Positions 1 to 64,000 of a DNA stretch of 64,000 nucleotides are shown in pieces. The stretch lies in assembly GCF_004010195.1 (NCBI RefSeq), contig NC_057726.1, positions 69,115,418-69,179,417 on the forward strand. The letters run 5' to 3'. This DNA is from Chiloscyllium plagiosum (taxonomy: Eukaryota). Within the stretch, counting starts at the first letter, position 1. Each line of letters starts with the position of its first letter. The notes under the pieces are model-generated. The model was not told where the DNA came from. It worked only from the letters and a program-made list of their open reading frames with translations, and did not search any database. The position numbers and the translations under genes are program-made.

Positions 1-1356
1 AACGGAAGTTAGAGAAAGAGCGCGACCGTCAAAGGACGGTCGTTGTCTCCAAGGTGCCGTCTATATACAAGGAGGTAGAAGAAAAGATCAAACTCCCCGA
101 TGTAACACAGAACCTGTTTATTGATCTTACGTCGAGGATAGCCACCGTGTTAAATATTAGCAATTGCTGGGTTTGTGGGGGGCCACATATGACTGAACAA
201 TGGCCGTGGTCTGGTCAAAGCTTAGATATATGGGAGTTGCTTCAGTATAATTGGACACATGTCAATGAAAGGAAAGGGCAGGTGTGGAGACTGACTAACA
301 GCCCGGAAGGCCAGTTCTGTGTTGAAGGGAAAGGGAAGGTTGAGGTGGGTATCGGCCCCTGTCAGAGTGTGTTGAATGCAACCACACAAGTCTGGTGGCC
401 TGAGGATATCACATGGTACATTGCTAAACAGGAGAACCGCAATTGTGTGAGGCTGAGCGATGACTCTCGGTTTTGGAATTGTAGCGGCACCGGCCCTTAT
501 GAGGGCATCCCTGGGATAAAAGAGGTGTGGAATGGAGTTGCGAAACGGGGGGGCCTGCCCCAGATGGCCTATTCTGGATATGCGGTAATCAGGCCTATGC
601 CAAGTTGCCCATCGGATGGGCTGGGGTATGTTTCCTGGGTCTAATACGACCTGCGTTCTTCCTATTACCCCGGGAGGAAGGCGATGTTTTGGGAGTTAAA
701 CTCTTTGACTCCCTGCGTAGGTCGCCAAGGGATATCCAAGTCGGTGATTGGGGGGATGAGTGGCCACCGGCCCGGATTATTGAATACTATGGGCCGGCTA
801 CTTGGGCACAGGACGGATCATGGGGATATCGTACTCCTATTTATATGCTAAATCGAATTATCAGGCTCCAAGCAGTCGTAGGGGTCATTACTAACCGGAC
901 TGCCCTGGCCCTAGAGCTGTTGGCTCAGCAGCAGGATCAGATGAGGGCTGCTATATATCAAAACCGACTTGCCTTGGATTATCTGTTGGCCTCTGAGGGG
1001 GGTGTGTGCGGGAAATTTAACCTGACAAACTGCTGTCTAGAAATTGACGATAATGGTAAAGCGGTTTTGAAAATTTCCGATGAAATTCGGCCCATGTGCC
1101 AGTACAATCTTGGCGTCCTCTTAGTGGCATCGGATGGTGGGATGGTCTCCTCGCTGGTAGCTGGTGGCGCACGGCGTTGCTGGTGGCTGGGGGAGGCATG
1201 ATTCTTCTTCTCGTAACACCCTGCCTAACTCCCTGTATTCAGTTTTTAATACAGAAAAATATTTCCCGACTCCAGGCAGTGGTGGTTCCACAACATGGGA
1301 CGCGGGAACTTAAAGTGATGTTGCTGCGAAAGACCAAGGATTTCCCGGGCCCTTGA
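1..1356 (+). pseudogene. env: Endogenous retrovirus env (gamma-type, ERV3/HERV-R-like), 5'-incomplete, broken by two frameshifts
   Basis: Three overlapping ORFs (54-644, 527-1201, 1096-1356) carry, in order: the SU CWVC motif, furin site [44 protein letters not shown], the [20 protein letters not shown] with CX6CC, HVPVQSW and a TM helix. Shifts lie near the G-run at ~547-553 and near 1090. Confidence 0.95.
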
Positions 1357-1390
1357 GGGAGGGGGGGCTTATCTTGGTCAGGCACATGTT

Positions 1391-1410
1391 AAAGAAAGAA
1401 AAGGGTGGAA
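1391..1410 (+). other. Polypurine tract of the ERV
   Basis: aaagaaagaaaagggtggaa between the env stop and the LTR. Confidence 0.8.
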
Positions 1411-2003
1411 TTTCGGTTTAAACTTTAAGATGTGCCTGGACCACAGACTGATCTATAATAAAAGACAAAACTTTTGTTTCTTTTCTAGAACATTTTATAT
1501 ACTCAAAAGTAGAATAGTTTAAATTGTGCAGAATGCTGACAATTTGTGAGCAGAGTAAAAAAAACAAACAGGCCCTTGATTGATGAAACCATTAACACAG
1601 GCAGGGAAGGATGAGTCCTTGACTGATAAGACTGCAGGATAGGGAAATGACTCGAGAGACATCTGCTACAGATTGATAAGACCCGCTAGCACAGACAGAG
1701 AAGAATAAGTCTTTGACTGATAAGACTGCAGGGTGAGAAAAACAACAACTTTAGAGACTCTGAAGACATTTTGTTGCGGACTTTGTGATAAGAGTGCAAA
1801 TTGGAGAATAATGATTTTTTTAAGAATGTGAACCTCATGGCTCGTTAGAGCCAAGGAGGGAAGGGACTTGTACTGTATATAATGGGAGACTTTGTAAGCC
1901 TCAGCGCGCCTTTTTGTTTTCAAGGGTGCAGACTTGTTAATAAAACTTTGTTTTCCTGAATTTGTCTAGAGCGATTATTGAGAAGCGATTTTCGTTTCTA
2001 ACA
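1411..2003 (+). mobile_element. ERV 3' LTR
   Basis: Follows the PPT. Has direct repeats gactgataagactgcagg in U3, TATATAA at ~1876, AATAAA at ~1939 and ends ...tctaaca. The 5' end reads tt rather than the canonical tg. Confidence 0.8.
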
Positions 2004-3049
2004 ATATTGATCCTCAAACTGGGCATTCACCAAAGGTGAACCTGGTGAAAGAAGTATTTCTTAGATACCAGAAAACCAATTATTTCTTCAAATATTCTTC
2101 AAATAACAAAAACTTATTTTTTACTGGAAACTAGTTTTTGCATTTCTAATTAGTTAACAAATACCCTGCATGCTGATATGCAGGCACACACGGAAGTTAA
2201 AGTCACTCCATCAAGGTAATCTGACATCTGTGGTAACTGATAGCTGTGGATTGATTTGTCATTTTGCTGACAAAATGTGCAACCTGGAGCCATCTACATG
2301 CCAGTGAATTGTGTAACATGTATCATTCAACTGAGTGTATAGGCAAGTTGAAATGTTCTCCAGCTAAGCTCAACACATGAAACATGGATTCCTTTATGAA
2401 CATAATTTGTTTAATTTACGAATACTCTTACTGAGCATCCAAGCTTTGAAATGTTTTAGATTTCAATTATTCACATATTTTATCATTGAACTGCAGAGTT
2501 GCTGCCTCTCTTTCCACTCACAGATTGTGAAATGATCTGACCACAGAGCAGCAACCACATTTCTGCATTCAATCCTGTCACATTTATTGCTTGATGAAAA
2601 ACAACAAAGCACACGCATGACAGGAGTAGGAGACGCCATGCTTTTAACAGTGGAGTAAATTTATGATTCAAAGTCCACAGCTTTAAAGAAATTTTAAATT
2701 TCAACAATTTACAGAAATGCCACGCATTGCTGCAACATTACAACACCCAATAAGATCACACATCACAGACATAATGCTGAAGCCAAGTTAATTCGGTCCT
2801 CGTGACCTCCAGTAGTAGAAGATATGTTGACTATAAAACACAGCTCGCATATATTAATTCTCAGCTGGAGAATTTAAATTTGATTTATTTCGAAGAGTAT
2901 CTTGGCTTGGCTTACATACTTGGCAATTGTTCTCCTGACTATGATTTCGTACAATTCACGATTTTTTTCAATTCAATATATGCATCACTGATCACATTAT
3001 TTATTACTCCCAATTAGGTGGCCTTAAGAAACCGGAAATGAACTGTTGC

Positions 3050-3480
3050 CAGTATGGAAGGCTTAATTTGTAAAGAAAGGCTGGACAGGCTGGGTCCTTT
3101 TTCACTGGAGCATAGGCAGTTGAGAAATGACCTTGTAAAAGTTTGTAAAAGAATGAGAGTTTAGATGGAGTTAATTATTGTTGTCTTTTCCCTAGGCAGG
3201 AAAACTAAGAGGCACATTTTTAAGATGAGAGGAGAGAGATTTAAAAAAGACATGAGGAGAAACTTTCTACACAAAGGGTAATTCGCATGTGGAATGAGCT
3301 TCCTGAGGAAGTGGTGGTGTGGGTACAATTACAATGTTTAAAAGACATTTGGATAAGTACCTAAATAAGAAAGGTATATAGGGACATGTGCTGGGAGCAG
3401 GCAGATAGGGTCAGTTTAGTTAGGGACTACGTTCAGCATGGACTGGTTGGACCAAAGGGTCTGTATGACTCTATGACTCC
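3050..3480 (+). mobile_element. CR1 LINE 3' fragment
   Basis: Degenerate ORF2 C-terminus and 3' UTR ending in (ctatgact)n. Confidence 0.8.
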
Positions 3481-5305
3481 ATGGTGCAGTCAATGTGGTT
3501 CAGGTCCATCCAATGCGCTGCTAGGAAGGGAATAGGTAATTTGGATCCAGGAGCAACTCAGAGGATTACTATTCTAATGTGGGGTGATCCATATCATGAC
3601 TGAGGAGTGTCTACCTTCTATCCAAGGAGTACAATTGCATAGCTTTATGGAACATTTCCACTTACCATCACCTGGATGACAGCAGCTGCAGCAGAATTCT
3701 GGAGATAGTATTGTCCAGGACAAAATAGTACATTTGATCAGCAAATATATTCTCTTAAGTTATCAGAGCACTTCAGAAGGAAGCAACTAATTTAGATAGT
3801 CATTAATAGGGATTCACAAAGACAAGTGAATGAATATGTATAACATATACTCATGGCGAACCTGTTATAGCATTAAAATGAAAACCTTCATATCACAGTA
3901 AACACACTTTTGAACATCTCTGTGAAGAATGGATCACAACAAATTGAAACAATCTCTGATTTACATCTTCATAATTGTTCTAGAATCCTTGTACTGCCAT
4001 GGAATTGATGGATGCTCGAGACAGAAAATACTCAATGTTGTTTCCTCATGATGGGACACTGTCTTGACAAAATGAATGTGGAACATTGGAAAGCAGGTTG
4101 CCGAAGCTCCAGAACAATTAGGGGAAAAATCATTCAATAATCAGCTTGTATGTCACATCAATTAAAGAAATAAAGTCACAAATCACAAAAATTAGATTTC
4201 TATTTTAACACACTAAAATAACTAACTCAGCACACATCTCAATTTTAAATTTGTGATCAATATCAGTTATTTGATAACTCCTGGAATGTTGCTTACACCC
4301 ATCTGGTGTTTTCGTAGCCCTTCGTAATGTTGCAAATACCTTCATTCTGTTGTTAGTGTTGAAAAGGTGTTGAAAAGTCATTGAGAATAACTTGTACATA
4401 GGTTGAGGGAAATGCTGTCAAAGACATGATGCTGATAATTAGAGATTTAAAAAGTAACAAGAAATGGAATTTTAGCAGATTAATCTGACATTGCTGCTCA
4501 GTTATTTACGATACAGCAGTGAGAGGTTTATTATTGTGCCCCGAATTTTTGCTTACAATACAGGGTTTAGCAGTAGTTTTGCCTCCCTGTCCATCAAATT
4601 GCTACAATTACAGTGGGTTGCTTCTTAAAAAAATTGTTTTAAAATGTGTACGATACTGAAAACCTCAAACAATTGGCTGTGCCAGCCAAACAAGGAGCCA
4701 ACAAATCACATCATACTATGGAGGATTTAGTGCAAAGCATTGCAGATTGCAGCACTTCAAGTGCACATCCAAACAGAAATAACTTGTAAAAGAGTCAAAG
4801 TTGTCTGCCTTTCGTATTCTTTCAGGCCAGAGATTCTAGATAGCTACCACACTCTAGGTTAAACTGTTTCAACATCTCCCCGTTAAGTGTTTCTGTCAAT
4901 CTCTTTAAACCTATAATCATCAATCACTGACCTCAACCTGAAGGCTAAGGACCTCTTCCCCATCGATAATGTCTCAGCCCATCTCAGTTTTGTGCATCCC
5001 AATTTCAGTGGCAAATGTATCAGCCCAGCCAATCATTCCTCAGCCACACTTGCAAGTCCCGACAAAAGCTTCCAGAATACCTTCGGTACCATCTCTAAAG
5101 TCATCAATTTTTGTGGCGGTTTCCAGTTACAAAAACAGCGAATCTTATTTGAAAAGGCATGTTTTTTTTCAGCTAACAAATAGTCATGTGCTCATTGACT
5201 CACACATACGTATAAGATTAAATTAGAGCTAGAGAAGAGCACTTAAGAGCATTTGTCTCTCCTGATCTCACTCACAACTGATGGTCTCAGATTTTTCCTG
5301 CCAGT

Positions 5306-5360
5306 ATGCCGAAGTATCATTCACTATGGAGTGTCTGTCTGCTGTGCATCTTGTGTGCAG
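5306..5360 (+). pseudogene. Gene A leader exon
   Basis: MPKYHSLWSVCLLCILCA followed by phase-1 donor G|gtacat. Confidence 0.85.
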
Positions 5361-5677
5361 GTACATATTTCTTTTGCTGTGTATTAGCTGTTCATAATCA
5401 AGAAACAATGTGAACTTAAGGTTAGTTCGGATGTAAAAAGGATACATTGTATTATTGTTGTCCTTTTGTCGAGTCAAATATTCCCAGAACTAATTTAGTG
5501 GGTTTGTGGGAAGAAAATATGACATTCAATTAGGACAATAGTTTAAAAATTGGAGAATTTGTTGAACAGTAAAATATGGTAAATTGCTGTTGCATCAATA
5601 GCCTGGAATGATGATGTTATTTGAGTGTTGCAGACCGTTTTTCTTGTTTAATCTCGGTGTGTGTCCTTGGTTGACAG

Positions 5678-5988
5678 CAGCTGCTGGGGGTATTTCGGCC
5701 AAAGTGAATCCGGACCTTAAACAAATAACGGCACAGAGAGTTCAACAGCTGCCATGCTATGTCCTTTCTCCGACTAAGTCGATCATTCAAATGTTATCGC
5801 TTACTGGTGGAGAGAAGGTGATAAGACCTTTCTGCAGGAGGATAGCAGAAAGTTCTTCCGTATAGTTAAAGGAGCAGCCTATCTTAAACTTCTGAATGTG
5901 ACTGTCCAGGATGCTGGAACATATACCTGTGCAGTCAAGTCCGACCAGCGAACTCCGAAAGAAACTGCTGTGCAACTTACTGTGTATG
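5678..5988 (+). pseudogene. Gene A V-set exon, frameshifted
   Basis: NAGNAG acceptor; ...QQLPCYVLSPT, then a 1-nt loss at ~5776, then VDHSNVIAYWWREGDKTFLQEDSRKFFRIVKGAAYLKLLNVTVQDAGTYTCAVKSDQRTPKETAVQLTVY and G|gtaagt. Confidence 0.92.
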
Positions 5989-6164
5989 GTAAGTGTCCGA
6001 TAAACACAGAGACGTCGCTCCTGAGAAAAACAAGTAATGTTTACTGGATTGAGACATATCGTGTGAAATATTTACATTTATTTAAAATGAAATATGTTCA
6101 AGATTATTGAAACCGTAGAAAACCAGTGACATTACTAAGTTTCTGATTCTCTGTATTTAAAAAA

Positions 6165-6950
6165 ATCCCTTCTGGGACATGGGCATTGCTGGCTAGTCCA
6201 GCATTTATTGCCTGTCCCTAGTTGCTCTTGACAAAGTGGTGGGGAGCTGCATAAAATCACTGCAGTCGATATGCTGGAAATAACCCAAAATGCCATTTTG
6301 GAAAAAAATTACAAGATTTTGACCCAGTGACAGTGAAGGAACAGTGATGTGTTTCCATGTCAGGATGTTGAGTGGCTTGGGAGAGACTTGTAGCTGGTGG
6401 TGTTCTCATATACTTGCTGCCCTTGCCCTTCTAGATGTTAGTGATTGTGGGTTGTGTAGGTATTTTCTCAGGATCCTTGTTGAATTTCTGCAGTACACCT
6501 TGATGGTACACACTGCTGCTACTGAGTGTCTGTGGTGGAGTGATTGAATGTGGTGTCAATAAAGTGGGCAGCTTTTTAACCAGATGGTGTTAAACTTCTT
6601 GAGTGCTTCTGGACCTGCAGGCATACAGATAAGTGGGAAGCATTCCAACACACCCCCGACTTGTAGCTTGTAAATGCTGGACAGGCTTTGGGGAGTCAGC
6701 AGTTGAGTTACTTGCTGTAGTATTCCAAGTCTCCAACCCGTGGTTCAATTTATATGGCTCACCCAGTTCCGTTTCTACTCAGTGGTAACCCCCAAAATGT
6801 TGCTGATTCACTGATAGTGATTCCACTAAATGTCAAGACGTGATAGTTAGATTGTCTGTTCTTGGAGATGGTGTTTGCCTGGCATTTGTGTTGCATGAAT
6901 GTTACTTTCAACTTTTAAGCCCAAACCCAGTTCTTGCTGCATTTGGTCAT
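6165..6950 (-). mobile_element. Old CR1/L2-superfamily LINE 3' fragment
   Basis: Same family as 54600-57610: shared 3' end gctggcc/gtccagcatttattgcc and a degenerate RT C-terminus. Confidence 0.7.
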
Positions 6951-7397
6951 GGGTTGGTTCTGTTTTTTTTTTGCAATTAGCTTTTGCAGAGAAATTCATT
7001 GGGGTACTTTAATGTATTTTGGTTTGCATTTGAACACAGAGGGACAAGATGAATATCTGCAAAATTATGCATTTTTGACGTCCCTTAGCTCACGAGAACA
7101 GCCAAATCGTCAGTCCCATCACTTGGATGGTTTTAGCTAAATTCCCGGTATCGAGGTCAAATTCATCATTGTGTTTGTAAAGAAAGGTGCATTTTGATCC
7201 TATCATAATTTTATTTTAAGTCAGGACAAAGTCTGAAAACTCATTTTTCTATAAGTGCAGAAGGTATATTGAAAGGATTTTAGGATTTTTTAATGTGATA
7301 CATGTGACATTTTCATGCACTGTTCGTAACAGTAATTAATGCAACTGGTGTGCTGGAAGTATGTTGTTTTGGTCACTTAAAAATACATTTTTGCAGA

Positions 7398-7673
7398 AGA
7401 TTAGATTACATTACATTACAGTGTGGAAACAGGCCCTTCAGCCCAACAAGTCCACACCGACCCGCTGAAGCGCAACCCACCTATACCCCTACATTTACCC
7501 CTTACCTCACACTACGGGCAATTTAGGATGGCCAATTCACCTGACTTGCACCCAGAGGAAACCCACGCAGACACGGGGAGAACGTGCCAACTCCACACTC
7601 CTGAGGCGGGAATTGAACCCGGGTCTCTGGCGCTGTGAGGCAGCAGTGCTAACCACTGTGCCACCGTGCCACC
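7398..7673 (-). mobile_element. HE1/V-SINE-type tRNA SINE
   Basis: Reverse complement of ggcacggtggcacagtggttagcactgctgcctcacagc...ggttcaattccc (A/B boxes), with a (taatc)n tail. Confidence 0.92.
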
Positions 7674-7719
7674 AACGGTGAAAAGTCGGTTTGTCTAATT
7701 TGTGTTATTTTCCATTCAG

Positions 7720-8014
7720 CTTCACCAGCTCCTTTGAAAATTGTCTCTGTGCCATCTGAAGACCGTTTTTCTGCTTCTCTCAGACTCCAGTGCAGGACAT
7801 CTGACTTTTACCCAAAAACCTTTAACCTTACTTGGTATAAACATCTTGGCAGGATTTATGAATGAACAGCAGGCAAAAACTGAGGATCTTTATGAAGTCA
7901 TCAGTTCCTTAGAATTACAAGAGGCCGTTCAAAGTGGTACAGTTTACATGTGTCAAGTATATCATGTTTCAAGCTCATTTCCTGCAAATGCCAGCTACAC
8001 CATTACGAATAAAG
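7720..8014 (+). pseudogene. Gene A C1-set exon, frameshifted
   Basis: ttcag|; ASPAPLKIVSVP..LRLQCRTSDFYPKTFNLTWY, a shift at ~7839, then NILAG..LYEVISSLELQEAVQSGTVYMCQVYHVS..SYTITNK and G|gtaaca. C1 hallmarks CxxxxFYP, W and CxVxH are present. Confidence 0.92.
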
Positions 8015-8869
8015 GTAACATTTTATAATATGTGGTACATTAAATGCTCATATATGTTTCAGAATGGAAAAATAAGTAGGAATTGGTTATGGAAGTTATT
8101 TTATGTGATTATGTGAAAGTCAAAATTTGACTCCATTTAATGGATTAAAGTTTTCTTCCTTTGTGTTGTTTGAAACCGATATGTAGTTCTCACATGTAAC
8201 ATTACCAGAACTATTTAACATAGGTCACATACTTCTTTTTTTATATAGACTCAATACTCACAAACGACTGAAAGGTCAATGTTAATTCTTGAGAAAGAAT
8301 GCAAAGTATCGAATTTATGTTTTCCATGTACCTTCAATCATCCGGTAGTTTTGTTTATTTTCCCAATCATCAGAGTGCCACATATGTGATTACATACTCA
8401 ACATTAATACATAGCTGATTGGATCGTAGCTGCAGAGATTATAATTATTTTAACTGAACTTTACCTCCACGAGCAACTCAAGCAAATCTGAAAACAGGTT
8501 CCATTATATTTTTTCTGACTTTGATTTGCATGCAATGCAATCAAACTCCCACCAAATAGTATATCATTTTGCGACATAGGTTAGAGAACTGAGCACTTAT
8601 TGTAATTAGCTCTATTTCCATTAATTTTAAATTTGTCATTACTTGAGACACTTTTATCATATACCTGTTGCTTTAAATTCCAGATATTTGTTTCCAGCTG
8701 CATATCAGTTAAATAAAGAGACAACAAAATTGAAATGCACAGCATTTATGTGATATATTTATAATTTTTGCACGGCAACATAATTGAGAATGATCCTTAT
8801 GACATTTAAACCTGCGTATCTTCACTTTATAGTGCTATTTCTAATTTTGAATTTATATTAATGTTACAG

Positions 8870-8982
8870 ATTTTGCCTGAAAAATCAGTGTTCCAATGGT
8901 GGTTGGCTGTGCTTTCGTGCACTTGCAATTCTAATATTGACTGTGATGACGAGCCAGGGTTTTCTGTTCTTTAAATCCAAAG
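8870..8982 (+). pseudogene. Gene A transmembrane exon, degenerate
   Basis: tacag|; DFA*KISVPMVVGCAF, a shift, then ALAILILTVMTSQGFLFFKSK. The donor reads G|gcatga. Confidence 0.7.
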
Positions 8983-9378
8983 GCATGAGCAGAAATGAAA
9001 TCTCATTCAAATCAATATGACTGGGAGCTGAATCTCTGAACTGTACAATTTAAACAACTATTTTATGTGAAACCTTTTTCAAACATATACCCTGATTCAC
9101 ATCAAATATAAAATAAGAACATTTGCAGTTTCAGTTTGCTAAGTTGTATTGATGTAGATCAGAATTGTGATCGTGAAATACATTGCTGAAAGAAATTTCC
9201 ATTGCTTCAACCCTCAAGACATAAATTCAAAGCATCTATGCGGAATGTCTCAAGCTACATTGTGAAACTGTTGTACCCTTTTTACAATTGCCAAAAAGTA
9301 GTCGAATTGCTTTTGGCTTCTAATGAGTCCAATTCTCACTCTTTTTTGTTGTTGACTCATGTTAATTTTATTTCTCAG

Positions 9379-9426
9379 GAGGACAAGAGAAAAAAATCAA
9401 TAAATCCAACTCAGCATGAAGATGTG
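9379..9426 (+). pseudogene. Gene A cytoplasmic exon 1
   Basis: tttctcag| ... |gtgaga; basic EDKRKKSINPTQHEDV. One base too long for phase 1-0; parallels the 44-nt exon of gene B. Confidence 0.65.
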
Positions 9427-9929
9427 GTGAGACAAATTTCTTTTATTCTGTCTATTTTTATTTCGATGTTAAGTTGAACAATTTAAACTAGGAACACTAT
9501 GTAAATGCAAAATATGTCAAGACATGTCTTGAAGATTTCATTGGCTCTCAAAATCACAATTTCAGCTGAATAAAAAGAAAATAGAAAATGGTAGCAAGAT
9601 TAACAAACAGTTGCAACTATTTTAAATAGTCAAACATGTTTATAAACATGCAACCTGTATTAGTTAAATTGTGCTGATATTTTTAACTATGAACAATAGA
9701 TTTGAAGCTGACAATCTTTCTTTTCTTTCGTACTAAACAAATGACAATGTGCTGAATAATTTTGTCACGTTGCTAACAGGCACAACATTGCATTGGCTAT
9801 TTTGAATGATAGGTTTCACGGTGCAAATAGAGATGACTGATCTCACCTTCATTTCTATACTGTTCAAAATTAACGCACCTATTAGGCTGAGTTCGGTGAT
9901 TGCCTGTACCAAAGAACTGAATATATTAT

Positions 9930-10142
9930 GCAGAGTCGAAAAGGGTGGCACTGGAAAAGCTTAGCAGGTCAGGCAACATCTGAGGAGTAGGTGTTTTGGA
10001 CATGTTCCCTTCATCAAGAATGAAAATGGCCTTACGTCTCAACCATTGACCCTCCTGGTCCTCGGATGCTGCTTGACCTGCTGTCCTTTTCCAGCGCCAT
10101 TTTCAACTCCGACTCTCCAGCATCTCAGTCCTCACTTTCTGC
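9930..10142. mobile_element. Degenerate Penelope-type inverted-repeat element
   Basis: Imperfect inverted arms ctggaaaagc..agcaggtcaggcaacatc / gatgctgcttgacctgctgt..ttttccagc around cccttcatca. Confidence 0.6.
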
Positions 10143-10590
10143 AAGATATATTATGCAGATAGCTTGAACAAATTGTCTTCCTTAGGCAAGTTTTACTGGA
10201 GGCTACCTCTCTGCTACTGCAATGTGCTGCCACACAATGCTATTTGAAAAATAAATAGATGAGTTGTTAATTGGCAAAATCAATAAAACGTGAGAGGAAC
10301 CATCCTATCTGCGGCAACTGAAAAGAAGCCAGGGCATATTCAGGAATAACTGATATCAAGTTGGGCAAAACTTGAAGTCTTTATTGCTGACTGCTGAGGA
10401 CACAATTAAATGACAATTTTTGATTCTTGACTGCAATTGAATGCATGCAGTCCAGCAGATTTGATCTCTTTAAATACATTTTCAGAGCTGTTTGAGTCTT
10501 TAATGCAGCAACTTTATCGTCTCAGTTGCAGTCGTGAATTTGAATTTGCTTTTTAAAATATTCTTCATTCTACACCCATGCATTAAAATA

Positions 10591-10882
10591 GGCAGCACCG
10601 TGGCTGAGTGGTTCGCATGGCAGCCTCACAATACCAGGGACCTGCGTTCAATCCCAGCCTTGGGTGACTCTCTGTGTGGAGTTTGCACATTCTCCCCATG
10701 TCTGCTTGAGTTTCCGCCGGTTTCCTTCCACAATCACAAAGCTGTGTAGGTCAGGTGGATTTGCATTGCTAAATTTCCCATAGTGTTCGGCGCACTATCC
10801 AGTGGGAGATTGGTTTTGGTGGGTCGGTGCAGACATGTTCGGCCAAATGCCCTGTTTCCACACTGAAGGGAGTCTAATCTAA
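10591..10882 (+). mobile_element. HE1/V-SINE-type SINE (older copy)
   Basis: tRNA head, central gtggagtttgcacattctcccc domain and ctaatcta tail. Confidence 0.88.
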
Positions 10883-11203
10883 TATTGCAAAAAAAGCCTG
10901 ATCTTTCAACGCATCTAGAACCTGGAACTTCCTCCTTGACAACAATGTACCTAAATTACCTGGGCAGCAGTAAGCCAAGAAGTTGGTTTGCTATTGGATT
11001 GTTAATGGTAAGCAGTAATTGGCACCAAATGCTAACCTTGTCACTGAGGCTCACATCCCAGAAAAATTGTAGCTCATGTAGAATACACCCACTTCTCTAT
11101 GGTAGGTACAGCAAAAATTAACTTCCTTTCCTGGTGGTCTTCAGAAAACCAGGACAAAGTCTTTACTCACATCTGTCTGTAAAATATCGCAGCTACACTG
11201 TTG

Positions 11204-12403
11204 TAGAACATAGAACATTACAGCGCAGTACAGGCCCTTCGGCCCTCGATGTTGTGCCGCCCTGTCATACTAATCTGAAGCCCATCTCACCTACACTATT
11301 TCATGTACGTCCATTTGTCTTTTCAATGACGACTTAAATGGACTTAAACTTGGCGAATCTACTCCCGATGAAGGCAAAGCATTCCATACCCTTACTACTC
11401 TCTGAGTAAAGAAACTACCTCTGACATCTGTCTTATAACTGTTTCCACTCACTTTAAAGTTGTGTCCCCTTGTGTTTGCCGTCCCCATACTTGGAAAAAG
11501 GCTCTCCCTGTCCACCCTATATAACCCTCTGATTATCTTGTATGTCTCAATTAAGTCACCTCTTAACCTTCTTCTCTCTAACGAGAACAGCCTCAAGGCC
11601 CTCAGCCTTTCTTTGAAAGACATTCCTTCCAAACTAAGAAACATCCTAGTCAATCTCCTCTGCACCCTTTCCAAAGCTTCCACATCCGTCTTATAATGCG
11701 GTGACCAGAACTGTACACAATACTCCAAGTGTGGCCGTACCAGAGCTTTGTACAGCTGCAGCATAACCTCCTGGTTCCAGAACTTAATCCCTCTATCAAT
11801 AAAGACCAAAATACTGTATGCCTTCTTAACAACCCTGTCAATCTGGGTGGCAAAATTCAGGGATCTGTGTACGTGAACACCGAGATCTCTCTGATAATCT
11901 GCACTCGCAGAATCCTACCATTAGCCCAGTACATTGCATTCCGATTACTCTGGCCAAAGTGTATCACCTCACACTTGTCCACATTAAACTCCATTTGCCA
12001 CCTCTCAGCCCAGGTCTGCATCCTATGTCTCTCTTCAACCTACTACATCCTTTGTCATTATCCACAACTCCACAGACATTAGTATCGCCCGCAAATTTAC
12101 TAACCCACCCTTCTAAGCCCGCATCCAGGTCATTAATAAAAATGATGAACAGCAGTGGACCCAACACAGACCCTTGCGGTACACCGCTAGTAACTGGACA
12201 CCAAGATGAACATGTGCCATCAACTACAACCCTCTGTTTTCTTTCAGCAAGCCAATTACTGATCCAAACTGCTATGTTTCCCACAATCCCATTCCTCCGC
12301 ATTTTGTATAATAGCCTACTGTGGGGAGCCTTATCAAACACCTTACTGAAATCCATATACACCACATCAACCGGTTTACTCTCATCTACCTGTTTGGTCA
12401 CTT
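11204..12403 (-). mobile_element. CR1 LINE, 5'-truncated
   Basis: [38 protein letters not shown] and RRLRGDLIE motifs. Confidence 0.95.
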
Positions 12404-13282
12404 TTGTAGGTAACAGAATAAAGTCCTCGGGTATCCAGATGCAATGCTGAGCCTGTGTCTTATTGTTTGTTGAGCAGTGGATCAGAACAAGACAAAACAA
12501 AATTATTTATGGCTGAAAAATACCTCACAGATGACCAAAAGTATCTTTCAGAGCACTGAAGTTTTGTGATTTCCTGTTCAGACAAAAGTGTCCCCGGTTG
12601 TTGCATTTTTCATTGTCATTAACCTGAACATGTTCTTCCTTAAATAGTTGACCGATTTTCTAACTTAAAACATCAATAATTTACTTTAAAACATGCTGTC
12701 TGGCATTCAGTGTACCTTGTGAATTCTTTGGAAATGCACTTCAGATTTCAGTGCTTTTATTTATTACTGCTGAAATGACCTATTGAAATAATTACTTTCC
12801 TTTATTCATAAGGGAGCAAGTTGATTCTAAAATTAATTATCTATTATCAATGGTAAGTACAGTTCTTCCTTTTCTCTAATTGCGCTCATTTAATTAAGTT
12901 AATATGAGGGCACGTTCAGTCAAATCCTGCACCATATCCCCTCCAAATGAAAGACATAACTAATTTATTTCAAGTAATTGCCTCTTATAATTTTACTACA
13001 AAGCAATGTGACCTGCGATTTTTATTATTATTATTAACAAACACAGACAGATTTATATTTTGCTTCATTTAATAAACTGCACTGCATGCTCAATTTGTAG
13101 CAGAATGTAGTAAAACAGGAAGTCACATCTCAGAACTGAAATCTTGACTTTCTGGAGAAAACGAGAGATGCCTGAGGATAAGCTGACATTTGCTGCTCTT
13201 CATCTGGTTTGGTCTGAGGTATAGTCCCTAAACAACAGGAAGAAATCACAATGTATACAGAGGTACATTTCAGGTCGTTTAA

Positions 13283-13925
13283 AGTCATAGAGATGTATAG
13301 CACAGAAACAGATCCTTCGGCCTACTCATCCAAGCCGACCAGATATCGTAAAAAGATCTAGTTCCATTTGCCAGTACTTGACCCATATCCCTCTAAACCA
13401 GATACCGTTTAAATGGTTTAATTGGATGAACCTCCACCACTTTTTCTGGCAGCCCATTCGATGCATACACCATCCTTGCGTGAAACAAAATGCCCCTAAG
13501 GTCACTTTTACATCTTTCGCCTCTCAACTTAAATGTTTGCCATCTAGTTCTAGATTCAGCCAACCCAGGGAAAATACCATGTCTATTTATCCTAAATATG
13601 CCCCTCGTGATTTTATAAACCTCGATAAGGTCACCCCTCAGCCTCGGACACTCCAGGGAATTCAGCCCTAGCCTATTTAGCCTCTCCCTGCAGCTCAAAT
13701 CCTCCAACACTGGCAACATCCTTGGAAATCTTTTCTTAACCCTTGCAACTTTCACAACATCCTTCCTGTAGGAGGGAGACCAGAATTGCACAGAATATTC
13801 CAAAAGTGTCCTAATCAATGTATTGTACGGCTGCAAGATGACCTCCCAATGTCTATACTCAGTGCTCTGACCAATAAAAGAAAGCACACTGAATCGCAAT
13901 CTTCACTATCTTTTCTACCTGAGAC
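13283..13925 (-). mobile_element. CR1 LINE 3' fragment
   Basis: LEYSVQFWSP...RLRGDLIEVYKI. Confidence 0.92.
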
Positions 13926-14046
13926 ACTTGTGTAAATAATCACCGTCATGACTTGATTTTGAGATGATATTGAAAATTTCTTTGTGAAATTTTCATCAAG
14001 AATGATTTACTTGAGTGCTAATTTCATCTCAATGTTGTGTTTTCAG

Positions 14047-14171
14047 ACAAAGCAGAGCATGACAGACAGCAAGCTTTACATCGCTTTAAAGTTCAATGAT
14101 TCCAGACTTCATCAAAACTCAAACACCAAGAAATCAGTCCAGTATATGAAGCAGTGAAAAGCAGCCACTAA
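14047..14171 (+). pseudogene. Gene A terminal cytoplasmic exon with tyrosine motifs
   Basis: ttttcag|TKQSMTDSKLYIALKFNDS; a shifted frame ends SPVYEAVKSSH*; AATAAA at 14181. Homologous to the last exon of gene B. Confidence 0.78.
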
Positions 14172-15928
14172 ATGGGGCAAAATAAAAAATGCTTGAAAGA
14201 TAGATACACAGATTGTATTACAGGGATGTTTATGTTTCTTAACAACTTTACGTTGTTATTTTCCTCATATAAATCCATTGCAATTTTGCAAAACTGTAGA
14301 TTAATTTCTTCCCTTTCAGTAATGGCACCTGGATTCGCTTGTTTTCAGCAATGAAATTATTGCCACAGTTACCACTAAAAATCACAACTCAATTATTTCC
14401 AACTGTAAAAGATCTCCCTATTCCTTTTAAATCTGTACAACGTTTAGCATATTAATCATTGAAATAATTATTGAGTATTTTTATGTGGTTGTATACTGTC
14501 AGATAGTCATCATAATTCCGCTTGCACTAATAACACAGTGCCCAATATATTATACTGATATTTTCATTTTCTTTCTCCAGTCATTACATTTTAACCGAGA
14601 AATTATTGGATTTGCTGTGGCAAATGTTCTCAACGTTTCTATTGGTTAATTGTCCTTAATTTGTTTATGTTTCACTGTCTTTTCTGGCATAAGTTGATAT
14701 TTCATTTTGCTTTCATTGTGGCTCTTGTTTAAATCCTGCTTGTTCCCTTGCTGTGAGAATATTCCTGTTGATTTTTCCAAATCCAGAAAGCTAAGGCTTA
14801 GTTAATTTGCTTAAGTTAATAATTGGCAGTTTGTTCTTCAAATTTTATTCTTAATGTACATTCCATGTGGAGTGGCACTCTGCCCAGACAGCGCAGACCA
14901 ATGCTCCATCTTTGATCTCCAATTACTGGAGTTGCAATCTCATTGTAACATGATATTACAGGAAAAGATTACATGACTCTTGAATGTCTCTGAATAATGA
15001 AAATATAAAGTGATTCTTTATTGAAGTGAGAATGAAATTACGGAAAGAAATCAATTCACATTTGAAGGAAGTGCATTGATATATGCTGAAGCAATGCTTT
15101 CAATGCATATGTGTATTATTTTCAGACAGCAATCTAATGTATAAAAAAAATTTTGTAGTTTTGTATTGACGTGAATGCATTTTTTGACCAACCTATCAAA
15201 AACTTACAAGTGCTCAGCTATAAAAATGAAGTCTTTTGAAAGGCTGCTTGGAAAGTTATAAACTGTGAATTAGCTCGGTAGAGGCAAAAAAAAATGATTA
15301 TGACAAATTCTGTATGTCTTGTGGGAGAAGATTGGACAGCAGCAAAAAAGAACTGGCTGTTTGATTTAATCACATGAAATCTTAAGAAGCCTTGACAGGG
15401 TAAAGTTTGTTCATGTAACAGGAAAACATAGAATAAAGAATCATAGTTTAAAAAATCAGAGGGCGACCATTTGAAAAATGATGGACCTTTTAATCTCCGG
15501 CATTTATGAATCTTTGGACCACTGTTCCTCAAAAGGTAGCAGAAGCAAGTTTCTTGAATATTTTAAAGTCATGAATTGTTAGATTCTGCTAGAACAAGGA
15601 AATGGAAGGTTATTGGAGTGCTGTTTGAATGTAGATTTGAGGTTGCAGTCAGACCTTGTTTGTTTAACCTTCTGGATTTGGTCTCCCAAATGGACTGCCT
15701 TCACACATCAGTCATTTTGTTAAACCTTCTGAATGACAGTGCAGGCTAGAGAGATTGATTGACCTACCCGAGCTTCTAATTTCCATTGTTCATATTGTTT
15801 TGAAGTTGATATTTGACAAGTGTTGGTGTGGGGTGGGGGAGAGGAATTGCACATCCCTCTAAAAGATGGTGTTTTTTTCTTTGCTTAGAGATTTACAATA
15901 GATGTCTGTGAACAGCAGCTAGAAATTC

Positions 15929-16674
15929 TGTAAGTACACAGAGAACCCAGATTGAAACATTTGCTTTAATAGACCATACAGTTCGCAGGCGAAGTAGCAG
16001 TTTTTAACCAAGACTTTTGAATTTAGTCAATTAATTTGAACCAAGTACTTCAATACCAAAATCCTATTAAACTTAAACCTGGTGGCTTATGACAACATAG
16101 GACCAATCCTATTATAAGAAATATTAATATTTCATCACAAGTATAAAAGAAAGGGGCAGTCAGACAGCCTAACCCCCAGCTCTTGAGAGAGAATTGTTGT
16201 CTCTCATGGTCTCCTTTATGCATTCGAGAAAGCACCTTCTAATTAACAATGGTACAAATGACAGCGAAGGCATTCCTGACAGAAGAATAGACGGACAAGA
16301 CACAGAACATTCTGGAAGACACGTAACCTGACTGTAATTTTGAGAGACTAAATTCTATTTTTTGTTATATGAGTTGGATTTATGATTATTGGAATTGCAT
16401 ACCATTAGAATATTGTTATATTCAGGAATGGTTTGTAGTTAGAAGGGATTTATTCGGTTTGTTAAAAGTTTAGTCAACACGTTCAATATTTATGTAAACT
16501 GAGTAAATTGCTACCTGTTGATGTTAAAGTGACTTTCAGGGATTTATTTTGTTTAACCATTAGAAGTTGCTGAAAAACAGGTTAACCATTTTCACTCTCT
16601 TTTTACAAATTATGTGCTCCTCTCTCGGTGTTTTGGATTCAGTTGTCGGGGGAATCAACGTCTGCTTTATAACA
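15929..16674 (+). mobile_element. Probable 5' LTR of a Gypsy (Gmr1-like) retrotransposon
   Basis: TG...tataACA ends, internal TATAAAA at ~16142, and position upstream of the interrupted gag. Confidence 0.5.
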
Positions 16675-16779
16675 GGTTTCAGTTTGTCATCTGGGAGTTG
16701 GACAGATGTGAACAGATTTTGGGTACGAAAGGTCCCAGCAGGCTTAAAAAGATCTTTACCCCCCCCCCCACCCAAACTG

Positions 16780-18276
16780 CAGTGTTGATGTTGGGAATGA
16801 CATTGAACAGGAAGTTTGAGAGGCATGTGATAAGGGAATATCAGTGATCATGGGTGATTTTACTCTGCACATAGATCAGGCAAATCAAATTAGCCACAGA
16901 GCTGTAGAGGGAGAATTCCTGGAATGATTATGGGATGGTTTCCTTGCCCTATATGTACAAGAACCAACTAGAGAGCAGGACATCTGAACCTGGGTACTGT
17001 GTAATCAGAAGGGAATCGTTGCTAATCTAACTGTGTGAGACCATTGGGGATGAGCGACCATAAAACGCTAGAATTTTTATCAAGATGGAGAGTGAGGTTG
17101 TTGATTCAGAGACTAGGATGCTGAATCTTAATAAAGGAAGCTATGGAGATATGAGGCATGAGTTGGCCTTGATACATTGGGGAGAGTTAGTTGAAGGGAT
17201 GACAGGATAGGCAATGGCAAACATTCAAGGAATGCATGGGAGAAATGCAACAATTGTTTATTCCTGGACAGCACAAAAGCTAAATGGGTAAGAGGGCCAA
17301 TCCATGGATTGCAAAGGAAATTAGAGATAGTGTCTGATCCAAGGAAGAAGCATATAGATTTGCAAAGTAACATAATAAGTCAGAGGATTGGGAGCACATT
17401 AGAATTCATCAAAGAAGGACTCAGAGATTGATTAAGAAAGGGAAAGTACAGTACAAAAGTAAGCTTGCAGGAAATATGAAGACTGGCGCTCAGAGTTTCT
17501 CGAGATTTTTGATACAAAAGAGATTGCTGAAGACAAATCTAGGTCCCTCACAGATAGAAACGGGGGAGTGTATAAAATGGCTGAGCAACCGAATACATGT
17601 TCTGATTCTGCCTTCACAAAGAGGACACAAATAAGATACCAGAAATGTAGGAGATTACAAGATTTAGTGAGAGCAAAGAACTGAGAAAAATGGTGCTGGG
17701 CAAATTGAGGAGATTGAAGGTGAATAAATCCCCAGGGGCTGATAACCCCATCCCAGAGTATTTAAGGAAGTGGCTCTAGAAATAGTGGATGCATTAGTGG
17801 TCATCTTCCAGGATTCTATAGGAAGAGTCCTTGCAGATTGGAGGGTAGCTAATGCAAGATTATATCACATGGGATTGGGGATAGTGTTTTGAAATGGATA
17901 GAAAATTAGTTGGCAGAGAGGAAACAAGGAGGAGGAATTAATGGGTCATTTTCAAATTGGCAGGCAATAATTAGTGGGATGCCACAGTGATCAGTGCTAG
18001 GACCCAAGCTGTTCACAATAAATATTAATGATTGGGTGAGGGAACAAATTCAACATCTCAAAGTTTGCAGATGATATCAACTTGGGTGGGAGGGTGAAAC
18101 GAGGATGCAGAGATCCTTCACAAAGATCTGGGACAGGTTGGGAGAGAGGGCAAATCAATGGCAGATGCAGTAAAATTATGATAAATATGAGGTTATTCAT
18201 TTTGGAAGCAAAAACAAGAAGCTAGATTACTACCTGAATGACTATAAATTGGGAGAGGAGAGTGTTGCCGTGGGAC
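16780..18276 (+). mobile_element. Older CR1 LINE, 5' part (resumes at 22669)
   Basis: Degenerate endonuclease/RT motifs (MGDF, SDH, KSPG.D, KFADD). Confidence 0.85.
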
Positions 18277-19233
18277 CGTGGGGGGGGGGGGGGGGGGGGA
18301 GGGGGGGCGGAGGGTCACCACTATGTCGCTGCTGACTGCATCTGTGGGAAGTACATCCAACTCCAGCTCCTTGAAAACTGCGTTAGGGAGCTGGAGCTGG
18401 AGCCGGATGAACGTCAGATTATTTGGGAGGTGGAGGGGGTTATTGAGAGATGTTACAGGGAGATAGTCACACCTCAGGTACAAGAAGAAGGTAGATGGGT
18501 TATCATCAGGGGATGGAAATGGAGGCAGGCATTTCAAGCATCCCCTGCAGCCATTCCCCTCAACAATAAGTATACTGTTTTGGAAACTGTCTGGGGAGGT
18601 GGACTTACCAGGTTAAGCAATGGGGCACATGTATCTGGCACAGATTCTGTCCCTGTTGTTCAGAAGGGAAGGGAGAAGAGGAGCAGAGCATTAGTCATTG
18701 GGAACTCCATTGTTAGGGGGACAGTTAGGAGGTTCTGTGGGATGAGAGAGACTCAAAGTTTGTGTGTTGCCTCCCAGGTGCCAAAGTTTGTGATATCTCT
18801 GATTGTGTTTTCGGGATCCTTGAGGAGGAGGGGGAGGGGGAGCAGCCCCAAATCATGGTCCACATAGGTAGGAAAAGAGATAGGGATTTAAGGCAGAAAT
18901 TCAGGGAGCTAGGGTGGAAGATGAACCAGTGGGGTACCAATACCCTGGGGTGAAATTTGCTAATGCTTCTTGGAAGGGTTTAAACTAATTCAGCACGGTG
19001 ATGGGAAGCTAAATTGTAGTTCTAGTATACAGGAGATTGAGAGTAGTGAGGTCGGAAATATGATTTCAAGGTCACAAGCGGGCAATGGCAAGCAAGATGC
19101 TGGTTTGAAGTGTTTCTACGTCAACGTCAGGAGCATCTGGAAAAATGTGGCTGAACTTCCAGCATGGGTTGGTGCCTGGGATTTCGATGCTGTGGCCATT
19201 TTGGAGACATGGATAGAGCAAGGATAGGAATGG

Positions 19234-19507
19234 TTGTTGCAGGTTCCAGGATTTAGATGTTTCAGTAAAAACGGAGAAAATGGTAAAAGAGGTGGTGGTG
19301 TGGCTTTGTTGGTCAAGGATAGCATTATTGTGGCAGAAAAGATGTTTGAGGACTTGTCTACTGAAGTAGTTTGTTGCAGGTTCCAGGATTTAGATGTTTC
19401 AGTAAAAATGGAGAAAATGGTAAAAGAGGTGGTGGTGTGGCTTCGTTAGTCAAGGGTAGCATTATTGTGGCAGAAAAGATGTATGAGGACTTGTCTACTG
19501 AAGTAGT
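19234..19507 (+). repeat. 137-bp tandem duplication within the CR1 endonuclease region
   Basis: 19234-19370 and 19371-19507 are nearly identical (LQVPGFRCFSKNGENGKRGGGVA twice). Confidence 0.95.
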
Positions 19508-21284
19508 ATGGACTGTAAATAAACACAGGAAAGGAGAGGATACCCTGGTGGGAGTTTTCTGTAGGCATGTGAATAGTTCCAGAGATGTAAAGGAAAGGAT
19601 ACCAAAGATGATTCTCAAGAGAAACGAGCGTGATAGGGTAGTTCTTATGGGGGAATAGTAACATTCCGTATATTGACTCGGAATTCTATAGTTCAAGTAC
19701 TTTCGATGGGTCAATTTTTGTCCAATGTGTGCAGGAGGATTTCCTGACACAGTATGTAGACAGGCCAACAAGGGGGGGTGGCCATGTTGGATTTGGTTTT
19801 TGGTAATGAATCCGGCCAGTTGTTAGATTTGGAGGTATGTGAGGAGTTTGGTGATAGTGACCACAATTCGGTTATGCTTACTTCAGCGATGGAAAGGGGT
19901 AGGTATATACTGCATGGCAAGAGTTATAGCTGGGGGAAAAGCAATTATGATGCAATTCAGCAAGATTTAGGATGTAGAGGATGGGGAAGGAAACGGCAGG
20001 GGATGAGCACAATTGAAATATGGAGCTTATTCAAGGAACAGCTACTGCATGTCCTTGATAAGTATATACCTGTCAGGCATGGAGGAAGTTGTTGAGCGAG
20101 GGAGCCGTTGAAGTTGAAGTTGAAGCGCTTGTCAAGAGGAAGAAACATAAAGGCTCAGTTAGGGCACTTGCAAGTTACAAGTTAGCCAGGAAAGACCTAA
20201 AGAGTGAGTTCAGAAAAGGCAGGAGGGGAGATGAAAAGTTGTTGGCAGATAGAATCAAGTAAAACCCTAAGGCTTTCTCCAGGTTTATCAGGAATGAAAG
20301 AATGACTAGAGTAACATTAGGGCCAATCAAGAACAGTAGTCGGAAGTTGTGCAGTCAAAAGAGACAGGAGAAGCACTCCATGAATATTTTTTGTCAGTAT
20401 TCACACTCAAAAAAGACAATCTTGTTGAGGAGATACAGGTGACTAGACTAGATGGGATTGAAGTTCACAAGGAGTAGGTGTTAGCAATTCTATAAAGTGT
20501 AAACATTCGTAAGTCCACTGGACCGGATGGGATTTTTCCAAGGTTCTCTTGGAAGCCAGGGAAGAGATTGCAGAGTTTTTGGCTTTGATCTTTATGTCAT
20601 CATTGTCTACAGGAATAGTGTCAGAAAACTGGAGGATAGAAATATCGTTCCCTTGTTCAAGAAAGGGTGTAGAGATAAACCTGTTAGACCAGTGATCTTT
20701 AATTCAGTTACAGATAAAGTGTTGAAAACGTTATAAGAGATAGGATTTATAATCATCTGGAAAGGAATAAGTTGATTAAGGATAGTCAACACGGTTTTGT
20801 GAAGGGTAGGTTATGCTTCACAAATCTTATTGAGTTATTTGAGAAGGTGACCAAGCAAGTGAATAAGGATCAAGCAGTTGATGTAGTGTACACGGACTTC
20901 AGTAAGGTGTTTGATAAGGTTCCCCATGGTAGGCTATTGCACAAAATAGGACGGCATGGGATTGAGTGTGATTTAGTGGTTTGCAGCAGAATTTGGCTAG
21001 CTGAAGGAAGACAGACGTTGGTGATTGATGGGAAATGTTCATCCTGGAGGTCAGTTACTAGTGGTGTACTGCAAGGATCTGTCTTAGGTCCACTGTTGTT
21101 TGTCATTTTTATAAATGACCTGGATGAGGGCATAAAAAGATGGGTTAGTAAATCTGCAGACGACACTGTTGTTGAAGGATGCTGTAGGTTACAGAGGGAC
21201 AGAGATATGCTGGAGAGCCGGGCTGAGATCTGGCAAATGGAGTTTAATGTTGAAAAGTGTGAGGTGATTCACTTTGGAAGATGG

Positions 21285-21590
21285 AGCAGTTTGCGTGATA
21301 AGGTGGCTCAGTGGTTACCACTGCAGCCTGACAGCACCAGGGTCCCAGGTTCGTTTCCAGCCTCTGACAATTGCCTCTGTGGAATATGCACATTCTCCCC
21401 ATGTCTGTGTGGGTTTCCTCCCACTGTCCAAAGATGTGCGGGCCAGGTGAATTGGCCATGTTAAATTGCCTATAGTGCTAGGTACATTAGTCAGGGGGAA
21501 AATGGGTCTGGGTGGGTTACTCTTCAGAGGGTCGGTGTGGACTTGTCGGGACGACAGGCCTGTTTCCACACTTTAGGTAATCTAATCTAA
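21285..21590 (+). mobile_element. HE1/V-SINE-type SINE nested in CR1
   Basis: SINE consensus interrupting ORF2 after CEVIHFGR. Confidence 0.9.
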
Positions 21591-21894
21591 ACAAGAATGC
21601 AGAATACTGCGCTAATGTTATATTTCTTGGTAATATAGATGAACAGAGAGAACTCGGTTTTCATGTACATAGATCCCTGAAAGTTGCCAACCAGTTTGTT
21701 CGGGTTGTTAAGAAGGTATACAGTGTGTTAGCTTTTATTAGTGGAGGGATTGAGTTTTGGATCCAAGAGGTCATTTTGCTGCTGCACAAAACTCTGGTGC
21801 AGCTGCACTTGGAGTATTGCAAACAGTTCTGGTCACTGCATTATAGGAAGTATGTGGAAGCTTTGGAAAGGATTAATAGGAGATTCACTTGGTT

Positions 21895-22203
21895 GATTAG
21901 ATTAGATTACTTTATAGTGTGGAAACAGGCCCTTCGGCCCAACAAGTCCACACCGACCCGCCAAAGCTCAACCCACCCCTACATTTACCCCTTACCTAAC
22001 ACTACGGACAATTTAGCATGGCCAATTCACCTGACCTGCACATCTTTGGACTGTGGGAGGAAACCAGAGCACCCGGAGGAAACCCACGCAGACACGGGGA
22101 GAACGTGCAAACTCCACACAGTCAGTCGCCTGAGGCGGGAATTGAACCCGGATCTCTGGCGCTGTGAGGAAGCAGTGCTAACCACTGTGCCACCGTGCCG
22201 CCC
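21895..22203 (-). mobile_element. HE1/V-SINE-type SINE nested in CR1
   Basis: Young SINE consensus interrupting RRFT/RLLPG. Confidence 0.93.
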
Positions 22204-22668
22204 ACTCCATACCAGATTGCTGCCTGGTATGGACAGAAAGTCATATGAGGAAAGGCTGAAGGGCTTGAGGCTATTTTCATGCAAAAGAAGAAGGTTGCTA
22301 GGTGACTTAATTGAGACATTTAAGACAATCAGAGGGCTAGATAGGGTGGAACAGTGAGAGCCTTTTTCCTTGGATGGTGATGGCTAGCACAAGGGGACAT
22401 AGCTTTAAATTGAGGGGGTGATAGATATAGGACAAATGTCAGGGGTAATTTCTTTACTCAGAGAGTAGTAGGGGTGTGGAACCTCCTGCCTGCAACAGTA
22501 GTAGACTCACCAAATTTAAGGGCATTTAATTGGTCTTTTGATTGACATTTGGATGAAAAGGGAGCAGTGAAGGTTAGATAGACTTCAGATTGGTTTCACA
22601 GGTTGGTGCAACATCGAGGGCTGAAGGGCCTATACTGGGCTGTAATGTTCCATGTTCTATGATCTATG

Positions 22669-23273
22669 AGTACAGGATCAAGGATATGTTGTTGCATTGT
22701 TGCACTTGTACAGGGCTTTATTGAAGCTACACCTCAAATGTTGTGTGCACTTTTGGTCTCCTTCTCTGAGGAAGAATACTCTTGCTCTTGAGGGATTGCA
22801 GTGAAGATTTAACAGGCTGACTTCAGCAATGCGGGGACTGACGTATGACAAGACTGTGTTAGAATTGAGTTCAGATGAGTGAGGAGGGATCTCATTGAGA
22901 CTTATAAAATTCTAACAGGACGAAACAGGGTAGATGCAGGGAGATGTTCCCCATTGTGGGTGCATCCAGAACCAGAGGTTACAGTCTGAGGATTCGGGGT
23001 GGACCATTTAGGTTGGAGATGAGGAGACATTTCTTCACTGAAAAAGTGATGAGCCTGTGGAATTAATTACCACAGGAAGTAGTTGAGACCAAAACATGGA
23101 ATGTATCCAAGAAGCAGCTAGATATAGCACTTGGGGTGAATGGGCACAAAGGTTCTGGGGAGAAAACAGGGTTATGCTACTGAGTTGAAGGATCAGCCAT
23201 GATCATAATGGTAAAGCAGGCTAGAAGGGCTGAATGGCCTCCTCCTGCTCCTATCTTCTATGTTTTAATGTCT
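22669..23273 (+). mobile_element. Older CR1 LINE, 3' part
   Basis: ORF2 C-terminus and 3' end cctcctgctcctatcttctatgtt. Confidence 0.85.
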
Positions 23274-24470
23274 AAACAAACTTGGGACTCGTGTCTGAGA
23301 TCATTAATAAGAAAGCTGTAATTGTATTAGAGTTAACCAAGCAGTTGGGTTTATCAGAGAAACGGCCATGCACAGTGGAGTTAGAAAATATTGAATTGCA
23401 AATGACATAAATAGAGTTAAAAAGTGAACTTGAAAGGGAAAAAAGAGAGAGAATGTTGGGGACTGAAACAGTCTGAATTATGGTTAAAAGCAGAAGAATG
23501 GGAAAGAATGTTTGAATTGGAACAGTTGGAACCTGAAGCAAAAGATTTCAAATGACAGAACTAACAGACTGAAGTGATGATGAGCAAACTCAGCGGAACC
23601 AACAGCCTGGTAGATCCAAATATGTCCAAACATTACCAAAGTTTGATGGGAAAGATGTCGGAGCCTTTTTCATTTCCTCTGAGAAATTGCCTACACAGAT
23701 AAACTGGCCAGACACTGTGTGACTAATGTTAATTCAGTCCACTTTGGTTGGCAGGGCTATTGAGGTGTTTGCAGTGCTGTCAGAGGACGTATTAGGAGGA
23801 TATGAAGAAGTAAAAAAGGCTATTTGAGCTGCCTATGAATTGGTACCAGAAGCATATAGACAACGGTTCAAAAATGCAAAAATGGAACCAGGTCAGACTT
23901 ATATTGAGTTTGAAAGAATTAAACAGAACAGCTTGCATAGATGGATGAGAGCATGAAAGACAGAAAAGAAATATGAGGCTGTTAGAGAAATTATTCTGTT
24001 GGAGAAGTTTAAACCTCACTTCCAGAAATGGTAAGAACTCATGGGCGGCACGGTGGCACAGTGGTTAGCACTGCTGCCTCACAGCGCCTGAGACCCGGGT
24101 TCAATTCCCGCCTCAGGCGACTGACTGTGTGGAGTTTGCACGTTCTCCCCGTGTCTGCGTGGGTTTCCTCCGGGTGCTCCGGTTTCCTCCCACAGTCCAA
24201 AAGATGTGCAGGGTCAGGTGAATTGGCCATGCTAAATTGCCCGTAGTGTTAGGTAAGGGGTAAATGTAGGGGTATGGGTGGGTTTCGCTTCGGCGGGTCG
24301 GTGTGGACTTGTTGGGCCGAAGGGCCTGTTTCCACACTGTAATGTAATCTAATCTAATAATCATGTTGAGGAATAGAATGTTCGAACAGTGAGGAGAGCT
24401 GCAGAGATGTCGGATGAACATGCATTAGTGCATCAAATGAAATTGAGCTTCCAGCAACAATTTCAAAGAC
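23274..24470 (+). mobile_element. gag: Gmr1-like Gypsy gag remnant with SCAN-like domain
   Basis: Hand translation with stops: LPKFDGKDVGAFFISSEK..INWP..STLVGRAIEVF..YEEVKKAI*AAYELVPEAYRQRFKN..HRWMRA..REIILLEKFK..RRAAEMSDEH. Confidence 0.88.
24044..24360 (+). mobile_element. Young HE1/V-SINE-type SINE with TSD
   Basis: Full consensus flanked by tcatg at 24039-24043 and 24361-24365. Confidence 0.96.
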
Positions 24471-24679
24471 ATTAATGACCAACTTCTAATCCTACTTTGT
24501 TATAGGAAATGAAGCAGAAAATAGCTTCTCTAATTCACATCTCTGTTGAAGTAGCGTAAACACAGAAAATACAGGACAGTCAGTTTCACCCAGTGGTGGG
24601 GAAGGTATTGGGAACCTCAATCTACATTAAAATTATACACCAATTGGACAAAGATTAATTAATTCAGAAAATGGGTTGC

Positions 24680-25185
24680 AAATCACAGAATTGTTGCATT
24701 GCAATGGCGGCCATTTGATCCATGATCCCTGCATCAATTCTATTATGCAATGCCAATCTCCTCCATTTCCTAATATCCCTTCATACATTTCTATCCAAGT
24801 AACCATCCAATGTTCTTTTGCAAGCTTTGTTTGAACCTGCTTCACTACATCCATGGAGTGTGCATTCCATATGCTAACAACTTGCTGTGTGAAAAAAATG
24901 GATTTCTCACATTGCTCTTGCTTCATTTGGACATCACTTTAAATCTGTGCCCTCTCGCTTTTATTTATTTTGAGTGAAAACAGTTTCTTCCTATATTCTC
25001 TATCCAACATGCTCATAATTTTTAAAGGCTCTATCAAATTTCCTCTTCTTCTTTTCTCAGAGAATAATCCCAACATCTTCAATCTTTATGAAACTTCTCA
25101 TTTCTGGAACCATTCTTTAAATCACTTCTGCACTCTCTCCAGTGCATTGACATCTTTCCTATTTCCCACAACTATACACAACTGA
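24680..25185 (-). mobile_element. Old CR1 3' fragment
   Basis: FFTQQVVSIWNA motif. Confidence 0.7.
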
Positions 25186-25589
25186 TCTGATAGAGCTGAC
25201 TCCTCTGATTCAGTGAGTTCTTAATTCTTTTCATAGTCCGAATGTTAGAGTCTTCCCTTGTTTCTTTGTCTCCTCGTTGGCACGTATATGGGAATTATGA
25301 AATGGAGTAAAGTGTAAGTGAGAGAGGTCCCAATTTCTCAATCTTACCTCTCATATGAGGCACGGTGCACCTCAGGTTAAACCACCACTAATTGTCTCTC
25401 CATAATGAGAGAGAAGCACTCTGATCCATTGGGGCTATGTTGCCATTATCAGTTAATAATTCAAGATACTTTGTTGACATGATTGAAACCATGTCATTGC
25501 CATAAATAGTGATTTTCTTGGAAAAGATAAAATCTTCTGTGTGCAATCACTTAAACATAGCGAGGTAGTTTGGTACATTTGGGCAACTG

Positions 25590-25952
25590 AGAGTCATAGA
25601 ATCATAGAGATGTACAACTTTACATATTAATCTTTTATGTGAGATGTACAGCATGGAAACAGACCCTTTGGTCCAACCCGTCCATGCCGACCAGATATCC
25701 CAACCCAATCTATTCCCACCTGCCAGCACCCGGCCCATATCCCTTCAAACCCTTCCTATTCATATACCCAACCAAATGCCTCTTAAGTGTTGCAATTGTA
25801 CCAGCCTCCACCACAACCTCTGGCAGCTCATTCCATCCACGTACCACCCTCTGTGTGAAAAAGTTGCCCCTTGGGTCTCTTTTATATCTTTCCCCTCTCA
25901 TCCTAAACCTATGCCCTCTAGTTCTGGACTCCCCGACCCCTGGGAAAAGACT
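25590..25952 (-). mobile_element. CR1 3' fragment
   Basis: GESRTRGHRF...NFFTQRVVRGWNELP. Confidence 0.92.
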
Positions 25953-26411
25953 GTTGGAAAGAGGAATCATTTCTTCTTAACACATTCATAAATGGTCAAA
26001 ACCATAAACTAACATTGTCTTGTTGCAGATTTTCCAACTAGGAGGAAATGAAATAAAACAGGAGGAAAGAAAATAAAACATTTTCTCAGCGTCATGATGT
26101 GTACATATTTTAATTTGATCATCTCTCAATCTTCTAAAATCAAGTGATTAAAAATATGTTTGACCCTCATCATAAGGATGTCCCTCTAACTAGGAAAAAG
26201 TACTGGTGAGAATTGCTTGCACTTCCATGGAGAAAGATACCTTCAATATGAAAATGAATCAACACTAAGCACATAGCCTTGAATGTGATGACACTTCATA
26301 AAAAAAACTTCTTTTCAGATGTCTCAATGCATTTCACTGCAATTAAGTCAATGTTAGGCTTTATTGTGACATCTGTAGGGCCTTTAATCAAGGTAGTTTT
26401 TTCGCTGGCTT

Positions 26412-26461
26412 TTATTTCCTTGTGATGTTGTACTGTTATTTCCTTGTGATGTTGTACTGTT
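26412..26461. repeat. 24-bp tandem duplication
   Basis: ttatttccttgtgatgttgtactg twice. Confidence 0.9.
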
Positions 26462-26706
26462 GCTGCATATAAGGAACAAATTAATTTTGCAACCTTCTTG
26501 ATGTATTTGTGACACATTAAATTTTCTGACAAACAAGTTCTTGTTGTGAATTATTACCGCTCACGCAAAATTCCATCTAGTGTTTATTGCTCTTCTCCAA
26601 AACACTCCCGTTTTTCACAAAGCTGTGTTGGTACTAAATAAGGAAAATGACCTGCTGTGAATTCACCACTGAGGAATTTGGACCTGATTTTCTAAGAATG
26701 GTTACA

Positions 26707-27010
26707 ATTAGAATCCCTACACTGTAGAAACAGGCCGATCAGTCCAGCAAGTCAAAACCGACTCTCCAAAGAGTAACCCACTGCTCTACCTACCTAACCT
26801 ACCCTGACCTGAATAATATGGAGAACTGTTGCATGGACCAATTCACCTAACCTGCACATCTTTGGGGTGCGGGACGAAACCGGAGCAAACCCACGCAGAC
26901 AGGGGGAAAATGTTCAAACTCCACACAGACTGTCGCCTGAGGCCAGAATCGAGCCCGAATCTGTGGCGCTGTGAAGCACCAGTCTACGCTAATCACTGAG
27001 CCACCATGCC
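26707..27010 (-). mobile_element. HE1/V-SINE-type SINE (older copy)
   Basis: Diverged SINE consensus. Confidence 0.85.
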
Positions 27011-27814
27011 TTCTATGAACTGGGCAATGCGTCGGAAATCGGCCTAAAGCTGGAAGCGAACCTGGTGCACAAATGATAATCAATTTCGAACACACACCTT
27101 TAATCTTTCAACCTTGCAGTGCGATGACATATCCAGGATGACAGTTCCAGGAATGTGTTTAACGAAAATTAAAATTGCATGGTACAACATGCTACTCAAA
27201 ACATGCAATTTCTTCATCATTTCATAATGTGTTAGTCAGTTGAGACGCTATCATAAATTCAGAAGTTGTGAGAGGGCAGTAATGCCATGGATGACGTGGT
27301 CACGATCAGATCAAACGATAAACCAACCTGTATGATGCACTGATAATGCAGAGTCAAAAGCAAACTTTTTTTTAGTCATAACTTGAAACTTTTATGATTG
27401 ACTGCAATGGATTTTATTCCAATTCTGTTTCTTTATAATCGCTTTACCAGCTAATGACGTTACAAACTTTTGTTATCGTCAACGGGATATACTGTATCCT
27501 GTATATTAAAAAGAGGACAGACACGTATTTTGTGCCTTTCTAAAATGGCTGACCTTTTAAATTTCGCAATATTATCATAGACCAATGGCCGTTATAAGGC
27601 ATTGAGAACTTATGCAATGTGTTTTTGATTGACTCATTGAAAGGTGTTGTGCCATAATTAGCTCCTGCTTCATCTTGAACAACATATAGTTTGTAAAAGA
27701 GATGAAAGGCCATTGTGGTTGACATTATTTATTGACTCATAAGTGTATCAGAAACAAGCCAAAGTTGGAAACTTTCACAAATTTGGAAGATTATGAAGCT
27801 TGATAAAGAAAATA

Positions 27815-28056
27815 ATTCTGGCTGTATTAATGAAACTCGTAACGTGAAATCTACAGCATTTTTCAGGGTAGGAAAACGATACAGCCCAGATTGTGTTTGT
27901 TTGGAGGGAACCAAGATGCCATTTCTGTTATCAAGGTGGACAGTGGAACCATACGACGGTTAATTTGAATTCTTTTTTTAAAACGTGTCCTGGTGAAACT
28001 CGTGACAAGAGGCTGACTGTTCGACTGCAAACACTGATAGAGAACAGTTACATCTG
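27815..28056 (-). pseudogene. Highly degenerate V-set exon relic
   Basis: Across frames and in correct strand order: ADVTVLYQ, SVFAVE, TVSLLSRVSP, LTVVWFH, DFTLRVSLIQPE. F and G strands are absent. Confidence 0.45.
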
Positions 28057-30876
28057 CTTGAGAGTAAAGTGTCACCATTTAATTGATTTCCTTAAAGATG
28101 TGAGAGGGGTGCAGTTACTAATGTGGCAGGTGACAAGGCTTGAAAGCTTCGCAGGGGAAAAAAAGGCATTTTCTGCCACAGATTTTCATCTTGCACTCAT
28201 CAGAACTATTTGCAAGAATGCCACTTCAAGGGGAAAACCAACATTTATACCGGATGAGAGGAGTGCTGATTAGTCGTCAATTGTTCACGGACTGGTGTAG
28301 ATGTTGTCATGGAATTGCTATGCCAACCACAAATATTGAATGACAGTTAACAGTTAGGCTTCAAAAACTGCGAATCCAGGCAGATTGGTACGAACTGAAA
28401 TCGAAAAATCGCACAACACCAGGTTATAGTCCAACAGGTTTATTTGAAATCTCTGAGAAATCGGCCAACAAAATCTTCCAATACTTTGTTCATTTGTGCA
28501 TTGTATGTGCACATATTCTTTCTGCCTGCAATGAACAATGCGCTATGTATCAATGGATATGTAAAGCTTTGAGTCCACAGAAGTGCACCAGCGAGTCTTT
28601 GCCTGCTGAGTCACCTGTTTAATGTTTTGTATCGTATGAAAACGTGAACTTGATATATAAACTTGAATGAGTTAAATCAAACTTGGAAAGTCATAATCAA
28701 AATGTCAAAATTTGTAGTACAATTTATAGCCCATGAATCAATACCCATGTAATGCTGTTGGAAATAAAGTTGAATGAAGTGTTGGAATAATTATGAATTC
28801 AGCTGTAATGATTTGATTGTATGTCATTCAGTAAATAAGATCAAGGATCTTCATAATCCATTCATATTGCTTTACATGCGTTTGATTTACATTTCTGTTG
28901 TTCATATATATATATATATATCAACATGGCATTACAGTGTAATTACTGAGAAAATTCTGAAGGAAATGAATATCAAGTTTCTTACAGTACACAAATATAT
29001 CATAACATTAAAGTATATTGCTGTCCGAATAAAGAAGGGGATATTCAGCCCTGCTGTCTTCTTAAAACTATTCATAAAACGCACGCTATTATCAACATTC
29101 ATTGTGCACTCAATCCGATAGGTGTATAAAGGTGTATAAATGCACCTTAAGGTGTATAAATGCCAGGTCTATGCGGATTGGTGTATGCACCTTAACTGTC
29201 AGATTTCTCTGGTTTGATCTGAAAAACAAAACTTTTTATTATGAGGATCTGTTTTAAACGACTATTCAAAAATCTGTTTAAGTGGTTTATATTCAAAGTG
29301 GTCAGAGTATCACAGACGTTAATGTTTTCGTTGATAAAGCTACCAAAACAATGAAATATTTTCACAGTCAAGAATGATGAAGAATGTTGGTGCTCTGAAA
29401 GTACAACCAATTACTCCAACTGACTTATCCCTTCTCCAAGTCACTGCAATTTTGCCCTGGAATTGACAGTCTCTTTAGAAGATTACCATTATAACTGCTT
29501 TCTCGAAATTTGTGAATAATGTATTGCAGATCAAGAGATGGAAAAACCAAGAATTTAATCATTTCATCCTGCTGCTTATTTGAAATCTTTGCGATCCGAT
29601 CGAAGGTTACCCGTGTACTAAAGTATATTTTGTCCTATCTACATCATCAAAGGCATCATAGCATAATTTCCTTTTACCCTTACTTTTATATAAAGGGTAT
29701 CAATTTCTGTGTTTTCTACTGTTGGCTGGGAGAAACAAAATCTTCTTAAGATCATATAAGTGAATTTCCAATACACATTTTTCACTGCAGATTGAATTTC
29801 CATTAGAAACAATAGCAATGCAGAACGCAACTTTGGGCGAAATCTGGGATCCCATCTTTCGCAGGAAGTGTCATTTCTCCTGCACCTTACGGATGGAGCG
29901 CGGGCCTAATTGAACAAATGGGGCAAAGCTCACGTTCGGAACACAAGAGGAGAACGACAAACACCAGAAAGAGTTTTTTTTTAATTGCCTGCACATGTCC
30001 GTTCTAGTTTATGTCCGTTCTAGTGTATTCAACACATTAAGGCTGTTGCCTGAAATAACTATCGGAAGTAGGATGAATAATAATTGGTTGTTTATCTAAT
30101 GGCGCCAATATTCCTTGATTTTTTTTTAAACAAGCAGTACAATATCGGATGTCTTTACAATTTAGTGATGATTGGTGATTTCAGAAGCTGTTTTCTTTTT
30201 CTTAATATCTGTTTCTCCCGATCTATTAACGTATTATTAACAACCTCTTAATGTTCTGGACGTGATATGGGTTGAATTCAGTCTTCGAAATCAAACTGTT
30301 TAGTTCATAATCTTTCTTCCTATTATGGATTTTGTTGAAGTTTAAAGAATTCTTGCGGTGTTTACACAGCTTTGATGTACTCTGGAGCACTGTGCACGTT
30401 TGGCTGTCTTCTTTACAGTAACGACCGGAGCAATATTTCAGGGAAATTGGTAACCTGCAGTGCAAGCGTACCTGTAAGTTTTGTGTGAAGTTGTGTTCTT
30501 CGCTCATTATTCTTCCACCTAAAATGCTTGAATAAACCATTTTCTGAAGTGAACTGTACCTTCTCCATCTTCCATCATCTCTGTATTCTATTTGATAAAC
30601 ATTGGGTCTAAAAGCATTGACCTTAATGGGCCTTGCTACAGACATTCCTCCAGTCAAAAAAAAGTCTATTTGTGAGTTCTTTCTTAAAATGACTATTTCA
30701 AATGCTACCAAATCATCTAGTAATTAATTTATTGGATTCCAAGGTTTAATGCACTTTAATATATTCAAACATGAAATGTCAGTTTGCATTGCATTAACTT
30801 TTATTACATGTTATTTTTCTTTAGTTGGATTTTAAAAATATCAGCCGCACCTGAGTTTAACTTGCATTAACTTCCT

Positions 30877-30951
30877 TCACAGGCTTCTCCCCGAGCCTGT
30901 GATATCCAAATCTGTGTAAACCTTGTTATTCTCTGTCATTCATTGTTTCGT
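30877..30951 (-). CDS. Gene B terminal exon, premature TGA before YxxL
   Basis: tttacag|TKQ*MTENNKVYTDLDITGSGRSL*; aligns with gene A TKQSMTDSKLYIALKFNDS. Confidence 0.8.
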
Positions 30952-31167
30952 CTGTAAACAGCAATATTTGGGTTGAAGTCTGACACTCTGAAATGCAGCT
31001 TCTGCTTTGTTGGGTAACAATAAGTGAAGTGAACAAATGGCTGTGAAATATCACGTTTCCTGCTCATTCATTGTTCCGCAGTTGATTTGCCAACATTTTG
31101 TCTGTTTTTGCGCGAAAAATAAGCCAATGCATTTTGCAGTATCTGTGTCAATTATTGGCAATGTAAA

Positions 31168-31890
31168 ATAGAACATAGAACAGTACAACACAGTACAGGC
31201 TCTTCGGCCCTTGATGTTGTGTTGACCTTTTATCCTTCTCAAGGATCAACTAACTACGTACTCTTCATTTACTGTAATCGATGTGCCTATCCAAGAGTCG
31301 CTAAAATGTCCTCTATTTATCTGACTACTACCACTGTGTAAATAACCGACCTTTGACATCTCCCCTAAACCTTCCTCCATTCATCTTAAAATTATACCCC
31401 CTTGTTCCGCCCTTCGAGAAAAATCTCTGACTATTCACTCTATCTATGCCTCTCATCATCTTGTACACCTCTATCAAGTCACCTCTCACCCTTCTTCGCT
31501 CCCATGAGAAAAGCCTTAGCTCCTTCAAACTTTCTTCATAAGACATGCTCTCCATTCCAGGCAGCAGCCTTGTAAATCTCCTCTGCACTATCTATAAAGC
31601 TTCCACAGCCTTCCTATCATGAGTCGACCAGAAGTGGACGCAGTATTCCAACAGTGTTCTAACCAGAGTTCTATAGAGCTGTAACATAACCTCGCGGGTC
31701 TTAAACTCAATGCCCCTGCTAATGAAAGCCAACACACCATATGTTTTCTTAACAACCCTATCAACTTGGGTGGCAACTTTGACGGATCTATGAACATGGA
31801 GCCAAAGGTCCCTCTGTTCCTCTACACTGTCAAGAATCGTGTCTTTAACCCTGTATTCTACATTCAAATCGACCTTCCAAAATGAATCCC
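31168..31890 (-). mobile_element. CR1 3' fragment in the last intron of gene B
   Basis: EEQRDL, LEYCVHFWS and RRRVRGDLIEVYK motifs. Confidence 0.93.
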
Positions 31891-32703
31891 ATGTCGCTTT
31901 TGTTCTGTAAATAGCGCAGGTTTAACTATTAGTTTCTTACTTGCAATTGTAGACGGTATTACAAGATTTGACTCCATTCATTCTTAAGATGCAGTATTAA
32001 CGTCCTGAATGTTCAACTCTTTCCAGATTACCTTAATCTTCAAGTTTTCGCATTAGGATCCGGTTCTGTCACATCATTTCTAATTCGGCCAACTGACTTT
32101 TTCATCATCAATAACTGACTGTTATTGAAGATTTACTTTTTTAGTTTCAATTTAATCATTTAATTCTGTATTACTTGAGGAATAGAATGGTTTTCTGTAT
32201 TTTTTGCCTCGTCCATGACTATAGATTCTCTTTATCCTTTCACCGTTGAGATGAAGGTTTTCTTTCTCAATGCTTGCCGGCCGTCTCCTAATTCTACTCC
32301 CTCATTCATCAATATATTTTGCTTAAGTTCCCATCACTGAAACATGTCATTCTGTCCAACAGATCATACCTTTGATTACATTCTATATCAAAAACCTTGG
32401 TAATTTTTCGCCTTACTGTCTCGTTAAGTCCCTTAGTCCTTTAACCTCAAGTAATTATTGTGGTCCTCTCAAACTATTAACTATATTCAAAATAATGTTG
32501 CTGATGTTTTTAACTTTTGACCCAACCGGTCCTTTGCAACCTGTCGTCTGCACTAAATGACATTATTATACCGTCAAATGTTATCTAATTTTAACATACC
32601 TTTTTAGACTTGCAAACATGCAGGGAATTGACACAATGGTAAAGAGATCGCTTTTTGGAAATGCCAGCCCAAACAGCTTAAATAGTTGCTGCCAGTGGCC
32701 TAC

Positions 32704-32747
32704 CTGCTCATTGCGCTGATTGCACTCTTTCAGTTTTCTGCGTGTTC
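32704..32747 (-). CDS. Gene B cytoplasmic exon 1
   Basis: ctcatttag|GTRRKLKECNQRNEQ|gtaggc; 44 nt, phase 1-0. Confidence 0.8.
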
Positions 32748-33344
32748 CTAAATGAGAAGTAAATCAGACAAAATGTACTTTAATTCTGTTGCAACTACGC
32801 ATGAAAATGTTACAAATAATATCACAGGCACTTGCTCCAAAAGCATCGGCGTCAAGAACAAATCCCATGATATAGATTGGTTAAAATCTGGACACAACTC
32901 GCAGGTTAAACTGTGAAACAATTTGTTGTATTTAATGTAAACCATGACATTAACATCAGTTAATGTTGCTGCAATCCCAAACTGAGAAGTCACAGAGAGG
33001 AGGGTGGAAATAGGCGGCATATAGAATTCTCGGTTCAGGCAGCAATTTAAACTTCCTTCTTCCTGTGCAGTGCCGAGTTGTGTTCCATCACCCAGAGAAC
33101 AGAGGAACATAGACCATGTGCAGACACATGAGATTCGTTTTTCATGGCATAATGATCGGCACCGACTTGATGAGCCGAAGGGCCTGCTGCTATACTGTGC
33201 AATTCTATGTTCTATGCTTCCATTTGAGTGATCCTACCAGTTGACGATATCATGAACTGATTCAGTGCCTTTAAATTGAAAATACCACGTGGAACAGCGT
33301 ACTTAATGAACATTATCTCCTGTTTTAACATTTAACATTCTTAC

Positions 33345-33446
33345 CGATTCGCATGAGTTTGCATGTCACTATGAGGAGGGAAATCAATCCAACTCCCAAA
33401 CAACGGAAAAACGTTAGAGAAGAGATGTTATTGTTCCCGACATGAT
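33345..33446 (-). CDS. Gene B transmembrane exon
   Basis: ttcacag|DHVGNNNISSLTFFRCLGVGLISLLIVTCKLMRI G|gtaaga; 102 nt, phase 1-1. Confidence 0.85.
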
Positions 33447-34794
33447 CTGTGAAGATAACAGTAATTTCAACACGTTCACAGCATGACCGAATAGTAATAA
33501 ATCCCACATCATTCCAGCGGTTACTCGTCTTTTTAGATTAGGAAGAATAATTTTGATCACGTTTAAGCTTTGTGCTATCGAGATACTGACATATTTCGTC
33601 TGACAATTCTGGTTTGGCATCTAAAGTCACTGCAAGAAAACAAATTGTATCCAGGGGGTTTTGGCCTGATCATTTACACATCAATTCGCAGTCTCACTTT
33701 TGCTTGCGCCATCCAATCCGTTCAAGGAAAACATTGACTTGAGCAAAGAGCTGTGGATCTGAAATATGAAAATAATGGGGAGGCAAAAATCATCTGCTCG
33801 AAATCGTCAGCAAAGCTGAAGCAACTGCCAAGAAAGAAATGTCTAACGTCATTTAGACATGTAGATCCACGACATTCCGCCATGTGAAAATAAAGTTCCT
33901 TAATTTCAGTCTATTTGATCTATATTATGTTTAAATACTTGCATGAAATATGGGGTGGTTCCAAACTGGACGAGCATAAAGCGCTGGGAATAGTCAGCAT
34001 CCGGAAAATTGTACTCCATTACAATTTGTAGATTCAGCTACTCCATTCAGGGGAAAAAAAATCAAGCCTGGGTATCAACTCTGAGCCAATAGGAATTAAC
34101 AGAAGCAGCATATTCATGGTTAAAAATAATGCATCCAACAGATGACATTACAACAACGTACCAAGGATGGGGTTAATTAATCCCCAACGAACAAATCAGA
34201 CAACATTATGCAGTCATGGTACAACGAAGGATTAATAATGGTGGGGAAGAAAATAACCACTTGACGCAGAGTCATCAACAACAGCACCATTCTCAAAACC
34301 CCACGCACTGATGTTAGGCACAGTGTCTCCGAATTGCACTGTGCTCCAGAGTCATGATAAGCTTTATCCAAAACTGGATGTTAGAGCTGAATCGCAAATG
34401 CGAAGGCAACGAGTCTGACCTTAGAATAGGGGGTTTATTTCATCGAGAAGGACTTCAGGAGATCGCACAAAATCCAACGGTAATACTTGAACGGGCGAAC
34501 GTAGCTACCCCGCCCCCCCCCCCACTGGTATTTGTAGGACAAAGGAGTGAGGTTATTTTTGTCGGAGGCGAATCTGTTTAACTGCAGAATATAACAGTTG
34601 TACGTCCTCAACCCAGTGTTTTTGAAATAAGCATCTTAAACTGTTGCATCAATGACTTAATTCCCATTATTATGTCAGTTCGCTGGCAATTTCTAAAATG
34701 CACTACTACCTTTAGATATTGAATCCTTTAATGTCTAAATGCAGAAGTATTTGGAAAGCATTCAGGTTTGAGTAAGATGTGGCATGTATCATTC

Positions 34795-35105
34795 ATCTTT
34801 GAAGAAGTGACGAAGTTGATTTATGGGGGAAGGGCAGTAGATGTCATAAACAATGACTTCAGTAAAGGGTTTGATAAGGTTCCCCTCAGTCGGCTGATGG
34901 AGAAAGCCTACTGTTCCAGGGCGTGCTAGCTACTGGGTAGGGAACTGTCTGGAGAGCAGCTGACAGTAGCAGAGGAAAGAAGTTTCTCAAAATGGAGGAG
35001 AGTGACCAGTAATATTCCACAGGGATTCGTGTTGGGACTGCTGTTGTTTGTGATGTACATAAATGATCGGCAGGTAGGTATAGGTAATCTGATTAGCAAG
35101 TTTCC
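34795..35105 (+). mobile_element. CR1 RT fragment
   Basis: DFSKGFDKVP and PQGFVLG motifs. Confidence 0.75.
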
Positions 35106-35781
35106 CTTAGTTTAAATATCTCGACTCTCAGGGGAATAACCACCATTAATATTCTGTATTATTATTGACCACGAATTGAGTTAGAACTATTGACTGCCCT
35201 ATAAACGCTGTGACAGACGAAACCAGGTACACCTTGGAAATGGGAATACCACAGCTAGAAACTCAATTCCGGACTCCCCCAAATCCTGTCCTTCAACTGC
35301 AATGAACAGTCAACAAGTGTGACAGAACCCTTTCCGTTTGTCAACTTGTGAATCAGCAACAAATAAGCATCTGTAATTCATCCAGGACGATTGAACAGCA
35401 TCCCATCGATCACCTTATACAGTAACACCCATTACATTCAGCAAAGAGCTTAACAGAATTAAGCTATTCAGTTCGTGAAATCTACCTTGACATTTCACAA
35501 TACCATGGCTGATCTGCTTTTGGTCTGAATTTAATATTCTAATCTACCCTAGCTAGCGCTGACTGCATTGTCTATCAGAAAACAATCAAATTGCGCCTGA
35601 GATGTATTAAATGAGACAGCATCACATTCTGGGAAATTAAGTCCACACACTAAGCCCTCCACAGATCCGTCTTAAATGTAAAACCTCAAGTTCTCAAACG
35701 GTGTTCCACACGTTTGTCTTTACTAAAAGTGAAAACATCCTTCCGAATTCGGCCAAATCTAATCAGGACGTTGCTGTTTAT

Positions 35782-36890
35782 ATAGAACATAGAACATAGA
35801 AGAATACAGCGCAGTACAGGCCCTTCGGCCCTCGATGTTGCGCCGATCCAAGCCCACCTAACCTACACTAGCCCACTATCCTCCATATGCCTATCCAATG
35901 CCCGCTTAAATGCCCATAATGAGGGAGAGTCCACCACTGCTACTGGCAGAGCATTCCATGAACTCACGACTCACTGAGTAAAGAACCTACCNNNNNNNNN
36001 NNNNNNNNNNNNNNNNNNNNNNNNNNNNNNNNNNNNNNNNNNNNNNNNNNNNNNNNNNNNNNNNNNNNNNNNNNNNNNNNNNNNNNNNNNNNNNNNNNNN
36101 NNNNNNNNNNNNNNNNNNNNNNNNNNNNNNNNNNNNNNNNNNNNNNNNNNNNNNNNNNNNNNNNNNNNNNNNNNNNNNNNNNNNNNNNNNNNNNNNNNNN
36201 NNNNNNNNNNNNNNNNNNNNNNNNNNNNNNNNNNNNNNNNNNNNNNNNNNNNNNNNNNNNNNNNNNNNNNNNNNNNNNNNNNNNNNNNNNNNNNNNNNNN
36301 NNNNNNNNNNNNNNNNNNNNNNNNNNNNNNNNNNNNNNNNNNNNNNNNNNNNNNNNNNNNNNNNNNNNNNNNNNNNNNNNNNNNNNNNNNNNNNNNNNNN
36401 NNNNNNNNNNNNNNNNNNNNNNNNNNNNNNNNNNNNNNNNNNNNNNNNNNNNNNNNNNNNNNNNNNNNNNNNNNNNNNNNNNNNNNNNNNNNNNNNNNNN
36501 NNNNNNNNNNNNNNNNNNNNNNNNNNNNNNNNNNNNNNNNNNNNNNNNNNNNNNNNNNNNNNNNNNNNNNNNNNNNNNNNNNNNNNNNNNNNNNNNNNNN
36601 NNNNNNNNNNNNNNNNNNNNNNNNNNNNNNNNNNNNNNNNNNNNNNNNNNNNNNNNNNNNNNNNNNNNNNNNNNNNNNNNNNNNNNNNNNNNNCTTTCCC
36701 CTCGTCCACCTCCTTCGTCACCTTCTCAAAGAATTCAATAAGGTTTGTGAGGCACGACCTGCCCTTCACAAAACCATGCTGACTCTCCTTGATCACATTA
36801 TTCCTATCCAGATGTTCATAAATCCTATCCCTTACAATTCTCTCTAAGACTTTGCCCACAACAGAAGTGAGAAGTGAGACTCACCGGCCT
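35782..36890 (-). mobile_element. Young CR1 LINE spanning an assembly gap
   Basis: (ttctatg)n tail and [30 protein letters not shown]; near-identical to the copy at 45074-47667. Confidence 0.93.
35992..36693. other. Assembly gap (N run)
   Basis: Run of n. Confidence 1.
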
Positions 36891-38766
36891 TTCAATCTAA
36901 TTAATTCTTATCCTTCTAAACTCAAATGGGTAAATCACCTTATCTCGTGTGGTAACCGTTTTAATCAGGAATTAGTTGACTGGACATTATCTGAGCTGAT
37001 TTTAAAGCAATTGTACACTTTTTCCACTGTGGAGACTAAAATTCAAAATACAGTCTGACAAGTCAAGAAAAATCCCTGACGCTGCAACCACTCCTACCCC
37101 CTGCACCCATGCACATCACCACACAAAGCACCACTTTTTTTATGCTCTGTTCCCCGTTCAATTAAAGCCGAAATACTTTTGGCCTTCCTAAAGACTTCCT
37201 TTGCCATGGAAACACATTAGACTGTAGTGAGCACAATCTACATAAGGCACTGCGACAACTCGTGTTATCTGGTTCAAGAACATCTTTCAAATTCACATTC
37301 CTTACACCTAGCATAGACATTGGGAAGAGATAGGAAACATTTACGTTGGGAAGGCCATTACGTTCCAGTGTGTGCCGCCAATTCAAACATAATTGAGACT
37401 GGGATCTAATCACTGTTCATTTTAGAGTCAGTATAACGGACCTTTTATTTGCTGCACAGCACCTCGGGTATGGGGTAAACAGGCAGCAAAGGCAAAATCT
37501 GAGCCAACGGTCTCATTGGCAAGGGAAATGAAGTCAGGATACATTCAGGTCATGGAAGAAAAATAGCCTTTCCTGGAAAGAAAAGAAATTGAAAAGGAAA
37601 ATTTTAAACCGGAAATGACTTTTCTGAATGGAGAGTCGTCCCTGATATTTCTACAGTAGGCTAAATAGTTCCATGACAGGGAAAAGCGAGTGTCACATCT
37701 GAAACATGAATTAGTCCTCCCTTTGCATGGAACTGATAGCTGTACAAATAGGCTTCATATCAAACGCTGTCAAGTCTGAGTATTCATATCGACTTGTCTG
37801 ATTTGGATTCAGGCATTTTCTAGTGCAGGCTGTTATTAAAACTCGACATTTCGTCTTTGCTCAAAATGAGCTGCTGCAATTGCCATATCCAGTGTTAAGC
37901 TTTCGAATAATATAATAATATTATATTATTAGGAAGTCGAGAAAAAGCCACACTGAAAGGTTATTACCAAAGTTATCCCCCTCCCCAACACTCCCCCCCC
38001 CCCCCCCCCCTTAACTTTGCAGCTAGAATTCGAACTTGATTACTATAACCGAGCCCTGGGCACTCTGAGGCTAACCTCTGATGATGCAATTGCCGAAGAG
38101 TGGAAAAGCTTTTTTTACATATAGAAAGCTGAGACTTTGAAACGAATACACCAGGTCGATATCTGTATCTGAGAGGATGAGAAACTTTGCTAATATATTT
38201 TTTAGAAGATGAATTCTTTTCAATTTCCCATGAAACTTACAACTTTCATAGATTTTCAATACAGACGAACAGTGGTTGGGGATTGACTCATAACTAACAT
38301 CAACTGCAAGTACTTGTCTCCACAATGGCCCTTAATAACCTTTCCTAATGAGACGCACCAAACTTAAATTTCAAAATGATGGACTCGTACCAAGTTAATC
38401 TGTGATCTAATCGATCGGGCAAATAATAACCAATGGGTGTAAAAATGACTCATGCGTGGTATTCCTGGGTGTCAGCTAATGTTTGAATGACATTGAATCA
38501 TACAAGTCTGCAGCACAGTGAAAAAGCTGTTAAGTCACTCATCATGCCCGCCCTTGTCAAAAATTGCCACCTCATCACTCTCATCCCATTTCCCAGCAGC
38601 TGGCATCGCAAAAGGAAATCTAAATACTTCTAAGATGTTTTGAGGATATCTGTCTGTACCGCCCTTCCAGGCAACCAGTTCTAGATTCCCACCACCCTTT
38701 GGGTGAAACAAACATTTTCCTCACATCTCCTCTCTACTTTTAATCGATGTCTCCCTGCTCAATAAT

Positions 38767-39977
38767 CCCTGTATCAAGGGGAAAAAATGTCTTCCTGTCT
38801 ACCCTATCTTCGCTCCTCATAATTTTATACATCTCAATCATGTCACATCTCCATTTCTTCTGCTCGAAGGAAAACATACGAAGTCTGTCCAATCTCCATT
38901 CATAAGCGAAACTGTCCAGTCCAGGCAACATCCTGGTAGATCTCTTCTGCAATCTCCCCAGCCCGATAACATCGCTGGTGTAATATCGATTCAGAACTGT
39001 CCACAATACTCGAGCAGTGGCTTCAACAACGGTTCAGACAGTTCCACTACAGCCTCCCCTCTCTTAAACTCATGTCTCCACTAAGAACAGCAAGTATCCT
39101 AAATATTTTCTTAACCACGTTTTCCAACTGCACTAATACATTCAGGAACCGGCTGAAAATGTGCAACAAGCTCCCTCTGATTCCAAGTTCCTACCGCTCA
39201 ACATGTCCTGTATCCCCTTGCCCGTTAGTCCATCCCAAATACGTCACCTCACATTATCCAGGCCATTGGACCCACACCCCTCTATCCTCTTTCAATTTTC
39301 TCTTATTCTTCAACTATAAAAATAGCGCCGGATTATGGCAACAAATGGCAGCTTTTCGTTGCATTTTATTGCCCTGTATCAAGGGGAAAAAATGTCTTCC
39401 TGTCTACCCTATCTTCGCTCCTCATAATTTTATACATCTCAATCATGTCACATCTCCATTTCTTCTGCTCGAAGGAAAACATACGAAGTCTGTCCAATCT
39501 CCATTCATAAGCAAAACTCTCCTGTCCTGGCAACAGCCTGGTAGATCTCTTCTGCAACCTCCCCAGCCCGATAACATCGCTGGTGTAATATCGATTTCAG
39601 AACTGTCCACAATACTCGAGCAGTGGCTTCAACAACGGTTCAGACAGTTCCACTACAGCCTCCCCTCTCTTAAACTCATGTCTCCACTAAGAACAGCAAG
39701 TATCCTAAATATTTTCTTAACCACGTTTTCCAATTGCACTGATACATTCAGGAACCGGCTGAAAATGCACAACAAGGTCCCTCTAATTCCAAGTTCATAC
39801 CGCTCAACATGTCCTGTATCCCCTTGCCCGTTAGTCCATCCCAAAGACGTCACGTCACATTTTCCAGGCCATTGAACCAACACCCCTCTATCCTCTTTCA
39901 ATTTTCTCTTATTCTTCAACTATAAAAATAGCGCCGGGTTATGGCAACAAATGGCAGCTTTTCGTTGCATTGTATTG
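38767..39977. repeat. ~605-bp tandem duplication of an old minus-strand CR1 fragment
   Basis: 38767-39371 and 39372-39977 are highly similar with scattered substitutions. Confidence 0.95.
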
Positions 39978-40263
39978 TATTCCATTCATTCTTGCAATCT
40001 GCGGTTATCCTCTTCATTAACTCACCCACCAAATTCTGTGTCATCTGAGAAGTTACTGATTCAAGTCTAAATCTTTTCTATAATCCACAAACAGCAAGGT
40101 ACCCCACACTCACCTCTCTGGGATAACCCTATAAAAATTGACGTTTAGTCGGATAAACACCCCTCACCCATCACAGTCTCTTGTTGCAAAGCGGGATTGG
40201 TGGTATGCTCATTTTCTAAGCAAATTAGAATACAACAAAATTAATATAATTGAATGAACCTAC

Positions 40264-40566
40264 CCTATTTATTGAAAGTGTAGCTGACATTGACTGGCGT
40301 CTGCAGTGAGATGTGAGACACTTCACAAGTGTAAACGGTACCGCTCTGAACGGGTTCTGTCTCAGTCAGTTTGCTGGAAACCTCATAGAGGCCGATTGCA
40401 TTCTGCAATTTGACATGTTCCATCCCGGTTGCAATTTCTGAATCATTTTTGTACCACGTGATATTCAGGTTGTCTGGGGAAAATGCAGCAGTTGTGCAAA
40501 GAAGAGTTAGAGGGAAAGCTGAGCCGTTCTCCGGCAGTTTGACCAGTTGGAGTGGAGTCGGAGGGA
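40264..40566 (-). pseudogene. Gene B C1-set exon with dead acceptor and terminal stop
   Basis: VPPTPLQLVKLPENGSAFPLTLLCTTAAFSPDNLNITWYKNDSEIATG..GLYEVSSKLTETEPVQSGTVYTCEVSHISLQTPVNVSYTFNK*. The acceptor reads tttcg|, and TAG at 40267-40265 precedes G|gtaggt. Confidence 0.92.
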
Positions 40567-41264
40567 CGAAACAAAAAGAAAAGGAAACGTTTGTTTTGAA
40601 GCCTGCATTTAATTTGAAAAAGGTGAAGCAAATTCTACCACAAGGTCAAGCAGAACCAGACAACCATAAAAATCATGCAATTAAATCGGTGTTTAATAGG
40701 GGATACCTCACAGTTTAAAACAATCTGCTGGTTCATTTCGAAGAAAAAGCGGAAATGTTCATCAGCGCCGAATTACAAACATTTAAAGGGGAAACGTTCT
40801 AACGAATATCGCAGTTTTCACATCATAGAGTGTAATTGTTGTTTTAAATTTTGCATTGGCAAATGCCTTCGTGTCAATCCCTGAAATTAATGAATTGCTT
40901 ATTTCGTTGTCTTAATATTTTCACATTTTCCTCAAGTACTCAGATATACAAAGCATTATATTTCGAATGTTTGTTCCAATTTTAAGATGTGCAGTCATTC
41001 AGTGCAATTTTCTTTCCGGGAATAGGATCATTGTGTTCCAATATTTAAGGAGATCACATTTGACACCACAACAAAAATTCTTCACTCAAATCACAGGAAG
41101 TGGATATTATAAACTGAGTTAAACTTGCACTCAACAAATAAACTCGGTGGAAGTACATGTGAAGTTTCAGTAAATACGTTCTCGTGTTCATTTGGAACCT
41201 CGCATTTCTTGAACGAGGTATCTGTTGGAGGCCACCTCTAATAACAAGGGCCAGACTGGGTTTG

Positions 41265-41670
41265 TGCGCGTGAAATATAGAGGATTGAGAGGCGACTTTA
41301 TGGAATTTTAGCCGATTCTTGGAGGATTTACATTATAAATGCAGAAAAATTGTGTACCCTTGTGGGAGAGACTGGGACCAGAGAGCAACACCTCAGAATA
41401 AGAGGTCGCTTATTTAAGACAGAAATAAGGTGGAAACTGTTCTGTCACAGGGTCGAGAGTATGCAGAATTATTTTCCGCAGCATGTGGTTGAGATTTGGT
41501 TTGTAAGTACATTCCATGCTGGGCTAGACAGATTTTTGATTGCTGACTAGTTCAAGGCCCATCGAGAAAAGGCGGGAAAGTAGAGCTGGGGATGATCCGA
41601 TCACCGATGATGGCATTGACTGGCGGAGCAGACCCAAACGGTCTACCCCCGCACCTCCGTCTTATGGTGT
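41265..41670 (+). mobile_element. Old CR1 3' fragment in the V-C1 intron of gene B
   Basis: RRLRGD and ETGTREQHLRIRGRLFKTE motifs. Confidence 0.75.
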
Positions 41671-41800
41671 TAAAATCGGAACAAAAAATTGCAAATTCTT
41701 TCTTTGTAGATTAGATCCACACTTTAAAAATTATTCCGATTAATGCCTTAAATCCAATTGCACAACCAACGCAGTATTTTCCCTTCTCCTTGATCCTTAC

Positions 41801-42112
41801 CGAACACGACCAGGTTGGTGCCGGTTCCGTTTGCAGCCACATTGTGTGTCACTCTGCAGTAATAAACCCCAGCGTCCTCCAATCTTATATCCGCCAGTTG
41901 TAAGACAGCTCCTCCCCAATTGAGGGAAAAAAGCTGGATCTTGTGGTCCAAAATTTCCTCCAAGAACCCATCTCTCCCATCTCTGCACCACTGCACTTTC
42001 ACTGGCTTCTTGTCTTGAAAGATGGGGAAAATGCAATAAAGTTTAACCAAGGCGCCTCTGGTGACAGCGCACTCTCGATCTTGTCTCACCATCAACTGAG
42101 AATTGTGAGAGG
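41801..42112 (-). CDS. Gene B germline-joined VJ-type Ig exon (open frame)
   Basis: ASHNSQLMVRQ..VKLYCIFP..VQWCRDG..GAVLQLADIRLEDAGVYYCRVTHNVAANGTGTNLVVF and G|gtaagg. The acceptor is a T-rich tract followed by gtgcaaaag|. Confidence 0.93.
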
Positions 42113-42318
42113 CTTTTGCACAAAAAAAACACAGTTTTCAAGACCTAACAATCGAATTAGACAATCCAACTAACAATCCGAGAAGATGTTAGGATGCAAC
42201 GCATATATCAAAAAAAATCAGCAACAAGAAAGGCTAAATAAAGCTTTATTATGTATTAATCATTAACAAATTGAAAGAACGGTCATCGTTTGGAAAGAAG
42301 AACATGGAATACATTTAC

Positions 42319-42370
42319 CTGTGTAACTGATCAATAACATGGTCGTGCAGTGAAGTAAGGCTCTGAGCAT
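42319..42370 (-). CDS. Gene B leader exon
   Basis: MLRALLHCTTMLLISYT followed by G|gtaaat. Confidence 0.88.
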
Positions 42371-42450
42371 CTTGAGCAGCTGAACTGAAGTGATCGTTTG
42401 CATTGCTATGTGTAATATATACAAATTCAAAACAACTGACGAGAAGATGG

Positions 42451-42492
42451 TTGGTTTCAGATGCGTCTGTCAGTACGTCAGTTTTGGTGACG
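42451..42492 (-). promoter_or_regulatory. CRE-like half sites plus GAAACCA motif upstream of gene B
   Basis: TGACGTA (42480-42474, minus strand), TGACG at 42488 and gaaaccaa, 80-120 nt upstream of the ATG. Confidence 0.4.
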
Positions 42493-42844
42493 TTTGAGAT
42501 TTCTCCCTGCCCATTCACAGGAAACTATCTATATCCTGTACTCACCATTGTCCCTACATGATAAACGCTAAAGGTACCCCTCAGCTACTTTTAAATTTAT
42601 TATTTGCATTTTTGCTGCGGCGACTCAGAAAGGATTCCGTGAACGGTTCCATGATGTATCTCACTGAATGAAGGACTGGATGCTCTGATCTCTTGCTCAA
42701 GCAGCATATCATGATGACAGCTGATCCCCATAATTCAGGCACTGTAGACAAACTCTATTCAGTGTGTGATGTTTGATGCAACTTTCGATGTTCGTTTCAT
42801 TGGATGCCACCAGCTGCTGATAGTTGCTCTACCTATTGTTAGTT

Positions 42845-43680
42845 CATCCAGTCAAACTCGTTCCTGCTGACCAGGTGTCCTGAACTGATCTAGTCCCATT
42901 TGCTTGCGCTTCACCCATGTGCCTCGAAACTTTACCTATTAATGTACCTGCCCAAATGTGTTTTACATGTTGTACTTTACCCAACTCTACCACTTCCTCT
43001 GGCAGCTCATTCCGTGTATGCACCATTTTCTGTGTGTAAAGGTACCCCTCAGCTCCTTTTGAATCTTACCTTTCTCACCTTAAACTTATGCGCTGTAGTT
43101 TTATTCTCTCTTACGCTCGGAAAAAGACCATAGCTTCATTTTATCTATGCCTCTTATGTCTTTAGTGTCTGTGAGATCACCCCTCAGTCTCAGAATTTCC
43201 AGGGAAAAAAAGGCGAAGGATAGAGTCATGCAGCATAGAAACAAACCAGTCCAACCAGTCAACAATCGCAAACTAAACTAGTCCCACCTGCCAGTAGTTG
43301 GCCCATTACCTCCAAACATTACTTATGCATGGACTTATCTAACGGTCTTTTAAATGTTGTAAGTGTACCCATTTCAAAACCTTCCTCTGGAAGTTCAGTC
43401 CACACACAAACCACTCTTGGTGTAAAAAAAACACTTGGTCCGCATGCATTTTAAAAATCTTTCTCCTTTGGCTTTAAAAATATGCCCCACCCCAGAGAAA
43501 AGACACCTGACATTCACCTTATCTAGACGCCTCATGATTTTGTAAACCTCTGTAAGGTCACACGCGCCTCCAACGTCTTCAGCTCCAGCCAAACAAAATC
43601 CAGCCGATCCAACCTCTCCTTATAGCTCAAACCATCCAGTGATAGCAACATTCTTGTGATTTTTTTCCGGTGTCCTTTCT
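42845..43680 (-). mobile_element. Two CR1 3' fragments
   Basis: RNELPEEVVE, LSYKERLDRL and DLTEVYKIMR motifs. Confidence 0.8.
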
Positions 43681-43684
43681 GTAT

Positions 43685-45072
43685 TTGGAAATGCAAGGAT
43701 TGATTAGGCTTCGTCAACATGACTTTGTGCATAGGAAATCATGTCTCACTAACTTGGATTGAGTTTTTTGAAGAAGTAACCAAGAGGACTGATGAGGGCA
43801 GAGCAATGGACTTGATCTGTATGGACTTCAGTTAGGCATTTGACAAGGTTCTTCTTGGGAGACTGGTTAGCAAGGTTAGGTCACATAGAATACAGGGAGA
43901 ACTAGCCATTTAGATACAGAACTAGCTCGAAGGCAGAAGACAGAGGCTGGTGGTATAAGGTTGTCTTTCAGACTGGGGGCCTGTGAGCAGTGATGTGCCA
44001 CAAGGATCAGTGCTTGGTTAATTGCTTTTTATCATTAATATAGATGCTTTGGGTGTGAACATAGGAGGTGTACTTAGTAAGTTTGCAGATGACACCAAAA
44101 TTGGAATTGAAGTGGATAGTGAACAAGCTTACCTCGGAGTCCAACAGGATCTTGATCAGATGGGTCAATGGGCCGAGGAACGATGGCAGGTAGAGTTTAA
44201 TTTAGATAAATGTAAGATTAGATTAGATTACTTACACTGTGGAACCCGGCCCTTTGTCCCAACAAGTCCACACCGACCCGCCGAAGCGCAACCCACCCAG
44301 ACCCATAACACTACATTTGCCCCTTCACCTAAAACTACGGACAATTTAGCAATGCTAATTCACCTAACCTGCACATTTTTGGACTGTGGGAGGAAACCGG
44401 AGCACCCGGAGGAAACCCACGCAGACACGGGGAGAATGTGCACACTACACACAGGCAGTCGCCTGAGGCGGGAACTAAACCTGGGTCTCTGGCGCTGTGA
44501 AGCAGCAGTGCTGACCACTGTGCCACCATGCCCCTCACCGTAAGGTGCTGCATTTTGGAAAGGCAAAACAAGGGAGAACGTATACAGTCAGTGGTAAGAT
44601 CCTGCGATGTGATGATCAACAAGAAGGACCTGGAGTGCAGTTCATATTTCCTTGAAAGTTGAATCGCAGATTGATAGGGATTGGAGAAGGTATCTGGTAT
44701 GCTTTCCTTTATTGGTCAGAGCATCGAGTAAAGGCGTTGGGAAAACATATTGTGGCTGGACAGGGTTAGGCCACTTGTGGAATATTGTGCACAGTTCTGT
44801 TTTCCCTCTATCGGAAGGATATTCTGAAACTTGAAAGGGTTCAGAAAAGATTTACAAGGATGTCCACAGTTTTGGATTGTTTAAGCCAGAGGGAGAAGCT
44901 GAATAGGCTGGGGCTGTTTTCTCTCGAGTGTAGGAACCTGAGGGATGACCTTGTAGAGATTTATAAAATCATGAGGGACATGGATAGGGTAAATAGTCAA
45001 GGTATTTTCCCTGGGGTGGTGGAATGCAGAACTAGAGGCTAAGGCTTAGTGTCACGGGGGAAAAATTTAAAA
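43685..45072 (+). mobile_element. Older CR1, interrupted by a SINE and by the young CR1; resumes 47668-47918
   Basis: SKFADDTKIG and LERVQKRFTRM motifs; continuation after the young element tail. Confidence 0.88.
44216..44533 (-). mobile_element. HE1/V-SINE-type SINE
   Basis: SINE consensus with (taatc)n tail. Confidence 0.93.
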
Positions 45073-45073
45073 T

Positions 45074-47667
45074 TTGGGTAACGAACCAGGCCAGGTGTTA
45101 GAATTAGAGGTAGGTGAGCACTTTGGGGATAGTGACCATAATTCGGTGTTTTTAATTCTCGTGATGGAGAGGGATAAGTGTGTACTACAGGGCAAGAGTT
45201 ATAGCTGGGGTCAGGGAAATTATGATGCGGTGAGGCATGACTTAGGATGTGTGGCTTGGAAAAGTAGACTCCAAGGCAAAAGTGTAAATGATATGTGGAG
45301 CTTGTTCAAGGAGCAACTATTGAGTGTCCTTGATAATTATGTACCTGACAGGCAGGGAGGAAAGGGTCGTGCGAGGGAGCCGTGCTTTAATAAGGAATTG
45401 GAATCCCTTGTTAAATGGAAGAGGGCGACCTATCTCAAGATGAGACGTGAAGGTTCAATTGGGGCGATTGAGAGTTATAGGGTAGCCAGGAAGGACCTGA
45501 AGAGAGAGCTAAGAGCAGCAAGGAGGGGACATGAAAGGTCCTTAGTCGGTAGGATTAGGGAAAACCCAAAGGCTTTCTATAGGTATGTTAGGAATAAAAG
45601 AATGACTAGGGTAGGAATAGGTCCAGTCAAGGATAGTAGTGGGAAGTTGCGTGTGGAGGCGGAAGAGATGGGGGAGACACTGAATGAATACTTTTCTTCA
45701 GTATTCACTCAGGAACAGGGCATTGTCGATGAGAATACTGAGGCACAAATAAGTAGAATGGATGGCTTTGAGGTATATAGAGAAGAGGTGTTGGAAATCC
45801 TGGAAAACGTGAAAATAGATAAGTCCCCTGGGCCTGATGGCATTTATCCTAGGATTCTCTGGGAAGCAAGGGAGGAGATTGCAGAGCCATTGGCCTTAAT
45901 TTTTATGTCCTCTTTGTCTACAGGAGTAGTCCCAGAAGACTGGAGGATAGCAAATGTGGTTCCCTTGTTCAAAAAGGGGAGTAGGGATAGCCCTAGTAAC
46001 TATAGGCCGGTGAGTCTCACTTCTGTTGTGGGCAAAGTCTTAGAGAGAATTGTAAGGGATAGGATTTATGCACATCTGGATAGGAATAATGTGATCAAGG
46101 ATAGTCAGCATGGTTTTGTGAAGGGCAAGTCGTGCCTCACAAACCTTATTGAATTCTTTGAAAAGGTGACGAAGGAGGTTGATGAGGGAAAAGCGGTAGA
46201 TGTGGTGTATATGGATTTTAGTAAGGCATTTGATAAGGTTCCCCATGGTAGGCTACTACAGAAAATACGGAGATATGGCATTGAGGGTGAGTTGGAGGTT
46301 AGGATTAGGAATTGGCTGGATGGAAGAAGACAGAGGGTAGTAGTTGATGGCAAAGTTTCTTCATGGAGTGCCGTCACTAGCGGTGTTCCGCAAGGATCTG
46401 TTTTGGGACCATTGCTGTTTGTCATTTTTATAAATGACATGGAAGAGGGGTTAGAAGGTTGGGTAAGCAAGTTTGCGGATGANNNNNNNNNNNNNNNNNN
46501 NNNNNNNNNNNNNNNNNNNNNNNNNNNNNNNNNNNNNNNNNNNNNNNNNNNNNNNNNNNNNNNNNNNNNNNNNNNNNNNNNNNNNNNNNNNNNNNNNNNN
46601 NNNNNNNNNNNNNNNNNNNNNNNNNNNNNNNNNNNNNNNNNNNNNNNNNNNNNNNNNNNNNNNNNNNNNNNNNNNNNNNNNNNNNNNNNNNNNNNNNNNN
46701 NNNNNNNNNNNNNNNNNNNNNNNNNNNNNNNNNNNNNNNNNNNNNNNNNNNNNNNNNNNNNNNNNNNNNNNNNNNNNNNNNNNNNNNNNNNNNNNNNNNN
46801 NNNNNNNNNNNNNNNNNNNNNNNNNNNNNNNNNNNNNNNNNNNNNNNNNNNNNNNNNNNNNNNNNNNNNNNNNNNNNNNNNNNNNNNNNNNNNNNNNNNN
46901 NNNNNNNNNNNNNNNNNNNNNNNNNNNNNNNNNNNNNNNNNNNNNNNNNNNNNNNNNNNNNNNNNNNNNNNNNNNNNNNNNNNNNNNNNNNNNNNNNNNN
47001 NNNNNNNNNNNNNNNNNNNNNNNNNNNNNNNNNNNNNNNNNNNNNNNNNNNNNNNNNNNNNNNNNNNNNNNNNNNNNNNNNNNNNNNNNNNNNNNNNNNN
47101 NNNNNNNNNNNNNNNNNNNNNNNNNNNNNNNNNNNNNNNNNNNNNNNNNNNNNNNNNNNNNNNNNNNNNNNNNNNNNNNNNNNNNNNNNNNNNNNNNNNN
47201 NNNNNNNNNNNNNNNNNNNNNNNNNNNNNNNNNNNNNNNNNNNNNNNNNNNNNNNNNNNNNNNNNNNNNNNNNNNNNNNNNNNNNNNNNNNNNNNNNNNN
47301 NNNNNNNNNNNNNNNNNNNNNNNNNNNNNNNNNNNNNNNNNNNNNNNNNNNNNNNNNNNNNNNNNNNNNNNNNNNNNNNNNNNNNNCGTATGGAGTCAGC
47401 TATTACGAGGGGGCATAGCTTTAAATTAAGGGGGGTAGATATAGGACTGAAGTTAGGGGTAGGTTCTTCACTCAGCGAGTCGTAAGTTCATGGAATGCCC
47501 TGCCAGTAGCAGTGGTGGACTCTCCCTCTTTATGGGCATTTAAGCGGGCATTGGATAGGTATATGGAGGATAGTGAGTTAGTATAGGTTAGGTGGGCTTG
47601 GATCGGCGCAACATCGAGGGCCAAAGGGCCTGTACTGCGCTGTATTCTTCTATGTTCTATGTTCTAT
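45074..47667 (+). mobile_element. Young 5'-truncated CR1 LINE, ORF2 open up to the gap
   Basis: ~470 uninterrupted codons ([40 protein letters not shown]) and a (ttctatg)n tail. Confidence 0.97.
46483..47386. other. Assembly gap (N run)
   Basis: Run of n. Confidence 1.
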
Positions 47668-47929
47668 GGACTTAAAGGGCAAGTTTTTTCATGCAAAGGG
47701 TGGTGCGTTAATGGAACGAGCTGCCGGGGGAAGTGGTGGTGGCTGGTACTATTACAACATTTAAAAGGCATCCGGCTGGGTATATGAATAGGAAAGATTT
47801 CCAGAGACATGGGCCAAGTGCTGACATATGGGACTTAGATTAGATTGAATATCTGGTCCATGTGGACGCGTTGGACGAAAGGTCTGTTTCCGTGTTGTAC
47901 ATCTCTATGACTCTATAACATTTTTTCTT

Positions 47930-48185
47930 TATCAGGGCGACCAGAATTGTAGGTCATTTTCTGGAAGTGGCCTCATCAGTATCTTGTAAAACACAAGATG
48001 ACCTCCCAACTTCTGTACGCAGTGCTCTGACCAATGAACACAAGCGTGCTGAACACCTTCTTCACCACTTCCTGTGAAACGACTTTGAAGGAACTGTGAA
48101 CCTGCATCCCTAGGCCCCACTGTTCAACAACATTCCCCAGAGCCCTTTCATGAACTATGTACGTCCTGCCCTGGGTTGCCTCTTC
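47930..48185 (-). mobile_element. CR1 fragment
   Basis: VFIGQSTAYRSWEV and LQFWSP motifs. Confidence 0.8.
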
Positions 48186-48341
48186 CACTCTGTCCAAGCT
48201 TGCAAGTTAATTCTGCAATAAAGGATGGTTTGGAAGGCATTCTGGACGACTTGAGAATGGCATTCAGATTGACCATTCCACTCGGCCATCGAAAGAGGAC
48301 AGAAAATGAAGATAGACTTCAAAAATAATTATAATCATCGT

Positions 48342-48514
48342 TTATTGCCGGTGACAGAAACTGAACAAACAAACTATACAGTCATGGTCACGGCAGCATT
48401 TAGAGTGAAGTCGTGCAGATAGATAATGCAAAGCCAAAAAGCAAATGACACCACCGTTCAGGATCAGAGTAATCAGTAAATGACACATACAACCTTCCAT
48501 ATTAAGGCGGCTCA
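48342..48514 (-). other. Possible orphan terminal TM exon
   Basis: tcacag| phase 1, VSRLNMEGCMCHLLITLILNGGVICFLALHYLSARLHSKCC...RQ*, with the stop inside AATAAA. No partner exon found. Confidence 0.3.
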
Positions 48515-49451
48515 CTGTGACCCAGTGAATAGGTAAATATTTTACAGATGATATGTGCAAATAATGCAAAGAGGTCAGCTAAACTATGAATTAAAATTAA
48601 ACTATATTTTGGTTTGACCCTCTAGATTTTGAATTTATTGTCAATTTCATCTCTTCTCAAATCAGAAACATTTCATCACCAGAGAGTTGGATGTAAAGGG
48701 AACATTTTTCAGTTTCGATGATCACATAATATCTGTGATATCAATGCTATGAACCTGAATCGAGGAATTACGTATTTTTCATGGAATGCTTCAAAATTAG
48801 CAAAGCAACAAACACCACGTCGATATTTAAGGAGGACATTTGGCAATATTTATTTTTTTTCCTCCCACTTCGAAGATGCGTTGCTAAACACTGGAAGACA
48901 AATACACATGGGCTAAGTATAGGGGAAAAAATTCTCCTTTGCCCATGTAGGTCACAGTGGTAGAAATATAAAACTGGAGCTCAGTCATCGAGATTAAAGT
49001 TAGAGACTGATGTTTCGCAGCAATTGTGGGGACATATGGAATATTGTGGTTAAACCTGCACTGACGCTCTTGGAAAGATAGAACAGTCAGAACGACAAGC
49101 ATTTCACCCAGGTCTTTTGTTTGGAATGTTTTGATGTGCAATTCCATGAGGAAACAGACAATTGATGCAGCAGGATCCATTGGATCAAAAGATGTTTCTC
49201 TGTCTTGTTTGATTCCTGATTCCTTATTGTCGTGTCTACTGGCGATTTCCTATCAATGTCAACTCCCAGCTTTGCACTAAATTCATATTGTTTTCATGTA
49301 TATTTCAGAGTCCTGTCAAGAACATTTCTTGCGAAGTAAATTCAAGCAGAATAACTCAGAAACTTACAAGTTACCACTCTCTATTTCTCAAACCATGATA
49401 ATATGATGCAATCTTAAAAGAGGTTCAGTGCACCCGTGCGTGTTCCTCCAT

Positions 49452-49597
49452 GGTCGAAAAGTGTGGCGCTGGAAAAGCACAGCAGGTCAGGCAGCACCCG
49501 AGGAGCAGGAGAGTCGACGTTTCGGCCAGAAGTCATTCAACGCCGCACTTTCTGACTCCGACTCTGACTCTCCAGCAGCTATAGTCCTTACTTTCTC
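49452..49597. mobile_element. Penelope-type short element fragment
   Basis: ctggaaaagcacagcaggtcaggcagcac..gagtcgacgtttcgg; same family as 9930 and 56031. Confidence 0.6.
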
Positions 49598-50566
49598 AGT
49601 GTTTCACCATAGTACAAGTACAGATACATGGGTGCAAGCTGCAGTGGGTGGCAATTGGGAGTTTTGTAAAGTGGAGCGAACAGTTTATCTGTTGCCTCAA
49701 AATCTGGTAATAATTGCTGCTCGATGTTTGGTAAGATCAATTAGAGCCACAGAGTCACATAGCACAGAGTCAGTCCCTTTGGCCCAACTCTACAATTTCG
49801 ACTGTTTCCTGAACTGAAATCATTATATTAGACTGTATTTAACCCATATCCCTCCCATTCTTTCCTATCCATACACCTGTCCAAATGTATTTTAACTGTT
49901 GTAATTCTATCTTCAATGTTGTAATTAAGTGCTCAAGTGGGTTTAATCTGAAGGGTAAACAATGAAATATCTGAGACTGCGTTAGCTTGGGTAGTTAATT
50001 TGGTCAAAACTGGATACGGAAATAAGAGTGGCAGAATACAAAAACCAGGATTAGATTGCTCAGGTAAGAGCAAACGCGGCAATCTGAAAGAATGCCAAGC
50101 GCTGTATGAAGGAGAGCTGTGTGAGTGTTCTTTAACACTCCTCCAGGAGAAGTTGCCCTACTTCTCTCTAATTAGCCACATTCACTATGTCATTCGTTCT
50201 CCCAACCTGCCACACCAGGCCTTCTGTATGGCCCACTCACTCACTTGTGTCACAATACATGCTGTGACATCTTTCACTTTCCGTTATTTCTGTGTCTGTC
50301 TCTCGCTCCAACATCAAAAGAGCTCAAAATAAGGTAAAAAATACGTTTGGTGGTGTACTACCCACCATTCGGCTGGCCACTCCTTTATCAGCAGATGATC
50401 CGGACCCTGATTGCTCACAACATGGTCGACTTGGATTGGAGCTTGAATTTCATTTACTCTTCTAGAATGTACTGTGTGAAGGCGATAAAATTTGACTGAT
50501 CTGAGGCCTGTCGGCAGTGGCATACTTCCTGGCTTTGTTTCTGTACTAAGTGGCAAGGCAAGACAG

Positions 50567-51207
50567 TGTGATAATGCTGTCACTTTAAGAGGTTTATTTG
50601 TCTTTTCTTTAAAACTTTTGTAAGACAAAGGTCGTGAACTGTCATGGAGAAAGTAAACAATTTGTGAGGTGTTGGGTGTTTTAAAAATGTTGGAAGAGTG
50701 GAAGCAGACTGTGTGTGGCCAACTCTCACAAACCAGGCTTTATAGTATTTTTTAGCTTTTCGGTTTAATTTTGAGCCGAACCCTTTGGTTCTCAAAAGCC
50801 TCAGCGAATGTTTCCCAGCTGCTACTTTCTTGGAATTTTCTCCAGATGTATTGCTCTTTCTGGAGTGGAGATCTGCACGTGAGAATCCCTGTCTGAAATG
50901 TCCCTTTCTGCCAAGGGGTGTGTTTATGGGATGGCTATATCGGAACAGTTAATTAGTAATAGTTACTGTATTTATTACTCTGCTATTAAGTTTTCCAATG
51001 GTGTCGTTTTTTCTAAATTTTTCTTTCTTTTGTTTGTATTTTAACTGCAGTGCTTAAATAAACTGTGTTCTGCTTAACATCGAGTAGTTTGACTGTCGCA
51101 TTGCATCTGGAAAATGACACTTCACATCTAATTTTGGAATAAGAATACTTTAGAGTCTAAGCTACCTTCATAAACTATTTTGAGAGGGTCTGGTCTGTTC
51201 CATATCA
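50567..51207 (+). mobile_element. Probable solo LTR
   Basis: TG...CA ends, AATAAA at ~51057 and near-TSD acag/gcag. Confidence 0.5.
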
Positions 51208-51844
51208 GCAGTAGTCAAAAACCTATATGAACAAAGCCACATGCCTGTAACAGGTTGGTTAATTAGCACAAAATCTGCAAATATCTCCAACCTTTAGTGG
51301 TTCCATCCTGAGAGTAGGGCAGAATATATCCAGGGTTGGCAATGATGCTGTTGAGGACACAGTAAGGCATGATGCAATGGTTATACTATGTCAGGCAGTG
51401 GACTGACGAACCTATGAAACATCTCTCTGAGTTAGGCCTGGAACCCTCAGATAATGGGAAAGGAGAAAGCGCAGAGGTGATAGGACTGAGTTTGCCATTG
51501 CCATTTCCATTGGTGTTATGAGTTGTTCAGCTTCATTCCTTTTTGAGAGATGTTAGCCAGTTCAAACAAATTTTCTTGCTCATCCATAAATGAACATAAT
51601 TAAAAATAAAACACATAGCTGCGGGTCTGGATTCACATGAAAGCCATGTAATGACAGAGATTTCCTTTGTTAATTTACCAGATGACTTGTTATAACAGTC
51701 ATGTCAAACATTATAATAAACTTATTCCAGAAGCATTGCTACAATATCAATCAATTAATCGGAGATGCCGGTGTTGGACTGGGGTGTACAAAGTTAAAAA
51801 TCACACAACACCAGGTTATAGTCCAACAGGTTTAATTGGAAACA

Positions 51845-51879
51845 CACTAGCTTTCGGAGCGACGCTCCTTCATCAGGTG
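51845..51879 (-). ncRNA. Minimal type I hammerhead ribozyme motif (opposite arm)
   Basis: cac-CTGATGA-a-ggagc(gtc)gctcc-GAAA-gcta-gtg on the minus strand. Confidence 0.65.
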
Positions 51880-51886
51880 ACACTAT

Positions 51887-51921
51887 CATCTGATGAAGGA
51901 GCGTCGCTCCGAAAGCTAGTG
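51887..51921 (+). ncRNA. Minimal type I hammerhead ribozyme motif
   Basis: cat-CTGATGA-a-ggagc(gtc)gctcc-GAAA-gcta-gtg. Confidence 0.65.
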
Positions 51922-52369
51922 TGCTTCCAATTAAACCTGTTGGACTATAACCTGGTGTTGTGTGATTTTTAAATCAATTAATCGTACGTGATGGAATTGG
52001 AACTCAAGATACCAAGATGTTACTCATGTTTCTCGATAACTAGTCCAATGATAACATCATTAACTCAGTACCTCCCTTCAGCTGTTCCTATAATGATTAA
52101 AAGCTTGCCTGGTATTTTTGACATTAATTACAATTTTCCTTACACTTAGCTTGTATATTATCCTAACTATACTCTCTAGTCCACTCTGCTTAGTAGCGGA
52201 ATTTGCCATGGATAATGCACATAGTTTTAAATTAATTAAGAAATGTGCAATATTTCATAATGTTTCCTATAGAGTCATTGTCATAGTGTCATAGACGTAG
52301 ATAGTAGAGAATAAAAATGCCCTTCAGTTCATTGTGTCCACCCTGGCAAAAGAAAGCACCGAAAGATTG

Positions 52370-52730
52370 AACTTACAGAGGTTTAAAAATCATGAGGGCC
52401 ATGAATAGAGGAAACAGACAAGGTCTATTCTTGGGGGTGAGGTATCAATAACCAGACGGCATGGGTTAATGGTGAGAGAGAAATACTTAAAACAGATCTA
52501 AGGCACAAATTTATTATGCAGATGATGGTGCGTGGAACGAGCTGGTAGAGGATGTGATGGAGGCTTGTACAATAACACCATTTAAAAGGCATCTGGATGG
52601 ATAAATGAACAGGAAGGGTATAGAGGGAAATGGGTCTAAAGCTGACAAATGGGCTGGATTAATTTAAGATATTTAGTCAGTGTGGACGAGTTGGGCCGTA
52701 AGATCTGTTTCTATGCTGCATATGACTCTA
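52370..52730 (+). mobile_element. CR1 3' fragment
   Basis: Degenerate ORF2 end and 3' UTR. Confidence 0.75.
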
Positions 52731-53169
52731 AATCTTCCAATCCCATTTTCCAGCACCAGGCTCATAGCCTTGGATATGTTACGATCACAGCTGCATTTTG
52801 TAAATAATTTGAACTTTCTTTGAATGACCTGAAACAGAAATAACATACTGTTGGTTAATCATTAGCTGAAAAATTCTTCAGCTATTAATCAATTCAAATT
52901 CCTTCCGCTAGGTGGTATGATTTGGCAACATATTATCACAAAAATACCCTCTCGGAGTTAAATCTCTTGCGGTCATTCGCGTGAAATTAATAATTTTGTA
53001 AACTAGATATATGAAACAGGCAGTTTCTCTAAACTAACAGCCTGGTAAGAACAAGTCACCTCCATGTTTAAGGCTGTTAACAGAATTGAACAAACCCTCA
53101 GTGATGCATTTTAAAACGGAACAGTGAGCATAGCCTTCAGGACTCTGGATCATGACCATATTATCTACA

Positions 53170-53820
53170 ATTACAATTAAAGTCCTTTTTCTTCTCCCTC
53201 TTGAATGGTTCTCTGTGTCATGGTGCTACAATTAGTTTGATCATCATCTGTACAACACATGTTCTTGTCCATATAGGGAGCAAGAATCTCAAACCTATTA
53301 GGCAAGTTCAAAGGCTTAGGTTCCTTCACCAGGATCTCCTGGATCCTTCTATCTGCCTCGCTCATCGTCGGAAAAAACAGAAATTTCTGCAGGACCTGTG
53401 GAAAGAAAGCAGAGTTCGTGTTTTGAAGTCTGTGCCCCCCCCCCCCCTTCTGAACTTCAGTTTTGGTCTGCTGAGAGCTTTCCCAGCAGTTTCTGTTCCT
53501 GATTTCCCGCAATTTCTATTCTTTTGGGATTTTGCTCTAAGTCACACACACCGTCCCCCCTCGACGATGATCACTGGCTGAATTGGAGATCGTTAAGCTG
53601 AGGAGTGTGACTGCTTCCAGAAATACAGCATTCCAGGTAACTGTCTCCCTCCCTGGCGTTTTATCGAGTCTGAAGCTCAGCTCCAACTCAACCACTGTAA
53701 GCTGGTGTTCCTCAAGTAACCAACACTTGTTTTCTGGGTGTGGTCATTATTAACCACAAAGGGGTTCACCAGGTCCCACACCATGCAGGTTCAACACATC
53801 GCCTGATGCAGTATTTCTGT
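53170..53820 (-). mobile_element. CR1 ORF1 remnant with an inserted short element
   Basis: PLNLPNRFEILAP and ELELS-like zipper region. Confidence 0.6.
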
Positions 53821-54666
53821 TTTATTTAATTAGTTCTCTCAATTTGCCTTTGTTTTTAATTTACATCCGGTATTTAAATTAGAACTTTTTCATCCTATTT
53901 ACCTTCATTTTGAAAGTAACCTATAATAAACAGTCAAATTAGTAGCTAATATCAACCAATGAATTAAGAAGTTTCCTATGACGTTACTCTTCTTATTGAT
54001 GCGAAACTCAGAGATGGCAAATAGACATCTCGCGTATTTTGATTTAATCCCTCCCCTTCCCTTTTTGATCACGCAACATTGCCTTTTGGTGAAAACGGCA
54101 TCGCTTGTCACAGGCTACCCTGCTGTTTCCTTTCTTCCTGGTAGTGAAAATTGAATGAAAATTTGTACACCTGTTGTCTTTCACTGCAATTCACACTCGC
54201 ACACACACAACATGGGTGCTGGGGAAAATAAAAGCACTCCCGCAGATAGGCGATAATGTGGGGGATTTAAAAAAAAACTCTTGCCTTTGGGGCTAAAAAT
54301 AAAATCTGAAGTTGTAGTGGAGGAAATTAGATTTGAAAACTCTCCTCTGACCTGATGTCTGTATCTTCATTAATATTTTGGCTGAGGTTTGTGTGAATGT
54401 TTCTGTCTCATTTTAGTGAGGTGATCCTGTGATAATTCTCAAGTCTTCCTGACGGATTTCCCCTTTCAGCTATTAAGCCAGGCTCAAAACTATTCATATT
54501 GCTAAGCCATCATTGTTCACAGATCTGGAGACCTTGAACAAAATATATTTCATTGTTTAATATCAAATACAATATGTCAGAGATCCTGGTCGGGTTTTTC
54601 CTTCATTCATTTGTGGGAAGTGAACATCGCTGGCTGGCCAGCATTAATTGCCCATCCTGAGTTTTT

Positions 54667-54785
54667 AGATTAGATTAGATTAGATTAGATTACAGTGTGG
54701 AACGGCCCAACAAGTCCACACCGCCGAACCCGGGTCTCTGGCGCTGTGAGGCAGCAGTGCTAACCACTGTGCCACCGTGCCGCCC
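54667..54785 (-). mobile_element. Internally deleted SINE (tRNA head fused to tail)
   Basis: Head and (taatc)n tail present; central domain missing. Confidence 0.85.
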
Positions 54786-56030
54786 TTGTGAAGGTAGTGA
54801 TGAGATGCCTTTTTGAATCACTGCAGTCCACCTGCTGTGGGTTGACCCACAATATCATCATTGAGGGAATTCCAGGATTTTGACCCAGCGAGAGTCAAGG
54901 AACTGCAGTATATTTCCAAGTCAGGGTGTTGAATGCTTTGGAGGGAAAGTTGAAGGTGGTGGTCTTACCATGTATAAACTGCCCTTGTCCTTCCAGATGG
55001 ACATGTTTGTCGGTTTGAAACGTGCTGTCTGAGGATCTTTGGTGAATTTCTGCAGTCTATTGCATTGTTCTGGCTGTTATCAAGCTTCTTGAGTGTTGTT
55101 GGAGCTGCGCTCATCCAGGCAAGAGGATAGTACTCCATCACACTTCTGACTTGTTCCTTGTAGGTGTTGACAGTCTTTGGGGCATCAGGAGGTAAGTTAC
55201 TCATCACAGTATTCCTAGCTTTTGACCTGTTTTTGTAGCCATTGTATTTATGTGGTGAGTCCAGTGAGTTTCTGGTCAATGATAACCATTGGCATGTTGA
55301 TTATGGACAATTCAGTGATGATATCATGGGACGGCAGTCAGATTGTCTCTTCTTGGTGATGATCATAGCCTGACATTTGTGTGCTGCAAATGTTACTTGC
55401 CACTTGTCAGTCCAAGTCTGAATGTTGCCCAGATCTTGTTGCATTTGAACAGGGACGTCTTCAGTATCTGAGGACTCATGAATGGCGCTGAACATTGTGC
55501 AAGCATTGGTGAACATCTCCCCTTCTGAACTTATGATGGAGGGACTATCACTGATGAAGCAGCTGAGGAGGTTTGGGTCTAGTACACTACCCTGAGGAAT
55601 TCCTGCAGAGATGTCCTGAGGTTGAGATGACAGACCTCTAACCCCATTTCCATCTTCTACCTGTCAAGAATGACTACAACCATCAGAGAGTTTGCTCCTG
55701 ACACCCATTGCTTCCAGTTTTGCGATGACTCCTCAATCCATACCCGGTCAAATGTAGCCTTGGTATCAAAGGATGCCACTTACACCTCACCTCTGCAATT
55801 CAGCTCTTTTTTTCTGTATTTGAACCAAGGCTGTAATGAGATCAGGAGCAAAGTGGCCCTGGCGGAACCCAAACTGGGCATCACTGAGTATGTTATTGCT
55901 GAGCAGATGCTGCTTGATAGCATTGTTGATGAAACCCTCCATCACTTTAATGATGATCCAGATTAGACTGATGGGGTAGTAATTTGCCAGATTGGATTTG
56001 TCTTGATTTTTTATGTACAGGACATACTTG

Positions 56031-56160
56031 GGAGAAAGTGAGGACTGCAGATGCTGGAGATCAGACTCAAGCAGTGTGGTGCTAGAAAAGCACAGCAGGT
56101 TAGGTAGCATTTGAGAAGCAGGAGAGTCAACATTTCGTGCATAATCCCTTCATCAAGAAT
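56031..56160 (-). mobile_element. Penelope-type short element with degenerate hammerhead core, nested in the LINE
   Basis: Minus strand reads ttgatgaagggattatgcacgaaatgttgactctcc. Confidence 0.6.
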
Positions 56161-57939
56161 GACATACTTGGTCAATTTTTAACATTGTCGGGTAGATGCC
56201 AGTGCTGTAGCTGTACTGGAACAGCTCAGCTACGGGAGAAGCAATTTCTGGTTGACAAGTCTTCAGTGCTGATGCTGGAATGTTGTCAAAGTCTATATAG
56301 CCTTTGCAGTATCCAATGCCTCCAACCATTTCTTGATATCACGTGAAGTGGATTGAATTGGCTGAAGACTGAATGATAGGAATTGCTGGATGAGGCCATG
56401 ATGAATAAGTCACTCGGCACTTCTGGTTGAAGATTGCTACGATTCCCTCAGCCTTATCTTTTGCATTAATGTGCTGGGGTCTTCCATCATCGAGGGGTAT
56501 ATTTGTTGAGTCTCCATCTCCAGTGATTTATTTAATCATCCACCACCGTTCACAACTGGCAGGACCGCAAAGTTTAGATGTGATCTGTTAGTCATGGGAA
56601 CACTTAGATCTGTCTACCACTTTCTGCTTATGTTGTTTTGCATGCATGGAATTCTGTTTGGTGGCTTCACCGTGTTGACATTCCATCTTCAGCTATGCCT
56701 GGTGCTGCTGCTGGCATGCCCTCCTGCACTCGCCATTGAACTAGGATTAATCCCCTAGCTTGATGGCATTGGTTGAGTGGGGGATATGCCGTGCCATGAG
56801 ATGACAGATTGTACTGGAGTACAGTTTTATTGTTATTGATCATCCACAGTGCCTCAAAGATGCCCAGTCTTTAGTTGCTAGATCTATTCAAAGTCCCATT
56901 TAGCACACTGATATTGTCACACAACACAATGGAGATTTTTCTCAATGTGAGGGTGGGACTTCGTTTCCACAAGGTCTGTGTGGTTGTCAGTATTATCAAT
57001 ACTGTTGTGGATAGATTGATAAGGATAAGGTCAAACATGTTTTTCTCTCTTGATGGTTCCATCACCACCTGCAACAGATCCAATCAAGTAGCTATGCCCC
57101 TTAGGACCCGACCAAATCAATCAGTAGTATTGCTGCTGAGCCACTGTTGGTGATGGACATTGAAATCCCCCACCCAGAGTACATATTGTGCCCTTGCCAT
57201 CCTCAATGCTTCCTCTAAGTGATGCCACCATGGACCAATATTGATTCATCAGATGAGAATGACTGTATGCGGTAATCAGCAGGAGATTTCCTTAACTATG
57301 TGGAGTTGAAGTCTTGAGCCTTCGTGGGTTCGGCAGTCAGTGTTGACGACTCCCTGAGAAACTCCCTTTCGACTGTACAGCACTGTGCCACCACCTCTGC
57401 CAGGTTTGTCCTGATAGTGGGACAAGGCATTTCCAGGATGGTGTTGAGTGGTGCCTGGGACATTGTCAGTAAAGAATGAAACAATGAGTATGACTAAGGC
57501 AGACTGTTGCTCGAATAGTCTGTGAGATTGCTTTCCCAATTTTGGCACTGGCACTGAGGTGTTAGTAAGGAGGACTTTCCAGGTTTGACAAGGGTCGTTC
57601 TACCATTGTCTGTTCCGGTACCTGGCTTGTACAATAAGAATCCAATCGCACATGCAGCAGGTTGATGGAAAATGTGGATGGCTAGAGGAAGAATAGAGGC
57701 AGAGGTAACACAGCGAGAAGACCGAGAACCAGCTGAACATCTGAGTTCAAAATACTACATGATCAGTGCGTTAAATACCAGATGTTAGGGAAAAACAAAA
57801 AATTGAAAGGAATAAGCAAATTCTGAGCAGGTGCATAAGGGAATTCTTATAGTTGATTTGGAATCAAGTATAAGTAAAAGTGATTATGAACTGATGAAAG
57901 GTCCGTCGGAACACACTCATGCACTAATATACACATAGA

Positions 57940-58285
57940 TATCATAGAATCACTACAGTGTGGAAACAGGCCATTTGGCCCAACAAATGCACACCGACCC
58001 TCCAAAGAGTAACCCAACCAGACCCATTCCTCTACCCTACATTTCTCTCTGACTAACGTACCTAACCTATGTCTCTGAATATTATGGGCAATTTAGCATG
58101 GCCAATTCACTGAACATACACATCTTTGGATAGTGGGAGGAAACCAGAGAACACGGAGAAAACCCACGCAGACACGGGGAGAATGTGCAAACTCCACACA
58201 GGCAGTCGCCAGAGGATGGAGTTGAACCCAGGTTCCTAGGCACTGTGAGGTAGCAGTGCTAACCACTGAGTGGCTGTGTCACCCT
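57940..58285 (-). mobile_element. HE1/V-SINE-type SINE
   Basis: SINE consensus. Confidence 0.9.
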
Positions 58286-59059
58286 GCAGCCATACCACGT
58301 CAAGAATATATGTGTCAACCATTCCACCAGAATAAGGTAAGCTCTCATCAAAATATAGCACAAAAACATATGACCCAAAAGTAATACCAACACACTTTGT
58401 CTTTCATATACAGCGCAAGGTACTCACATAAGATATACGCAGACATATTAGCCCAAAACACAAATAACTTGTAACAAGCTATAACGAGAAAATATACTAA
58501 TTTATGTCATACATACATGACATGAAAAACTGAGTAATTCATGGGGACCCTGTCCTCAGCAAAACTATTGGAGGTCTCCAGGGAAAGATGTTACGAGTGC
58601 GGATTTTATACAAGCAGATCCACATGTGCTCCAACAACAGTACTACTCAATTAACGACTATTGTATGGCTCAATTGCCAACAACTGAATTAAATGATAAC
58701 TAGGAGTGGGAATCATGAAAAATACGATGACTAGGTAGGTGACACTTATGAGTAGCACTCCTCAGCAATATTGTATAGCACCATCACCTGGAGCAGTAAT
58801 GCGATGCCAACAGAAACTCTGAGCAATGACCAGCAAAACCGAGTTTCCACCAAAAGGAAAACACGGTCACGAGTATCACTGAGCACTCATTGGGATCACC
58901 GTCAAAAGTTAAATAGTGTGAAGTTACAGCAACAGAAGTACTTAGACATCAGAAAAAAAATCTCATTGTAGGAATTGTCATAATCAATTGAAAAAAATCA
59001 GATCAACAGCAAGTTTTCCATCATAAACAGTTGAAAACAGACACGAAAATATATAAAGA

Positions 59060-60460
59060 ACAGCAAAGAACAAATTAAATTACACCACAGGAACATGCCC
59101 TTCGGCCATACAAGTCTGTACGGATCCAGATCCTCTATCTAAACCTATTTACTAAGGGTCTACATCCCTTTGCTTCCTGCCTGTTCATTTATCTGTCTAA
59201 ATGCATCTTAAATAACGCGATTGTGTCCGCCTCTACCACCTCCACTGTAACGTGCTCCAGGCATCCACCAGCCTCTGCATAAAGAATTTTCCACGCATAT
59301 CTCCCCTAAACGTTTCCCCTCTCACTTTGAGCTTGTGACCCATCATAATTGAGATCTCCACTCTAGGAAAAAAAAATCTTGCTATCCACCCTATCTATAC
59401 CTCTCATAGTTTTGTAGACATCAATCAGGTCCCTGCTCAACCTCCATCTTTCTAATGAAAATAATCCTAAAATACTCAATCTCTCTTCATTGCTAGCACC
59501 CTCCATACCAGGTAACAGCCTGGTGAACCTCCTCTGCACCGTTTCCAAAGCATCCACATTCTTTTGGTAATGCACTACCAGAACTGTGCATAGTAAACCA
59601 AAGTCTTATATAACTGTAACAAGACCTGCCAATTTGTACTCAATTACGCGTCTGATGAAGGAAAACATGCCATATGCCTTCTTGACCACTCTATTGACCT
59701 GCATTGCCACTTTCAATGAACAATAGACCTGAACACCCAGATCTCTCTGTACATTAATACTCCCCAGGATTTTTCCATTTACTGTATAGTTCGTTCATGA
59801 ATTGGATCTTCCAAAACACATCAATCACATTTGCCAGGATTGAACTCCATCTGGCATTTTTCGACCCAACTCTCGAATCTATCTACATTCTGTTGTATTC
59901 TCTGACAGTCCTCTTCACTATCTGCTACTCCAACAATCTTAGTGCCATTTGAGAACTTGCTAATCAGACCACCTATACCATCCTCCAGACCATTTATGTA
60001 TATCATAAACAACAGTGGTCCCAGCACAGATCCCTGTGGAGATTCACTGGTCACAGATCTCCATTTTAAGAAACTCTCTTCCAACAGTCTCTGTCTCCTA
60101 TTGCCCAAGCAGTTCTTTATCCATCTAGTAAGTACACCCTGGAACCCATGCAACTTCACTTTCTCCAATAGCCTATCATGGGGAACATTATCAAATGCCT
60201 AACTTAATTCCACGTATATGATATCTGCAGCCTTTCCCTCATCAATCAACTTTGTCACTTCCTCAAGTAATTCTATTAAGTTGGTAAGACATGACCTTCC
60301 CTGCTCAAAACCATGTTGCCTGTCACTAATAAGCCCATTTTCTTCGAATTGGGAATGGATCCTATGCCTCAGTATCTTCTCCAGCAGCTTCTCTACCACT
60401 GGCGTCAGGCTCACCGGTCTATAATTACCTAGGTTATGCCTGTTGCCCTTCTTAACACAT
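59060..60460 (-). mobile_element. CR1 LINE, 5'-truncated
   Basis: [19 protein letters not shown] and ETVQRRFTRLLPG motifs. Confidence 0.93.
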
Positions 60461-60569
60461 CGGGTACATGTCAATGAATGCACCTAGTTATCAGCAGTAC
60501 TCTGTACCAGTACATAGGTCAGCAGCAGGAAAAGAACTGCTAACATTGCGCAATTGCTAGTAAAGTTCT

Positions 60570-60826
60570 ATTGAATCCCTACAATGTGGAAACATGCCAT
60601 TCGGCCCAGCAAACCCACAACGACCCTCCCCAACTTCACATTTTCCTGACTAAAGCACTTAGCCTTCATACTAAGCGCTTTGCATTGCCAATTCACCTAA
60701 GATGTACATCTTTGGATTCTGGGGGTAAACCAGAGCAACCAGAAGAAACTCGCGCAGACACAGGGAGCATGTGCAAGCTGCACACAGTGAGGCAGCATTG
60801 CTAACCACTGAGCCATCGTTCCGCCC
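60570..60826 (-). mobile_element. HE1/V-SINE-type SINE (older copy)
   Basis: Diverged SINE consensus. Confidence 0.8.
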
Positions 60827-61254
60827 TGGAAATATATGCTTGGCAGTTAGCAGAATCGTTTCCCCCAAAGAATTATTGTTTCGAGACAGACATTTGCTGA
60901 ATATTTTGTTTACTTTTGGATGATGTTCCTTTCCATGCTTTCCATGAATGCCGTAAGAACTGCTTCTCAGTTACAGAGTGCCAGATCAGCTGGGTGTCAG
61001 TCACGGTGTCGCGGACTCAACACCAAATCACCATTCCTTCAAAAAGAATCATGGTGCCACCGAGACGAACAGCTGAGTTTCCACAGCATACAGCCGTCTG
61101 AAAGCCCGAAGGTGCAGTCAAACTGGTTAATTTCACAATCTGTCAAGAGCTACAGCAATGCAGAAATGTTAAATGGATGTAGAAATGTTCCATATTGTGG
61201 TTAAAGGTTAATGAAAGGTGGGTGGTTTGAAGTTCCACAACGTGCTGTCAACTC

Positions 61255-61275
61255 TGACGTCAAACAGAAACCACA
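61255..61275 (+). promoter_or_regulatory. Perfect CRE plus RUNX consensus upstream of gene C
   Basis: TGACGTCA at 61255-61262 and AACCACA at 61269-61275, ~150-170 nt before the ATG. Confidence 0.55.
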
Positions 61276-61426
61276 GCCTTGATGTTGGAGATTCAGTTAT
61301 ATTTGCTCAGATTTATTGCAACACCCTGAATAGCATTTAATCTTCTAGTGCCTCTATCCATGCCACACTTTTATGACTTTTTTCAGTGACTGAAGAAAAG
61401 GTTTGAGTTCATCGAATTTGATCAAA

Positions 61427-61481
61427 ATGTATGGAATTGCAATATCTTGTTACCTGTCAATCTTCGGCATTTTCTACACAG
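61427..61481 (+). CDS. Gene C leader exon
   Basis: MYGIAISCYLSIFGIFYT followed by G|gtatac. Confidence 0.9.
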
Positions 61482-61590
61482 GTATACAAAATAAAACTTG
61501 TTTGATAAATAGCAAAGTTAGCAAAGATTGTGTGGAGAAATTTACTTCGAATCCACGCTTACATTTGTGCGTTTCTTCTTTTTCTGACAG

Positions 61591-61911
61591 ATGCCAACGA
61601 AACCCCTTTCTCTGTGACTCAAGTCCCCGCATGCCTGACTGAAGTGGAAGGTATAAATGTGTCCATGTATTGTTCCATTCCGCTATTCTCTCACAACCCA
61701 GCAGTAGACGTTTACTGGCAGAAAGGCGACCAGGGCAAAACTTTGGATCTGACTGCGGACCAAAGGAAAATAATGTTACCATTCAAGCAAGGATCCACTG
61801 AGCTCCAACTGGTCAATCTACATTTCCAGGACTCTGGAATCTATTATTGCAGCATTAGGGTCTCTGGCAGGAAGGTTTTCAATGGAAATGGGACAAGGCT
61901 GATCGTACATG
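61591..61911 (+). CDS. Gene C germline-joined VJ-type Ig exon, intact; gene continues beyond the window
   Basis: ttctgacag|DANETPFSVTQ..VSMYCSIP..VDVYWQKG..ELQLVNLHFQDSGIYYCSIRVSGRKVFNGNGTRLIVH G|gtgagt. Confidence 0.95.
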
Positions 61912-62682
61912 GTGAGTATCACTAAACTCTTAATCGCAAGTGTAAACATACACAGCTCTGAAAGGATATTTCACAGAATAAAGTAAAGTGTGCTCGTTGT
62001 TCACGTCTCTTGCGTTTGCCTCACCCCTGCAATGTCTCATGAATCAGTTAGTGTCATTCAGAAAGCTGACTTCTGTTCATCAATGTACTCGAATCCAGCA
62101 TAACCTATTGAAATATCTCTTATTTGTTCAAATAATTTAAAATATTATGGACATTTTATTGCATTTATATCACAACTTGTTTGTGTGGTTTAGTGAATTT
62201 ACATTCAATTGCTCCATTTGAAATCATTAAATATTTGTGTGATGCTCTCAGCCACCTATTTGTAGCATTCTGATCCTATCTTGACGAAGAAAGGGTGCTA
62301 AGTGTTCAAGTAAGCATTCTATTGACTGCGCAGGGAAGTTAGCTGTGCTCGTTATCCCTTGCGGGCTTCTCTCCTGCCTTTGTCGGTAATAAGCCCATGG
62401 ATTTGAGAGTTTGTGTTTAAGCAGGTTTGTTACATACCGGAGAGTATTTAGTAGATGACGGAGTATCCCAATAATGAAGGATGGGAATACTTGCAGACCT
62501 GTGTTTACTGTATTCAGACTGCTGTGGAATATTGTTGGAGCAATATGCATACAGAATTTACCCGGTATTACATCATAATATTTGGTTGTAGCTGGCAAAG
62601 AGAGAACCCCTCAGTCTTTTGTTACAGAATCCATGCAGTTTCTGGCCACCCATGTCCGATTCACTGTCTGATTCAAACATGG

Positions 62683-63205
62683 AAAAACAGAAATTGCTCG
62701 AGAAACTCAGCAGGACTGTCAGTGTCTGTGGAGAGAAATCAGAGTTGACGTTTCGGGTCTATTGACTGTTCAGAACTCTGAATTCTGCTTTCTAAATCTG
62801 ATTTCCAGCATCTGCAATTCGTTTGTTTTATTTTACAAACATGGAAAATTTGATTGACCTGATGTTCATTTACTTTAAAAGATCCAACGTGTAGAGTCAT
62901 AGAGAGTAATAGAGTATCATCGCAAAAAATAAAATTAATGTATCAATGAAATCTTATTTGGATTCATTTAATTCATTATTCTCATTGCTGAGAGTAGAGC
63001 TCCACTGTATTTACCCTGAGCACACAGTCTTTTCCTGACTGTTGATAGAATCAGTCAGGATGCAGTAATGGACTCAGCCAGGATACAGTATGGCTGAAGA
63101 AGGGAAGGTTCTGCAGGAGGATTTAGCAGAATCGAAACGTTAACTCTGCTTTCTCTCCAGAATGTTGCCAGCTCTGCTGAGTTTCTCCAGTAATTCTGTT
63201 CTTGC
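62683..63205. mobile_element. Two Penelope-type short element fragments
   Basis: gaaactcagcagg..gagttgacgtttcgg, and ctgaagaagg..cgaaacgttaactctg..ctgctgagtttctcc. Confidence 0.55.
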
Positions 63206-63330
63206 TACAGTATGCCAGTCAGCATATCACAAAATTCGAAATGGGGGATAAATATGCTGGATTGAGTGAAAATAAAACAAAGTTACACCAAAACAGCAAC
63301 ATTATATATTGCACATTAAACAATAATATA

Positions 63331-63630
63331 TGGCACGGTGGCTCACTGTTTAGTACTGCTGCATCACAGCATTGGGATCTGGGTTCAATTCTCTGTGTCG
63401 GCGCGAGTTTCCTCTGGGTACTCCGGTTTCCTGCCATAATCCAGACATGTGCAGGCTAGGTGAATTGGCCTTGCTAAATTGCTCACAGAGTTGATGGATG
63501 TGTAGGTTAGTTGCATTAGTTAGGGGTAAATGATAGGGGAATGGGTCTGGGCGGGTTACTCTTCGGAGTGTCGCTGTGGTCGGTTGGATTCAATTTTAAA
63601 AGAAAACTTGGCGGCATGGGCCGAAGGCCC
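63331..63630 (+). mobile_element. HE1/V-SINE-type SINE (older copy)
   Basis: Diverged SINE consensus. Confidence 0.85.
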
Positions 63631-64000
63631 TGATTTTTAAGGTTGTGGACCTCTATAACCCTATGACCACATGCATTTTGCAAGCTTTGCAAAGCATATT
63701 AAGGCATTGTATTTGCGTAGGTTGAAGGCATTTATTTGTAGGACGGTGCATACACTGATCAGTTGCAACCGATGGAAAATTATGTTTCACGTTACCTTCA
63801 TTTAAATGTAATGGATTTGGAAACAGCGATAATAATAATGACATGTTGGAATATATTCATGCGTGCTAATAATTTAATGTGATCTGAAGTACAGAGGTTT
63901 CTTTTCAAGCGCTGGTTGGGGATTCTTTTAAATAAAACAGAGCTAATCCCCATGCTTCAAAGTCAACTGGTAAATTTACGTTTTTGGAGCATCTATTGCT

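Follow-up and report, generated by a model that had tools for sequence, protein, structure and literature searches.

Three probable members of a cartilaginous-fish VJ-C1 receptor family, two of them disabled, in Chiloscyllium plagiosum

Introduction

Cartilaginous fish have VJ-C1 genes that do not rearrange, and these are relevant to how antibodies and T cell receptors (TCRs) originated before the RAG transposon split a V exon. Such VJ or VJ-C1 genes have already been published from sharks as NCR3, UrIg and UrIg2 (PMC12227049, PMC10751288). In UrIg2, the C domains number nine to eleven and the transmembrane (TM) region is IgM-like (PMC12227049).

Here, we analysed a stretch of 64,000 nucleotides from Chiloscyllium plagiosum (the window, numbered from its first letter), in which an earlier note had seen a cluster of three germline-joined VJ-C1 genes. 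Very probably, the three genes of the window belong to a type I receptor family of cartilaginous fish, and none of them rearranges: gene A is dead, gene B most likely dead, and gene C maybe functional. Novelty is lower than the note implied, as public annotation predicts intact relatives in at least 13 chondrichthyan species and shark VJ and VJ-C1 genes were already in print. Nor does the window contain a new kind of gene.

Results

Exactly five Ig exons of the family were identified within the window by tblastn with 17 family proteins as queries: V (5700-5987) and C1 (7656-8034) of gene A, C1 (40250-40636) and V (41799-42128) of gene B, and V (61536-61913) of gene C. These matches and inspection of the exons upheld three divergent paralogs at the positions claimed for them. 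The split leaders of A (5306-5360), B (42370-42319) and C (61427-61481) all end in phase 1. The description as a cluster of three receptors stands as far as the presence of the genes goes, but A and B are disabled, which the note did not state, and only the 5' half of C lies in the window. Two assembly gaps were found, neither of which touches any exon. The gap at 35992-36693 is inside a LINE copy in the gene B intron that separates C1 from TM, with a reverse-transcriptase ORF on its right flank and a left flank 95% identical to 47458-47667. The gap at 46483-47386 lies between genes B and C, inside a LINE ORF2 (RVT_1, 5e-27).

The gene plan of the family comprises a split leader, a one-exon VJ, one C1-set domain, a TM exon directly after C1, and a cytoplasmic tail. 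Members were found in chimaera, sharks and rays (Callorhinchus, Heptranchias, Heterodontus, Scyliorhinus, Cetorhinus, Mustelus, Chiloscyllium, Hemiscyllium, Mobula, Leucoraja and Amblyraja), and the automatic names given to them in public genomes are inconsistent (SIRP-alpha-like, tapasin-related-like, Ig-lambda-like). A HMMER search yielded 761 matches at E<=1e-3, the best 150 of which included many single-C1 proteins of 200-450 aa with 45-67% identity. Both V-set and C1-set were matched by 16 of 16 full-length relatives (Pfam).

Motifs were counted on 79 collected proteins, some of them near-identical isoforms, that each have one V and one C1; every one was chosen for also having a C1 match and most were collected with a C1 query, which left no way for V-only members to appear among them. 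The strict J motif occurs in 67 of these proteins, a TM in 60 and at least one ITIM-like motif in 34. In a set of 67 TM proteins, Arg or Lys at the TM start was observed in 22, with a median tail of 24.5 aa and ITIM-like motifs in 7 of the 22; in the remaining 45, the tail reaches a median of 107 aa, and ITIM-like motifs are present in 32. Judged from these sequences, the family has two forms, a putatively inhibitory one with a long tyrosine-motif tail and one with a short tail and an Arg in the TM. Because ITIM-like motifs and short-tailed Arg-TM members both occur, an innate role as paired inhibitory and activating receptors is plausible. The proposal of innate/NK-type receptors is to that extent reasonable for the family, but A and B are no working V-C1 receptors here. 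In intact relatives, the V domain would bind a ligand, the repeated ITIM-like tyrosines of long tails would recruit SH2 phosphatases and inhibit the cell, and the TM Arg of short-tail members would pair with an ITAM adaptor and activate it.

The V exons of genes B and C match Pfam V-set (4e-9 and 2.4e-12, respectively). The second Ig exon of gene B scores 2.3e-12 for C1-set versus 0.005 for C2-set_2 and has a predicted C1-set fold (pLDDT 87.1), for which the top Foldseek matches were all MHC class II Ig domains (TM-score 0.72-0.87). By Pfam and by fold, the second domain of gene B is C1-set and not C2, as had been proposed. The V domain was also said to be one phase 1-1 exon that includes the G strand. 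This exon is intact in gene B (41801-42112, reverse strand, 312 nt, GTGTNLVV) and gene C (61591-61911, forward strand, 321 nt, GNGTRLIV), while gene A has the same layout in a broken state. Both intact exons are open, have a good acceptor and donor, and encode the F and G strands together (YYCRVTHNVAANGTGTNLVVFG in B, YYCSIRVSGRKVFNGNGTRLIVHG in C). Exon translations confirmed the J-like GxGTxLxV in B and C and its degeneration in A.

The heptamer CAC[AT]GTG is absent from 5600-6100, 41700-42200 and 61500-62000. With no heptamer in or beside any of the three V exons, the reported lack of a recombination signal sequence (RSS) there was borne out. Nine weak RSS-like sites (nonamer 6/9) occur in the window, versus 0.82 expected from shuffles, all of them away from the V exons. 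Three of the nine share one nonamer, and the site at 7660 is inside a stretch 98% matching 54726-54784. On this evidence, none of A, B and C is predicted to rearrange. The family might nevertheless be an offshoot of rearranging antigen receptors that was secondarily joined in the germline, rather than a lineage that never rearranged. Such joining of V and J is described for shark IgL lambda (PMC12227049), and a V-only profile found its best full-length single-domain matches in the V regions, J included, of TCR alpha and Ig light chains. We consider this origin very improbable, however. Chimaera, sharks and rays all have the family, equipped with TM and tail modules of its own; neither the collected proteins nor the window yielded a split or RSS-bearing member; and the family C1 clade lies apart from Ig-light-like and multi-C1 outgroups. 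The suggested resemblance to a pre-RAG ancestor holds for the architecture, but the matches of the V-only profile were to generic V/VJ domains (TCR alpha, Ig light chain, pIgR), without any special affinity.

Phylogenetic relationships were inferred from quick IQ-TREE runs with SH-aLRT support only. The family C1 domains (89 rows) were split (SH-aLRT 95) from eight outgroup C1 domains, which were lungfish SIRP-like, multi-C1 (likely UrIg2-like) and Ig-light-like. Because mammalian SIRP, TCR, NKp30, tapasin and B7-H6 are not in the trees, the distinctness of the family rests on these eight domains. In the C1 and V trees alike, the window genes fall into three different supported clades, gene A with family protein P0128 (97), gene B with P0004 (99) and gene C with P0001 (99). 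Each groups with genes of other shark orders, and the group of gene B also has rays. The three genes would thus derive from three old lineages, which fits birth-and-death evolution. That part of the earlier note was sustained, since two of the three genes are dead or disabled, as birth-and-death predicts. The shark NCR3 (NKp30) family reportedly contains 'eight highly divergent subtypes', in the words of an Immunogenetics abstract of 2021 by Kinlein et al., and this number would fit the many lineages in the trees. We presume that the NCR3 paper probably describes the genes of this window. If the published family consists of other genes, a large, annotated and unnamed family would merit proper description.

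Gene A, on the forward strand, has frameshifts or stops in five of the six exons found. Only its leader was spared (5306-5360, with an ATG, 55 nt and a phase 1 donor), which equals the gene C leader in length and phase. The V exon (5678-5988) is 311 or 308 nt long, neither a multiple of three; its reading frame changes near 5738-5745, and a TAA stands in frame at 5775-5777. A stop is contained in its match (60% identity over residues 40-122) to P0143 of Heterodontus, the nearest full-length match of gene A in tblastn and trees, in which the J-like strand is degenerate as it is in gene A (ETAVQLTVYG). The C1 exon (7720-8014, 295 nt) is frameshifted near 7839-7843, and its second half alone matches C1-set at 0.0023 (Pfam). 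The TM exon (8870-8982, 113 nt, 41% identity to the P0143 TM region) contains a TGA in the incoming phase and GC instead of GT at its donor. Farther downstream, the cytoplasmic exon (13119-13262) is frameshifted and its motif tyrosine is now Phe (LTFAAL), and the last exon (14047-14171) is frameshifted relative to the intact P0143. From these lesions, we interpret gene A as an old pseudogene.

Gene B, on the reverse strand, presents a mixture of intact and damaged exons. Its leader (42319-42370, MLRALLHCTTMLLISYT) has a phase 1 donor and 59% identity to the P0009 leader. The C1 exon (40264-40602) has the C1-set fold and 92% identity to P0004, but the AG of the acceptor before VPPTPL has become CG (40568-40567), and a TAG lies one codon ahead of the donor (40267-40265). 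The next AG upstream (40604-40603) would put the exon start at 40602. The TM exon (33345-33446, 102 nt, phase 1-1) is intact and encodes an Arg (FFRCLG) at the position where long-tail relatives have Gly. Comparison with family proteins identified a short cytoplasmic exon (32704-32747, GTRRKLKECNQRNEQ) and a decayed last exon (30857-30951) with a TGA (30942-30940), a frameshift and a TAA (30859-30857), while a further tail exon was looked for in the window and not found. The note had given both A and B a C1, a TM and two tail exons; these are present, but C1, TM and tails are broken in A, and B has lost its C1 acceptor and one tail exon. These features suggest that gene B is a former long-tail gene that is now most likely dead. 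The last exon carries three lesions in ~95 nt, whereas the leader, V, TM and short cytoplasmic exons, ~510 nt together, carry none. From this difference in lesion density, we infer that the tail was lost and the TM Arg gained early, and that normal C1 splicing was lost and the stop acquired later. Because the coding parts of V, TM and C1 remain open, gene B may not be fully dead.

If the lesions of A and B were assembly or sequencing errors, all three genes could be functional V-C1 receptors. Gaps in the assembly are nearby, and single-base indels are a common long-read error. Yet gene A accumulates at least six independent lesions of mixed kinds over five exons (indels, a nonsense substitution, the GC donor, Tyr-to-Phe), and gene B has two substitutions (AG to CG, TAG), two further stops, a frameshift and a missing exon. 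In addition, the one contig covering the gene B V exon matched the window with 0 differences. Error is a highly unlikely explanation of these lesions.

Gene B could also be alive as an NKp30-like activating receptor if its V exon were spliced straight to the TM exon, skipping C1. Every splice site required for this route is intact, and the phases agree: the V exon ends in phase 1, the 102-nt TM exon begins and ends in phase 1, the short cytoplasmic exon leads from phase 1 to phase 0, and the last exon is read in phase 0 as TKQ and a stop. The TM Arg is placed (R before C) as in the short-tail relatives P0112, P0140 and P0099, and the predicted tail of ~25 aa compares with a median of 24.5 aa in the Arg class. 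Against this, the C1 exon is 92% identical to its Chiloscyllium punctatum counterpart versus ~80% for V, and this stronger conservation of C1 favours recent lesions over a long history of skipping. The cryptic AG at 40604-40603 could also include C1 and run into the TAG. Among the 79 proteins, all pre-selected for a C1 match, only the 91-aa fragment P0172 is a possible C1-less relative. Skipping found no transcript support in the RNA runs sampled. No spliced RNA of the genes was seen in two presumed-RNA runs, which gave intronic or unspliced contigs only, and no reads were obtained from the 2-6% sampled of each of two single-cell RNA runs; neither result shows expression or silence. Overall, we regard a living, C1-skipping gene B as unlikely and prefer to read it as a former long-tail gene that has most likely died.

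In gene C, the leader (61427-61481, forward strand, 55 nt, phase 1) precedes an intact VJ exon with 93% identity to P0001. No C1 exon was found by tblastn within 61912-64000, and the window ends before the remainder of the gene. With its 5' half alone visible, gene C may be functional.

Discussion

The window suggests that a single-C1, tyrosine-tailed receptor family turns over by gene death, with two of three neighbours disabled, and that its inhibitory members can become short-tailed Arg-TM forms. A more far-reaching interpretation is an undescribed, chondrichthyan-wide paired-receptor system in which a VJ-C1 ectodomain is combined with either of two membrane modules, an inhibitory TM bearing a SIRP-alpha-like tyrosine tail or a separately conserved Arg TM, and in which gene B records a change from an inhibitory to an NKp30-like receptor. 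In this view, the Arg-containing module would have a conserved pattern of its own (R..L...V.L..T.IIVDH.K), and for some genes at least, read-through of the C1 donor into the intron appears to encode it. Of the window genes, A retains TM and tail remnants, all frameshifted, and B an intact Arg TM with a shortened tail. Conversion of gene B would have proceeded stepwise from TM Gly to Arg, through tail truncation, to loss of C1, leaving V, Arg TM and a short tail. We hold this system to be unlikely; if it is real, gene B would serve as a living model of how NKp30 arose from an antigen-receptor-like ancestor.

The two-domain VJ and C1 ectodomain is that of TCR chains and Ig light chains, and light chains are matched over their whole length by the full-length family profile (~1e-24). 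Unlike those chains, the window genes have no RSS or separate J, their V is germline-encoded in one exon, and the family tail has its own tyrosine motifs. Membership among rearranging Ig/TCR genes was rejected on finding no heptamer in or beside the three V exons. UrIg and UrIg2 share with the family a shark non-rearranging VJ exon, a split leader and C1-type domains after it, and UrIg2 (9dmx) was the top solved-structure match of the gene B C1 exon (3.6e-14 summed over three domains). However, UrIg is a secreted molecule with three C domains, and neither UrIg nor UrIg2 has a tyrosine-motif tail or Arg-TM partners. Their plan of a VJ with at least three C1 domains in a homodimer was rejected for the family, which has a single C1 and then the TM exon; in the C1 tree, multi-C1 proteins fall outside it.

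SIRP alpha, beta and gamma likewise have a VJ-type V followed by C1-set and TM, with inhibitory long-tail and charged-TM short-tail partners. SIRP alpha (2wng) was the best match of the full-length family profile outside Ig and UrIg (5.4e-29, V and C1 in one stretch), and 12 of 30 single-C1 family proteins, each counted once, are named 'tyrosine-protein phosphatase non-receptor type substrate 1-like' or SIRP-beta-like (NCBI/UniRef), alone or beside another name. The family tail alternates TYAxL and EYAxxQ-type motifs, resembling the four tyrosines of the SIRP alpha tail. SIRPs differ in having two C1 domains rather than one and in a sequence identity of only ~30%. Membership in the SIRP family (V-C1-C1) was rejected, since each of the 79 collected proteins combines one V with a single C1 and the lungfish SIRP-like C1 lies outside the family clade. 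Teleost NITRs are also multigene, fast-evolving V(J) receptors with ITIM-tailed and charged-TM forms, and so work on the same principle, but their second domain is not known to be C1-set and they are known from bony fish.

The NKp30-type Arg in the TM is found in gene B and part of the family. Human NKp30 has a V-only ectodomain, whereas the family has an extra C1; NKp30 was absent from the best 60 chains of the V-only profile search and matched gene C over the F-G strands only (E 6e-4). Shark NCR3 (Kinlein et al. 2021; Flajnik et al. 2012) resembles the window genes in its non-rearranging single-exon VJ, in forming a divergent multigene family of cartilaginous fish, and in the N-glycosylation site within the J-like strand (NGT).

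Immunoglobulin exons, repeats and gaps

An Ig-motif scan found V-like and C-like exons at three places in the window, and tblastn with 17 full-length family proteins recovered exactly five Ig exons over its whole length: the V and C1 exons of gene A, the C1 and V exons of gene B, and the V exon of gene C. What the earlier note had observed was real but incomplete, as the five exons at three places were confirmed and lesions in genes A and B are now added. Compared as DNA, the three genes shared repeats only; their paralogy needed protein-level comparison.

The window DNA is vertebrate and rich in repeats, with many LINE reverse-transcriptase fragments. It holds two N runs, at 35992-36693 (gap 1) and 46483-47386 (gap 2). 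Gap 1 falls in an intron of gene B, bounded by the C1 exon end at 40264 and the start of the transmembrane (TM) exon at 33446, and its right flank encodes reverse transcriptase on the minus strand. Gap 2 lies between genes B and C inside a LINE ORF, the left part of which matched RVT_1 at 5e-27. Because the left flank of gap 1 (35782-35991) and the right flank of gap 2 (47458-47667) are 95% identical, and the flanks carry reverse-transcriptase or LINE ORF sequence, both gaps break copies of one LINE family. Neither gap touches an exon, and the exon order and strand of gene B are consistent over gap 1.

Other repeats include a LINE-tail segment of about 600 nt duplicated in tandem within the gene B C1-TM intron (38740-39919), where the same ORF occurs twice, and apparent short interspersed repeat copies at 7398-7673, 54672-54784, 60572-60825 and 63330-63580. 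At 54-1356 (+), overlapping retroviral-envelope-type ORFs contain a CWVCGG-like motif and, in the second ORF, a CX6CC-type motif; their Pfam TLV_coat score of 21.8 bits is slightly below the 22.5 cut-off. From its sequence, this stretch at the window start looks like an endogenous retrovirus fragment.

Gene models and integrity of genes A and B

Exons were matched by tblastn with intact relatives, namely the stored Heterodontus protein P0143 for gene A and the stored proteins P0162 and P0009 for gene B. The earlier note had implicitly treated genes A and B as working, and this did not survive: A is broken throughout, and B has a damaged C1 acceptor, a stop codon and tail lesions. The gene A leader (5306-5360, +) is followed by a V exon, ending at 5988, whose length is not divisible by three, whose halves lie in different frames and which contains TAA at 5775-5777. 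The 295-nt C1 exon (7720-8014) changes frame near 7839-7843, and the 113-nt TM exon (8870-8982) has a TGA in the phase passed on by C1 as well as GC in place of the donor GT. Neither tail exon (13119-13262 and 14047-14171) has kept its frame, and Phe has replaced one motif tyrosine.

On the minus strand, the leader (42370-42319), V exon (42112-41801, 312 nt), TM exon (33446-33345, 102 nt) and short cytoplasmic exon (32747-32704, 44 nt) of gene B are open and have good splice sites. Another candidate leader at 42774-42736, suggested by a tblastx match to the gene A leader, was rejected: that segment lacks an ATG and hydrophobic character, and P0009 aligns with the leader at 42370-42319. At the C1 exon, the acceptor used by relatives just before VPPTPL reads CG at 40568-40567; in the relatives P0002 and P0004, the splice falls between LIVH and VPPTPL. 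A TAG occupies 40267-40265, where the Chiloscyllium punctatum protein has Leu. Tblastn of the window with intact relatives did not recover the exon for the first tyrosine motif. From its start at 30951, the last exon encodes TKQ and then a stop (TGA at 30942-30940), followed by a frameshift and then a TAA at the relatives' last tyrosine. Lesions concentrate in this exon, with three in about 95 nt against zero across the roughly 510 nt that the leader, V, TM and short exons make up, and their density suggests that tail loss long preceded the C1 lesions.

In genes A and B, the last two C1 codons (Asn-Lys), directly 5' of the donor, read AATAAA (8008-8013 and 40268-40273, respectively). This is a poly(A) signal sequence and a candidate route to a secreted V-C1 form.

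Gene C has a 55-nt leader (61427-61481, +), ending in ...FYT with a phase 1 donor, and a 321-nt V exon (61591-61911, +). Family proteins detected no further exon by tblastn up to 64000.

Twenty sequencing runs covered part of the gene B stretch, none of them on record as RNA, and the reads of four runs were mapped to 40100-42600. Two of the runs, whose RNA origin was a guess, produced four short contigs. Three fall within the B V-C1 intron; the contig at 41795-42006 reaches 6 nt beyond the V donor and is therefore unspliced. Two single-cell RNA runs yielded 0 reads in this interval from the 2-6% of each run covered. No spliced gene B read was obtained from the four runs at 40100-42600, which shows neither expression nor silence.

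Domain class and recombination signals

Pfam assigned V-set to the V exons of genes B and C. The second Ig exon of gene B scored 47.5 bits for C1-set versus 17.2 for C2-set_2 and 13.9 for I-set. A predicted model of this exon, made with ten relatives added, had a mean pLDDT of 87.1, and its best Foldseek matches were all MHC class II membrane-proximal Ig domains (probability 1.0, TM-score 0.72-0.87). The Pfam scores and the Foldseek search of the model bear out the C1-set claim for gene B; the contrary outcome named beforehand, a C2-set or I-set domain, did not occur.

No CAC[AT]GTG heptamer was present in 5600-6100, 41700-42200 or 61500-62000, the surroundings of the three V exons. Across the window, nine weak RSS-like sites (nonamer 6/9) were observed versus 0.82 in mononucleotide shuffles. 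Three of them, at 7660, 44522 and 54771, combine CACAGTG with the same weak nonamer at 23-nt spacing, and the sequence around 7660 shows a 98% match to 54726-54784. Because of this shared nonamer and match, we take the three for putative copies of one repeat, so that the RSS-like count in the window would be inflated. The remaining six (30394, 31332, 34337, 37025 and two at 56851) are intronic, intergenic or within LINEs. None of the nine sites in the window is next to a V exon, in agreement with the earlier claim that the V exons lack RSSs.

A family of single-C1 receptors in cartilaginous fishes

The best protein matches of the window genes were the C. punctatum proteins P0001 and P0004, at 92-93% identity. 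With the gene B C1 core as query, HMMER found 761 matches at E<=1e-3 among 1.84 billion representatives; 241 of these reach 1e-10 and 11 reach 1e-30. Among the matches listed were many proteins of 200-450 aa with one C1 at about 120-220 and 45-67% identity; multi-C1 proteins were set aside, as their scores sum over domains. An alignment of 16 full-length members revealed a common plan of leader, VJ domain (..NGTGxxLxV), C1 domain (VPPTPLK..C1), TM segment (LIxGCAGGGL...) and tail with repeats of the type xxYAxLxL...EERTVYAQTKQ...TYAxL...xYAxx. C1-set and V-set were both matched in 16/16. One V plus one C1 occurred in 79 of the 204 stored proteins, near-identical isoforms counted; of these, 67/79 have the strict GxG[TS]x[LIVM]x[VI] motif and 60/79 a TM segment, while ITIM-like motifs occur at least once in 34/79 and at least twice in 22/79.

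The family extends over Holocephali, sharks and batoids. Source records give its members only automatic names, which do not agree with one another: SIRP-alpha-like, SIRP-beta-like, NCR3 ligand 1-like, tapasin-related-like, Ig lambda-like, CD276 homolog, MHC-like and uncharacterized. Relatives made up 2/10, 15/1944 and 10/93 of the candidates in word-indexed protein searches, and none of those relatives had a curated name. The homology searches thus supplied single-C1 relatives in all three groups and, with these relatives already in public annotation under automatic names, less novelty than the earlier note implied. Its interpretation holds for the architecture and the family dynamics; novelty was rated too generously, and taking A and B for working genes was wrong.

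Separate lineages of the three genes

Outgroup sampling was thin in both trees, at 8 domains each. For C1, a quick IQ-TREE analysis with SH-aLRT support only was run on 97 rows, after dropping 16 isoform or duplicate ids and rows with <85 model positions or >1 C1. The 89 family rows split from the 8 outgroup domains (two lungfish SIRP-like, four multi-C1 and two Ig-light-like) with support 95. Gene B and C. punctatum P0004 form a pair (99) within a group (88) that also holds proteins of Heptranchias, Heterodontus and Callorhinchus and three from rays. Gene A pairs with P0128 (97) within a starred group including Heterodontus P0143, and a starred clade of 12 unites the relatives of gene C.

The 63-row V tree agrees with the C1 tree, with B in a starred group of five, A in a starred group of four and C paired with P0001 (99). 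No single branch sets its 8 outgroup V domains apart, however, and several long branches meet. As they fall in separate lineages in both trees, A, B and C are, by these phylogenies, not tandem copies of recent origin. P0001 and P0004 have consecutive locus tags and both lie on contigs of 24,194 bp, which we read as conserved B-C adjacency in C. punctatum.

Transmembrane and tail types

Among the 67 proteins with a clear TM segment, 22 have R or K at its start, with a median tail of 24.5 residues past the hydrophobic core and ITIM-like motifs in 7/22, by a crude screen that misfiles at least three proteins with the charge just outside the membrane (P0117, P0163 and P0092). The other 45 have a median tail of 107 residues, and 32/45 have ITIM-like motifs. 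Alignment of 15 proteins with R or K at the TM start separated two kinds of Arg TM. The first is a separately conserved segment, R(F/L)xL..(L/V)V.L..T.IIVDH(V/L)K, directly after C1 in nine proteins (P0002, P0185, P0116, P0168, P0171, P0027, P0063, P0051 and P0100). The second is the usual TM with Gly changed to Arg ahead of Cys (P0112, P0140 and P0099). The TM of gene B is of this second kind (FFRCLGVGL); P0009 and P0162, of the B lineage, have Gly there and long tails. The family shows the pattern of paired inhibitory and activating receptors, with signalling partners that we infer.

We had considered the C-terminal TM of P0002 an intron read-through artefact, a reading withdrawn because its Arg segment is conserved in nine proteins from several lineages. 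The segment in P0002 starts with the residues expected from C1-donor read-through (G followed by GTAGGT, giving G-R-F), and for this reason one gene may give both Arg-TM and long-tail isoforms. In the gene B intron, 40263-40200 (-) is a decayed match to the Arg-TM segment, with stops.

Comparison with known receptors

The shark NCR3 family of Kinlein 2021 reportedly comprises eight highly divergent, MHC-linked subtypes; going by its abstract, we lean slightly towards these being the same genes. The openly available literature searched, including that on SIRP in cartilaginous fish, gave no description of a single-C1 VJ receptor family of sharks, a result that leaves absence unproven. PMC12227049 describes UrIg and UrIg2; NCR3 is given there as the sharks' other MHC-linked VJ gene that does not rearrange, and its Methods list nurse shark NCR3 proteins under GenBank MT914154-MT914161. 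PMC10751288 places VJ genes in the MHC (NKp30 and PRARP) and presents UrIg as a novel VJ-C1 gene, and PMC11599192 gives CD79, NITR, SIRP, CD8, NKp30 and PRARP as joined-VJ members. The window loci may also appear in the supplementary gene tables that accompany PMC10751288 and PMC12227049.

Single-sequence and V-only structure searches were dominated by multi-domain titin, contactin and pIgR and did not single out NKp30 or SIRP, and an ESM Atlas search gave generic V-set clusters only. The V-only profile had generic matches to solved structures, the best full-length single domains being TCR alpha and light-chain V including J; NKp30 and SIRP were not in its best 60 matches. Within these tests, and with thin outgroup sampling, no known family appears to take in A, B and C as plain orthologs. 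The C1-only profile matched Ig constant regions of heavy chains and UrIg2. The full-length family profile matched V-C1 chains end to end, including Ig heavy and light chains; SIRP alpha (2wng) was matched at 5.4e-29 over residues 4-205, SIRP gamma was matched as well, and UrIg2 was matched at 9.1e-35.

What the first reader, a model, noticed from the sequence alone, without database searches (positions are those of the whole stretch)
30877..42370. Gene B lesions could convert a V-C1 tyrosine-motif receptor into an NKp30-like V-TM(Arg) activating receptor
Seen: leader, V, TM and tail exon 1 are all open. The clear damage is a dead C1 acceptor (tttcg), a TAG at the end of C1, and a TGA three codons into the last exon that removes KVYTDL. 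C1 is symmetric phase 1-1, so skipping it gives an in-frame product L-V-DHVGNNNISSLTFFRCLGVGLISLLIVTCKLMRI-GTRRKLKECNQRNEQTKQ*. The TM has Arg where gene A has Gly (FFRCL vs VVGCA). Known: NKp30 and paired activating receptors have a TM Arg and a short tail and pair with CD3zeta/FcRgamma. Inference: this may be an inhibitory-to-activating switch in progress. Neutral decay remains equally possible.
Basis: partly seen in the sequence, partly recalled or inferred. Interest (0 to 1): 0.85.

Follow-up and report, generated by a model that had tools for sequence, protein, structure and literature searches.

The report
Decayed shark VJ-C1 paired-receptor gene
This is a damaged member of a large shark family of antibody-like surface receptors that shows the usual marks of an inhibitory receptor turned activating, but it is most likely now a dead gene and not a new NKp30-like receptor.

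Summary
An independent read set also shows the TAG. The N gap lies inside a LINE copy in the C1-to-TM intron, so no reading frame crosses it.

Gene B belongs to a cartilaginous-fish VJ-C1-TM receptor family. Its nearest full-length relatives have long ITIM tails and Gly where gene B has Arg. In the family, an inner TM Arg goes with a short tail: 7 of 8 with Arg against 3 of 30 without. The last exon also carries a frameshift and a Tyr-to-stop change, and the ITIM exon is gone. An old inhibitory-to-activating change is therefore supported.

The V-only "NKp30-like" step is not supported:
- C1 coding sequence is clean (0 of 22 conserved columns broken), while V breaks 3 of 20.
- An in-frame AG lies 36 nt upstream of C1.
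- No RNA evidence and no annotated product were found.

Most likely this is a recently dead activating-type gene. The scan noted four similar clusters on the same chromosome.

The parts
42319..42370 (-). Leader exon (17 codons plus 1 base, GT donor).
   Evidence: It resembles the leaders of P0161 and P0005.
41801..42112 (-). V exon with a J-like GTGTNLVV end. It is open and phase 1-1, with an AG acceptor and a GTAAGG donor.
   Evidence: Pfam V-set E 1.7e-9. 81% identical to P0004. Breaks 3 of 20 conserved family columns: P12R, W42C, R57K.
40264..40566 (-). C1 exon (303 nt, phase 1-1). The coding sequence is intact except for its last codon. It may be a pseudoexon.
   Evidence: Pfam C1-set E 1.2e-12. 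92% identical to P0004. 0 of 22 conserved columns broken. Of the 10 differences to paralogous contigs that were shown, 6 are synonymous.
40567..40568 (-). CG where the acceptor AG of C1 should be.
   Evidence: P0004 has V joined to C1 at exactly this point, VVF|VPPTPL. Not checked in reads.
40265..40267 (-). TAG, the last codon of C1. Relatives P0004 and P0005 have Leu here.
   Evidence: Also present in a contig of run X4.
40603..40604 (-). Alternative AG 36 nt upstream of C1. It is in frame and adds 12 codons without a stop.
   Evidence: Whether it is used was not tested.
35782..36890 (-). LINE copy in the C1-to-TM intron that holds the N gap 35992-36693.
   Evidence: Its flanks match those of the gap at 46483-47386. 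RVT_1 E 3.4e-5 at 36695-36865.
33345..33446 (-). Stalk and TM exon. It is open and phase 1-1, with Arg at 33405-33403.
   Evidence: Best matches P0159 and P0005 have Gly at that residue.
32704..32747 (-). Tail exon 1 (open, phase 1-0).
   Evidence: 11 of 18 residues identical to P0161, in an alignment that runs 3 residues past the exon's end.
30845..30951 (-). Last exon with three lesions: TGA at 30942-30940 (Gly or Glu in relatives), a frameshift between 30907 and 30883, and TAA at 30859-30857 (Tyr in relatives).
31200..31900 (-). LINE 3' fragment in the intron where relatives have their ITIM exon. No trace of that exon was found.

Best explanation
Gene B is a member of a large cartilaginous-fish family of non-rearranging VJ-C1-TM receptors. 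The family has inhibitory members (long tails with ITIM-like motifs) and activating-type members (Arg inside the TM, short tail).

Gene B comes from the long-tailed lineage and changed in two stages.

Stage 1, older:
- TM Gly changed to Arg.
- The ITIM exon was lost.
- A stop arose at the fourth codon of the last exon, after which the rest of the tail decayed.
This made a V-C1-TM(Arg) short-tailed receptor of the kind that pairs with an acidic signalling adaptor. The pairing is inferred, not shown.

Stage 2, recent:
- The C1 exon lost its AG acceptor.
- The C1 exon gained a terminal TAG.
- V picked up changes at conserved residues.

The gene is therefore most likely now dead, a casualty of birth-and-death turnover in the cluster. 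A V-TM product made by skipping C1 is possible by frame arithmetic but has no evidence behind it.
For: - Family and nearest relatives.
- TM: gene B has Arg where P0005, P0159 and P0161 have Gly.
- Family-wide link: an inner Arg goes with a short tail. 7 of 8 members with Arg against 3 of 30 without, out of 38 TM-bearing members among 56 examined; Fisher p 7e-5.
- Tail: TGA replaces Gly or Glu, and there is also a frameshift and a Tyr-to-stop change. The ITIM exon is not detectable, with scores at the level of shuffled queries.
- Lesions crowd into the last exon: 3 of 5 lesions in 12% of the coding length, p 0.013, a test chosen after seeing the data.
- C1 looks recently constrained: 0 of 22 conserved columns broken, 2 gene-B-specific changes against 4 in P0004, and 6 of the 10 shown differences to paralogous contigs are synonymous.
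- V looks relaxed: 3 of 20 conserved columns broken against 0 in P0004, P0161 and P0005.
- The TAG is confirmed in run X4.
- No product of this locus was found among proteins of 57-644 aa.
- Neighbouring gene A is also frameshifted.
Against: - Expression was not testable. The single-cell RNA run laid 0 reads, which the tool calls no test. The RNA status of run X1 is only a guess.
- All other splice sites are intact and V, TM and tail exon 1 are open, so a working V-TM transcript cannot be excluded.
- The counts are small, and the family members are not independent. Some are isoforms or orthologues of one another.
- Gene conversion among the multi-copy C1 exons could keep C1 clean without selection. 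In X4, depth over the exons is 80-180 against about 12 beside them.
- V domains of immune receptors evolve fast anyway.
- One family member, P0068, has both an Arg and a long tail.
- The order of events rests on lesion counts, not on dated branches.
Confidence: 0.55

Rival explanations
1. Gene B is a working V-only activating receptor. The C1 exon is a pseudoexon that is skipped. V joins the stalk/TM exon in frame, and the TM Arg recruits an adaptor.
For: - C1 is phase 1-1, and V, TM and tail exon 1 are open.
- The V donor is strong and the TM acceptor is good.
- Both C1 lesions hit the same exon.
- The final stop lies in the last exon, so such a transcript would escape nonsense-mediated decay (inference).
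- The TM Arg and short tail match the activating members of the family.
- Recalled precedent, from no call: human KIR2D genes skip a pseudoexon that encodes an Ig domain.
Against: - No junction or transcript was seen.
- None of the 56 family proteins examined has V joined directly to TM.
- V has lost a conserved Trp and Pro while C1 is unblemished, the opposite of what this reading expects.
- All Ig-type exons here are phase 1-1, so staying in frame is no evidence.
- The in-frame upstream AG could keep C1 in the message and lead to the TAG.
Confidence: 0.24
2. Plain neutral decay of an inhibitory gene. The Arg is one more random substitution, and none of the changes was ever selected.
For: - There are five disabling lesions and a missing exon.
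- V is damaged at conserved sites.
- The cluster holds other broken genes.
Against: - The Arg lies in the outer part of the TM, at or beside the place where other family members carry theirs by manual alignment.
- Across the family an inner TM Arg marks short-tailed members.
- Lesions crowd into the last exon.
- C1 shows no sign of long neutrality.
Confidence: 0.12
3. Some lesions are assembly or sequencing errors or are polymorphic. The real gene would then be an intact V-C1-TM(Arg) activating receptor.
For: - The CG acceptor and the TGA were not verified in reads.
- The region is multi-copy, which invites mis-assembly.
- The C1 coding sequence is otherwise perfect.
Against: - The TAG is present in an X4 contig that is 99% identical to the window and includes intron sequence.
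- One search's table of letters left out or put in lists no indel at the acceptor, but it reports only some contigs and 90 substitution rows were not shown.
Confidence: 0.05
4. C1 is kept in the message through the upstream AG at 40604-40603. The TAG then yields a secreted V-C1 protein, a soluble decoy.
For: - The AG is in frame and adds 12 codons without a stop.
- The C1 donor is intact.
- Several family proteins in the databases lack a TM: 18 of 56, though many of them are partial.
Against: - The tract before that AG is A-rich and looks weak.
- A TAG far upstream of the last junction should trigger nonsense-mediated decay (general knowledge).
- No transcript was seen.
Confidence: 0.04

Closest known systems
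Cartilaginous-fish VJ-C1-TM receptor genes. NCBI names them variously: 'tyrosine-protein phosphatase non-receptor type substrate 1-like', 'NCR3 ligand 1-like', 'tapasin-related protein-like', 'Ig lambda-1 light chain-like'. Examples are P0004, P0005 and P0161.
   Same: Same exon plan and domains. V is 81% and C1 92% identical to P0004. Leader, TM, tail exon 1 and last exon can be aligned to P0161 and P0005.
   Different: Gene B has Arg for Gly in the TM, no ITIM exon, three lesions in the last exon, a lost C1 acceptor and a TAG.
SIRP-alpha / SIRP-beta paired receptors (V-C1-C1).
   Same: Non-rearranging V with a J-like end, followed by C1. SIRP-alpha (2wng) matches the family profile across V and C1 at E 8e-26. 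That the SIRP family has inhibitory and activating partners with a basic TM residue is recalled, from no call.
   Different: Gene B has one C1 domain, not two. Antibody chains score as well or better, so the relation is distant.
NKp30 (NCR3).
   Same: A single V with a J-like end, TM Arg and short tail would be shared, but only if C1 is skipped. NKp30's own architecture is recalled, from no call. NCBI calls one V-only isoform of this family 'NCR3-like' (P0067).
   Different: NKp30 is not among the 60 best solved-structure matches of the V exon or the family profile. Gene B still carries a C1 exon. Adaptor pairing and ligand are unknown. The shark NCR3 family paper (Kinlein 2021) is not held, so I could not compare with it.
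KIR2DL/KIR2DS: activating forms derived from inhibitory ones, and skipping of pseudoexon 3 (recalled, from no call).
   Same: The same three moves: a basic residue in the TM, an early stop that removes the ITIMs, and an Ig-domain exon left in the gene but disabled.
   Different: In KIR the skipped exon and the products are shown by cDNA. Here nothing is shown at RNA level.
UrIg and PRARP, other non-rearranging VJ-C1 genes.
   Same: Unsplit VJ exon plus C1. UrIg2 is the best solved-structure match of gene B's C1 and the second best match of the family profile. Both are mentioned as VJ-C1 genes in passages of PMC10751288 and PMC12227049.
   Different: UrIg is a secreted, multi-C-domain, antibody-like protein. 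Gene B's family is a membrane-receptor family with paired signalling types.

Membership tests
Cartilaginous-fish VJ-C1-TM receptor family | V-set domain with a germline-joined J-like G-x-G motif. | tested here: met
   Pfam V-set E 1.7e-9. GTGTNLVV at 41828-41805. Aligns to 20 family members.
Cartilaginous-fish VJ-C1-TM receptor family | C1-set domain encoded by the next exon. | tested here: met
   Pfam C1-set E 1.2e-12. 22 of 22 conserved columns kept. The exon has no AG acceptor and ends in TAG.
Cartilaginous-fish VJ-C1-TM receptor family | TM exon and tail exons homologous to those of family members. | tested here: met
   TM aligns to P0159 and P0005. Tail exons align to P0161, P0005 and P0147.
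Activating partner of a paired receptor family | Basic residue inside the TM. | tested here: met
   Arg at 33405-33403. Family members P0099, P0124, P0084 and P0068 carry an Arg at or beside that place in the manual alignment.
Activating partner of a paired receptor family | Short tail without tyrosine motifs. | tested here: met
   The stop at 30942-30940 leaves about 23 cytoplasmic residues with no Tyr, judged from the per-exon translations.
Activating partner of a paired receptor family | Intact, expressed ectodomain. | tested here: inconclusive
   C1 has lesions and V has lost 3 of 20 conserved residues. No RNA evidence either way.
Activating partner of a paired receptor family | Association with an acidic-TM adaptor (FcR-gamma, CD3-zeta or DAP12). 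| not testable with these tools
   Needs co-expression and co-precipitation.
NKp30 (NCR3) | Ectodomain made of one V domain only. | tested here: inconclusive
   True only if C1 is skipped. No junction was seen, and an in-frame upstream AG exists.
NKp30 (NCR3) | V domain closest to NKp30 among known V domains. | tested here: not met
   NKp30 is absent from the 60 best solved-structure matches of the V exon and of the family profile. Lower ranks were not shown.
Pseudogene | Several independent disabling lesions. | tested here: met
   Lost AG, TAG, TGA, a frameshift and TAA, and no detectable ITIM exon.
Pseudogene | Neutral evolution of the remaining exons. | tested here: inconclusive
   V: 3 of 20 conserved columns broken. 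C1: 0 of 22. No codon-level branch test was possible.
Pseudogene | No functional transcript. | tested here: inconclusive
   0 reads from the single-cell RNA run, which the tool calls no test. One unspliced 212-nt contig in a run whose RNA status is a guess.

The most novel reading that the evidence does not exclude
A shark VJ-C1 inhibitory receptor gene caught part-way to a V-only, Arg-TM, short-tailed activating receptor. Tail truncation and Gly-to-Arg came first. The C1 exon then became a skipped pseudoexon. If the V-TM message exists, this would be a living example of how an NKp30-type receptor can arise from an antigen-receptor-like VJ-C1 gene.
Probability: 0.2. Interest if true: 0.6.

Novelty: new member of a known kind. 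Interest (0 to 1): 0.3.

Why it matters
Activating receptors that arise from inhibitory ones are well documented in mammalian NK-receptor families. The usual route is a charged TM residue plus an early stop.

Gene B, together with the family-wide link between TM Arg and short tails found here, suggests that the same route operates in sharks, in a family built like antigen receptors (VJ-C1). That is useful context for the origin of paired receptors and of V-only receptors such as NKp30.

By itself, though, one broken gene in a birth-and-death cluster is ordinary. Its value depends on RNA evidence that could not be obtained here.

Tried and rejected
- Expression. The look-up of sequencing runs listed no holder on record as RNA. 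Read laying gave 0 reads from single-cell RNA run X9, which the tool calls no test. In X1, whose RNA status is a guess, one 212-nt contig at 41795-42006 runs 6 nt past the V donor into the intron, so it is unspliced or DNA. X1's other contigs lie on an intronic repeat.
- Sister species. Contigs of organism B (X2) lie only on the intronic repeat 41256-41561, so they give no information on the lesions.
- Annotated product of the locus. None was found among proteins of 94-299 aa, 202-644 aa or 57-180 aa.
- Relic of the ITIM exon in the intron 30952-32703. Best local scores were 25-28, against shuffled means of 27-31. Rejected.
- Gene A as comparator. Rejected as unreliable, because its V and C1 are frameshifted and the frame of its TM exon is uncertain.
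- Papers. Kinlein 2021 (by DOI and as PMC8273117) and Flajnik 2012 (PMC3709836) are not held, so I know them by title or recall only. They may already describe this family.
  - I saw passages of PMC12227049 and PMC10751288.
  - I saw reference-list lines of PMC10450919 and PMC12272517.
  - I saw only listings.
  - A search for 'PRARP' gave unrelated papers.
  - Supplements were not opened.
- Earlier notes looked up by sequence: blank, which means nothing.
- The joined V-TM model was not built, searched or folded. Exons were searched apart.

Full report
WHAT IS THERE

On the minus strand there is a six-exon gene:
- leader, 42370-42319
- V, 42112-41801 (312 nt)
- C1, 40566-40264 (303 nt)
- stalk/TM, 33446-33345 (102 nt)
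- tail exon 1, 32747-32704
- last exon, from 30951

V, C1 and TM are all phase 1-1. Pfam calls the second exon V-set (E 1.7e-9) and the third C1-set (E 1.2e-12). V ends in a J-like GTGTNLVV.

- CG instead of AG before C1 (40568-40567)
- TAG as the last C1 codon (40267-40265)
- TGA as the fourth codon of the last exon (30942-30940)

All other splice sites are canonical.

THE GAP

N 35992-36693 lies in the 6.8 kb intron between C1 and TM.
- Its two flanks match, at 95% and 93%, the two flanks of the window's other gap at 46483-47386, in the same order.
- The upstream flank is a reverse-transcriptase fragment that reads into the gap (RVT_1, E 3.4e-5).

The gap therefore interrupts a LINE copy, not an exon, and no frame has to be carried across it. 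I did not fill it. A tblastn search with full-length relatives found no further Ig exon between C1 and TM.

READS

- An X4 contig covers 40150-40354, including intron, with only two other letters, neither in the TAG. The TAG is therefore confirmed in a second data set.
- In X4, depth over the V and C1 exons is 80-180 against about 12 beside them. Many of those contigs are 5-12% different, so these exons are multi-copy in this genome.
- Single-cell RNA run X9 laid no read, which the tool itself calls no test.
- X1, whose RNA status is only a guess, has one exact 212-nt contig at 41795-42006. It runs 6 nt past the V donor, so it is unspliced or DNA.
- Organism B gave only an intronic repeat.

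The CG acceptor and the TGA were not checked. There is no evidence for or against transcription, and none for a V-TM junction.

WHAT FAMILY

A search of 1.84 billion representatives with the V exon, followed by the source names, shows a family of V-C1-TM proteins in sharks, rays and chimaera. NCBI names it inconsistently: SIRP-like, NCR3-ligand-1-like, tapasin-related-like, Ig-lambda-like.

- The closest relative is P0004, a partial Chiloscyllium punctatum protein. It is 81% identical in V and 92% in C1. It has V joined to C1 exactly where gene B has CG, and Leu where gene B has TAG.
- The closest full-length relatives are P0161 (Heterodontus) and P0005 (Heptranchias). They have long tails with LKYVTL or LTYLTL and further tyrosine motifs.
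- A profile of the family matches antibody chains, UrIg2 and SIRP-alpha (E 8e-26 over V plus C1). NKp30 is not in the 60 rows shown.
- The scan's notes list four more clusters of such genes on the same chromosome. I did not check those notes.

THE TM ARGININE

Gene B's TM exon aligns best to P0159 and P0005. Both have Gly exactly where gene B has Arg, and so does P0161.

I examined 56 family proteins, of which 38 have a TM.
- 8 of the 38 carry an Arg inside the TM. 7 of these 8 have tails of 34 residues or fewer and no ITIM-like motif.
- 30 of the 38 have no inner Arg. Only 3 of these 30 have short tails.
- Fisher p is 7e-5.

The members are related to each other, and some are isoforms, so the p-value overstates independence.

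In the alignment, P0099, P0124, P0084 and P0068 carry their Arg at or beside the place of gene B's. The Arg therefore sits where the family's activating-type members have theirs. Within gene B's own lineage it is derived.

'VVGCA' in gene A is read in a frame with stops on both sides. The only open TM-like frame there has its own Arg. Gene A also has frameshifts in V and C1.

THE TAIL

- The TGA stands where P0005 and P0147 have Gly and P0161 has Glu.
- Downstream, homology to relatives continues in another frame (30907-30845). This implies a frameshift.
- The Tyr of the terminal ..VNAVYAQ motif is a TAA.
- The exon that carries the ITIM in relatives cannot be found in the 1.75 kb intron between the two tail exons. 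Scores were at the level of shuffled queries. A LINE 3' fragment lies in that intron.
- Three of the five point lesions fall in the last exon, which is 12% of the coding length. P is 0.013, a post-hoc test.

Together with the clean C1, this suggests the tail was cut first and the rest stayed under constraint for a time.

CONSTRAINT IN V AND C1

I aligned each exon separately to 20 relatives.

| Measure | V | C1 |
|---|---|---|
| Conserved columns (85% or more) broken by gene B | 3 of 20 | 0 of 22 |
| Changes specific to gene B | 7 | 2 |
| Changes specific to P0004 | 5 | 4 |

- The three broken V columns are Pro to Arg, Trp to Cys and Arg to Lys.
- P0004, P0161 and P0005 each break none of the conserved V columns that they cover.
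- Of the 10 C1 differences to paralogous X4 contigs that the reads table displayed, 6 are synonymous. Ninety more rows were not shown.

This is the reverse of what a 'V kept, C1 discarded' model predicts (V against C1, p 0.03 and 0.10). There are two caveats. V domains evolve fast, and gene conversion among multi-copy C1 exons could keep C1 clean.

SPLICING

Skipping C1 would indeed stay in frame, by phase arithmetic. But every Ig exon here is phase 1-1, so staying in frame carries no weight.

An AG at 40604-40603, 36 nt upstream of C1, is in frame and adds 12 codons without a stop. If it is used, C1 stays in the message and the TAG ends it. The result would be a decay-prone message or a soluble V-C1 protein.

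None of the 56 family proteins has V joined directly to TM.

No protein from this locus is on record in the length ranges searched.

VERDICT

The inhibitory-to-activating idea is supported for the TM and tail by family comparison. The last step, to an NKp30-like V-TM receptor, has no support, and the constraint data lean against it.

My probabilities:

| Reading | Probability |
|---|---|
| Former activating-type V-C1-TM(Arg) gene, recently dead | about 0.55 |
| Working V-TM receptor | about 0.24 |
| Plain decay, with the Arg a chance change | about 0.12 |
| Assembly or sequencing errors | about 0.05 |
| Soluble V-C1 protein | about 0.04 |

I did not build, search or fold the joined model. The key paper on shark NCR3-family genes is not held, so I cannot say whether this family is already described there.

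Noticed in passing
window 5307-9030 (+): Gene A is another leader-V-C1-TM gene. It has a frameshift inside V (about 5770-5800) and another inside C1 (about 7840-7890). Its TM exon is open only in a frame that does not fit the phase-1 junction. That frame has an Arg in the TM and a short tail that ends in the same exon.
   Followed up: partly
window 61593-61907 (+): A third, open V exon of another subfamily. It is 30% identical to gene B's V, scores Pfam V-set E 2.4e-12, and by eye resembles P0089. The rest of the gene runs off the window.
   Followed up: partly
window 38767-39977: Tandem duplication of a 606-bp unit (96.5% identity) in the C1-to-TM intron. A run of about 21 G lies near 38010.
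   Followed up: no
window 35782-36890 and 46004-47667: Both N gaps of the window lie at the same inner part of two copies of one LINE family, in opposite orientation.
   Followed up: partly
window 40264-40566 and 41801-42112: In run X4 the V and C1 exons have 7-15 times the depth of the flanking intron, with contigs 5-12% different. This implies many close paralogues in this genome.
   Followed up: partly
proteins P0005-P0187: Across the family, an Arg inside the TM appears at different positions in different lineages (for example P0160 against P0099 and P0084). This suggests repeated, independent origin of activating-type members.
   Followed up: partly
window 41987-41985 (-): The conserved second Trp of the WW(K/R) motif is a Cys in gene B's V. 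By recalled Ig-fold knowledge it lies on the face that V domains use for pairing. Whether it is damage or a new disulphide site is unknown.
   Followed up: no
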